Below, in pieces: positions 1-64,000 of a stretch of 64,000 nt of DNA. Origin of the DNA: Octopus vulgaris (taxonomy: Eukaryota). The stretch spans positions 71,486,001-71,550,000 of the forward strand of contig OX597817.1 of the NCBI GenBank assembly GCA_951406725.2. The letters run 5' to 3'. A program made the position numbers and the translations under genes. How positions within the stretch are numbered: the first letter of the stretch is position 1; each line of letters begins with the position of its first letter. The notes below the pieces were generated by a model that saw nothing but the letters and a program-made list of their open reading frames with translations, did not search any database and was not told where the DNA came from.

Positions 1-373
1 ATGTAAAGATGCAATGTATTATCAGTTCTGCTGTCAACAAATTGTTTCCTCTCTGCTTTCAAAGAGGATGAAAGAAGAGTGGCAGATGAATAGAGGTGAA
101 TACAGTGAATGTTGAACAAAAGCAGAGGTATGGTCAATAATGAATATCAATTGAGGTGGGGACATAATACAAATGGGTCCAGGTGGTAACACTGAAGCAT
201 ATGAGGGTGAGGGTGTGAAGCACAGTGCCAGGGACAAGGTCAGAGGTAGATATGGAGGGTGGTTCCATGCTGGCATGGGTTGGATCAATTTGACAAGATC
301 TTATATGTCCAAGAACTGCATTGAACTCCAATGCTGTGGCATAATTTTAAAGGCTAAAAGCATGCATATATAT

Positions 374-1208
374 ACAGGGTGTGGTGAATATAGTCTCAAT
401 TACGCAAAACTGAAAATAATACTGACATCTCGTTTTAACAGATATATTTACCAAAATTACATAAAAATATCTTGAAATACTAAAGAGTAAATTTATTCAA
501 TAAAACCACCATTGGCTTCAACCACAGCCTCCAGATGACTTTGGAATCTCCTGCAACTCTTCTGGATGGTCTCCATGTTTAAGTTGGTGAATGCTACCCT
601 AATCCTTACCATCAGTTCATCTTTGGTGTTACAAGGAGTTTTGTTGGTCTTTCGCTCAACTGTACCCCACACATAATAATCAAGGTGGGGTTGCAGTCAG
701 GAGTGTTAGGTGGCCAGATGTTAGGGGTGATGTGGTCACTGTAATTGTCTGAAGGCCATGACTGGGTTCTACTTGGGTGGCATGTTGCCAAACATCCTCT
801 TGACCCAGGACAGCACTACCTCCTCCAGGCACTTGATGTAGGCCTCCATGTTGAACCTAAGACCATGTGGGAAGATGAATGGAGGTATAATATTGCCATC
901 ACTAGTAATCACTCCAACACTATGATGTTGACTGGACGTTTGATTTTCATCATTCTTGGTACGTGTTTTGGGGACACAGCAAGCCAAAAGTTGTCCTGTG
1001 TATTCACCATCTGTTCACATTGGAGCTTCTGGCATGAATGCCAAGCAGTACAGCATGTCATTTCCACGTTTATGGCAGATTGAACTGTTTTTCTCACAGA
1101 TGGTGCCCAACTGACCCTACCAAACTGTGTAGTTGACAAAATAAAAAAACAATGTGCATGCACGAAATTAAAAACATAAAATGGCAACAAATTACCCACT
1201 GCACCCTG
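374..1208 (-). mobile_element. Decayed Tc1/mariner (maT/DD37D-like) DNA transposon
   Basis: Minus-strand transposase remnants: GVITSDGNIIPPFIFPHGLRFNMEAYIKCLEEVVLSW and WPPNTPDCNP..DYYVWG (SPDLNP motif). Ends CAGGGTG at 374 and CACCCTG at ~1208. Confidence 0.8.
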
Positions 1209-1231
1209 CATGTGTGTGTGTGTGCATGCGC

Positions 1232-1655
1232 ACAGTGGTTGTATGGTTATGAAGTATGCTTCTCAACTACATGGTTTTAAGTTCAGTCTCACTGCATGGC
1301 AAATGACTTCTACTATAGAACTGGGTTGATCAAAGCCTTATGAGGAGATTTGGTATACAGAAACTGAAAGAAGCTCATCATGTTAATAAATGTGTGCATG
1401 AGTGTCTGTGAATGTAAGTGCATATGCTTGTATCTCCTTGTTTTGACAACAGTGCAAATAGTTGTAAATGAGTGTCACTGTCATACAAGCAGTGTCATTT
1501 ATTTCCAATATTCTATGGCAATATCTGGTATGAGGAAATATTACCTTGTTCAGAAACAAATGAGAGTTGGCAACAGGAAAGGCATCTGACCGTAGAAAAT
1601 CTGCCTCAATAAACTCATTGCAATCCATGTAGACATAAAAATGATGATGATGATG
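1232..1655 (+). mobile_element. Degenerate SINE-like repeat with (TGA)n tail
   Basis: tRNA-like head (GTGGTT...GTTCAGTC), AGGAAAGGCATCTG...GTAGAAAAT core and TGATGATGA tail; a similar copy lies at ~30855-31280. Confidence 0.55.
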
Positions 1656-2149
1656 TAGTGACTTGGAACTTTCTATAATATCACCAGCTATATGCTTCTC
1701 ACTGACCTGCCTAATTTCGATGACATCAGTTCAAATGAAAGTTTTGTTATTTGAAGTGATACAAATCCATTATTGTATATTCAACTCATCAATAACTGAT
1801 TTTCTGTCCTTTGGTTGTTGTTCACCAATCACTGATCGACTTTTAGAGTATCTCTGTTTAGTCAACAGATATTTTGTCTATTAGAGAATGACAATGCTGT
1901 CTAACTAGATCCATGCCTCAAGCTCTCCCAACCTATCTTATTACCCCATTCCCTCTCTGTTTAGAGCAGCTGAAGAAGCAGGGTCCTAAGTCATGGGCAA
2001 CCGGTGCTAGCAAGACTTTCTGAATGGAACACTAATGAAAAATTATCTTGAATTTATTAGTGTAGCCCACCATATAATAAGCCAGTGGTTCCCAACCTGG
2101 GGTCTGAAAAGGTAGTACTGGGTGTCCATGGACTACATTCAAAATTTCA

Positions 2150-2184
<35 letters not shown>

Positions 2185-2186
<2 letters not shown>

Positions 2187-3610
2187 CCCTCAGACCCCTT
2201 TTATTCACCACAGTCCTCCAGGTAATAACAAAGGAATTCAAGACGGGTTGCCCCTGGGAGCTCCTCTATGCTGATGACCTGGCCCTCATAACAGAATCAC
2301 TACCGGAACTAGAAAAGAAATTTCGGGTGTGGAAGCCAGGTTTAGAATCAAAAGGCCTTAGAGTCAAGACCAAAGTAATAGTAAGTAGGAAGGCGAACTC
2401 ATCACACACCCCCTCAGGTAGGTGGCCCTGCTCGATCTGTAGAAAAGGTGTAGGTAGAAACTCCATAAGATGTACCCAATGTAAGCTATGAACGCATAAG
2501 AGGTGCAGCAACATCAAAGGAAAATTAACTGAGAAGATAGCTTTCATGTGCGGCAGATGCACAGGGGATTTAGACACCACTGATACTCAGAAAACAGATT
2601 CCATCACACTCCAGGGTGAGAAACTAGAAGTAGTTGATAGTTTCCGCTACCTAGGTGACCAAGTTAGTGGGGGTGGTGGGTGCTCAGAGAGTGCCACCAC
2701 TAGAATACAAATAGCCTGGGCAAAGTTTTAAAAGTTTCTACCCCTACTGGTGACAAAGGGTCGTTCACTCAGAGTGAAAGACTGTATGACACGTGTGCGA
2801 ACTGCCATGCTTCACGGTAGTGAAACATGGTCTGTGACTGCAGAGGACATGCGTGGGCTTGAAAGAAATGAAGGTAGCATGATCCGCTGGATGTTTAATG
2901 TCAGTGTGCACACACAACAGAGTGTAAGCGCCCTGAGAGAAATGCTGGACATAAGAAGCATCAGATGTGGTGTGCAAGAGAGATGTTTGCACTGGTATGG
3001 TCATGTACTACGGATGGATGAGGAGAGATGTGTGAAGAAGTGCCACTCTCAAACAGTTGAAGGAATCTGGGGTAGAGGTAGATCCAGGAAGACATGGGAT
3101 GAGGTGGTCAAGTATAACCTTTGAACGTTGGGCCTCACAGAGGCAATGACAAAAGACCAAAAATCTCTGGAGATATGCTGTATCTGCGAAGACCCAACAA
3201 ATAACGTGAGTTCATGGCTGTTTCCTGCACTAGCTTCACATAACAGCCCCAGCCCATCCAAAGTACTTTGGATCGCAGAACAGCCTGCTGTGCTTACTTT
3301 GGATTGAAGGGTAACCTGCTGTGCTTGAGATCTATTGAGTCAAGTACATCAACATCAAATAAAAATCAAATGGAAATGTGGCACGTTAAAAGCACCATCC
3401 AAACGTGGCCGATGCCAGCGCCGCCTTGACTGGCTTCCGTGCTGGTGGTACGTGAAATGTACCCACTACACTCACAGAGTGGTTGGCGTTAGGAAGGGCA
3501 TCCAACTGTAGAAACACTGCTAGATCAGACTGGAGCCTGGTGCAGCCTCCTGGCTTCCCAGTCATGGTCGAACAGTCTAACCCATGCTAGCATGGAAAAC
3601 AGATGTTAAA
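2185..3610 (+). mobile_element. 5'-truncated RTE-clade LINE (RT, internal PHD finger, 3' UTR)
   Basis: EFKTGCPWELLYADDL, C4HC3 finger at 2429-2560, LEVVDSFRYLGD, MLHGSETW, LHWYGHVLRMD, GRSRKTWDEVV; stops and frameshifts; family 3' tail GGCGTTAGGAAGGGCATCC...CCCATGCTAGCATGG. Confidence 0.9.
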
Positions 3611-4302
3611 ATACATAAGTATTAAAATATTATTAATATACTAACTTTTTGTTTTTGTATATACCTGTTGTGTGCATTACACTTACTTCAAAGAAGTGGA
3701 AAAGCAAGAGAGAGGAAGAGAGTGAGTAAGAAAGGGAGAGTTAGAGAGAGAATGAAAGAATGTGAAAGAGACAGTGAGTAGTGACAGAGTTCGTTGTGTT
3801 TTTAAAATGTTTCAGAAAGGACATAAGAGAGAAAGAGAGAGTGGAAGAGACTGAGTGGTGACGGCATTTATTTTGTGCTTTTAAATGTTTATCACATCAC
3901 AAGAGAAGTAGATACATAGATACAAATACACATTGTTAAATCAAAAGCAAGAGAGAAGAAGGACACAAAGGAAGGGAAAGAGAGAAAGTGAGAGACAGTA
4001 GATACATAAATCCAAAGAAAAGTTCATACATAGATACATAGACAGTAAATACTGGTTGTCAATTTCACTTTGCATTACCACACAAGGATAAAAATTAACT
4101 CACAAACGGCTGAATACTCCACAGAGATGCATAATATTAATGTAGTTCTCAGGGAAATTCAGCCTCACAGAATATGACAAAGCAGGCTGCTTTGAATTTT
4201 CCCGTGGCGGGCTGCCCATATCGGAGCAATCTCAAGATTAATCAGCCGAAATTGCTAAGATGATCTGGTTCTTGACTGATGACTGAGCAACAACTCTGAG
4301 AC

Positions 4303-4340
<38 letters not shown>

Positions 4341-5102
4341 GTATTTGTGTATGTGTGTAGTTTAGATTAGTTAAACATGTTTGCAATAAGTGTCACGCGG
4401 TGGAAATAAGCGCAATTCCCAAACTTACATTCATAAATCCATTTAATATTTCAGTTTGTACATTAAGGTTCTTTTTGAATAAATACAATGTACTTTAAGG
4501 TTAAATAGTAATTCCAGTTTACGTTTTTGAAACAGATATTTTGGTTGGATTATATAGTCATTGGTGTTATATTACTTTCTATATTCTGTAACTGTCACAA
4601 TATACTTTTCTAGGAATGAAATTTGGCGGGTGTGGCCAGTTGACTAGATCGACCCCAGTACACAACTGATAATTTATCGACCCCGAAAGGACAAAAGGCA
4701 ATTATAATATACAAACATTTCTCATGGCACCAGTACAGTCTACAGATGCTTACATTTTTTTATGCTTTCCGTGAATTTTTACGAGACCAGCTAAGCATAT
4801 TAATAGGGGTCTGTGGGAAAACACTTAAATAAAATGGATGGGAACCACTGAGATAAGCCACGTCTCATGCTGCCTGCTTTGAGAAAAAGTTTGCCCATAC
4901 ATAAGATGAGATTCAGAATATTTTGTGTTAAAAGTTAAATGAAGCTGTGATAGGATACAATGCCAGGAAGATTGAAATGGACACAAAACTCAGAAACAAT
5001 CAAGTCAACAGTTTTTCGGTTTATTTCACCAAAATAAAGCAAAATTGCCATTGTAAGATCAAACATATAAACAAAAACTATTTTCGCAATTATATAGGCA
5101 CT

Positions 5103-5368
5103 CTTTTGATATAACTCGACAAAATCAAAACATTTCACTTCCGGTATTTACGTGGGTTGTGGAGTATAGATATAACGAAATTATGCCAGCAATGTCTCAT
5201 TTTAAACTTGAAGGGGAAAAAAAAGTCTTGCATATTTGTTCTTACCTGTTTCATGTGTGTATGTAAAATCCGCAAATTTCCAAGCAGAAAACAGAATCGA
5301 ACTGTCATTTGCTTCCACGGAAATACCCGAAGTGAAACGTTTTGATTTTGCCGAGTTATATCGAAAGA
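5103..5368. mobile_element. MITE-like element with ~53-bp terminal inverted repeats
   Basis: TTTTGATATAACTCGACAAAATCAAAACATTTCACTTCCGGTATTTACGTGG (~5103-5155) is near-reverse-complementary to ~5315-5368. Confidence 0.75.
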
Positions 5369-5405
5369 ATACCATTATATATATATACACAAACACACAC
5401 ACAGA

Positions 5406-6289
5406 GGATCTTTTCGCTTTGACTGGCAGATTTTAAAAATAATTTCTTTGTAACTAAACATTTTAAAACTTCTTTTACTGGTAGAATGTGTTTATAAAAC
5501 ATCATTTTCTCGTCTTTCTTGAGAAAATTCTGTAGTTTGTAAGATAGTTGTAAGATAATTTCTTGCATTTCATCAATTTCAACCAATCAATGACGTCTAT
5601 TGGGGTGAAAACGATTTCTGCCATAATGTGTCAACAACAATTATTTCTGTGTCATATGAAATTGTTCCTGTTATTTATGAGAAAAAAGATACCCTGTGGC
5701 CATAAGCTGAGGGGTCACTTGTAAACAGAGCTGGATAACAAAACCATTCCCTCTTTAGTGTCCACCCATAATTATGACCTTAGTATCGATCTATTGCATT
5801 TCCATCTGTTTTAGGGTTAGGGTTAAGGTTTAGGTTAGGGGTGGGGGAAGGATATCTTTTTTCTTCAGAAATGTAAATAAACCCAATCTGTTTCTTAAAC
5901 GAATATATAATACGTAATATGTGTATCTGTGCAACAGAGTGGAAAATTAAAACTGCATATGTTGTGAACTTAGAATATGTGTTTATTAATAAAAGTTTAA
6001 TAACGATAATCTTTTATTCATACGAACGTAACTGATATGAAATATGTCATAAATAACAGCGATTTCATGACACCGGAAATAATTGTTGTTGACACATTAC
6101 GGCAGAAATCGTTTTCACCCCCAATAGACGTCATTGATTGGTTGAAATTGCTGAAATGCAAGAAATTAAAGACCAAATATCTTACAAACTACAGAATTTT
6201 CTCAAGAAAGCCAAGAGAAAACGAGGTTTAAAATTTTTTAGTTACAAAGAAATTATTTTAAAAATCTGCCGGTCAAAGAGAAAAGATCC
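5406..6289. mobile_element. Foldback/MITE with ~250-bp inverted arms and TTAGGG-rich core
   Basis: Arms ~5406-5680 and ~6047-6289 are reverse complements (GGATCTTTTC.CTTTGAC.GGCAGATTTT...); mirrored pseudo-ORFs appear in the ORF track; core has TTAGGGTTAGGG at ~5811; inserted in (AC)n. Confidence 0.8.
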
Positions 6290-6336
6290 CACACACACAT
6301 ATATTTATTACCCGATTAGGGTAAACGTGATTTCCA

Positions 6337-6510
6337 ATCCAGAAGTCGTGAGCTTCCGGAGATAGCCGAACTAGGTCGTGTATCCACTTACGTTTACCAA
6401 TGATGCAAAGTAGGCTAGTTTCGTATTAAATGACACTGCGAACATGATTCGTACTAATGAACAATTTCCCCTTATTTGAATCCTTTGATGTACAATTTGC
6501 AATAAACATG

Positions 6511-6579
<69 letters not shown>

Positions 6580-7110
6580 GGGTTCAGGGAATATAAAAGC
6601 ATAACAAACATGAACGTGAAAAGAATGAAGAAAAAGAACGAGATAGAACGGTCACAATTGGTGAGAGAGAGAGTGAGAGATAGACGGCGCTGAATGTGTC
6701 ACTTACTTCCTGTTGGAACGGATTGCTAACGATAACGTTCTCCATGCAGATGATTAAACGGTCGACAGATAATTTGTTACTTTAACTTCATCGGTAAATA
6801 TATTTGTTCAGTTTGATTTTACAATCTGTTTTCTTAAAAAATAAGTTATCGTATGCAAAACATAAATGCAAAAATGTCCGACCGGAAGAAGATTTAAGGC
6901 GCATGTGCGATATCAAAACGAGGTTGTTTCCCGATTTCGTTGATAACACGAATATTATAATGAATAATTGCTATGTTTTCTGAGCGAGGCTCAACAGAGG
7001 AAAAGCGAATAGAAATGCTGACCTAATTTTCATTCAACCAACAGTTTATTGCCTGATCGACCAGTTTACATGTCATATTGCCTCGTTTCTAAATTGCGTT
7101 CGGTTGAAAT
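6337..7110 (-). promoter_or_regulatory. Paralogous promoter/non-coding first-exon cassette, copy 1
   Basis: GCGCATGTGC 6899-6908, CCGGAAG 6882-6888, uORF ATG at 6791 (MKLK*), donor GTAAGT = rc of 6701-6706, intronic ETS-like palindrome 6337-6360; homologous to three other copies. Confidence 0.7.
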
Positions 7111-8214
7111 CGCTACTTTCCGTAAGTTCAACCGTATGTTTACGCTCTTCGCTGTTTTATTCGTGAAGACCGCGCCACCACGGCTCTGAACGCTTAACCA
7201 AACAGGCTACTGACAAATAAATCACCATGACGACCACAGCAAAGGGACATCACTCAAAATGTCCATGTATTTCTTGAAAACAAGATCAACAATAACGGAA
7301 TAACAGAAGTTCATGCTATATTATTCCGGCGATTCAATATAGACTAATCTTATACTTGGAAGAGCTCGCAATGGTCTAAATTTCTGACGTCATTGAATGC
7401 ACCTTCCTTATGTTTGGCAAAATGTTTCCTGTGACAAAAGGTTATGCTCCCTAAGTGAATAAGAAGTGTAATTATCAATCACTACATCATTATTTGGCAT
7501 CTAAACTTTCGTACATAATCTTTTTCTCCCTGTTTGCAAAAACGTATATGCACACATTTGAATGTTCAGTTTCTGGCGGGTATTACACTTTAAGAGGTAA
7601 CCTCCTTTAAGAGGCAAAAATCAAAATAAGCAAACCTAATCGTTTGACTTGCAAAATGCATCTACCAAATTTCTCTCAAATCACACAAAAACCACCCCCA
7701 AAAAAACAGACAACAAAAATAAACAATTGGGCATACTGGATTCAGTCACTGATACACTATACAATCATGAAGAATAATACAAAATGGTCCTGGCTGGGAA
7801 ACCTCTGTTTATAGATCTGCTGATGAAGACATAAAACTCTGCTTGATGTGGGACAAGAACATTGGGGGTCACAAGGATTGGTTATATTGTAGTTTCTTAG
7901 AACTATATGGTCTTAATATCTATATGGTTTATGATTCCCTGATGATAACTGTCATGACAAGACAACTGGAGGGGTGATTGTAAACCAAATAACAACACAG
8001 CTGGAACTTATTTTACAAATCTTACATAGAGGAATTAGTGCTAAATAAACGGAAAGACAATAGTTGGCTTTCAAACTTTTGCATTTAAATCAGTGGTAAT
8101 CTAAATTAAAATTATGAAGTTTGTAATCTGTGATGGGAAGAGGAAATCAATGTTTCAAGATTGGGTCTTAATCAGAGAGAGAGAGAGAGAGAAACATTCT
8201 TGAAATAGCATTTA

Positions 8215-8458
8215 TGTTATACATAAAAAGCACCAACCGATCGTGGCCGATGCCAGCCTGCTCTGGCCCCTGTGCCGGTGGCACGTAAAAAACACCCACT
8301 ACACTCACGGAGTGGTTGGCGTTAGGAAGGACATTCAGCTGTAGAAACATTGCCAAATCAGACTAGAGCCTGGTGCAGCCTCCATGGCTTCCAGACCCCG
8401 GTCGAACCGTCCAACCCATGCTAGCATGGAAAACGGACGTTAAATGATGATGAAGATG
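8215..8458 (+). mobile_element. RTE 3'-end fragment / RTE-tail SINE
   Basis: CACCCACTACACTC...GGCGTTAGGAAGG...CCCATGCTAGCATGGAAAACGGACGTTAAATGATGATGA. Confidence 0.8.
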
Positions 8459-9719
8459 AGCATGTAGTATATTAATATCATCATTATCATTGTATTAATG
8501 TCTATTTTTCCATGCATGCAAAAGTCAGATGAAACTATGCTGGGAGAGAGTTTTCTACAGCTGAATACACTTCCTGATGCTAACCATCACTAATTTCCAA
8601 GCACATTGATAATCCCTCAGTTTGCTGAACATCAAACAGTCTAGACACAGTTATGCAGACAGAAGGAAACAAACAACACTACTTGAATGAGACTTTTGTT
8701 TATAAATAGAGAATGCACAAGACCTGGGAAAATACAAACTCATCCCTACAAACACAGAGACACAAAAAAATAAACACACACAATATACTTGTTTTCATCT
8801 ACCAGTTTCACTCACAAAGTACTGTTAAACTTGTGTCTATAGTACAGGATATCAGTAGACAGTGTCCATGCAGTGGGGCTGAACTCTTAACGTGGTTCTG
8901 AAGTGAACATCTTGACCACACAGCATATCTGTGCCTAAATGTAGTAAATCTCTGGTAAGGACAAGGGTATAGTTGTATTGGCATGTAACTATAGGTCAAA
9001 GAATACAAGTGACAAAGTTCAAGAAGTTCACATTCTGTGCAGGAGAGAGTGATGACTTAAGCAAAAGAACATAATTGCATTAATATGTAGGTGAATGTCA
9101 ATGAGCAGTATTAAAGTTCAGTTAAGATTGTGTGGGGGGTCACTAGGAAGTCAAGTAAGGTGTTCATAGTGGCACAGAAGTAGGAATTAAATGGAGAAGT
9201 ATTATCTTCTGAAGTATTTGCATGACAGCCACACACTGTTTAATGAAAACATTTTAGCAATATCTAAGCTTGAAATCAATAGCTGTCCTTGTTTAGTTGA
9301 GATGATATGATTGTAGATTTTTTCTGAGATGCAGGTCAGACTATAGATATTACTGAACATGTTTGTTAGGGTAAATGATTAGGATTTGGGATCAGAAATT
9401 ATGTTGGAAAGGGATAACAATTTTTATTTGTCACACTCATCAGCAATATGTTGCAGATGTTTATCAGAATGCTGTTCAAGTGACAGTTCTTCAAATGCTT
9501 CAGCTGAGGCCCAGAGCATCTTCAGTTCAGTCATAATGAACATATGAATGTCAATGCCAGTAATCTGAAGTGGCATATCTGCATCCTCATCAACCACATC
9601 TAGAAGGTACCCCAGCATGTTCTTCAAATGCAAAATAACATCCATATCTTTTCTTCAGAAACTTTGCTGCTATTTGGCTCTTTAGAGAATAAAAGAAATA
9701 AAGAATAACAGGCGACATG

Positions 9720-10100
9720 CTGTCATAAAGTTTACGAACTCTGAAGCAATTAAGATCTTGAAAACATATGGAATCCTGCCAAGCATTCTTTGAACCAGCG
9801 AGGCCATGAGCACCAACAGCTTAGCACAAGTGATCTCTGTGCACTATGAAATCATGGTGTTTGAGCTGTGACACATTGGTACTCATTGTTTTCATCACAG
9901 ATCTGCAATGTACTCTCCTGCAACAGTTGGTGACTCTGAGGTGCCATATTATACAAATGGTATGGCATCATGTATAAATCTACTGCCATCACTAGGTACA
10001 TAGCCAAAATAGTGCAGTGAATACAAGAGGGTAAATGATAAGCATACAAGTGAAAAAAATTAGAGTGTATCAAAAGAAGTGTACATCACACCAAAACATA
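9720..10100 (+). mobile_element. Highly decayed RTE-like RT fragment
   Basis: KILKTYGILPSIL*TSEAMSTNSLAQVIS resembles the conserved RTE RT segment KILxxYGIP...AMY. Confidence 0.45.
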
Positions 10101-10509
10101 AAAGATATACAGTGGGCAAGAGAACCAAATATAGCTATAGGTATATCCTATTGCCAACCTCCAGCATTACTACCATGTTAACAATAGTTTAACTATGCTT
10201 GCACAAGTGAGTTGATCTTCAGCACTGCACTTCATGTTACGAATAATTGCAGTCCTATCTCATCTCTGAACCATGTGGGCCAAAATAACTGGTAGGTGGA
10301 TGCACTACCACAACGCGAATGGCGACACCTGCCTCGTGACTCCCGCACCAACCTGTGCGACGGCGCACAGGCACGAAACCAGACAGGCAAAGACAGGGTA
10401 GCCAATGATGCATGCAGAGCTTTGCGATCCGATTGCACATGCACCGGCAAATAGGGTTGAGAGTGCAAACAGCACTAGGCATGTCTTTTTGCAATCAACA
10501 TCCTTCATA

Positions 10510-10760
10510 TGTATGTACCAACAGGTATTCTCTCTTGCAAACTGTAAATGATTCCACTTGTAACTAGCTTTTCTCTCACCTTATTTGCATTGCAATTTTC
10601 TTGTACACTAATATTACAAATGCAGCAGATCATGCTTGTTTCATTTCTGTTCATCTTGTTCCAAACCTCACAACAATGTAGCATCATACTATGTACACAA
10701 GCAGCATGCAATCTACTCTTTACTGAGAAACTTAATGTCACCGGAAGAGGCATGACTATG
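10510..10760 (-). mobile_element. Decayed RTE fragment
   Basis: VKSRLHAACVHSMMLHCCEVW...RNETSMICCICNISV, homologous to the RTE at 2750-3000. Confidence 0.7.
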
Positions 10761-11667
10761 ATTTTTTCCACACTTTCACTTGCTACAATGCTTTTGAAAC
10801 ACACACCTTCACTACTAAATAGGTCACCTGGGAAACATGTCATCACTATTTGGGAGAATATATTTCAAAAGTAATGTTATTACCAAAAACTTTTATGCGA
10901 CATATGAAGTCTATATTAGTTTGTCCATTGATCTCATTTAACACTGATAACACTGAAACACTTAATTTCAATAATCATTTTCTACATGTTGAGCAAAATC
11001 TTTCTTTCTAACAAAAATTTCTGTCTCTCCTATGTTTAATTTAAGGTCCCTCAATGCTTGGCTATAGACCAATGTTGGATTTTTAAAAAGACCTATTACT
11101 GATTCAGCGTTAAGAACTAGGTTACCACCATACATTATGGCACATTTACCCACATAAATATAAATACTAACACAGAAGTGAACAAACTAAAGAAGTAAAC
11201 ACTAAATCTATTTGGCTGGAGTTACATATATTTAATAAGTTTGATGCAGCACATTACTTAAAGTTTCATGTATATAGGACATGCTCACCTCATCACAGAA
11301 TGTTCACCTGGTGACAATGTTGACATGACCTAAGCCCACAAAACTTTAAAGAGGAGCTGAGTCAAGCTGTTATTATAAATACGTATAGGTGCATACATAC
11401 ATGTATGAGTGCGTGTGTGTAAATTTATATTCATATATTTGTATCATACAATTTAAACCTCAAATTGCTTGACAATCAGTATTAAGAACTAACTCCATGC
11501 AAATTTCTATTTATGTATGGTGGTTTGATCTCTTATTGTTGAGTCTAGATTTGAGTGTTTCACAGAATATATTTAGAAAAGAAAACATAACATGAGAGGT
11601 TGCATAATTACACCATCTTAAGTATGCTTCCTTAGAATAAAGTGATTATTAGTTATTTTCCTATATA

Positions 11668-12929
11668 CAGGATGTTCAATTTAAAAGTTGACTAAATTGT
11701 ATATACTAATAGTTATAAAGAATGTACAATATTATAGACAAACCTACATTTATCAAAATTCTCATTTAAAAGTTACGTCAAACTGGTTACAGAAGGTGTT
11801 GAGATTGTTGGCTGCCATGTTGCAGACATATGTCATGACATTTGTTTTGGAACACATTAATCAAAACTTCACGTAGAATATTTCGGACAATATCAGTAAT
11901 ATCGGTACACAGTTCATCAAGTGTATGCAGATTCTTTGCAAATACAGTGTCCTTGATATAGCCAAATAAAAAGAAATTGAGAGGCGTTAAGTCTGGCAAT
12001 CTGGGTGGCCAGAGGCCTTTCATGATCAACCTGTGTTCAAAAGTTTGTCAATAGTGAAACAAAGTGTGGTTGCTAATATGACATGTTGCTGAGCCCTGTT
12101 GAAGTCATGTGATACTTCTTTTATTCTCAGTTAGCTGCTCAACACACTGATCAATTATCTCACAATAACGTTCTGAATTCAAGGTCTTTTGGGGAAAACA
12201 TTTAGTCCTACTATTCTTTGCCTGCTGGTAGCCATCCATACACCAATCTCCACTGCATGTAAGGGTGATTCAACAAACTCATGGGGATTGAGAGCAGTCC
12301 AGATGCAAGTGTTTTGCAAATTTAGATATCCCAATAGGTGAAGCCAAGCCTCGTCACTGAAGAAGGTCTTGTCAAGTTGGTTGTCATCCATGTTTTCTTG
12401 AGACCATTTGTAGTAATCCTATCTTTTGGTAAAATCAGGAGGAATAAGTTCATGTAAAGAAGACATGCGGTATGGGTACAATTTCAGCGATTTGCGAAGA
12501 GCAGTATGGCAGCTGCCAACAGATAATCCAGTTTTGTGAGACGTTGCACAGATTTCCTGGGACTGCGAAGAATTCATTGATGGATATATCCCACAACATC
12601 ATCAGAAAGGCAGATACGTTGGTGAACGTGTTTCTCGTTTCCAACTGAGCCCGTCTTCTTAAACATTTTAATTAGAACATTAATTACCTGCTTAAAATCA
12701 GTAACGCAATTGTCAAAGGAGTAAATCTATCGCCTACTGATAAAATGTCCTGATCTGAAATAAGATTCCATAATAAATTAACATTGCTGCACTGATAACA
12801 CCATTACGACTCCAGAAGAAATCTTGAATGAATGTTTTACACTTGTAAAAAGGCTAAAATCAATTTGGCATGGCGAGCCAATATTTTGACAGTTAATCAA
12901 TCGAGTCAACTTTTTAACTGAACATCCTG
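11668..12929 (-). mobile_element. Full-length but decayed Tc1/mariner element (rosa/DD41D-like)
   Basis: 26-bp TIRs CAGGATGTTCAATTTAAAAGTTGACT / AGTCAACTTTTTAACTGAACATCCTG, flanked by TA on both sides; motifs FFSDEAWLHL and WPPRLPDLTPLNFFLFGYIKDTVF; ORF broken. Confidence 0.92.
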
Positions 12930-13314
12930 TAGTACTCAATACAAAATACAATTGAAGAGTTTCATATTTCATTTAAATGTTTGCACCACAATCAGTTTAA
13001 TGTAATACACATAGCGACACTGGTATACTCACAGATATCCATCATCATCGTCAGATGTCTGTTTTCCATGGGCTAGACAGTTTGACAAGAACTGCTAAAT
13101 CAGAAGACTACACCAAGCTCTGCTGTTTGCTTTGGCATAGTTTTTACAGCTGAATGCCTGTCCTAATTTCAGAGTATACTGGGTGCTTTTCACATGGAAC
13201 CAGCAGCAGTGAGGTCACTAAGAAACTTGCAAGACAAGAACCCCTCAACTGAGAGAGCATTGAGGGACAGAAAATCAGTGTCTTGCAGCAGAAGAGAAAC
13301 ATGGCTAACTCATG

Positions 13315-13354
<40 letters not shown>

Positions 13355-13639
13355 AGTAAAAATGTGATGGGGAGAGTGGCACACCCAAGTTGCGGGTAAT
13401 TGTACATAATGCAATGGATCAGGAATCGGAGAAGGTGACTGAGTGGGTAAGTTCACAAGATTGTGAAAAGAGAGTGGAAACTGGGTGGAGAGAGGGAATG
13501 TAGTGAGTAAAGAGAGGGTGTGTGTTTATAATTATACATAGATTATACATATGCATTTATGTACATATACAAGCACATAATCATGTAAACATAAATACAT
13601 CATCTGCATCTCTGCCAAAATGTTAGCTTTAAGACAGTG

Positions 13640-14180
13640 AGATCATCATTTAGTGTCCATTTTCCATGCCAGCATGGGTTAAGTGGCTTGACTGGAACTG
13701 GTAAGCCAGAGAGCTGTACCAGGTTCCAGTCTGATTTCGGCTTTGTTTCTATGCTGGATACCCTTCCTAATGCCAGCTAATCTAAGAATGTAGTGGGTCT
13801 CTTTTACAGGTCATCAACACTAGCTACAACTACGGTTTCACTTGGCTTGATGAGTCTTCTGAAGCTCAGCAAATTACCAAAGGTCTTGATCACTTGTCAT
13901 TACCTCCATGAGACCTAACATTTGAAAATCACGCTTCACCGCCTCATCCCATGTCTTCCTAGGTTCCCACCACAGTTAGAGATCAGCACTCCTTCACACA
14001 ACTGTCCTTGTTCATACACATTACATGACTATACCAGCATGGTTATATCTTTTGCACAACAGATCTGATGCTTCTTATCCCCAAATTTTCTCTCAAGACG
14101 TTTACATTCTGTTGTACATGCATGCTACACTGCCATATAGCATGGCTGTTTGTACACAGGCATCATACACTCTGCCTACT
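13640..14180 (-). mobile_element. RTE 3' fragment
   Basis: Reverse complement of the RTE tail and of the RKTWDEAVK and WYSHV region. Confidence 0.8.
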
Positions 14181-17100
14181 ACTTACACATCATATTATTC
14201 ATATATTATATATATACAGAGGGAATTTTTTACCACTATGTGGAAACCCTAATGCTAGAAGATCCGCTATGGTCTTAACCACTAAGAGTTGTTCTCTAGA
14301 AAATTTAGCAAGCACCAGAAACGTAAGCGAGCAAGACAAATGAAAAGTAACAAAAATATAGATTAATCATAAACAATTGTTTCACTATCAACAAATTACA
14401 TAATTTTACTTACACAATTTATCTGTAGATCTTCAGAATGATCGTCTATACAAAATATAATTTGCAGAACTTCACGCCAGACATCAACACGAGGTCGAAA
14501 ATGCATGCAGTTCTACCTATTACATTTGTGGTTATTTTCAAAAGTCTTCGTTTAGGCACACTGTATATATATATATTCCACAGTTTCATAATACAAAACT
14601 GCTGTAATCATAGGTCTTTGTTTCTATCATATAAAGATCCTTGAATTTTTATGGAATTTTCAGCAATTACAAAAAGAATATAATTCCTTCAGACTTTTAT
14701 TTTTGACTCCCCATTACTTTGTATGTAACTAACTGTTTGTAGACATATGAAAATACATAAACACACATGTATATCTATAAACTATAGCACACATGTGTAT
14801 ATATGAACATACACAAACATGCTGAAACAAAAGTGTAAAAAGAAAGTACATAAATATATATCTACATATATATGTATACACAAACATAGACCTATATTTG
14901 TGATGCATATATATTCCTATATGTAATTATGGTTGTATGATGTATACGCTGTAACTTTTAATGGCATATTTTCATAGAAAAAATTTTTGGATTTGCTTTG
15001 AACATAAAACCTAAATCTGAAAAAAAACTTTTTTTTTTTTTTAAATTCTCTGCTAAGATTTTTGTCAAAAGGTTACAAAAATATAATTTTACAATTATTG
15101 AATATATACAACTTCAGTTATTTATATATATTGAACATATACAACTTCAGTTATATAGTACAGGTATTTTGCTCTTAAATTAAAAAAAAAAAAGATCTTT
15201 TATAAAGAGAAATAAAAAACCCAGACTTCTTTTCTAAAAAAATGTATAATAAACAGATACAGAGATGGAGTGAGCCTGATCTTCTACAGTTGATAGTACA
15301 CTCCAAAACAGATGAGAAGAAATTGAAAAACATTTTTGTCAGCTTCATAAAATCCTACGTTTAAAATACATAATTTAGGAGAGAGAAAAAAAAAGCTGGT
15401 ATTTGAACTTTAGAATAAAAAGGTGGTGTGAGATAGGATATTAAAATTGAAAAAGAAAATATTTTCAAAATGTTTTCTTTTCCCTCCAAAACGAAAAAAA
15501 AAATTATAATGGGAGTTGCTTAGGAAACTGATTTTATATACCCCAGCTAAATTCATATTCAAGATGTGTAATTTGTTTAATACCATGAATTGTTCATCAC
15601 TGTTGGCTTAATCCAAATTGCTTGAATATATAATAATAGTTTTGCTATAGCCACTGATTTCTAAAATCATGAAGTCAGATATTTTTTTTCAGTGTCTAGA
15701 AATTTTATCTAAGACTGCATGAAATTTTTCACGTAGATATATCTTCTCTGAATATGCAATGATTTTATTAAGTTCTGTGGAGAGAAATATGCTGGAAAAA
15801 TCATGAGATGTTTTATACTCCACTTGGATGTTTTTTAGATACATAGGTACGCACATATGTACATACATGGGCAACATATACAATTGACAGAGTACAATAC
15901 TAGAAACATTGGAATAGACACAAAACTAAAGAGTTAACCATTGTAAGTGTCTACAGGTCATCATCATCATTTTACATCCACTTTCTACATTAGCATGGAT
16001 TGAACAGTTTGACAGGATCCAGCAGGTCAGAGGACCAGATAATTTTTGGCATGGTTATTATGGCTGGATGCCTTTGCTAATAATGCTAACCACTTTACAT
16101 ACCACTGGATGCAATCTTTCATAGCACCAGCACAATACAAGTTGCCTTACCATCAGTTAGACTACAGTACTCTTTTAAGATTTGTACTGTCACTGTTTCA
16201 TTCGATTTACTAACTACTCACAGATAATATGGCTCAAGACAAAAAGAGATCCTCATGATGGATGGCATAAATTTATTGCTTTTTAGAGGATTGTCTTTAA
16301 TCCTGTTTCAGTCATTTGAAGGATTTAGCAAAATAAATTGACTCTAGTACTAATTTAAGTCTGGTACTTATTTTCTGCTGTTAGTTTATATCTGTTTTAC
16401 TTTGCTGAACTGCAAAGAAAAGGGACATAAACTAACAGCAGTTGCTAAGCAATGGTGATGGTTGGGACAAATACATTCTTTTACACGTTTCAGTCATTTG
16501 ACTGTGGCCATACTGAAACATCATCTTAAAGGGTTTTAGTTGAAGAAATTGACTCTAGGACTTATTCTTTGTAAGCCTAGTACTTATTTTATCAGCCTCT
16601 TTTGCCGAACTACTAAGTTATGAGGGATATAAAAACACCACTAGCCTAAGATGCTATGCAGAGGTACTGAACCTCGAACCTTGTGGTTAGGAAACAAACT
16701 TCTTACCACACATAGGCTTCTACACAATTTTGTCTGCCACAGTCACTTACAAGTCACTGGTCAGCCCAGGGCTCTAGTAGCAAACATTTGCCAAAGATGT
16801 TTGTGCAGTGGGAATGCACATAGATGCAAAGTGTGTGTGGTTTGACAGCACAACCATGCCTACAACTATGGTAGTAAAGAGAAAAACAGAAGGAATACTG
16901 ATAGGTGTAATGAAGGCAGAAGGCAGAGGAAGAATAAAAATTTTTAAAAAACTCTTTTTAAAAGAAATTCTTTTCCAATTTATTTTGCTGAATTACAAGA
17001 TAAATATACAAGAAAAACTAAAACCCATAAATAGAGAAAAATAATGCACAGTAAAAATGCTAACAATGAATGGACAGATATTCAACATAAGCACACCAAT

Positions 17101-17837
17101 TATCCAGCTGTAATTTTTTTTACATTTTTCTCAACAATTTCTTTGGTTTACTAAGTTTTCAACATGAAAGACTACGATTCTGAAAAAAAAAATATTTTTC
17201 TGTAATTTGAGTTTTTGTAATTTTTGCTCCCCACTTAATTTTTGAATCTTTTCTTTGAATTTTCTTTTTCTATTTCCAATACGAAAAAAAACAAAAACAA
17301 AGATCACCATAATTCTGCAATAAGACGGGTTTTCTACCCTCAAAATTTCAGAGACAAAGTGCAAATGACAGAGCTAACTACACACTCCCAATTTGGGCAA
17401 AGGTTTCTCACAGTAAAAACAAAGTTGGCAACATTGCAAAACAGCTTTGGTGATTGTCTTTCATGACAACACTGAGAAAAGAGGATTCTTTCAGTAGGTA
17501 CCAAATTGAACTTCTGAGACATTGGAAGCCACTATCATTTATCTTTTACAGTCATTGGACTGTGGCCAAGCCGGAGCACTGTTTAGTCAAACAAATCAAC
17601 ACTAATTCATATTTATTTTTTAAGCATAGTACTTATTCTATTTGGTCTCTTTCACTGGACCACTAATTGATGATAATGTAAACAAACTAAAACTAGTTGT
17701 CAAGTGGTAGCGAGGTGCACGAGCATATCTATGGCAGGCTTCTACACAGTTTTCATTTACTAAATCACATTGGTCAGCCCAAGGATATAGTTGAAGATAC
17801 TTGCCCATGGTGATGTGAAGGGGGACTAAACCAGAAG

Positions 17838-18466
17838 CAAGGTTGCAAAGTGAGCTTCGTTTTGGGTGTAGATCAAAAGATGGATTAAATACGTGACTCA
17901 AGCAGTAGATGAGATGATCCATGTAAAAGTGATGTATAGAGTCATATAGCGTGTCCAGACCCAGGAAAACCTGGGACGAGGTGGTGAAGCACGACCTTCG
18001 GACGTTAGGTCTCACCATGGAAATGACTAGAGACCGAGACCTATGGAAGTATGCTGTGCGTGAGAAGACCCGGCAAGACTAGTGAAGCCATAACCCGTGG
18101 CCCCTACCTGGGACGTAGTCAGTCCACCTGTGCATACCTTCCTTCTTGTGACAAGGTTGCAAAGTGAGCTTCGTTTTGGGTGTAGATCAAAAGATGGATT
18201 AAATACGTGACTCAAGCAGTAAGATGAGATGATCCATGTAAAAGTGATGTATAGAGTCATATAGCGTGTCCAGACCCAGGAAAACCTGGGACGAGGTGGT
18301 GAAGCACGACCTTCGGACGTTAGGTCTCACCATGGAAATGACTAGAGACCGAGACCTATGGAAGTATGCTGTGCGTGAGAAGACCCGGCAAGACTAGTGA
18401 AGCCATAACCCGTGGCCCCTACCTGGGACGTAGTCAGTCCACCTGTGCATACCTTCCTTCTTGTGA
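17838..18466. repeat. Near-perfect ~314-bp tandem duplication spanning the 5' junction of an RTE insertion
   Basis: 17838-18151 and 18152-18466 are identical by eye except a 1-bp indel (GTAGATG vs GTAAGATG). Confidence 0.95.
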
Positions 18467-19008
18467 CACTTGTGAAGACCTGTTGAGGCAAGTGAGAATC
18501 AAATCAAATCAAATCAAACCAAATCAAAATAGATGAACATCAATGGAATTTGTATCCTTGTGGTACCAGTGCTGGTGGGCACATAAGAAAACCATCCGAA
18601 CGTGACCGTAGCCAGTACCGCATCGACTGGCCTCCGTGCTGAGGGCACGTAACAAACACCATCCGAGCGTGGTCGTTCGCCAGCCTCGTCTGGCACCTGT
18701 GTCGGTGGCACATAAGAAAACACCATCCGAGCGTGGCCGTCTGCCAGCCTCGTCTGGCACCTGTGTCGGTGGCACATAAAAAACACCATCCGAGCATGGC
18801 CGTCTGCCAGCCTCGTCTGGCACCTGTGTCGGTGGCACATAAAATCACCCACTACACTCTCGGAGTGGTTGGCGTTAGGAAGGGCATCCAGCTGTAGAAA
18901 CACTGCCAGATCTGACTGGCCTGGTGCAGCCTTCGGGCTTGCCAGACCCCAGTTGAACCGTCCAACCCATGCTAGCATGGAAAGCGGACGTTAAACGATG
19001 ATGATGAT
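18270..19008 (+). mobile_element. Young 5'-truncated RTE with ~62-bp tandem repeats in its 3' UTR
   Basis: RPRKTWDEVVKHDLRTLGL; CpG-rich; three repeats of CACCATCCGAGC.TGG..GT..GCCAGCCTCGTCTGGCACCTGTGTCGGTGGCACATAA; (GAT)n tail. Confidence 0.9.
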
Positions 19009-19265
19009 GTCTAATTTTTTTTTTTTTGCAAATATTATTTGGTTCTGGTTGCACACAAACATGGAAAAGAAAAAAGAAAACCACAAACAAAATTTTAAAA
19101 TGAGGAACGGCAAAAATTTTTAAATTGATTAAAAAATTCCTAGGATTGTAATTCATGTTGAAAACACAGTTTAAAAAAAAAAAGATTGATAAAACAATTA
19201 CAGCGGGTTAAATGGTGTACTGAATCCGAAACTATGCCGCTGAATGTTATTACATATAGATTCAG

Positions 19266-20095
19266 ATCCAGAAGTCGACAACTACCGGAAACAGCCGAAC
19301 AATGTCAACGTTCACATACGAAGCAAAGCGGGAAGATTTCATATGAAATAGCACTCCAAACACCATAAGTAATAATTTTTAACGTTGGAAGGCTTTTACA
19401 ACTTTATGGAGAAGGGAGAAAGTACATGACTGGCTTTCTATTTTAATGACCCCGTTTTGCAATGGTACAAAACAAAAACAAACGTACGGTCGGAGATTAT
19501 AAACAAGCGCAGCATAATGAAGATGTAGAGTAAAAAAGCCCAAGAAAAAGTTTTAAAAAAACATCCGATAAACAGATAAAGAGCGGCAGTGGAGTTAATT
19601 GGTGGAGAGAGAGAGAGAGAGCATTAAATATATTACTTACTTCCTGTTGGAACGAATTGTTCACAAGTCGCCAATGACAATGTTATTGGCGCAGACAATG
19701 AAGCAGACGACAGATAGTATTTTCATACTTTAACTTCATCGCTAAATGTTTACAAAAATTGTTTTCCTTAAAGATAAATTAACGTCTGCGAGTCACGGTA
19801 AGGTAAAATGTCTGACCGGAAGAAGAATTATTGCGCATGTGCGAAATCAAAACGAGGTTGCAACTCGATTTCTTTGACATACGGGAGAAATATTGTAATA
19901 ATGATTGTTTATATATTTTCTAAGAAGCAATAAGATATAAACTAATGACTAAAATCACAGATAAACTACCGGAAGTATTTATTCAAAAGGAAAATAAGGC
20001 TCAATGGAGAAAAGCAATCCTCTAGAGAAAATGAGAGTATATACATCGACCTATTTTTCTTAACAAACAACAGCCTCTGCCTTAGAAGTCGTTGG
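19266..20095 (-). promoter_or_regulatory. Paralogous promoter/non-coding first-exon cassette, copy 2
   Basis: GCGCATGTGC 19833-19842, CCGGAAG 19816-19822, ATG at 19739, donor = rc of 19635-19640, intronic palindrome 19266-19289. Confidence 0.7.
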
Positions 20096-21329
20096 TTTCC
20101 CTGCCTTCAACTGTATTTCTACGCTGTAACCTACCCTTTCCCCAAGATTGACATTCAGGACTCTTAGCTAGATACGACACCCACAACCAATGTATATATT
20201 TTTGAAAGGAACATAAAAAACGAAATGACTGAGCATCACATGATTTCAGCGTTTTTATTTAGTATATTTGTAAGAAATTGGATACGAATTAATTTCATAA
20301 TTTATATCTCATTGCAGAATGTCTCCATCTAAATTTAATTGGATCTTTATTGGAAACTCATCTCATGTTTCAAAGAGCTTTTGAGTAATACAAAAACCCA
20401 CTAGGGAGCATGGCAAACTTCAAGCATGAACCAAGAAAGAACTTCTACATAGTCTTTTGACCTTTCAAATACAGGAACCAAATCCCTCTCAAATCACACC
20501 CTAGCATTTGAAAAGAAAAAGATGCATATAAGAAAAATGTACAACGGAAATGGAAAGGTTATGACTGAAATGTCTTATCATGGCTCTGCTGGATCACCAT
20601 CTTCAGAATAAACAGTAAAAACCAAGAGCTAGACTTAACAATAAAACATTCATGACCATTACTACCAAACATGGTACAACTTACCAAAACGAGAGGTTAT
20701 GAAAGCATCAAAGAAATGCAAATATTCAGACATTTATTGATGTTCAGTATTTTTACGCAATGACAGCGTTTATTTACTTAATCTTGCTAACATCAAGCAA
20801 CATGAAATAAGAAATTGAAAATACAAACAAGTTTAGTCATCTGAATTAGAAGCTAAACTCCAATTTTGGGTATAAATGTAAGAATAGAATTCCTAAAAGA
20901 TTATAGATTTATCTTTACACTAACTTAAATGTTGGTAATACGAAACCTTGCAAATCATAAGAAAATAAAGTGCTGCCTGCTACTATTACTTTCATTTAAA
21001 TGTACTGTGATCAATGAATGACTTTGAGGGACATCTGAAGAAACTATAAGTATAAAGCAATAAGTATAAGTATAAAGTAGAAAGCTTCTCAATATAAAAT
21101 TGGTATTAGAGACAAGATTATAGCTGCATGATTTCAAGCTCAATCTCACTGCACAGCATCTTGGGCAAATGCCAGCTTTAGACTGGTTAATGCTTTATAA
21201 GAGGAATTCAGAAGATGAAAACAGTAGAGAAGTCTGTCATATATACATGTATACTAGGTATTTGTGGACATAACTTTTAGATAACAATGTTATGTGACAT
21301 AAGCAGAAACTTTAACTTTCTTATTTCTC

Positions 21330-21990
21330 TTTCAGACACACCAACAGCAAGACCATAACACATTCCAGTCTGAAACAGGAAATGAAAAGGCATGTTGTGC
21401 TTGTAATTCTTGCCGCTAACCACAGTGCCTGGAGGTCATAAGCTTCTGGAAAAAGTTGGATGTATCATCTGTGGCCAAGAGGAAAATGCATATTCTGCAA
21501 CAGGACATCATCAGGATGATCAAGTTCAAACAGCAGATCTTTGAGATCATCAACAGCAAGCCAAATTTAGTGAAGACCACAGTCAAGGATCTCACTATCA
21601 GTTTGGTGCACAAAGGTATCAGGCATAAGTCCAGTATAATGAGGAAGGCCAGGTCATGTCTATTAAGACCAGATAACAATGTGATCCAGTGAAACTGCTC
21701 ATGAACAAGCTTAAACACTTCAAGAATCCCATTATGTTATGGTTCTTTATTGATGAAAAGGATTTTGATGAGGACCACAAGGTGAACAAGAATGACAACC
21801 AAAAGAATAGGTCTAGAAATGGTTCCATGTTTCCCAGCAAAACTCTTGTTTCCTCTCACATGATCTTTGCAACCCTGGATTGGCTGGCCAAGAATTTTCA
21901 TGATCATGTGATTCTAATCATGTACTAAATTAGTTCTCCTGATCTGAAACCTCAAGGTTACTACATCTGGGGGATTGCTAGGCAGGAGGC
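21330..21990 (+). mobile_element. Decayed maT/DD37D-like mariner fragment
   Basis: WFFIDEKDFDEDHKVNKND and SPDLKPQGYYIWG motifs. Confidence 0.7.
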
Positions 21991-22139
21991 CAAACGGCTT
22001 TACACCACTTATGGAGTAGTCATATCATTTATGTCCTGTATAAACAGAATACCAAGCAGTGCTTTGACAGGCAAAGACATGGAGATAGTGAGATGGTGAA
22101 ACTATTTGGCTTGAAGTGAGTTATATGTTTGTCACTCAA

Positions 22140-22860
22140 GCATTCCAAGAAAATATCGTAACCTATGTATCATGAACTGCTACAAGAGTAAAGCATTAGA
22201 AAGAAGAAACTATGGAAAAGCTATAAAATTAATGGAAGTGCTCCTGATTAAAAAGAAAATTAGCCTAGATGAGATGCAGTTTGGTTTTGTTACAGGACAA
22301 GATACCAATGCCTCTGTACTCTGGTGGTCATTAAAAGAAACTTGTGATAGCTAAATGGTTTGTGAAGGCCATGTAAAGCATGCATAGTGATGCTGTTAGG
22401 ATGCTGTTAGGAAAGTGTCAATTAACTAAATATTAGGTGAAGAAGTTAACAGATTGGTGTCCATCAGAACTCAATTATCAACTCTCTTTTGAGTTGATGA
22501 ATGGTTTCCTGTGGGAATTCTAGTGTGCTGATGTTTTAGCTCTTATAAGATGATGATGGTGAGAAAAAAATTCTACATCTGAAAGCAAAATCTAGAATTC
22601 AGAGGCTTTAAAGTGAATTTAGCAAAGACAACATTTCTAGTAAACATAAAAGGCAGAACTCTATTGTTTTGGGAAAGTGGCCAAGCATACTATTTAGAGG
22701 AATAGAAATAAATTCTTTAGGATGTATCAAATGTCAACTAAGGACACACAAAAGAGCCACAGGCAAGCTAACAGGAGAATTAAACCTTGTATGAGGCATT
22801 TAAATAGGAACAGTTATCAGTTAAAGTACATGTGAAACAGATTATTCATTCAAATGTTTA
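22140..22860 (+). mobile_element. Highly decayed RTE RT fragment
   Basis: ISLDEMQFGFVTG, GVHQ, PVGIL.CAD and remnants of the PHD region. Confidence 0.65.
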
Positions 22861-23189
22861 GAAATCTGTCCAAGGATAATAGAGAGTGAATGATAGCTAT
22901 TGATAGAAATTATGTCAAGAGAGTATGATTGATGTTAATAATAAGTGACCAAACGATGAGAGCAGTTAGTAGTATAGAAGTGGTAAAGTTAGCTGCTTAG
23001 AAAGAGCATGAGTAATGGATGGCAAAGATGGTGATAGAGAGTGCTGGATGTCAATAAAAGAATTACCTAGAGGAGAGGAAGTGACCACAAGCAGCATGAT
23101 GGTAAAAGGAGACGTGTATGAGAGACCAATTGATCTGGTGCAAATCTACACAAGCAAAAGTGAATGCATGTTTAATGCACTTTGCAATT

Positions 23190-23720
23190 TGCATGTTGAA
23201 TTCAAAGAGTAGCATACTTGTATAAAATTATGCTTGAAATTGCAAAAAACCTTTTATGGAGACTTTTCTTATGTTGCAGCAACCCTACAGGGAGGATTGT
23301 CTGAATTCTAAACAATGTCATAAGTAGTACCAGTGGGTTTCAAATCAAGAACATCCATTAGAAATGGTCAGAAATCTGGATGATATTTCTTCCAAAACAA
23401 AATATGATGATCACATTACCAAAGAGCAAGCAAATCTGTGAAAATTGTTTCCTGACAACCCATTAAATTTCCCAAGTAACAATGCAAATGTAATCATTTG
23501 TATCATAAATTTAAAAGAAAAATACAGCATGTTGCAACGGAATTTGAGCCACATTTGCTGACAGAAAAACAAAAAAAAAAAAATAGAAGAATGGGGATAC
23601 AATCAGGAGCATTTTAATTAATTAAATGCTGATGCAAACTATCTGAAAAATGTTTTTAACAGGTGAAAAAATGTAAATGCACAGCTACAATGTTGAAACA
23701 AATATTGTCATAGTGGTATG
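23190..23720 (+). mobile_element. Mariner (DD34D-type) N-terminal fragment
   Basis: FKE*HTCIKLCLKLQK..ET resembles EQRVCIKFCFKLGKTFTET, followed by HTH-like remnants. Confidence 0.5.
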
Positions 23721-24887
23721 GACCATCATGTCCATGACCAAAACAAAGAACATCAATGGTTATATTTTCCTGGACTACATGGTTGGCTGACTATGAGTGA
23801 TCAACACATGACTTTCTTAGAACCCCAAAATTTAAAATTTGATAGTCTTTTTTCTAGTGGAAGGGAGTTGTTCCTTGTGTGTTTGTTCCATATGGTCAGA
23901 TAATCAATAATTCCAATGGTCTGAGGCAATAGGCAAACAGAGTGCTCCACCACCAAACAACTGCTCAAGCATCACTACCTATCAGAGAATTTTTGGTAAA
24001 GCTCATGTTTACTCTTCAGATAAGTCCCTTTTCCCAGTTTTATTTCCAAAGTTGAAGTCCATCCTAAAAGGTAGCAATTCTTCTTTTGTCACTTGTTGGG
24101 TCTAGAATGAAAAGCAGAGCCCATGACTTTTGAGGTTCCCCGAGACTTTGTGAAATTCATGTCCTTAATGTTCAGGTTAAACTGTTGCAGGTCAACACCT
24201 GCAGAAAAACCATGAGCATGTAGAAGATTCTAGAAGGCTTATGTTCTGAGGTTGAAGGATTGGGATCAGTGATTAATGTGAGAAAAAGGGTGGTTAGATG
24301 TACAAAGGGTACCAAGAGCTGGGGAGACAAGTGGGACAGTGGTACCTGAGTAGCAGAGGTAAGAGGCTGGCCAGAGCTGAAGAACAGAGACCATTATAGT
24401 TGTGATAGGTTAGAGAAGAAACAACATGCCTGTGGGCCAAATGCTGGAGTGTATCTATTTGCAAAGGAATGTCAATCAGCAGTGAGGCTCTTCTACAGGT
24501 ATGATCCAGGATGCCAGTGTTTGTAGCAGCACCATACCAATTTTGGGAGCAGTATTCTGTTGTGGGAATTACTTAAGCCTTGCAGAGTATCATATGTTGT
24601 TGGGGGCTAAAGAGAAGGGCTAGTTCTTGGGATGCTGTCCTAACTATGCTATGGATATGCTTTTTGCCAGGAATGATCTTCAGATATAGTGAGGCCTAAC
24701 ACTTGGGGAGATTGAGAAGGCTCAAGTTGAGTGCCACTCATAATTTAGAGAGATGGGGATGTAAACAAACCAAAATCAACTGTCAAGCAATAGTGAATAG
24801 GGCAACCACAAACACATATATACACATATTCACACAAGGATGCGTGTTAGGTTAAAAACTTCATCTCCAAATATATACTCTTAGCAT

Positions 24888-25400
24888 TATCATCATCATT
24901 TAACGTCCCTTTACCATGTTGGCATGGGTTGGACAGTTTGACAGGAGCTGGCCAGCCAGGTAGCTGTCCAAGCTCCAATTGTCTATTCTGGCAGCGTTTC
25001 TACAGCTGGATGCCTTTCCTAATGCCAACCATTTTACAGAGTGTGCTGGGTGCTTTTTACATGCCACTGGCACAAGTGCATTTTACATGGTACCAGCACC
25101 TGTGAAGGACAAGCCTGTATGGATGACAGTGATGTTACTTAGCTTGACGCATCTTCTCAAGTACAGCAAATCACCACAACTTCCAGTATCCTTGTCATTT
25201 CCTCACTAAGGCCCAGCATCTGAAGACCCTTTCTCACCATTTCGTCCCACATCTTCCTGGGTCTATCCCTTCCACAGGTTCCCTCCACAAGTAGAGATCA
25301 GCACTTCATTAAGCAGCTGTCCTCATCCATATGCATCACATGAACAAATCAGTGCCGTCTTCTCTCTTGCACACATCTGATGCTTCTTGTAACCAGTTTT
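24888..25400 (-). mobile_element. RTE 3' fragment
   Basis: Reverse complement of the RTE tail and the GTCGRDRPRKMWDE segment. Confidence 0.8.
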
Positions 25401-25559
25401 CCTCAATCTTTTTCGTTTGTACACACATTCACGTAAGCGTGTGTCTAAAATATTTCACGGAAAGGATGGACAAGATGTTACGAGGATGAAACGTACGTAA
25501 AAATCAACGCGAGGGGTGAGAAAAGATTGAAATTTTGAAATTGAAGACATTAAAAAAAA

Positions 25560-26300
25560 TTATTTTACGATTTGTCAAGAAAAAAAATCAATGTCGATAA
25601 AATAATTTGGCGAACCTTCGGTATATGTACCGGTGTAAGTACCGGATATATTTCAAAAAAGTGTTTTTCTTTTATATATGGGGGCGGGTTATGGTTAGGG
25701 TTTGTGTTAGGGGTGAGAGAAAAGGGTTTCTGTTATCTTCAGAAATGTAAACAAAGTCACGTGTGTACATACACCGAAGCATCACCAATAATTTTTAAAA
25801 ATTGGAATTCGGTAATTCGCTAAGCTAAATATATCCACATACTTATTTTCAGTTACTGCAAAATAAGATCCAGAAGTCGACGGCTTCCGGAGATACCCAA
25901 ACAAAGTCATTTAAGTTTACGATGAGCAAAGTGGAAGAGTTTCGTAGGAAATTACACAACATCGACGATATTAGGTTCATTAGCCAATAAAAAAAAAACT
26001 TCCATCTCTATTTTGGAGAAAATTTTTTTAAATTCTTTTACGATTTATCAAATAAAGAAAAAAAAATCAATGTAGATAAAATAATTTTTTAAAATTGGAA
26101 TTCAGTAATTCGCAAAGGTAAATATATCCGAATATTGTCTAACTTTCAGTTACTGCAAAATAAGAATCAGAAGTCGACGACTTCCGGAGATACCCGAACA
26201 GGTCACATGAGTTTACGATGAGCAAAGTGGAAGGGTTTCGTAGGAAATGACACATCGACGATATTAGTTCATTAGCCAATAAAAAATTTCCATCTTTAAT
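25560..26300. repeat. Diverged tandem duplication of the intronic module of cassette 3
   Basis: 25560-26010 (interrupted by the MITE) aligns with 26035-26300; both contain CAGAAGTCGACG.CTTCCGGAGATACCC and CATCGACGATATTAG.TTCATTAGCCAATAAAA. Confidence 0.85.
25609..25786. mobile_element. 178-bp MITE with 8-bp TSD
   Basis: TIRs GGCGAACCTTCGGTATATGTAC / GTACATACACCGAAGCATCACC; TSD AATAATTT at 25601-25608 and 25787-25794; the empty site is visible in the duplicate at ~26080. Confidence 0.85.
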
Positions 26301-26985
26301 TTAGACACAAAAGATTGCTCACTTGTTTGGAACTTCGGTGATCAATTTATGTAAGGTTGCTTGTTTTGTTTTAATAAAATAAAAAAAAAGACACATATAG
26401 GTCAAAGGTGTAAGAAAAAAACAATCATTATAAACGCGAAGAATATGTTATAAAAATAATCTGACAGAGATACGAAGAGACAGAATTGAGCCAATTAGTA
26501 AATTCGAGAGAGTGGAGAAACGAAACATTACTTACTTCCTGTTGCCAATGGCTTGTTTATAAGATGACGTCGAGAACGTTGTTGATGCAGACGATCGAAC
26601 AGACGGCAGATAATGTTTTCTTACTTTGACTCCATCACCGAATATATATATATATATTTATATATATGTTTAATTTGTTTATCTTAGAAGTAAGTTACCG
26701 TACATATGTGTCAGGCGAGAAAATGTCTGACCGGAAGAGGAATTAAAGCGCATGTGTAAAATGAAAACGAGGCTGGTCATTGATTCGTTGAGTGACAAGG
26801 AAAATATTATAATGAGTAATTGTATATTTCCTGTGAAGAAATGACAGCAAACGTGTAGAAAACGGTATTTATTTTAAACGACCAATAGAAAAAATACTTC
26901 TTAGAAAAAAGCTTTAGCCGACCTATTTTTCTCTCTGTCAACAATGTTTATCCGATCGATCGGATTACATGTCATATCGCCACCA
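26166..26985 (-). promoter_or_regulatory. Paralogous promoter/non-coding first-exon cassette, copy 3
   Basis: GCGCATGTG 26748-26756, CCGGAAG 26731-26737, uORF ATG at 26635 (MESK*), donor = rc of 26530-26535, intronic palindrome 26166-26188. Confidence 0.7.
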
Positions 26986-27599
26986 AAAGAAGGTCAACTT
27001 GAAAATAGCCCCATTGAATAAATCACAACAACGAGTGCAATGTTTCACCCACAATGTAATGCCGTTTAAACACTCCTCCGAACAGTCGTTGATTGAGTTT
27101 AAGGCTCACGTGACTTCACTGATTTATTTGCCCCCTCACCCCACATTTTTTTACGTATTCTTGCATACGTCTACATGTAAGTGGTATTGAAACAGAATGT
27201 TATTCAAGACATTAAGAAGAATACTGAAGGTTTTGTCTTACTTGTTCCTATCAAGAGACTCTAAGCAATAGTCAGGAAGTCACAGACACCTGACAACCCC
27301 TGGCAAAAGTTAAGATGTGGCTCACTATTATGATCATCTTGAGTTCTACATCCACTTTCCTTGCTGGCATAAATTGGCTGCGGAATTTCTGCCCTACTAC
27401 ATTGGTCAGAAGACCCATTATTTTTGGCATGGTTTTTTTACAGCTAGATGCCCTTCCTAACACCAACCACTTTACAGTGTTGTTAACAGAAAGGCATGTG
27501 GATGTAGAAAATCTGCCTCAATGAGTTTCATGTGCCCCATGCAAGCTTGGAGAAGTGGCTGATAAAATGACGATGATGATGATAACATGTGTATATGGA

Positions 27600-28428
27600 C
27601 TGTGACTGCATAAGCTTGAAAGAAAGGAAGCTAGTATGCTTTGCTGGATGTGCAATGCCAGTGTGCATCAACGACAGAGTGTAAGCATCTTGAGAGAAAA
27701 GCTGGGCAAAAGAGGCATCAGATGTGCTGTGCAAGACTGCATTGGTATGGTCATGTGATGCATATGGGTGTGGACAGTTGTGTGAAGAAGTGCCGATCTC
27801 TACAAATGGAAGGAAGCTGTAGGAGACGGAGACCCAGGAAAACATGGCATGAGGTGGTGAAGCATGATCTTCAAATGCCAGGCCTCATGGAAGCAATGAC
27901 TAGTGACCGAGACCTTTGGCGATATGCCATGCTTGAGAAGACCTGTCAAGTCAAGTGATATCATAGCTGTGGTCGTTGTCAGTGTCACACAACTGACACT
28001 CATGCCTGAGGCACGTAAAAAGTACGTTCAGAGCGTTGGGCGTCACAGAGGTAATGTGGCCAAATGCTGGCATCGCAAAACTAGCACCATGCCAGTGGTA
28101 CATGGAAAGCACCTTTCAAATGCTGGGCTTCAAGGAGGCAATGACAAATGACCAAGACCTTGGCAATATGTACTTGAGAAGAAGACCCATCAAGCCAAGT
28201 GAAATCATAGTTGTGGCAGATACTGGTGTCATGCAAACTGGCAACTGTGCTGGTGGCATGTAAAAGTACCCATTACACTCTTGGAGTGGTTGGTGTTAGG
28301 AAGGGCATCCAGCCATTGAAACCATGCCAAATCAGACTAGAGCCTGATGCAGCCACTCAGCTTACCAGCTCAGGTCAAACTGTCCAACCAAATCCAGCAT
28401 GGACAACAGACACTAAATGATGATGATA
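27600..28428 (+). mobile_element. RTE 3' fragment
   Basis: LHWYGHVMHMG...RPRKTWHEVVKHDL followed by the family tail. Confidence 0.85.
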
Positions 28429-31409
28429 TAACAAATGCAGGAGTTATATGTGAACTACTTCAAGTTTCATGTTTGGATAGTGCAGTAATCAAATGGGCAT
28501 GATATGGCAATCACTAAGACTCAAGTGACATCACTACTTCATGAGGGACTATGAGAAAAAAGGAAAGCAAAAAAAAAAAAAGAGTCCAAATTATATGAAA
28601 AATGAGAAGAAAATGTTGTAGGAAAGGAAGATAGAAATTATGTCCCTTTAATCCATTAGATGAAGAATGTAAATGCAGACTATTTACATCTAAACAAACT
28701 ATCCTTAGTGGGAGTAGTAAAATGAAAAGCTTAAAGTGTATTAGACTTGTGCTGAATCTGTCTTGATAAGAGAAACTTGTTGAGATGCATACATCTTGCA
28801 AAAGTTTCCTTCTTTGATTTTAGAAGGTCAGTGAAATCCTTTGATCTAATATAGATATATGTTCTTTCAGCTATACAAAACCTTCACTTTTTGACCCATT
28901 ACTTTATGGCCTAGATCTCTCTGTAATATTCCACTTGATAGTGTGTGGAATATTGTTGTCCATCAGGTCTCAGATATGACTTGCCAGCAGCTTTATTATG
29001 TGCTTAAAAGAAAACTGATGGTTGGTGTATCTTTGTTTGAAATCACTTTTGCTCAGTTCAATACATTTTTCTTTTGTTTCCCTTATTTGGTGGAACAAAA
29101 GTGACCTCAGTTTCATAGATAACTGAGCTAGGTTGATTTGTTTGAATAAAATTTCTCAAGGCAGTCTCTCAATATGACCACCGTCTAATGACCGAAGCAT
29201 AAAAGAATATTAACAATACTCTTCATTAAATGCATTAGAGGAGCATAATCTTTATCCTCCTTTCCCTTTAAATTTTCCTCTCAAGTATGAAACTTGAAGT
29301 ACTTCATACATAATTTGTATATTCATTAAATAAATTGCTGGATTCAGTGCTTTTTTGCCGATCTTACCAACAAGCAAACAGTACACCATTTATATAGGTC
29401 ATTGTTGACTTAAACCACAATTGGTTCGACTGACTGGTTATAAGTTGGCCTATAAGCCTACATAGATTTGTTTTATATTTTTACATTCGTAAGGTACGTT
29501 CTCACAGCATTATGTATTATACTTTTATACTGGCATTAGTCAAAAATTTTGGAGTTTCAAGCAGTCATCTTATAAACAAATACAAGGTTGCCTCGATGTC
29601 TCCATGACGGGATAGTCACCCAACACAGTGGCAATCAATAACCAAATGTAGGGGAAGCATTTATTAGCTGACATCATCTATAGTCAGGTTAATCTCTAAG
29701 AAATTAAGCCCATTAGATTTCAAATGGACTATTTATTATTGCTGCCAGGAGCTGGCATGTCAATCATCGTAAAATCGATCAGTTGTAAGTTGATGACAAC
29801 CTGTATATGTATATGATAAGTTTCTTTCTGATTCCCTTGACCCAGTTCCCTCACAAGACTTTGATCCCCCAGAAGTAATAGAGCTTACCAAAAGGTGCTA
29901 CATAGTGGGAGTGAACCCAAAGCCATATGATGAAGAAGCAAACTTCTTAACTTACACTGCCATACCTGAGTGTTATAATCTCTAAGTCTTACAAATCACT
30001 TAAAATTTATTGTTTTATTTCTTGACCCTTTCTTATGCCTTCATTATGACACCTCATCATATGCTGTGAATATCTAGGCTAATCTGTCATAGTCATTGCA
30101 ATCACCATTAATTAGGGTTTTATAATGATTTTCCTTTTGTAAACAAATTTTGAGGGTCATTGCATATTCAAATCTCCAAGCTTGTGAAATCTTTTGCAAA
30201 ACTGAAAGCTTATGGAAAAAAGTGAAATTGTCATATTTTTGTTAAATGATGTTGTACTAGCTAAAATAATATACATATTCATTTCTTTTCCCTATAATTC
30301 TCTGAAAAGCCAAAGATTGCATGACTGTCATCTGTTTGAAACCATCCCATTATAAAGCTTTGCTGAGGAATATTGGAAAGCAATATGGAAAGCAATCCCA
30401 ATTTGGAAACAGGAACTATGTTCTTAAGATACTACTGTTTCACCATGTCACATTTCATCAACTATGTTGCACATGCTATCCTAATTTTGCTTATTGAGAT
30501 CCCATCCAATCCAGTTTTCTTTCCTGGTCCAAGAGAATTGACGTTTTTCAGCTCATCCACAGTGAATTAATCACTGCTAATCCTAATAAAGTATAGTGAT
30601 AGCAGGGGTGTATATTCTAGGCAAATTCCTTATAAATATTAACCTTAATCATTAATTTAACCACAAATCTTGATGGAAAACTTTTGTTATACCCCTGCTT
30701 GAAATTTGGTGGCAACACACCCAAAACTACAACCACTGAGTGATAGATGTATCTATCCATGTCACTCAAGATTGGAAGGTATCTTGGTAAATCCTTATAG
30801 TACATGAATCATGCTGACACCTGGTTTCAAAGATCTTCCCTCTAAGTATTTCCAGGCATAGCTATGAGGTTATAAAGTTTGCTCCCAGTGATGTGGCTTT
30901 GGATTTAGTTCTGCCATGTGGCACATTGGGCAAGTTCTACATCAGGCAGATCTACATCAGGCAGATCAAATCTGTGTAAGTGAATTTGTCTGGAAGCTGA
31001 AACAAGCCTATCATACATATGGGTGTGTTTGTGTTCCTCATCTCGTTTTTGCATGATAGTTATAAACCAGTGTCACCATCATAGAGGTGATGCCAGCTTT
31101 TATTGTTTTCACATGAAAAAATATCTCCAGCTATGCAGAAATATTATCATGTTTGGAAACAGGTGAGGACTGGTGACAGAAATGACATCTTATTGTAGAA
31201 AATATACCTCAACAAATTCTGTCTGACCCAAGGAAGAAAGTAAAAGTGGATGCTAAAATAATGATAATGATGATGATGACGATACACAATATGAAGTTAT
31301 TTGCTATCTTCACATTTATCTACTTGAAGAAAGCGTTTAATTCAATTCAATGAATGGTGATATGAAAGCACAACTAGTTGTGTCCTGTATTGGAGGTAAC
31401 ATATACATA

Positions 31410-32303
31410 TGCTCTGAGTGTGTAGCTGCTAGAATAATAATAGCCTGGGCAAAGTTCAGAGAGTTCCTACCTCTGCTGGTGACAAAGGGCCTCTTGCTCA
31501 GAGTAAAAGGTAGACCACATGACGCATGTGTGCGAACAGCCATGGGCTGTGACTGCTGAGGACATGCATCAGCTTGCAAGGAATGAAGCTAATATGCTCC
31601 GCTGGATGTGTAATGTCAGTGTGCATACACGACAGAGTGTAAGCACCCTCAGAGAAAAGTTGGACATAAGAAGCATCAGATGTGGTGTGCAAGAGAGATC
31701 ACTGCACTGGTATGATCATGTGTTGCATATGGATGAGGACAGCTGTGTGAAAAAGTATCACACTTTAGCAGTAGAGGGAACCTGTGAAAGAGGTAGACCC
31801 AGAAAGACCTGGGATGAAGTGGTGAAGCACAACCTTCGAACATTGGACCTCATAGAGGCGATGCCAAGTGACCGAGACCTTTGGAGACCTTTGCTGTGCT
31901 TGAGAAGACCCGGCAAGCCAAGTGAGACCGTAACCATGGCCAGGCCAGTGCAGCATAACCAGCCTATTAAAGAATACCCTTCCCATCATTTGCCAATAAA
32001 CTGTGCTTGCAAAGACCTGTTTAGCCAAGTGAAGTCATTGTCATAGCCAATGACAGTACTGCCTGATTGGCACCTGTACTGGTGGCATGTAAAAAGCACC
32101 ATTCAAGCGTGGTCAATGCCAGTACCGGCTGACTGGCCCTCGTGCCAGTGGCATGTAAAAAGTACCCACTATACTCTCAGAGTGGTTGGCATTAGGAAGG
32201 GCATCCAGATGTAGAAACTTTGCCAGATCAGATTAGAGCCTGGTACAGCCTTCAGTCAAACCATCCAAACCATGCCAGCATGGAAAGTGGACGTTGAACA
32301 AAA

Positions 32304-32338
<35 letters not shown>
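31410..32338 (+). mobile_element. RTE 3' fragment
   Basis: IAWAKFREFLPLLVTKG, RNEANMLRWMCNVS, GRPRKTWDEVVKHNL, (TGA)n tail. Confidence 0.9.
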
Positions 32339-33093
32339 ATCTTCATTATATAAAGGCCCTTCAAATTCCATCCCATTTTCACAGAGATATTGTAAAAAGT
32401 ATAACTAATTTAATTTTGGATTCATTATAATGCCCTTTTTGTGGTAAATGCCTTGCTCACAAGATTTGGCAGAAAAGGTGGGATACACTACCAGAAAGAC
32501 TGAAACTGAGAACAAATGAAAAGATCCACCAATTTAAATATCAGCAGAATAACTGACACTAACAAAACCAGCATTTATTAATTTTTTGTGATTATTTCAC
32601 TGGAATACAATCTGAAAACAATTATAAAAGCAAAAGCAAAACAAACAATAGAATAATTTGACTATCTACAAATGCTGAATGGTGGACATCAGGAATTCAC
32701 TGTCACCACCACTACCACTATGCTCTGAGAAAAATGTTAAATTATACATTATACTGGGTTAAATAGAAATTTAATATTCATTTGATTAAGTACTATGGTT
32801 AACAATTTTTTTTTATTATAAACATTCAATTAGGCACATTAGGCACTCTGTGAACAGGAATCCATGTTAGAACAAATGTCCACAGGCCCACCTACAGGAC
32901 TTGAACTAATTATCTCTCATAATCCAGTCTAGGAAACCATGCTAGCTATTACACCATAGTGACCAGGTATAATTGTTTCATCTAATTTAGTATCCATAAA
33001 GTATCAGTATGTCAACTACATTGTTAATAACTGTCTCGTTTAACAAAATTTCATTGTCTGAAATTCTCAATGTTATTATGATTTTGAAAGATA

Positions 33094-33971
33094 CAAGGTA
33101 GTATCAAAAAGTTCTCAGACTAGTTATGTTTAATAAAAAATAACTGATTTACCAAATTTTTACATTATCCCCTTTGAAATAGTTACCTTGTGCAGCAATA
33201 CACCGGTCCCAGCATTCCTGCCATTTTTGGAATCTGGCCTAGAAGTTGATTTCTGTAAGTGAGTTGAGGCCCTTCTGCAATTCACACTTGATCTCTACAA
33301 CAGTGTTAAAATGGGAAGATGATAGAACACCACAGGTGCTAAATCTGGTGAACAGGGTGGGTGCGGAAGTGATACCATGTTGATTTTAGCAAGAAACTCA
33401 TGAGTGAGGAGAGCTCAGTAACAGGATGATTTGTCTTTGTGAAGAATCCAATTCTTCTCAGATGCTAGGATTACCTGCATGGACCTATATGACAGACCAA
33501 CAACATCAGTAATGTTGTTGATTGTCCTCTGATGATCCTCATGCACAAGCTGATGAATTTTCACCACATTATCGGAGGTGACACTTGTGGAAGTTCTTCT
33601 ACATTGCTCATCATCTTTCAGGGAGGTTCTTCTGCTTTTGAAGTGTCCGTGCCACTCAAAACATGGTGTACAACATATTGTCTCATCACTGTAGGCTTAC
33701 TGAAGCATGCTCAATGCCTCTGTAAGAAGCCTCCCACATTTAGTGCAAAATTTCATGTTAGCTAGTTGGTCAAATTTCCTGTCCATGGCAAAAATCGCAG
33801 ACAAAAATACAGTATGCATGTGATCATAAAAACACAAATTTCCCAATTTGTGAAGTAAACAGCAATTTCACTCGGCACACTGTCTCATGAAGGTCACTGC
33901 ACATGCAACCATGTGCTGCCAACTGTTGGCATGCTACAGAATTAGTTCAGGAAAATTTTGATACCATCTTG
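33094..33971 (-). mobile_element. Internally deleted mariner element
   Basis: TIRs CAAGGTAGTATCAAAAAGTTC / GAAAATTTTGATACCATCTTG; minus-strand remnants HPPCSPDLAPVVF and FQKWQECWDRCIAAQGNYFKG. Confidence 0.8.
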
Positions 33972-35141
33972 AACTATGGGATATTAATATTAGTAGAATA
34001 CAAGGCAATGAATTGGCAGAATCATTAGCATGCTGGGCAAAATGCTTTGTGGCATTTCATCTGTCCTCACATTCTAAGTTCAAATTCTGCTGAGGTTAGC
34101 TTTGCCTTTCATCTTTTCACTGGGGTCAATGTCATCAAAAAACTGATGACCTTGTGCTAAATTTGAAACCAATATTAGTAGAAATTGATAAAGGAAAATA
34201 GTTGAAGTTTTTGATTATGAACATTGAATTAAATTAAATTAGACACTTTAGAGACACAAATCCATGATCAAAAAATGTGCATGTAACTGCCCATGGAATG
34301 GAAACAATATATCTTGCAATCCAGACAACTATACTATCCTTTGGAACAAAGCAAGCATGCACACCCTCTCCAAACAACTTAGTGCCCTAAAACCATACAT
34401 TTCTGAGAAACATACTTATCTTATCTCCCACCCGAGAGACATTCAAGTTCTGTTGTCTAAATTCACAAGATTTAAACATTAGAGTGATTATACTTCCTGC
34501 CCCAAACTCCTAAATCAACCAACCCTAAGTTGCCCAACCCTATAAGGAAGGGAAAAGCTGCTTATTCCCAAACTCCTCCAGCAGGAGTTTGCTTAACTCC
34601 TTGAATGCCATTGTGTAGAATGTATTTGCAAAACCCTCTAGATGCATAGTCAAGAATAGGTGTTTTCCTAGTACCCTAATTGTCAAGAAAGAGTGTTTGC
34701 ATAACTCCCTAAACATCACTAAATAGAAAGTCGCTGTAAATCCCACCATCTTAATTTATGATTTATGAAGCTGCTAAAGATACCAAAATAAAGCAAGTGA
34801 AAGAATTTTGACTAAAATGATATTTCAAATGTTACCAATAACTATTTCAAATTTTTGACACATGCTCAGCAGATTTAGTGGGAGGGGAACGATCGATTAC
34901 ATCAACCCCAGAACTTGACTGGTACTTTATTTTATTGAATACATAAAGATGGAAAGCAAAGTTGACTTTGGCAACATTTGAACTCAGACCATAAAGAGCT
35001 GGAAGAAATGTTGTTAAGCATTTAGTCCAGTCCAATGTGCTAATGATTCTGCCAACAGGAAAAGCCATTTTGGTATTCCAGAAATGAAAAACCAGAATTG
35101 GACATTTTTCAAAAACATTATTTGATGATCCAAATAAGATC

Positions 35142-36650
35142 ATCATCATCATTTAGCATCTGCTTTCCAGGCTGGCATGGGTTAGACAGTTTGACTGGAA
35201 CTGGTAAGCTGGAGAGCTGTACCAAGTTCCCATCTGATTTTTAGCTTGGTTTCTATGGCTGGATGCACTTTCTAATGCCGACCACTCCAAAAGTGTAGTG
35301 GATGCCTTTAACGTGTCACCAACATGGGTGCTTTTACAAGTCACTGACTCCGGCCACAACTATGATTTCACTTGATGAGTCTTCTCAAGTACAGCATATC
35401 ACCAAAGGTTTAAATCACTTGTCATCCCCTCCGTGAAACCCAACTTTTGAAGATAGTGCTTCACCATCTTGTCCCATGTCTCCTTGGGTCTACCTCTTCC
35501 ACAGGTTCCCTCCACAGTTAGAGATTGGCACTTCTTTACACAGCTGTCCTCGTTCATATGCTATACATGACCATACCAGCACAGTTGCCTCTCTTGTACA
35601 CCACATCTGATGCCTCTTATGCCCAATTTTTCTTTTAAGACACTTACACTGTCGCACATTCACACTGATATTGCACATCCTGTGAAGCATACTAGTTTCA
35701 TTTCTTTCAGGTCTTCGGATGTCCTCTGTGGTCACAGCCCATGTTTCACTGCTGTGTAACATGGCTGTTCACACATAGGCATCATACAATCTGCCTTTCA
35801 CTCTGAGGAAGAGGCCCTCTGTTACCAACAAAGGAAAAAGCTCTCTGAACTTTGCCCAGCTTATTCTTATTCTAGCAGCTATGTTCTTGGAGCATCCACC
35901 TCTGCTACTGACTTGGTCACCTGGATAACAGAAGCCATCAACTAATTCTAGGTGTCAATTTTCTGTACATTTCTACTGTTAATTGTACCTGTGTGCCTGC
36001 CACACACAAAAACTAATTTCTCTGTTAACCTTCCTTTGATATTGTTGTACCTCTAATGTATCCATAACTTGCACCGAATACATCTTATGGAGTTTCTACC
36101 TTCACCTTTTCTACATATCGAGATTTGAGATTTGTCCACTTTCCTACTTACTAAGACTTTTGTTTTTGCTAAATTAACCCTAAGGCTCTTTGATTCTACA
36201 CCTCGCTTCCATATCTGAAATTTCTTCTCTGGTTCTGGTAATGATTCAGCTATAAGAACAAAGCCATCAGCATACAGGAGCTCCCAGAGGCAGCTTGACT
36301 TAAATTCCTCTGTTATTGCCTAGAGGGCATGATGAACAAGAGGAAGCTGAGAATTGACCCTTGGTGATCTACTTGTACCCTGAATACATTGCTATACTCG
36401 TTGCCAACCCTCACGTTACTAACAACATCTATGTACTTGGCTTGCACAGCTCTCACCAGCCACTCATCTATCCCTAGTTTCTGCATTGATCACCAAATAA
36501 AGGAGCAGAGAAACCTCTTGAAGGCTTTCTCCAGTACAGAGGTTTATTTTTGGCTAGGTACTTCTCCTGCTGTTGTCTTACCAGGAATATAGCATCAGTG
36601 GTGCTTCTCCCTGACACAAAACCAAACCACATCTTACCTAGATTAACTCT
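35142..36650 (-). mobile_element. RTE LINE fragment (RT + PHD + 3' UTR)
   Basis: FGFVSGRSTTDAIFLVRQQQEKYLAKNKPLY, LWELLYADG, PHD remnant, MLHSSETW, family tail. Confidence 0.9.
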
Positions 36651-37181
36651 CTTCAAAAACAATATTCAACAGTCCCTTTCAGTTTTCAAGTATGTATATG
36701 TACAGTTCATATTCAAATTTCAACACAGAGGTAAGTTTAGCCCCAGTTGAACCTGAGAAAACATATGTTTAACAGCATTCCTGTTGCAACCATTCTGGGT
36801 TGTTTCTATTTTTTAAAGCCAAAATGTATCTTAAACTACATTATCCTTTGTTTCTTTACTTATAAAAGAGTTAATATAACTTATAGACTAGGAATTGTAA
36901 TCCCAGATGTTTAAAATAAAAATCTAAAGCCATTCTCATGAAACAGACAATTAAATAAAGAAGTAAATGAAATTCTTATTTTAAAATGCTAGCAATTATT
37001 CTATGCCTCTCTTCTTATAACATAGCTAAAGTACCCATATAACTCAGAGGTGAGGTAAAATGCATTCACAGCATGGATGTAAATGAAAGAAATGTAGTGG
37101 TTCAGTAAATACCTTGCAAAAATGGGATATAAGAAATTGAGAAATCAAGAAAAACTAATTAACTTAATTAGTTTTTTTCAG

Positions 37182-37415
37182 TCATCTATGAAAAACTTCA
37201 AGTTTGCTGTAGATGACTCTAGTGACAACATTGTGTTTGAAGAGAACCAAGAAGCAAGTGGAGAGAATCGATTAATCAAAGGGGGAACTCTCCTAAAACT
37301 TGTCGAACGACTCATGTACCATATGGATGCTGATCCCAAATTTGTACCGACATTCCTTACAACCTATAGATTCTTCTGTACACCACAAATGCTGTTGGAT
37401 CTTTTAATTGAATGA
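37182..37415 (+). pseudogene. SOS: Orphan exon of a Son-of-sevenless Ras-GEF (REM/RasGEF-N domain), apparently non-functional
   Basis: [14 protein letters not shown]...[47 protein letters not shown] matches my recollection of SOS1 FAEPDSEENIIFEE...[48 protein letters not shown]. Acceptor TTTTTTTCAG precedes it; it ends TG|ATAAG (no GT, in-frame TGA). Confidence 0.85.
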
Positions 37416-37719
37416 TAAGATTAAGATAATTCCCTTTCAAAAATTCAGTTTGATAAGTTATAAACCAAAAATGTATTATATACTAAAGTTAAGTTTATCC
37501 TAAAACAATTCACCACTTACATTAATTTTATTAAAAATAAACATCACAGATGTACATACACACTCCTTTATAATGTTATTTTTTATGAAATACACAACCT
37601 GTTTATTTCAGTTGAATTTAAAATTAATCAAGAATTTAGAGGAATTTAGAGTAAAATAACTAAGTTTAATATTATTATTATTATATGTTTGATGTTTTCT
37701 TTGTAATTCGACAAGCTGA

Positions 37720-38195
37720 CTCCAAGTCTCACCCAGAGACCTCAAGTTAGAAGTTCAAGCTGGTGTTATGCCTAGGGTGTCATAAATTTGGTTTTGCACA
37801 TAGTATTACTCGAGAGAATGTTTAAGAAAACATAAGAAAATTATAAGTTTATTTTAAAATTTGAGATTACATAGACAGAATTTTATGTAGGATATGGGCA
37901 GTTCCTATGAATATTATCTTTTGAATTTCTGCCATTTTGGGGTTTCCTGGTATCTGATGAGCTAGATAGGAATCAGCCCTTTTGCTGTCATTCCTAGGGC
38001 ACCTATGACAACAGGTATTGTTTTAGTATTGAGGTGTTACATTTTGCCAGTTTCTACTTCAAGCTCTTTATACTTGCTCAGTTTTTAGTAGGTCTTGACA
38101 GATACATTTATGTCGATTGGGACAGTCATATCAATGAGGGGGAATGATTTTTGTCTGAAATCTTTCTGGCCTATTTGCTCCTATGTTTTTGTCAG
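37720..38195 (-). mobile_element. 3' end of a restriction-like-endonuclease non-LTR element (R4/Dong-like)
   Basis: LIDMTVPIDINVSVKTY*KLSKYKELEVE...TIPVVIGALG...PGNPKMAEIQK...GTAHILHKILS. Confidence 0.7.
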
Positions 38196-38229
38196 TTGTT
38201 TGTTTGTTTGTTGCTGTTATTGTTGTTAA

Positions 38230-39040
38230 GAAGGCAGCAAGCTGGCAGAATCATTAGCATGCTGGATGAAATGCTTAGTGGTATTTCGCCTGTTGGTACG
38301 TTCTGAGTTCAAATTCTGCTAAGGTCGATTTATCCTTTCAGGGTCGATAAAATAAGTACCAGTTGGACACCAGGGGCAATGGAATCAACTCATCCCAACC
38401 TCTCACCAAGCTACCCTGGTGGCAAAAATTTGAAATAATTATTATTATCAGTTTGTTGAGTGGTTAGGAAGGGCATCCAGCTGTAAAAATCCTGCCAAAA
38501 CAGTTACAGAAGTCTGGTGCAGGCTTCTGCCTGGCCAGTTCTTATCAAACCATCCCACCAATGTCAGCATGGAAGGTGAACGTTAAACAATGATGATTAT
38601 TATTAAGAAGGTAGTAAGCTGGCAGAATCGTTAGTGTGCTGGACAAAATGTTTAGTGGTATTTTGTCTGTCACTATCTTCTGAGTTCAAATTCCGCTGAG
38701 GTCAACTTTACCTTTCATCCTTTCAGGGTCGATAAAATAAGTACCAGTTGAACACTGGGGTTGATGTTATTAACTGATCCCCTCCCCCAAAATTGTTGCC
38801 CTTGTGGCAAAATTTGAAACTATTATTATTATTATCATTAAGCTAAGACAATGAAATGGCATAATTGTTAGCACACTAGACAAAATTCTTAGTGGTGTTA
38901 CATTCTGAGTTCAGATTCCACTGAGGTCAACTTTGCATTTTCTCCTTTTGGGGCTAATAAAGTAAGTATCATTGAAGCACTGGGGTAATTGAGTATCCCA
39001 CTGCCTTGAACTTCTTAGCCTTGTGCCAAATGTTGAAATT
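38230..39040 (+). mobile_element. Cluster of three degenerate tRNA-derived SINEs plus an RTE tail
   Basis: Repeated AAGGC.G..AGCTGGCAGAATC.TTAG...GAGTTCAAATTC.GC..AGGTC.A.TT...AAGTACCAGTTG units at ~38230, ~38607 and ~38845. Confidence 0.8.
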
Positions 39041-40041
39041 CATATTACTATGATCCCATCACCTTTAAACAGAGTCTGGACAGATTTCTTCAAGGAATAC
39101 TGGAAAAGGCACCCATACCTGGATACAACTCACTCAACAAGAACTCACTACTTGAATGGACCATAAACAAAACTTGACTTAAACAGGATTTAGATAATCC
39201 TATCAGGTGGTGCTATTAAGTTAGACATAGCCTGGACCAATCTTTGGTCAAAATATATCTAAGTTTTATTAAGTTAGCGTCTGAGCATAAAATTATGGTG
39301 CAAGGTTTAAATTTAAATTATTTGCATTTTAAAATGATAAATTTTGTATAATGAGACCAGCGTAGTCTCAGACAAGTGGATTGATATAAAAGAGTTAATG
39401 GTTTGTAAAGAATGAACTTTGAGCTGACAGCAATTGGAATCAAAATCAAACGAGACGGAATTAAAAGGCATACATTTATCTTTTATCTTTTACTTGTTTC
39501 AGTCCCTTTTGACTGCGGCCATGATGAGGCACTGCCTTGAATTTTTAGTCAAATGAATTGACCCCAAGCCTGGTACTTATTCTGTCGGACTCTTTTGCTG
39601 AACCACTAAGTTATGAAGATGTAAACACACCAACACTGGTTGTCAAGTGGTAATGGGGAGACAAACAGAGACACAAAGACACACACACATAGATATATAT
39701 ATATGTTGTGGCCAATGACAGTACCGCCTGATTGGCACACATGCCAGTGGCATGTTAAAAGCACCATTTGAGCGTGATCATCACCAGTGCTGCCTGTCTG
39801 GCTTCTGTGCCAGTGGCACACAAAAAACACCATTCAATCATGGTCGTTGCCAGTGCTGCTGTCACATAAAAAGTACCATTTGAAACTTCTCAAACCCTGC
39901 ATCATCCACTTGCAACAAAGACACCACACTGATTCTTATGGACAGAGGATTCAAAAGCATTCTCGAATGGGAATATGCTAATCTTCTCTCTTTCAACAGT
40001 AAGAAAACACAATTGCTACACATACAAAGAAAACAACATTG

Positions 40042-40168
40042 TATTATCCTGTCCTGTACGAGAGGAACCGCAGGATCAGAGCAACAGTTTGCACGCTGTG
40101 TTTGCAGGCTACCTCTGAGCGATAACGGCTGAACGCCTCTAAGCTGGAACTGTAGCCGGACCTGAGTT
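40042..40168 (+). pseudogene. Large-subunit (28S) rRNA fragment including the sarcin-ricin loop, retro-inserted
   Basis: ATCCTGTCCTGTACGAGAGGAACCGCAGGATCAGA...GCTACC.CTGA..GATAACGGCTGAACGCCTCTAAG follows the order of eukaryotic 28S AATCCTGCTCAGTACGAGAGGAACCGCAGGTTCAGA...GCTACCATCTG..GGATTATGACTGAACGCCTCTAAG. Confidence 0.85.
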
Positions 40169-40169
40169 T

Positions 40170-40401
40170 AAGGTGGCGAGCTGGTAGAAATGTTAGCACA
40201 CCGAGCGAAATGCTTAGCGGTATTTCGTCTGCCATTACATTCTGAGTTGAAATTCCGCCGAGGTCGACTTTGCCTTTCATCCTTTTGGGGTTGATAAATT
40301 AAGTACCAGTTACGCACTGGGGTCGATCTAATCGACTTAACCCCTTTGTCTGTCCTTGTTTGTCCTCTCTATGTTTAGCCCCTTGAAGGCAATAAAGAAA
40401 T
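40170..40401 (+). mobile_element. tRNA-derived SINE with AATAAAGAAAT tail
   Basis: AAGGTGGCGAGCTGG head, B-box-like GAGTTGAAATTCC, tail TGTCCTTGTTTGTCC...AGCCCCTT...AATAAAGAAAT; TSD AAGAAAACAACATTG at 40027-40041 and 40402-40416. Confidence 0.9.
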
Positions 40402-41651
40402 AAGAAAACAACATTGCATTACACCTCTCTTGCACATGAGCAACGCACAACCAGAACCTTTGCAATCACACAAATTATTGGGCCACAATATCAATGAGGA
40501 TTACTCCTAGCAAAAAACATTCTTTACATAGCTAGTACTGAATCCCAATGACTGACCCTTCTCTCCAAGGCTACAAGATACTTTATCTGCCAACAATATT
40601 GACATTTCTGCAAAAATCACATGAAAACCACAATGAAGAATAGCTCCCCATCAGGGATGGTGCTACTGCTACGCACACAGACATGTTAAAACCGTAACAT
40701 CTGCAAAAAAGCCACCTCAATGTGTGGCATATATTATTTGAAGACACTGTCCAGCCTCTGGCCCATAGGCACTTTTGTCATCTCTACCTTTTCTGCTTGC
40801 TCTATAATGGACTCTACTCTTCAGTGTTGTCTGGACTCATGCCAATTACACCCAGGCATTCCCGATCTACACATTTCTTCTCCTCTTATCACACCCTTTG
40901 CACCAAACCCAGTTCACCAGGCCCTGCATTAGCCATAATACCTAGTCCTTCCTTTACAGAATAATGGCCCTCTGGAATTCGTTCTGTACTCATGTCTTTC
41001 CCACAAGGATAACTTGCAATAATTCATAGGAAACATAAATAGATTCAATCTCTATGATATCAGAGGGTCTGCAAAGACCATAGGCACTCCCTTTTTTCTG
41101 AACTCAGTAAAGAAAAAGCAATGAAAATTTTCCAATTGAATTCTTATGTGTGGTAACAAATATCAATTGCAATTCATAATTATCCTAAATTGCATTTCTA
41201 AAGGCTATTTAAATTGTATTCATTTTGATTCATATTGTTTACTGTTTCAGTTGCAATTTGAACTCAAATATAACTGCAAATGCAAAAAGAGAAAATTAAA
41301 TCAGATTGTTAAATAATATTTTTGAGAAAGACAGGATAATGCTGTCTAGGAAAATCTTTTTCACCATAAATCAAGATGGCATGGTTGGAATGCTTTTGAT
41401 CAAACATTTTCTCACAAAACTGGATAAAGACTAACTGTAGTGTAATTTTTAAATAAATGGCGCGCGACCGCACTCACACACACACGCACGCACGCATGCG
41501 AAAGTAAATCGAACCGTTAAATAATATTCTTTAAAATGTCTGCTTTGGACTGTGGCATCATTGGTGTACTCGCAAAAACTTGAGTGCAGTTTACTGTCGT
41601 AAAAAAGTGAAAGTAAATTGCCCTAAAAAAATGAAAGTAAATTGCGATACA

Positions 41652-42710
41652 ATCCGGAAGTGACGACAATGACATCCCATAATTTCATGTAAACACTATC
41701 TGACATAAAGAAAGTATAGAACGTGCATTTATTTCATAAAACATGAAAACCGTACATATATATATATTTAAGGACAATTTACTTTCATGGTAAACTTGAT
41801 GCTAACCAGGGAACGTAATTAAAAAAAAACCAGTTCTACCAAGGATCACAGATGGAGAAAAACTAGAGAGTTCCTTCTTGACTTTGCTCTCAGCTAAGAT
41901 CGGTTATGTGAACGTAGGCACTATGTTTTCTGTGAAAAAGTGTGATTAGGAAGCGAGTGCCTTTCTATTTCAGTACGTAAAGAGCGAAGGTAATCAATAA
42001 TGTTAGTTTCCTTATTTGGTCCTACAAACGATTGTCTGCTTTATTTGGAAACTGTTAATCAATTTGTTTTTGTGATAAACATGAATCAAAAGTAGACATA
42101 TATATTCAGAGAAAGAAAGAGAAGAAATAAATCTCAGAAAAAGACGTCCTGGAATTTGTAAATAAGAAAGAGAGGAGAAAGAGAAGTACAGGGAGAGAAA
42201 CAGAGAGAAATAAATATAAAAAAAAAAGGAAAGAGAGAGCGAAATATATATTGAAGATGTCACTTACTTCCTGTGAGAATGAATCGTTTATGAATCACCA
42301 ATCAGAATGTTGTTGATGCTGACGATTAAGCAGACGATAAACAAGGTTTTGCTAGTTTAACTTCATCAATAAATGTATTCAGTTTGTTTATATAATTTGT
42401 TTTCCTTAAAATTAAGCCAACATATGCAAATCATGGAGAGCAAAACTATAGAATCGGAAGTAGAATTAAAGCGCATGTGCAAAATCAAAATGAGGCTGAT
42501 CAGCCTCGATTTCGATTTTCTTGTATTATAATGTGTATTAATATGCATATTTTCCGAGCTGTAAGTTAATGACATTCCAGAAAAAGACTGAACTTTATTT
42601 GATTGGATTGTTAGACTCAGTTAAGGACAACAAATAGCTGTTTTGTTTTCAGACAATATCATTTGCCCGATCGACAGACTCCAATGCTTACACGTTCTAA
42701 ATTGCATGAG
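41652..42710 (-). promoter_or_regulatory. Paralogous promoter/non-coding first-exon cassette, copy 4
   Basis: GCGCATGTGC 42471-42480, TCGGAAGT 42454-42461, uORF ATG at 42366 (MKLN*), donor = rc of 42262-42267, intronic ATCCGGAAGTGACGA at 41652. Confidence 0.7.
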
Positions 42711-43725
42711 TTCAAAGATATCAGTTCCTATGACTTTCAACAAATTCACGAAACCAGTTCAGAAGAACGCATGAAAAAGCATTTCACCAATTATGGCACC
42801 AAAAGATTATTTGCCATTGAAATAACAGCAAGGAGACATCGTTTTCGGTGCCATGCATTCCTTTAAAACAATACTACAACGAAAGAACTGAAAGACTAAG
42901 ATGACTGCACGCTTACAAACATTGTTGGATCATTCGCGCTTTCATTTTGTACGCCTGCAAAACGTTCGATATATGAGTTCACGAATGCATTTTCCAAGGG
43001 CGTTAATTATATTGCTTCTTTCTAGGTCTGATCGTAGGTATTTTCATCGTAGCCATCCTGTCTGCTGCTTTTTCTGACAGATCAAGAAATTCATATCCAA
43101 AAAGTTTTTCTTTGCTGTTGTTGCTTTGCCTCAGTTGCCTATGATCAAAACTTTTCATACTATCTTCATTTTTATTCTATAAGAGACGGACAACATTATT
43201 TAATGTGCCCTTCCTTTAAACATTTCTCGCTGATGGAAGGACTAGGCTGTTTTCTAATTTATTTTATTAACGAAAACTAATCTACACCTGTGAGTGTACT
43301 TCTGATTAAAAGCGTTTCAATCGTGAATCTTTTTTTCTATTTTTTTCTAGACATTATACGTATGTCCTTTCTCCAGAGCAGTCATGGACAATCTGCGGCC
43401 TGCAAGACTTTCTAAATAGAACGCCTCATGTGAAGTTACAATGAATATTTTTAGCGGTGTGTCCTGCCTGATGATGAATCAAGATCGTCCATTCCTACAG
43501 TCAACAGGAAATGATTTGAAGGACCGCTCTTTTCAATACTTCTCGTATCCAGTTTCACTTTTTCGTCTTCCTGTTCCCACTTTTCAATCTTCCCCGTCAT
43601 CTCTCTCATCCCTTCTCTCTCCTCTTCTCTCTATACTGGGTCTCCTTTACTCTCTTCATATTTCACAGCTAGACTTTTGGTCTAAAGTTGTGTCATTATT
43701 TTGAAAAAATGGCCGCATTTATACC

Positions 43726-43727
<2 letters not shown>

Positions 43728-43807
<80 letters not shown>
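43728..43807. repeat. (CA)n microsatellite
   Basis: Uninterrupted CA run of ~80 bp. Confidence 0.95.
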
Positions 43808-43810
<3 letters not shown>

Positions 43811-43906
43811 ATATAAAGTTTCCTTGTCCATCCTTTATGTTTAATTTGGAACGATCATGAGATCTCTTCAGTTTGGCTCACAGATTTTTTTATTATTTCT
43901 TTTTCT

Positions 43907-44908
43907 AACTAAACAGTTTGAAACTTCGATACTGGTGTAATTTCGCTGAACTTATAACAGTTTTGATAAAATTTTGTTTTCTAGAAGATATTTCGTGTTG
44001 AAGCTGTTGTATTTGGGTAATTTTAACCAACCAACGACGCGTATTCAGCTGAAGAAACCTACAGCTTTTTGCGATAGTAATCGAAGAGCAACAAATTCCG
44101 GGGCATCTCTACTAAATGTACTTTTCAACCACGTGTGGATTATACAGTGTGTTCTCTGGCTTGGCTATGAGTGCATGAAATATAGGCAGATACTCAAAGA
44201 AATGAGATAGAGAGTATGTTAGAGAGAGTGAGAGGAGGAGGAAGAGGAGGAGAGATAGCGCATATTTAGTAAAGATGACCTGGACGTTGCTGCTCTTCGA
44301 TTACTATCGCAAACAGCAGTAGATTTCTTCAACTGAATACGCGTCGTTGATTGGTTTGTAGCGTAGCTAGGTGATATCCTCACTGTTTGAGAGATATATT
44401 AGAAATGATCTCGTATTAGATAGCAACCATCTTCGGCTATTTGGACCCTGTTGTGTCCACTGCTCTGATTGGTTGACATTGGCGCAGTTTGTCTCTTGAC
44501 TTATTTCGCGCCACTGTGTAAGCCAACCAATCACTGCCTTCGGATAAGGTCCCATGACACAGTCTTTTGGGGGTTTCACTGGAGCCCATCTCAGGTTATA
44601 AAAGGCGCCAGCAAATCACTATTTTTCTTCTTAGGTTCCAGTCCTTCTCAGGACTAACCTCTGACCACAGAGCGACTCAGCCAGTTCCAGTTCCAGCGAC
44701 AGACGACCAGACCAGCCAGCCATGTTCCTGCTCCAGCGAATGACGACGCTAACATACACCAGCAATGCTACAGGTTAAAATTGCCCAAATACGGCAACTT
44801 TAGCACGAAGTAACTTCTAGAATACGAAATTTTGTCAAAAATATTGAAAGTGAACCGTGTTTAGCGTCAGAAATTACACCAATATACGAAGCTACGAACT
44901 GTTTAGTC
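43907..44908. mobile_element. Foldback/MITE with ~190-bp inverted arms, right arm interrupted by a solo LTR
   Basis: CCAACCAACGACGCGTATTCAGCTGAAGAAA...GCGATAGTAATCGAAGAGCA is mirrored at 44290-44356 and continues after 44773. Confidence 0.8.
44357..44772 (+). mobile_element. Solo LTR (416 bp)
   Basis: TGTAGC...GCTACA termini, 4-bp TSD GGTT, internal TATAAAA at ~44597; the empty site can be inferred from the opposite MITE arm. Confidence 0.85.
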
Positions 44909-45330
44909 GAGCTCATCTTCTGAATAAACTGGGTGTTAATGGCGTTTTTGTATGTTCCTTTCTCTGATTAAATTGAGCACTGTCATTAAATTATATTTCG
45001 TCTCACTAATGAGATTGCTTATTCAATCGAAACTTTCTAAACTCTGAGAAAATCCATAATTATATATTGTATATTAGTAAATTTTCCCGAAACCTACTGG
45101 ATAAATTATAAACAACATTGACGAATGAAAAGGTGGGAAACGGATAGAGATGAATAAGAACAAGAACAATGACAAAAGCTACAAGAACTTCATCCTATTT
45201 GGTCCATTTCAAAGCAAGTTTCTTTTCATGTACATATTACAAATTTAGAAAATTTTAATATTCTATATTCATAATCCTTGTGCAATGGATGCCTGGCTCG
45301 GTGGGCAAGTCGGAACGCCTCCTGAACGGA

Positions 45331-45856
45331 CGCGAATTTTTTTCCTACGAGAGTTCCGGACTCCAGTAATGAATTAATTTGCTGGCAGTCAATCATAGCT
45401 CACCTTGATCTTGTTATCAAATTAACAAACACACACTACCAAGTAAACTCAAGACGAAGTCGACCGATCGCCACGTTAAGCCTGATTTTTAGAAGGAGAC
45501 AAGTAATTAGATAGATTTGCATCTATACCTATTATCGATGTGGATGGGAAAAATGTGGGTAGAGGGTGAAGTGCTAGCAACCCTCTCCCCTTGTTTTTTT
45601 TTTTTTTGTGCTGTTTTACAAAGTAAGCAGCACAAATAACTACGCAGAGGCTTCCATGGTTGAAACAAGAACATGAACAACAAGCATTACTAAAAATGAA
45701 AAGAAGCATGGTCATTCCTTACTCATGTGACCTCATCTTATCGCCTATCACTTGTTATGCGCCCATAAATTAGTTTGATAGTTGAGCTCTGTTTGGCTGT
45801 ATGCAAATGAGTTTATAACTGGGGTCCGGAACTCTCGTGGGAAAAACAAATTCGCG
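45331..45856. mobile_element. MITE with ~50-bp TIRs inserted in a SINE
   Basis: CGCGAATTTTTTTCCTACGAGAGTTCCGGACTCCAGT vs ACTGGGGTCCGGAACTCTCGTGGGAAAAACAAATTCGCG; flanks GAACGG on both sides; the same TIR recurs at ~57750. Confidence 0.75.
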
Positions 45857-46699
45857 AACGGGACGCCAGTCCGTCGCAGGGTTATCTAGTTACGGATGAG
45901 TGGACTGGAGTAGTGTAAAATGAAGTGTTTTGCTTAAGAACACAACACATCGCCAGTCTGGGAATCGAAACCATTATCTTGCGATCATGAGTTCAACATC
46001 TAAACTATTAAACTACGCGCTTTCATGAATGCCTTTTACACATTGCTAAATCCTACCATTTCATCAAATGGCAACACTAACATTTTGCTCTGACAATACC
46101 TTGAATTCCTTATTTCTTCTAGTCGCATTCATTTTCATCATATTTGGCGTTATGCATTTCCTCCGTGACTTCTCATTCATCGATCAGTTGTTTAGACTCC
46201 CCCTCGCATCCTAAACCGGACAATAAAAGTTTTGTGTAATAACACACCCTATACTGTGATAAATATAAAATTCACAAAACAGCAATAAGTCGTGGACATG
46301 ACAAGGAGTTTTCGGTATATAACGATATTTGGGCAGTGATATTAATAGGTTACGCAGCGACGGTGATCACCGTCATTGTTCTTCATCATTATTACCCTAA
46401 TTTTAAGTTTATTTCATTAGCTAAAAGATGTTTTCGTACAAAAATTATAAAATGTTTCTGGCAGATATACAAATGGACATCGGTATATACGTACTATCTC
46501 AGAAACAGTTACCTCTTAATTTTTAGAAGTTGAGTAATGCACGACGATATTTGGTTTAAGGACAATTATGCTTAATTTTTACAATTTCTTATTTTTCTCA
46601 AGTGCTAGAAGTAGAAATAGCAATAATTATAAATTTTGGTGCAAGGCCAGCAATTCTAGTGAGAACGGTTAGTCGATATCATTGATCCCAATATTTGAT

Positions 46700-47022
46700 T
46701 TCGAGAGGGGCCACGTTTCTGCTCCATATCAGAGAATGGAGAGAGCCAATGCATTGTAGATGCGGAGCTTCGTTTTCCGGCAGATAGAGCAGTGGCCCCA
46801 AAGGGGATTTCATAAGGAGTACGTGACCCCGGCAGCCAGAACACACATGCGGTTGATCTCCTTATCAAAGAGGATCGACGTCACTTTGGAGGATGTAGAC
46901 AGGCTGGCACAGTACCGTCAGCAACAGAGAGAACTGGTAGACCTGGTCGACTCTACGCATGATCACGTCTATAGAACTACAAATATGGGATGAGCCCAGC
47001 CCCATCAAGCAAGAAAGCAAAC
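46700..47022 (+). mobile_element. LINE 3'-end fragment with (CAAG)-type tail inserted in a SINE
   Basis: GHV motif, R-P-R segment, tail CAAGCAAGAAAGCAAA; splits the SINE sequence ATTGATCCCA...TACTTGATTTATCGAC. Confidence 0.5.
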
Positions 47023-47752
47023 AGTACTTGATTTATCGACCTCAAAAGGCTGAAAAGAAAAGCTGGTAGAGTCCTTAGCATGCCGAGCAAAATGCTTGGC
47101 AGCATTTCGACCATCTTTATGTTATGAGTTCAAATTTCGTTGAGGTTGACTTTGCCTTTCATCCTTTCGGGGTCGATAAAATAAGTACCAGTCGAGGACG
47201 GTGGTCGATGTAATTGCCTTACCAACTCCCTCGAAAATGCTGGTTTTGTGCCAAAATTTGAAACCATTATCAATGTTGATGTAACTCCACTTGATTTATT
47301 ACAATCTTTTTTTTTTGTCTTTTTTTGTTAAATCTAGTTCAGCTCAGATTTAGCTGAGCACCAATCAAATGCATTCAAGCTTGTATATCCTATGTGTTTT
47401 TAGTAAAAAAAAAATAGATAAATAAAACTGTATCTATAATTGCATTATCCAGTGCATCATTTTTATTTTAGATGATAGGAAATCTCAAGAAGAAGAAGAA
47501 GAAGAGGGAAAAGGAAGAGGAAAAGAAAGACAAGAAAGTTACATAAATGATGACATGGGAAGAAAAAATTCTGCAAAACAAATGTCTGTGTAGTATAATT
47601 ATATATTAGAGCATACAATATACAATGTAATTATTATGTTTGCAGAAACATAATAATAATAGTTTTGAAAAGGATCTTGTTTAGAGTTAATCAATAAATG
47701 GTTGTGTTTTCACATCTTCACAGATTTTCTTTGGGCCAATTTTACCTATCGC

Positions 47753-47755
<3 letters not shown>

Positions 47756-47809
<54 letters not shown>

Positions 47810-48000
47810 TATGTATGTATGTGTGTGTGTGTGCGTGTGTATGTATATATATACATACATACACACATAGATATGTGTTTATATATGCATATATATACAT
47901 GTATGTAGACATGTACATATACATACATACACACACACACGCGCACACATATACATACATACCTACATACACACTTGCATATATCTATCTATCTATCTAC

Positions 48001-48078
<78 letters not shown>
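47756..48078. repeat. Compound microsatellite (CT)n/(TG)n/(CA,TA)n/(CTAT)n
   Basis: Directly visible. Confidence 0.95.
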
Positions 48079-48079
<1 letters not shown>

Positions 48080-48084
48080 CAGCT

Positions 48085-50030
48085 TATGTATCTTATTCTG
48101 TCTCCAGTTCTGCCTATTCCTCGGGATGAGTAGGATTCATTCACGGTTGTCACTTCGCTTGCTTCCTTCATCTTTTCTATCCACTGCATATATAATCGTC
48201 TTCTTATTGTACCTTCAATTTATCCTGACATATGCCCTTATGCCGTCTCTCATAATAATGTGACCAAAAAATTTTAATCTTTGACATTTGGTGCATTCAT
48301 CGTAATTTCAAGTTTCATTTGCTACCGTATAGATATGTTTACTCTTCCCGTTCATGCTATTCTAACTAATCATCTCCAACACAACATTTCGAGCGCATAG
48401 ATTTTCCTTCCATTTTGTTTTTTAATTGTCTAGCTTTCACCATTATGCAACATTACTGAATACATCATTGATTTTTAGCAATATTCTTTTGGTTTTTGCG
48501 ACATTCCTTATCTTTCACAATATTTTGTAGTCTCATCATAACAGATTTTCCAATAGCTGTTCTTTTTCTTCAAATTTTATTTAAGCACTTAACTGCTTTT
48601 CAATATTGGATTTAAAATGAGAAATCTTGTCCAGGCTTTCATCGTCTGACCTCCAATCTTAGTCTTGCCTTTTCATATTTAAATTTAACAAAATTTTAGG
48701 TTTGTTTGTAATATTTAATTTGAATCCAACTTTAGCACACTCTTCTCATACCTTTTCTAGTACACTTGTTAGAGTCTTCCTTTTCTGCCAATTGTGTTAT
48801 CCGGTTATTTCAGACTGCCAATTGTATCATCCGGTTATCTCAGACTATCAATTATCTACCCTTTCATTTTAACTTTCACCTCATGATATTTTTACTGTAC
48901 TAGAAGAAAATGCAAATTCTTCTTTCGATGTCTAGCAATTCTAGACACAGAATCGTTTTTATTATAGCTTACTCTGAATAAAGATCTTGTATGAGGACTA
49001 AATGTTCCGGCACACCTGTTTCTTTCAGCTACACCCAAACTAATGATTTTCACACCACATTTTTTCTGTAAATCAGCGAAGCATATATTGAACGCTTTAC
49101 AGTAGTTCCTAGATATTTCCTATTTCTATTATAGGTTTGCAGTTTGGTCTCTTGTTGCCCTTCCTTTCTTGAAACTAGTTCTGTAGCTAAGTTCATCTCC
49201 AAAGTTGGACGAAGCCATTTTTATAATTTTTTTAACGATCTTGCTTATATGAAATATGAGGTCAACTGTCCTGTGATTATTGTATTGTTGTGCACACCTT
49301 TCCAAGGAATAGGGTTGTATTTAAACGTTTTTCAGCCTTTCCGCCACTGCCTCGTCATCTAAATGCTTTGACCAAGTTTTGTGAATATTTTAATAATAAC
49401 ATTTTTATCATCTACTTTCAACATTTCTAAATATCTCTACAACCTGATGCTTTTTTTTTTGTTGCTACTTCAGAAATAACCCAATATATCTCTGTTCCCA
49501 TTATGTTTGGTGCCTCTTCACATTCCATTGATGTATAAATCTTGAAATTCTACCTCTATATTCTTCTCATCGCGTTTTAATAGTATCTCCTTCACTAATG
49601 TCTTCTTCATTTCTGTTCATTAGTAATCCGATTCTAAGAACTAACTTTCCAGTACTTTCCTATATTATCTTGAAGATATTTCTAGTTCTTCCTTTTTGTT
49701 GATATTCTACTTCTATTTTGCATTACTTCTTCAAATAATTATTTTTATGTTTTCTTTTCTTTCTCTTATTTTTTGCTGCACATCGGAATTTACTGCTCAG
49801 TTTTTTGAATTCGTCAATATCTCTCATTGCTTTTACTGTGTAGCCGTTCTTCTGCAACTTCTATTGTTGCTGTAATCCATTTAGTCCTTGCTCTTTCTTC
49901 TAATAAGATGGTTTCGTGTTACCTAATCAGCAATGTCATTCATTTTTTGCTATATTTCTTTAGGAAACTCGCCAAAGTTATCAATAAGTGTAAATCGATT
50001 TTTGTTTTTTCTGATAATTTCTGAAGACCT
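48085..50030 (-). mobile_element. Decayed RTE (BovB-like) LINE
   Basis: Minus-strand remnants: CFADLQKK, DYCRAFN-like, KVGFKLNI, LEIFLVTLL/GHIM-like and IEGTIRRR segments; many stops. Confidence 0.6.
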
Positions 50031-50089
50031 CTCAGAACTCTTTCTTAAATTTTAATTTAGTTTTAAAAACGTGGTGTTGATTACCTGTT

Positions 50090-52230
50090 TCACAACCTTC
50101 TGAGGAGCTATCCATAGGTAATATTCCCTGAATTGTTTTACCTTCACATATGTTATGCCTAAGTCAGCCTACGGATTCAGGCCTCGTCCAAAATTTGAAA
50201 AGGCTTTAACGTCACGATTTCATGAGTGACTTGGTTAGCTATGAAAAAGGTACAATTGAAGATTTCCAGCAGATTTTCAATGTAAAGGATGCCATATCTA
50301 CGCAATCTCTTTCATGAAATAGTGTAAAAACAGACAAGTCAACGTTGTAGGAGAAAATTGAGGCTGATGACAATTTTTATGGATGAATAGAGTGAGGTTG
50401 ATTTCGAAGGTTTTCGAATCAAACCTTTATGCAAAGTGGTTAGAGAGATATGTGCATTGGTGAAGAGAAATCAGGACATGAAGGAGGAAGAGACAGAAGA
50501 TTAAGTTAATATTAACAGCAATGTTCCTATCGCCATATCTTTGAATGATGAAGAAATAACTTTTGTATTGGACTCCAGCACCGTGGAAAACAAAGATGAA
50601 GAGTAAGAAGAAACAGAATCTAAAGTTTTGTAGAAGGCAGCAAAGAAGGTGCTGGATATATTTATTTCTTTTGCAGAACATTCAACGTACATGAATGCAA
50701 ATGGCGTCGAGCAGTTTCATATCATTAAGAATGAATTTCTTCATGAAAGAGTAAAGACATCTCGGCAAGTTGATATACGAGAGATACTGAAGAAATTTAC
50801 AGAAAAGAAGTTCCAGATTCCATCCATCAATACGGACGCTGCTAGATCTTCCAAAGTTGATGTCGGAGATCCCGCCATATGACCGCTCCCTATCTCATCA
50901 AATTCACCCCGCCTCCTTGCTCCTTAAACCTCACCCGCCTCTTAACCTTCAGCCTCAGCAGTCAATGAACACGCCACTTTCCTTGAATAACTTATACGAG
51001 AATAACTTCTATTTTTATATAATACAGTTTAGTGTTAAGTACTTAAATATTTAAGAAGTAAAGATAATTTTATTTTCATTATAGACGCAGTTGAGAGTGA
51101 AATGTGTAAGAAAAGACTTGTGGTAATGTGAATTTAAGTGCTATTTACTAATGTATATTTTATTAGGAAGAAAATGTGTTGTTAATTAGAGCAAACAGAA
51201 TTTGTGCTAACTTGTGTTAATTAATTGTTGGTAACAGAAATTAAGCTTCTACTGTATCTCAAATAAATGTTTACAGTATTATGTTTTATATCACTGAATT
51301 TACAACACAATTTTATTACAATACAATTTAATTAGGTTAAGAATTGTTTTATTTTTACTAAAATTATGTTTCTTTGATTTTTCTTTTTACTATATACAGA
51401 ATATCAATGATAATATTGATGCATATATACAGACATTTCAAGGCGGCGAGCTGACAGAAACGTTAGCACGCCGGGCGAAATGCTAAGCCGTATTTCGTCT
51501 GTCGTTACAAACTGTGCTTATTTGTCCCTTCTGTGTTTAGCCCCTTGTGGGTAGTAAAGAAATAGGTATATCGTCTGCCGCTACGTTCTGAGTTCAAATT
51601 CCGCCGAGGTCGACTTTGCCATTCATCCTTTCCGGGTCGATTAAATAAGTACCAGTTACGCACTGGGGTCGATATAATCGACTTAATCCGTTTGTCTGTC
51701 CTTGTTTGTCCTCTCTGTGTATAGCCCTTTGTGGGCAGTAAAGAAATTGGTATTTCGTCTACCGTTACGCTCTGAGTTCAAATTCCGCCGAGGTCGACTT
51801 TACCTTTCATCCTTTCGGGGTCGATTAAATAAGTACCAGTTACGCACTGGGGTCGATATAATCGACTTAATCCGTTTGTCTGTCCTTGTTTGTCCCCTCT
51901 GTGTATAGCCCCTTGTGGGCAGTAAAGAAATTGGTATTTCGTCTACCGTTACGCTCTGAGTTCAAATTCCGCCGAGGTCGACTTTACCTTTCATCCTTTC
52001 GGGGTCGATTAAATAAGTACCAGTTACGCACTAGGATCGATATCATCGACTTAATCCATTTGTTTGTCCCCTCTATGTTTAGCCCCTTGTGGGTAATAAG
52101 GAAATATATACAGACATTTCATGGGTTTTGTAAGGTGTTATGGTAATTTAAAGTGTATGACAAGATATCTGGAAAATTCAGTTAACCGATAACACTCCGG
52201 TCCCAGTGGTACCAGACAGGGAGTTCACTA
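50090..52230 (+). mobile_element. Decayed pogo/Tigger-like DNA transposon (3' part) carrying a SINE insertion
   Basis: LPSHMLCLSQPTDSGLVQNLKRL resembles the DDE_1 motif LPPNTTSLxQPxDxGIIxNLK; TIR-like end ...GGGAGTTCACTA. Confidence 0.5.
51441..52103 (+). mobile_element. Multimeric tRNA-derived SINE within a single 18-bp TSD
   Basis: TSD ATATATACAGACATTTCA at 51423-51440 and 52104-52121; one head plus three ~184-bp headless units. Confidence 0.9.
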
Positions 52231-52274
52231 TGTGTGTGTAGTAAGACTGCAATTGCAACGGTTACTAATCGATG

Positions 52275-52545
52275 TTACTAATCGGCGAGCTGGAAAAGGC
52301 GGCGAGCTGGAAAAGGCGGCGAGCTGGCAGAATCGTTAGCACGCCGGGCAAAATGCTCAGCGGTATTTCGCCTGTCGTTACGTTCTGAGTTCAAATTCCG
52401 CCGAGGTCGACTTTGCCTTTCATCCTTTCGGGGTCGATAAATTAAGTACCAGTTACGCACTGGGGTCGATGTAATCGACTTAATACCTATGTCTGTCCTT
52501 GTTTGTCCCCTCTGTGTTTAGCCCCTTGTGGGTAATAAAGAAATA
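52275..52545 (+). mobile_element. Young tRNA-derived SINE with stuttered 5' end
   Basis: TSD GGTTACTAATCGATG at 52260-52274 and 52546-52560; GGCGAGCTGG repeated three times at the 5' end. Confidence 0.9.
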
Positions 52546-52633
52546 GGTTACTAATCGATGCAGTAGAAACATTTATAGGTCTATAAAAATGAATTAAAGG
52601 TAATGTTAATACTATTTCGCAATAATCCTTATA

Positions 52634-52696
<63 letters not shown>

Positions 52697-53849
52697 TTCT
52701 TTTTGGTTGTTCAGTATTGTTATATCAGATAGCTATATCATTTGCAAAACTGAAGTTAATACGTTTAATATCCGCTTCAACTCTTTCTCCCAAACCACAT
52801 TTTCCAGCAATATCCAGTTCTCTTTTCTCTCTAATCTTTGCATTGGAAGTATTCCTGACTCTTCCCACTCTCTCTCTCCCAACACTCTCCCCTTCCCTCT
52901 TCTCTCTCTCTCTTTCTCTCTCTTACACATACACATACGTGTACACATACGCTGGCTTTCTTTCAAACACTGTACTGAAGATACGACTACGTTCGAATTT
53001 AATCTTTTGTTGTAATTAACTTTCATTATTCTTTATAATTATCATTGACGTGTAGGGACGCGGTATTTTGTCATGTAACCATAATATACTACAAGTATAT
53101 TAAACATTTTTATAAGTCAGTGCCGTGTTCTACTGTGTTAGCAGTGCTATTATATCACTTGTTGGGGTTATTCCTACGTATTTTCTATAGAAATTATAGC
53201 CAGCACCGATTTTGTTACGACATTTCGTATCTGCGATGCTTGATGTAAACAACGAATCGACGATGAAAAATGAGTAATGGCATATATGACATATTTCAGG
53301 AGTTTTTTTCTCGTTTATCAGCACCCATCTAATCCAGTAATCATGTACGAACTCATTTCTTAATGTACTTTATGTTTAGTTTGAAACAATAATGTTCATT
53401 ATTTCAATAGTGTTTCGCAATCTTGTGCTGTATATCTTCTTCCTTAATGAAGTGATGTACGCGCCAGGGGTTGTAAAAAATTAATTGATGAAAAATTACT
53501 TGGTCCAATTAATTGATTGGTGGTCGTACTGCCAATTAAATAATTGATTGCTATCATAATTGCAGTTAATTGCAACATTGTCAGTGAAAGTTTTTCAAAC
53601 GCTCAATTGGCCAATACAGCGTTCTATTATTATTTGAGGTATTGTGTTGACACTTTGTTCTAGCTGCTGAGAATGATTCACACATCCTGTCATGCTTAGG
53701 AATTGACTATTGTGTATGTTGTCAAGTGTTAATGCTTGATTCAGACTGCTGAGAATGGTACACATTCTATCATGCTTGTGAATTGGCTATTGTGTATGTT
53801 GTCAAATAACCGCTGTCGAGTGTTGACGTTTGGTTAGGACAATTGTGAC

Positions 53850-54995
53850 CTTAAAGAAATACACGGAGAAACTTACTCAATAAATGGAAAAGAAAATATC
53901 TGATGAACTTCCAAGTAAATGTCCGTTGGTAATCGACGATTGGACTAAGGGTTCGCCGCATTTCATTGAACTTCTTGCATTTTATTCGTGCAATTATCAA
54001 AATGACTATTGTACTGTTTCACTGGATTTTTTGCCAGTGGTAAGTGAAACATCATTCACTGCTTCTGATTATGTCGAATTTATAGAGTATGTGTTAAGTG
54101 TCTGTAACAAAAATCTAGAAAATGTTGTAGCTATTATTGGAGATAATACTAAAGTGAACAAATCTATTGTGAATTTGTGTAGAATACCATTGGTTGGATG
54201 TACCTCCCATGAATTCAATCTGGCTGTTTCTGCATATCTCGACAAGCAGGAAGTTATGCTTGATAAAATTAATATGTTGATGGGCAGGCTGAAATCATTA
54301 AAACTTGCGGGTAAACTTCGGGAAAAACCGCCTTTGCAACCTATACAAAGAAATAAAACCCGTTCATCCAGTGCTTACGACATGATTTAGAGGTCCATCC
54401 AACTCAAGCTGTTTTTAAACTCTTTTCAAGACAATCCAAAGCTGGTTGATTATCTGCTGACTCCACGCGATCATAGTGACCTGCAGACTATAAAAGACAA
54501 TTTAGGAAAGTTACGCTCAGTAACAGTCGCCTTGCAAAGACGAGAAATAGATTTGGGTGATGCTCGAATTCTTTTTGACGAAATTCTCGCATTACATCCT
54601 TACACGGAGTTTTAAAAATATTTGCTTCCTTCGGCAGCCATTATGCACAGCCCAAATTTTGAAAGTGGAGTTGTGAAAATTGTACAACATGCAGAAGCAG
54701 AGCTACCTGCGGACGAAGTGGCTGCTTCTACATCAGCTGAAAGTGATGACAGACACGTGACAACAGTCTGATATACCTGTAGAAGATGATGATTTTGTTT
54801 CAATTTGTTTAAAAAGCACAAAAAAAAAAGATAAATTTTCACCTCAGCAGTATCTGAACTGTAGATTTTTGTTACCAACGTCCAACATCTTGGAACGTTT
54901 CTTCAGCTCAACAGGTTACGCTTTTAATGATTTTTGACAATACTTAACACCAATGAATTTAGAAATACAATTAGATCTAAAAGTCAATCGCGCTT
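53850..54995 (+). mobile_element. hAT-like transposase pseudogene
   Basis: IDDWT, IGDN, GCTSHEFNLAV (CxxH), NKTRSSSAYDMI (TRWxS), IMHSPNFESGVVKI, LPTSNILERFFS; stops after 54390. Confidence 0.85.
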
Positions 54996-56099
54996 TCTGT
55001 GTTAGTGGTTTATTTAATTGAATATTGATAATGGTACGCCTATTCGTTAGCAACAAATCGGCATCAACATTTCTTCAGTATGCCGACAGCGAACGACACT
55101 ACTTTCCAGTAAAAATTAAGTACGAGGCTATAAAAATAAGATCTTTTTAAAAGTAAAATTGTTAATGCATGGCGTTTTACCGCACAGATTCGAACCACTC
55201 ATGTTCTTGATTGGATATTCTGTAGTGCAGCCGATTCGGATTTCAAGAAATGGACTGACAAGCTAATGATTTATTCTAAGTGCAGATATAAAAGAAAGAG
55301 TCAGTTAACTCTTTATTTCTTCCACAAATACTTTCGCAAGTCTTTTATACATTTTCTAATAAGACCATTTTTGCGTAATCTTATTAAGGATTATTTGCTG
55401 TATTTTCTTCTTAATTCTTTACAGTTTGCTTTCAGCATTAACCTACCAAGGTTTATTAACGTTTCTATAACTTCAGAGTCCTATTTTCAGGATGAAGTGG
55501 TTTGGTTTTTGGCCATTTTAATATATGAAACAAACATCATAAGATAAATATTTGGTTACTGATTTTTGTTGTTTAACCTCTGATCAGCCCTGATCAAGAA
55601 TGTTTCAGCTTTAATCATCTTATATTTTTATATGTCTATGATTACATTATACAATGTCTTCTTATTTTATGATAGTGAAGAGTAATCTGAGCGAGATTCA
55701 ACTCCTATTTCTCGTAGATCTAGCGACTGCGTGCTTCTTTTTTCCGTGGATTCTCTCTCATTATCGCTGAGTTTGCCCGTTAACTTCAGTGATGGAATAC
55801 ATGCTTTGCTGTTGTTGTTGCCGCTGTTTAAGCCCTTCTCTGGTTGTTATTTCTTGAAGGTTGGTCAATTCCTTAAAAGCTCATATGTTTATTCATAGTA
55901 CAAGTTGGACATTTTGAGTTAGCTCTTATTAGTTCGGTGATCTGCACTAAGGTGGTGCTGTTAGGAGCTCCAAGCTACCAAACTTTGTTAACGTTCGTCG
56001 GAAGTGTTATTGTATTATTTTTAATTTTAAACTTTGATCGGGAATTGATAAAATATCGATTTAAACGTGAAACGAAATGACAAGACAGGGCCTCTTTAG

Positions 56100-57730
56100 A
56101 AATTAATATTTGTTTATCAGCATTATCGTTGGTCCGACGCTAGCCATATCCTATGGCTTTCTGATTTTAAAAGGAACAACTTCTATAGTTTTTGTCAATA
56201 AATAGAATAAAGTAATATATGTGATGTAGTCTTCGGAGAAGAGGACTTTGTTTAGGACTACTTAAAGGACGCTTCAGATATAAGATCAAGTACCCTCTTC
56301 TAAATGTAAATCACCGTCTTGCAGTCTAGAGTGAACTCATTCATTCGTACTGTGTTTATTACTGTTAACTAACACTTAACAAATTTACTGGCGGAGAGCA
56401 TCTTCCTTTCCATCCTCATTTTCTTTTTTAGCTTGAATAAGTCGATGGGGACCGAAGAAAGAAGTTTCTATCTTCAGTTCTTTTAGTCTCATTTACTTAC
56501 TTCTCGATATTGACCCCATTTAGAAAAGGTTGCCTGTCCATTCCAGTTACAAGAAGTCAGTGGAGAAATCTTCCCGATAACTCAATATGTCAGCTGAGAT
56601 ACTGAGTGAATGTATGCAAAACAGATTTGTTACTTTTCTCGAATCTCAGATAGATTCGGCAGGCGACAAATCTAAAGTGTTTGTAGAGTTTATCTCTAAC
56701 TGGCTATACTCCACAGTAGCATCTCCAAGCCAGAAATTTCTGAAAATTATCTGTAATTTCTCAGATGAAAGTTCTCTGGACTAGACTACCATTGATACTC
56801 ATCGGTATTCATAATCTCCATACTTCCTTTGAAAACGTCTTATCTCTTCCCCACAACTGCTCCTCTGAAGATCTCTAACATGGAAGTGCCACCGACTGCA
56901 TTGACCTTATTCATAGAGGGCTGTGGGCATCAGGCAACATTTAAATATCAGACGTCCAGCTTTGGTCTTTTCCAGAAGCGCAGCTCCATCAAAGAAATGA
57001 ACTGTGGAAGGACCTACATGACAAAGGGTGACTACAACCGCTGACCAGCAAATAAGTTTTGTAGGTTCCGTAACCTAGGGCATGTCAACACATCAACAAC
57101 CATAGTATATCGAGCCTTCCACGCAGAGAGTGTAAAGGGTAGATGGATCGTTTGATCAGTTGAACACGTCCCTTCGACACGGTGTGGATAAACAGACATT
57201 CCAGTCCGGTCAAAAGAAAACTGAGACAAGCACAACGGTCAGGCGGTAAATTATAACGGAAGTAATGTATACTTTCGTCACATCTGTCTGACTTTTCATG
57301 TTAGACAGCCCCTCTCTGGGTGTGACTGACCTCACTGTTTACCATCTCAACCCAGTTCTTATCTACCTGAAGGACTGGACCAAACCAGATTCCTAGTAAC
57401 TTAATCAGTCTTTCTGTCTAGTACACTACGCTGTCCGATAGTATGGACAAACCTCTCTATGTGTTACATCCAAACCTCTCTATGTGTTACTTGTCCCTGT
57501 TAATCTTTGCTTATGATTAACGTCTTTGCCACGCATTCCTAGAATGATGCCCATTACCTTAACTTCCATGGTATCCTACGCCATTACAGTGACGTCTTCC
57601 GCGCATGCTAACATGATACTTTCGCATCTCAGATTAAACAGTATGTCCTTCAACAGCCCAAGTTTCTGCAGCCAGTACAAACACGGAGGGTGGGAGAAGA
57701 TACTCTTGGTGGAAGATACAGTGGCGCAAC
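56100..57730 (-). mobile_element. Decayed L1/Tx1-like LINE
   Basis: LACAEDVTVMA (degenerate YADD), KLLGIWFGP, VYPHRV and downstream segments paralleling the element at 58.2-59.2 kb. Confidence 0.6.
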
Positions 57731-58104
57731 TAGTTTGTACCGCCCGGGACGCGAAATTTTTTTTTCTCACAAGAGTTCTGGACCCCAGTAATGAACTCAT
57801 TTGCATAGAGCCTATAGTGATTGTCAGTAAGTGACATCCTATAAATTTATAATTGCATGCGAGAAAGAGCGGTCACCATCTTGTACGCAAACGACAAGAA
57901 AATAAGAATTTGTAAGACGTTTGTAATAAGTCATAACATATCTATTACTGGATGTAAGATTAATCGAAGGAAAAGCGTGTAACATCACATAAACATATTT
58001 TGCAACTACATGTCTCAAAGCAAATAAGGCGAACATCCGCGCGTGCGTGTGTGTATGCGAGTGGCGTGACTCGATGCATGTCTAGGAATCGACAGGCAAG
58101 AGTG

Positions 58105-59250
58105 ATTTCTTTATTAGCCTATAATGGGCTTACATAGATAAGGGGGCAGGGACAAACAATGGACAAATTACAGGAGAGGGGATCTTGATGTTTGTGGATG
58201 AAAACTATAATGAAAGTCGTTATGAGTTAAAAATTAATTTGATACAATATATAACTAAGTTAAAGTATATTTTAATTGTACATAATTGGTCGGCGAGTTT
58301 ATTCAACCCACCGGTTTTGAACCTTTGTTTTTTTCCCATATTTTTGGGCAGTAACATGTTTTCTTCCTTCTTTGCCGTTATGACAGGCTACACCAGCACG
58401 GCCCCCATTCATGCTCAACTTTCTTACAACATTTTTCCATCTTTTCTCATACACACTGTGAGGCAGGTACTTCCTTTCCAGACGGACTTTCCTCACAAGG
58501 TGGAAGTTAAACCAACTTCCCAACCCTTGTCCGGAGATAAAGTGGTCTATCTCAATTCCTTTTGCACGTGTTCTCCATACTGTCTCTTTCAATATGGCTA
58601 CCACGCAGAAGAAAGCTGCTCTCCTTTCCTTGTTAATGGAGGGAGGCGGTACAATCTTAACAATAGACTCAGTCGAAAGCCGTACTCCTTCCCCATCCAA
58701 CATCATTTGTTCGACATAGGTCAGCAACCCCCTCAACTGACAATGAACGGAGACGTGCGTGACAGTTTCACTGACGCGCCTGCACCTCGGTCATGTTCGG
58801 GTTGGGTGTTAAAACCATGTCTGGAAACCTCTCCTGAACCGGTAGGACAGAACGATAGAACAACCAAGCCAAGGATTTCTGGAAATTATCCAGATACCTC
58901 AGCCCGAATGTCCTCTCAAACAGGTTAGTCAGTTGTTTGTCGTCAAAGCCCAAAGCGTTTCCCAGGACGTCGTCAGACTTAAACTGTACCAACCCTCTAT
59001 AAAATTCCGCTGTTGTAACCTCACTGTCGGTATTGCTCGCCCGGGAGAATAGAGTGAATGCTTGTCTGCACTCCCTCTGCCATTCCCCCATCTTAGGCCT
59101 CCGCCTGATCCATGTGCCTAAGTCCGTGAGGGACTCCAATTGTGGAAAAATCTGTTTGGCGTGCGATGACCACACCTTGTCACCATCTTGGTCAGTCACA
59201 AACCGGGGCAAGGCACGATGGTTAGGCGGTAGGTTAACACAGATTCAAAA
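58105..59250 (-). mobile_element. 5'-truncated L1/Tx1-like LINE ORF2 C-terminus and 3' UTR
   Basis: ORFs 58768-59211 and 58299-58736 (EFYRGL, Cys/His zf-RVT-like remnant, LSTESIVKI, KETVWRTR); 3' end ...AATAAAGAAAT at ~58105. Confidence 0.7.
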
Positions 59251-59299
59251 CTAAAGACGGAAATAATAATAAAGCATTTATTGGTATCCTACCATCTCA

Positions 59300-59815
59300 G
59301 AGTACCATCTATATCACAGAGTATCACATTTGGAGAATTTTGTATCACTGTGACATTTGGAGATCACTATAAACAGTATTCTTGTTTTTACCATTTGGTG
59401 TGAGTATGAAGAAATTGTTGCCATTTCCAACACTGGAACGACCAACATAGAGTTAACCCCGAGAAAAGCACTGCTGCATGAGGTGAAATCCAACAATTTT
59501 CAGTCATTATCTTTGAATCTTGTTAACTGGCATTGCAAAACTAACTCTCACTAGAAATTGAAGTCTCTTGAATTTAAAGGGCATGTCTACTGGAATCAGT
59601 GGAATTCTGGGAATAAAAACATTTTCTCCCTTTCCTTGTCCAGTGAGTATTGTTGCTTCCAAAGGATGTGGATACATTTGCTCGACAATCAGTCTTGTTC
59701 CATTGCATAGCTTTAGAAGATCCAGATTTCTCAAAAGCATGATTGGAACTCCTTTCTTTAATGTCAGTTTGTGAGAAGGCATTCCAGGAGGATCTGAAAT
59801 GTTAAGAAACTCAGT
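59300..59815 (-). mobile_element. Helitron Rep/Hel PIF1-helicase C-terminal fragment
   Basis: PGMPSHKLTLKKGVPIMLLRNLD..KLCNGTRL...FIPRIPLIP...FKRLQFLVRVSFAMPVNK. Confidence 0.9.
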
Positions 59816-59833
59816 AGTTATTATTATAGAAGA

Positions 59834-59984
<151 letters not shown>

Positions 59985-60744
59985 TGTATCTGTGTCTGTG
60001 TTTGTCCCCCAACTCCTATTGATGACTTGTGTTGGTGTGTTTACGTTCACGTAACTTAGCAGTTCGGTAAAGAAGTCAATAAAAAAGTACCAGACATAAA
60101 AAAAAGAACTGGTTTCGATTTGTTCGATTAAAATTCTTCAAGTTGGTGCCCAGCGTGGTTACAGTCTGATTGAAAAATATAAATAAACCACTAAATTCCT
60201 TAGTAAAACTTTAAGCTAAGGAAGGTAACTCTTGTTCACCTATCTCAGTAATACTACGGCATGAAACCTCTCACGATCGCTTTACCTGATTGAAATAGCA
60301 ACCCAAATGCTTTTAAATCAGATCCTAATGCTGGATGTTCAAGAACTAAATGAAGGGCAGATTTTCAATCCCGGGATCATCCTGATTCTAAAAAAGGTAT
60401 ATACATATATATATATATATATCTGAAGAGCAAACGTAGACTGGGATACAGGGGTCCCAGACGGACAGACAGAACATCGCTTTTATTAATATACATATCA
60501 TACTATGATGCGTTGTGTTCTTAAGCCAAACACTTCATCTTACGCTGCTTTGCGATAACTTCATACCTGACGCGTGGTACACTGTGCACCTGTTCAGGCA
60601 AAGTCGATTTGACGGAGAGAGTGAGCTAATGTACAACACAAGCAAATGATCACCATAAACAAATCATTGGTGTAGGTCGTTCGGCAAAAGCTGAACACTC
60701 AGGCGTCGTCTTCGACGGGAGAGTCCATTATGTATTATAATATA

Positions 60745-61135
60745 CTAGCAGTGTCGTCCGGCATTGCTCCGGTTTTTTTCGACCCTTTAGAATTGGAACT
60801 TTTGAAAAGTAAAAATTTTGCATTATGTAGCTTGTTATTCTCTTTAAGTGAACATTTTCCTGGTTGAAATACACCGAAAAATGGCGACACAGCAGTAAAA
60901 AAATCGTAGAAAATAGGGATTATCATTAAAAAAAAGCACCTTTTTGATGTAAATAATTTTTGGTGTTAACATGGTCCGATTTGAATTTTATCTTCTACGG
61001 AATGAAGAGCAAGTCTTCTTTTATCATACTCTCAATTTTGGTCAACTTATGCCGCAGGGTCTCGGAGGAGATAGTGTTAGTTGAAGACTACCAAACGTGC
61101 CACACACAGACAACTTCAGCTTTTATATATATAGA
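60745..61135 (-). mobile_element. Non-autonomous Helitron
   Basis: Minus strand starts TC(TATATATATAAA) and ends with hairpin CCGGAGCAATGCCGG followed by CTAG; inserted between A and T. Confidence 0.8.
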
Positions 61136-61379
61136 TTATTATATTATATTATATTATATTATATTATATTATATTATATTTTATTATGTTATATCATATT
61201 ACATTACATTCCTCAAATTTGTCGAGTTGCCATCAATCATGAATTTGCAACATTTCAGGAGAACAGAAGTCTTTGGACAGGTTTTTCCTTCAAATATGAC
61301 ATTTTCAAGAGGAGTATCGCGGCGGAATCACATTCCAATTAAAAATGTCCAGCAGTAAAACCTGTTATGGTGGTACAAG

Positions 61380-61411
61380 TTGTTGTTTGTTGCTGCTGCT
61401 GCTGCTGCTGC

Positions 61412-61451
<40 letters not shown>

Positions 61452-61546
61452 CTTCTTCTTCTTCTTCTTCTTCTTCTTCTTCTTCTTCTTCTTCTTCTTC
61501 TTCTTCACGCACATACACTCACTCACTCACTCACTCACTCACTCAT
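61380..61546. repeat. Compound microsatellite (TGC)n(TGT)n(TCT)n(ACTC)n
   Basis: Directly visible. Confidence 0.95.
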
Positions 61547-61549
61547 TCA

Positions 61550-61710
61550 TATTTCTTTACTGCCCACAAGGGGCTAAACATAGAAGGGACAAACAAGGAC
61601 AGACAAACGGATTAAGTCGATTACATCGACCCCAGTGGATGAAAGGCAAAGTGGACCTCGGCGGAATTTGAACTCAGAACGTAACGGCAGACGAAATACT
61701 CGCCGCCTTA
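61550..61710 (-). mobile_element. Internally deleted copy of the tRNA-derived SINE
   Basis: Reverse complement of the SINE tail (ATTTCTTTA.TGCCCACAAGGGGCTAAAC) and B-box region, ending CGCCGCCTT. Confidence 0.8.
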
Positions 61711-62289
61711 ACTCATTCACTCACTCACTCACACATGCATTCACACTAGCGCACACTCATGCACTCATATGCATCAACGCATACATATGCGCGTAAAATC
61801 TGTATGCAGACTGTTAGGTGCATATATGTGTGCGTATGTAAGTACCTGTATATGTCTGTGCGCGTGCATACATGCAGATGTGCATACATATGTGTGTGTG
61901 CGTTCATGCGTGTGTGTAATCAACAAAACATGGCTAAAATTGAAACTGTAATAATCAATGCAAGGGAAATAATTCTGTAACAATTATCTGAATTATTTCC
62001 CTTGCTACTTTTCAAATTCTACGTATAAATGACGAGAGATGCAAATATGTATTAATTTTACAATTTAAAAGGAGAGTCACTGATAAAAAGAATTGTAACT
62101 GAGTGAAATGGAAGGGGTTGGCAACTATACCACGGCTGTCATTCAGAGAGAAGCATTTTAACTTCTCATTTACCTCTGTCATCAGCATCTCTCCCCTTCC
62201 TTTTCTTTCTCTCACTCTGCTTTATTCTTTATCTCACTCTTCTTTTCTCTCACTCACTCACTCACCCAGTCTTTCTTTCTTTCTCTCTC

Positions 62290-62723
62290 TCACACACACA
62301 CGAATACATACACACACACATACATACACATACGCATACATACACACACATACACAGACTCACACATACAATACATGCTAACACTCAATGAGCAGACGAT
62401 AACTAAAGAAAACTGTTTATGTACACACACGCATACACACACACACACACACGCATACACACACACACATACACAGACTCACACATACAATACATGCTAA
62501 CACTCAATGAGCAGACGGTAACTAAAGAAAACTGTATATGTACACACACGCATACATACACACACACACACACACGCATACATACACACACACACTCACA
62601 CGCATGCACACACACACACACATACACAGACTCACACATACAATACATGCTAACACTCAATGAGCAGACGATAACTAAAGAAATGTGTATGTGTCTGAGT
62701 GTATGAGTGTGTGTATATCTATA

Positions 62724-62780
<57 letters not shown>

Positions 62781-62790
62781 ATGTATAGAG
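62290..62790. repeat. Minisatellite: three copies of a ~60-bp core embedded in (CA)n
   Basis: CAGACTCACACATACAATACATGCTAACACTCAATGAGCAGACG.TAACTAAAGAAA at ~62355, ~62474 and ~62627. Confidence 0.9.
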
Positions 62791-63659
62791 TTATACACAT
62801 ACATTTAAGTTTAATAAGAAAGTCTCCAAGCAGTTACACGACCTGCTAGAAATAACTATCAAATCTTCGTGAATGACACATTGCCATCTTTAAAAACTGA
62901 GGGACATATTGAATAAGAAGGAAAATAAAGACAGATTATTAGAAGCTTGAGTATGTTTGATCGACATGATTATATTCGTAGTAGAGTTTTCGAGAAGTGT
63001 TCGTACTGAACAAATACAATATTGCCTCACATTGCTATTTTGATTGGTTATCTAATGGGAAAAGATTCACTTAGACTGTCGTTTTGTGCGTGACTGCACG
63101 TGTTGTCAACTCTTTTAATCTTTTACTCGTTTCAGCCATGCGGCCGTGTTCAAATGAAATATTAGCAGAAGTCTGCGTTACGCACGCCATATAATACCTC
63201 ATAACTTATTGGGGTTTTTTTTCTTTGAATCTTCGGAAAATTTTTGCGAATTTGTATTCTTGTACAGAATTGACACAAATATGCAAAAACAAAAAAGAAA
63301 GAAAGAAAAAAGAAAGAAATTTGGTACGTGATTTAAGGCCTATTTAGCTATTATTTTTAGCACGTCTCATGACCATCTCGTACCTCATGTGTTTTAATAA
63401 GCGAAAAATGACAACGTGGGTCAAACAGCCTGGTAATAGCTTTGCTTGTTACGATGGAAACAGGCACCTATATGTCTGTAGCTTTCGATTGGCTAAAATT
63501 ACTCCAAATTTGCAAAATTTAAAAGCTATTAACAATTTATTTATTTATGGTGAAAATGAATTTCATGTCAATGAATACTATACAAAACTACACCAATACA
63601 ACAAGCATGAAATCAACTGGAGCAAAAATTGAATAAATTGAAAAGTGGCAGCCAAAGAG

Positions 63660-63930
63660 GAAAAGATCCTCCATTTACCCCCAGAATACCCTAGATTTCG
63701 TCTGACACAGAAATACATTCCGTATTTAAAAGGCAACGATTTCCAATAAAACTCAGCTTTTGCTATGTCTTTAAATACATGTCAGGAACAAACTTTATCT
63801 GTTGTTGAGCTAAGAACATTGTTTCTGTCATGAATAACTTTATGCTATATTACAAGACTGGGAAGTCCATGCAATATTTTTATTTATGCTCCTTCTGTAA
63901 AATCACGTAACATGTTTTATAAGGGTGTTC
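63660..63930 (+). mobile_element. Decayed Helitron helicase C-terminal remnant
   Basis: PRIP..S...FKRQRFPIK..FAMSLNTCQEQTLSVV resembles PRIP...FKRRQFPIRLAFAMTINKSQGQTL. Confidence 0.65.
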
Positions 63931-64000
63931 TGGATTTACACTAAATAGTAAATAAGAGGAAAAAACAAATAACACAATTAACTGGAGAAAGGTGGCATGG

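Follow-up and report, generated by a model that had tools for sequence, protein, structure and literature searches.

Four paralogous first-exon cassettes probably serve a single protein-coding gene in Octopus vulgaris

The closest precedent for the array described here is hydra (CG1338) of Drosophila melanogaster, in which first exons and their upstream regions are duplicated in tandem before a shared body; in the portion of that report available, at least four of the duplicated first exons act as start sites and the protein is lineage-restricted, with no known homologue (PMC1904467). The same portion describes nine first exons with nine codons, young in age (5-13 Myr), near-identical, mostly DINE-1-flanked and testis-biased (PMC1904467). 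Among vertebrate loci, UGT1, GCNT2 and the clustered protocadherins have tandem paralogous first exons, an upstream motif for each and one or more constant exons, and the glucocorticoid receptor, NOS1 and plectin are named, in the accessible part of the same article, among genes with multiple variable first exons (PMC1885805). A survey of human, fly and worm reports, in its available text, that exons duplicated in tandem are common in UTRs and linked to initial exons used in a mutually exclusive way; the 5' examples given there, UGT1A and hydra, have coding first exons (PMC9013439). Our literature search, mostly of non-subscription papers and of main texts, turned up nothing published about this gene, nor about an array of this kind in a cephalopod. 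In chelicerates, sDscam reportedly has invertebrate tandem 5' cassettes, which are coding Ig cassettes generating isoform diversity. Many first exons of the glucocorticoid receptor, NOS1 and plectin genes are non-coding and are not known to be copies of each other.

The octopus array probably belongs with these tandem duplicated alternative first exons. Like hydra, as far as the available portion of its description goes, it has paralogous first exons in the same orientation at one locus, a common body and an apparently lineage-restricted protein; unlike hydra, its copies are about 30% diverged, lie 7-16 kb apart, are mostly non-coding, have no shared flanking element that we could find and show signs of broad expression. 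As described in part for UGT1 and the protocadherins, a conserved motif lies upstream of each exon, but the octopus locus has one constant exon, and whereas the variable exons of UGT1, GCNT2 and the protocadherins encode whole protein domains, three of the four octopus exons add no residues and copy 3 at most a short leader. The octopus gene would resemble the glucocorticoid receptor, NOS1 and plectin, as covered in that article, in making one protein from several promoters. In our view all four cassettes are probably paralogous first exons belonging to a single protein-coding gene, likely with a promoter each; copies 1 and 4 likely join the shared exon as copy 2 does and as copy 3 is annotated to do in a related octopus.

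The cassettes were located in a stretch of 64,000 nt of the O. vulgaris genome (hereafter the window), in which the following features were assigned.

6654..7080, minus strand: cassette 1; promoter motifs 6878-6907, first exon end 6707, donor GTAAGT 6701-6706
19594..20106, minus strand: cassette 2; promoter motifs 19812-19841, first exon end 19641, donor 19635-19640
26483..26979, minus strand: cassette 3; promoter motifs 26727-26756, first exon end 26536, donor 26530-26535
42215..42695, minus strand: cassette 4, the outermost; promoter motifs 42455-42479, first exon end 42268, donor 42262-42267
6332..6451, minus strand: conserved intron-1 block of copy 1 (nhmmer)
19683..19739, minus strand: putative upstream ORF of 18 codons in the copy 2 exon
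1..6706, minus strand: intron common to all cassettes, continuing beyond the left window end to the shared coding exon

The first-pass annotation had recognised four diverged copies of one unit in the same orientation, and these are real paralogues, the pairwise identity of their 268-nt cores being 67-77%. The core alignment contains 120 invariant columns out of 302, compared with 29 or fewer in 30 shuffles. The sequence ACTTACTTCCTGT is present at 6701, 19635, 26530 and 42262 and nowhere else within the 64-kb window, and its first 12 letters do not recur in the surrounding 464 kb, where nhmmer found no further cassette either. Successive cassettes are separated by 12.9, 6.9 and 15.7 kb. Identity peaks with 0.87 at the donor, 0.75 in the motif block and 0.72 in the 3' exon; within the intron and at far-upstream positions it is down to 0.46-0.52. 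Relative to the donors, the homology is limited to roughly -0.9 to +0.4 kb, with ends that vary from pair to pair. All four cassettes keep CGGAAG-N10-GCGCATGTG with the exact 10-nt spacer, the two motifs being what we take to be ETS/GABP and NRF1 sites. No Rfam match was obtained in the window.

Some details of the earlier description had to be adjusted. The donor, called perfect, does match the consensus at +1 to +6, but the last exon base is A and not G. CCGGAAG is present in copies 1-3, whereas copy 4 has TCGGAAG, and copy 4 also lacks the GACATTTT motif. The conserved intronic block has paralogues at 19260-19369 in copy 2 and twice in copy 3 (25863-25975 and 26160-26268), but nhmmer detected none at copy 4. 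The ATG of the copy 2 upstream ORF is common to all four exons; in the others it opens ORFs of 4 codons (6777-6791, 26621-26635 and 42352-42366). A C2H2 zinc-finger cluster, considered as a candidate, was rejected, as the 464 kb contain isolated pattern matches only and no tandem finger arrays.

A coding body left of position 1 had been predicted, and a single coding exon of 6.2 kb was found there on the minus strand, beginning 22 kb left of the window.

G000:C4:71457802-71463971 (locus L007), minus strand: shared coding exon, 22,030-28,199 nt left of position 1
end near C4:71477150, minus strand: likely optional 5'-UTR exon, placed by inference from O. sinensis isoform X4

An acceptor AG lies immediately upstream of the coding exon, the main ATG is 10 nt in and about 2,070 codons follow. 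This assembly has a one-base frameshift in the exon near C4:71461850, which splits the gene in one annotation.

Splicing of copy 2 to this exon was seen in sequencing-run contigs, which were examined for 4 of 24 runs (presumed RNA) at copy 2 only. Contigs of runs X1 (study P1) and X8 (study P3) stop fitting the genome at 19640, and their loose letters match a single place within 464 kb, namely where the coding exon begins after its AG. Thus in two of the four runs, from two studies, copy 2 is joined to the shared exon by removal of a GT-AG intron of 41,669 nt, with copy 1 skipped. The copy-2 contigs of runs X3 and X4 (study P2) run about 100 nt into the intron without a junction, and run X1 has unspliced contigs as well. 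Since the protein start has one genomic match and the cassette four, no processed copy was found that could mimic the junction. The proposal that the cassettes splice to a common body left of position 1 is therefore borne out directly for copy 2 by the contigs and, for copy 3, by the N-termini of O. sinensis RefSeq proteins described below, so that more than one cassette joins the same downstream exon. The alternative that each cassette heads an lncRNA is excluded for copy 2 by its junction and disfavoured for copy 3 by the same N-termini.

Four tandem genes, three of which have lost their coding exons, would leave an identical layout of 5' ends. Neither the coding exon nor the 1.5 kb of intronic sequence preceding it left any trace between the cassettes by blastn or tblastn, the protein start is single-copy, and the homology is confined to the surroundings of the donors; we regard such a history as highly unlikely, and it concerns the origin of the array only, present use being that of alternative first exons. 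An ordinary tandem cluster, with a coding exon for each cassette, is contradicted by the same lack of remnants. The space between the cassettes had been described as free of any coding body, which is correct for the shared exon, but a RasGEF_N exon fragment, a dead copy from elsewhere, lies on the plus strand between copies 3 and 4.

The first exons had also been taken as non-coding. This holds for copies 1, 2 and 4, which contain in-frame stops and would therefore yield an identical protein, but may not for copy 3, whose 44 open codons continue the reading frame of the main ORF and which the O. sinensis annotation treats as coding. At 26609 the copy 3 peptide agrees in 23 of 24 residues with the N-terminal sequence of the O. 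sinensis isoforms X1, X2, X3 and X6, with CTG at the position of the Met of those proteins. Four of the seven O. sinensis isoform proteins thus begin with the copy 3 peptide, one (X7) begins at the common ATG and two have other short leaders; for the leader of isoform X5 (MRR) no placement was found. Isoform X7 is represented by three accessions with identical proteins. They start where proteins made from copies 1, 2 and 4 would, and they may tentatively be assigned to those copies.

Copies 1 and 4 are likely also used as first exons; their predicted introns to the shared exon would span 28,735 and 64,296 nt, respectively. The spliced contig of run X1, a single contig at depth 2.4, carries 22 loose letters, and the predicted numbers are 22 with a copy 4 junction, 15 with copy 1 and 20 with copy 3, assuming 31-mer contigs, presumably the assembler setting. 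The length fits a copy 4 junction and hints that copies 2 and 4 were active in one sample.

The CpG landscape gives a further view of the four copies.

1..41000, no strand: section of the CpG-depleted domain that falls in the window; mean o/e is 0.33 within the domain and 0.84 beyond it

This domain, from about -30 kb to +41 kb, is the sole low-CpG domain in 464 kb and matches the unit from the gene's 3' end to copy 4. The o/e values are 1.55, 1.10, 1.38 and 0.82 for copies 1 to 4; CpG-rich islands lie at copies 1-3, and as the value of copy 4 is that of the unmethylated flank, copy 4 has no island. Ten of the 12 high-CpG 500-nt bins inside the domain coincide with a cassette or lie no further than about 1.5 kb from one. 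The other two, 19.5 kb left of the window, were considered as a fifth promoter and rejected, for they look like a repeat insertion. In octopus, methylation marks constitutively expressed gene bodies and is scant in promoters, according to the accessible part of the source (PMC9476566). With CpG depletion as a proxy, the domain would be methylated, and a depleted body suggests constitutive expression.

These data bear on whether no more than one or two of the cassettes (copies 2 and 3) function, copies 1 and 4 being decaying relics. No direct junction was seen from copies 1 and 4 in run contigs examined at copy 2 only, and copy 4 lacks the intronic block and GACATTTT and has an altered ETS-like site. 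However, copy 1 ranks first among the four in CpG o/e within a depleted body, the depleted domain reaches copy 4, both copies retain the 13-mer donor and the motif spacing at about 30% divergence, and three X7 accessions exist in O. sinensis. We therefore think decay of copies 1 and 4 unlikely and favour four working first exons.

The cassettes had been judged not to be transposon-like, and this stands: two cassette queries gave four matches in the genome (counts are lower bounds), all inside the window, with no dispersed copies among them. On the other hand, an LTR family also carries the motif pair with the same spacer, close to its 5' end, and the cassettes could be transposon or LTR remnants co-opted as promoters. 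The pair occurs at 226 genomic places against 1 for the reversed control, a different shared spacer is present in 96 of 100 among the matches listed, and a TG..CA repeat of ~416 bp is common to three query loci and the rest of the 12 compared. Outside the 25-nt motif, however, none of 32 cassette-versus-LTR flank scores (4 of the 12 LTR loci used) exceeded the shuffle maximum, whereas cassette-versus-cassette flank scores were 100-218. An LTR origin is thus extremely improbable, and the pair and spacer in the LTR family would fit a working promoter module.

The encoded protein, of about 2,070 aa, is of low complexity and carries the automatic RefSeq name 'mucin'. It has no signal peptide or membrane anchor (19-residue hydropathy peaks at 1.05 and is at most -1.15 in the N-terminal windows) and no Pfam family at E 0.1, mucin-associated domains included, and a mucin identity is not supported, all three being absent. 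Word-limited searches found no homologue outside Octopus, only an O. sinensis/O. vulgaris cluster, and a word-limited search for shorter homologous proteins gave no match. In the ESM Atlas the N-terminus had no usable match and the C-terminus gave leads at 0.78-0.79 only, within the range of shuffled proteins; the PDB search returned a single chance-level match (E 0.15). The protein is likely nuclear and disordered. This large 'mucin' gene is apparently misnamed and likely a nuclear orphan.

In the model that we propose, a promoter/exon/intron-start unit of ~0.7-1 kb would have been tandemly duplicated long ago, repeat insertions would have pushed the copies apart, and selection would have preserved the donor, the core of the exon and the pair of motifs. 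Every putative promoter, with its presumed factor sites, would start a transcript with ~125-200 nt of first exon, and splicing from its donor would bypass the cassettes further downstream, since a first exon can do without an acceptor; copy 3 may contribute about 28 extra residues. From the contigs at copy 2, the O. sinensis annotation for copy 3 and the likely use of copies 1 and 4, it is likely that four related on-switches at this locus serve what is essentially one protein. The most likely purpose would be to make the output of a broadly expressed gene additive or tuned to context, and not to diversify isoforms.

An analogy with the protocadherins had been drawn, in which one cassette would be used per cell or cell type, exclusively or at random. 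In layout, with variable exons in tandem, a conserved motif in front of every one and a constant part, the array resembles UGT1 as partly described (PMC1885805), and copy-2 contig patterns vary between runs. But three of the four exons yield the same protein, so that choice would make no identity code, the CpG-depleted body suggests constitutive expression, and the run X1 contig hints at copies 2 and 4 in one bulk sample, although per-cell choice is compatible with bulk data. The analogy is weak, the exons being mostly non-coding and the promoters apparently housekeeping-like, and protocadherin-like choice seems distinctly unlikely. Tentatively, four promoters duplicated long ago and maintained one by one may place a single Octopus-restricted, disordered nuclear scaffold of 2,070 residues under tissue- or cell-specific control, with the shared uORF and the near-cognate CUG leader of copy 3 tuning translation. 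The locus would then exercise a choice of promoter that brings no diversity of protein, and its copies would be four natural variants of a single ETS/NRF1-like module also used by an octopus LTR family; we hold this possible but doubtful.

The array is no evidence of a protocadherin-like identity code. If our model is true, it would mean that the duplication of promoters by itself, adding at most a little new protein, can survive until the copies are about 30% diverged. Octopus promoter grammar is little studied; since four diverged promoter copies would drive one exon, the positions conserved among them would mark what an octopus promoter needs, which makes the array a clean natural experiment.

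The 13-nt donor sequence ACTTACTTCCTGT, which itself holds what we take to be an ETS-like core, occurs four times in the window. The units that carry it and the shared coding exon lying to the left of the window are as follows:

6701, minus strand: donor of copy 1
19635, minus strand: donor of copy 2
26530, minus strand: donor of copy 3
42262, minus strand: donor of copy 4
G000:C4:71457802-71463971 (locus L007, on the chromosome contig carrying the window), minus strand: shared coding exon, 6.2 kb

The cores of the four copies are 67-77% identical in pairwise comparison, and 120 of the 302 columns of their alignment are invariant, whereas 30 shuffled controls reached no more than 29; the four paralogous promoter and first-exon cassettes proposed by the first-pass annotation are thus confirmed. 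Conservation was 0.87 at the donor, 0.75 in the motif block, 0.72 in the 3' exon and 0.46-0.52 in the intron and far upstream, with about 0.42 in shuffled alignments. Two whole-genome DNA searches gave four matches, all inside the window (counts that are lower bounds), and a profile search of 464 kb (the window and 200 kb on each side) did not find a fifth copy.

Local repeats were also observed in the window. A conserved intronic block of copy 3 is doubled by local tandem duplication (25787-26305, about 230 nt, 85%); an inverted repeat pair, possibly a MITE, lies shortly downstream of copy 1, within intron 1 (5406-5680 and 6047-6289, 79%, about 275 nt); and tandem duplications are located at 17838-18468 (315 nt x 2, 99%) and 51512-52069 (184 nt x 3, 94%). 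On the plus strand, 37202-38270 is a DNA copy (about 1.07 kb) of a RasGEF_N, SOS-like exon at 42.897 Mb of G000:C4 (L051); it comprises the exon and the following intron (86% overall), has lost the donor and appears to be a captured piece of a gene.

Each of the four copies retains CGGAAG-N10-GCGCATGTG, the two motifs of which are presumably those of ETS/GABP and NRF1. This motif-pair pattern has 226 genomic matches, compared with 1 for the reversed control, and among the 100 matches listed, 96 share a spacer differing from that of the cassettes. At the 12 loci fetched the pair belongs to a TG..CA repeat of about 416 bp, which we regarded as an LTR because a frame that we take to be integrase-like adjoins one of the two examples examined in detail. 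Members of this LTR family, at L052-L063 (contig G000:C1) and many other places, carry the pair 65 nt from the LTR 5' end and often occur as two same-strand copies separated by 4.5-4.9 kb or about 2.4 kb. An LTR origin of the cassettes is not detectable, since outside the motif none of 32 cassette-LTR comparisons exceeds its shuffles. That cassettes and LTRs have this module in common fits a promoter function. The four exons also have in common an upstream ATG, located 85-100 nt ahead of the donor, which opens a uORF of 18 codons in copy 2 and of 4 codons in each of the other three; the remaining upstream ATGs vary among copies. The conserved block around the common ATG may act as a uORF or as a DNA site.

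A six-frame scan of the flanks revealed, 22-28 kb to the left of the window, two long frames on the minus strand that overlap each other and comprise 744 and 1,353 codons. The first starts immediately after a pyrimidine-rich AG, and an ATG follows 10 nt inside the exon. Both frames match one cluster of nine proteins, consisting of seven O. sinensis isoforms (2,070-2,098 aa, automatically named mucin-3A/5AC) and two O. vulgaris predictions (P0004 and P0005) that correspond to the two frames; O. sinensis has one protein. Since the 2,070-aa isoform aligns to both frames (99.4% and 98.2%), we concluded that they are one exon, divided in this assembly by a single-base frameshift at a run of A (about 5850 of L007, G000:C4:71461850), probably an error in the consensus. 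The start of the protein matches the genome at one place only, and the DNA between the cassettes holds no remnant of the coding exon. The copies diverge from one another by 23-33%, far more than the coding exon of this genome does from that of O. sinensis (1-2% of residues), so the cassette duplications predate the split between the two. Within 464 kb (G000:C4:71286001-71750000), neither a second CpG-depleted domain nor another long non-repeat frame was recognised, and the gene seems to sit alone there, in a scan that would miss short-exon genes.

Sequencing evidence came from four of the 24 listed runs (none of the 24 recorded as RNA), examined at copy 2. The contigs of runs X1 (study P1) and X8 (from study P3, under a different organism code) cease to align at 19640, and their unaligned ends match a single site in 464 kb, where the coding exon begins. 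Copy 2 is therefore joined to the coding exon across a GT-AG intron of 41,669 nt, with copy 1 skipped, and the splicing to a shared body left of position 1 that had been suggested earlier is borne out for this copy. Runs X3 and X4 (study P2) gave solely contigs extending about 100 nt into the copy-2 intron, which may represent nascent RNA or DNA. The promoter-side contig ends at 19765, 19784 and 19837 hint weakly that transcription starts 125-200 nt upstream of the donor. A separate run-X8 contig upstream of the copy-2 promoter (19920-20100) may reflect divergent transcription or intronic RNA derived from copy 3 or copy 4.

O. sinensis isoforms X1, X2, X3 and X6 (labels unrelated to those of the runs) begin with a 28-residue leader, which matches the copy 3 exon at 26609 in 23 of 24 compared residues, CTG here replacing Met. 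Copies 1, 2 and 4 contain in-frame stops and so would yield the 2,070-aa form; this form comprises three accessions, and we infer that these correspond to copies 1, 2 and 4. The leader of isoform X4 would fit an internal exon at about -8,850 (negative values count bases to the left of the window, relative to 71,486,000 on G000:C4), and no place was found for that of isoform X5. In the spliced contig of run X1, 22 letters are unaligned. Assuming that the assembler ends contigs at points where 31-mers merge, junctions of copies 1, 3 and 4 would leave 15, 20 and 22 such letters, respectively, and the count in this one low-depth contig would match a copy-4 junction in the same sample.

The CpG o/e of the flanks is 0.58-1.05 (5-kb bins, both sides), but a single domain averages 0.33; its fitted limits, -30 kb and +41 kb, lie a little beyond the stop codon and slightly inside copy 4. 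Inside it, copies 1, 2 and 3 have values of 1.55, 1.10 and 1.38, respectively. According to PMC9476566, octopus methylation is enriched on constitutively expressed gene bodies and scant in promoters and intergenic DNA. Taken with that distribution, the CpG pattern, which is a sequence proxy for methylation and not a methylome, suggests that the stretch running from copy 4 to the 3' end has long been transcribed in the germline, copies 1-3 being shielded as promoters.

The encoded protein consists of 15% Ser, 9% Thr, 9% Asn and 8% Pro, is acidic at its start, has a basic cluster at the C-terminal side and contains six matches to the SUMO consensus. It has no hydrophobic segment (top 19-residue mean 1.05) and no Pfam family, and searches of limited sensitivity found no homologues outside the two Octopus species. 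The mucin identity implied by its automatic name was rejected, as the protein failed the test for it. The protein may well be disordered, and nuclear or chromatin-associated.

Tandemly duplicated first exons that share one body have been described for Drosophila hydra (PMC1904467) and for UGT1, GCNT2 and the protocadherins (PMC1885805), and UTR exon duplications are known in general (PMC9013439). The octopus locus works in the manner of hydra. Of the protocadherin/UGT1 analogy drawn in the first-pass annotation, the tandem first exons on a shared body hold; however, the locus falls outside that class because its variable exons are mostly non-coding. No description of it was found in the literature searched. 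The arrangement seen here is real and well supported, and it differs in that the paralogous probable promoters, which serve an orphan gene, are old, mostly non-coding and housekeeping-like.
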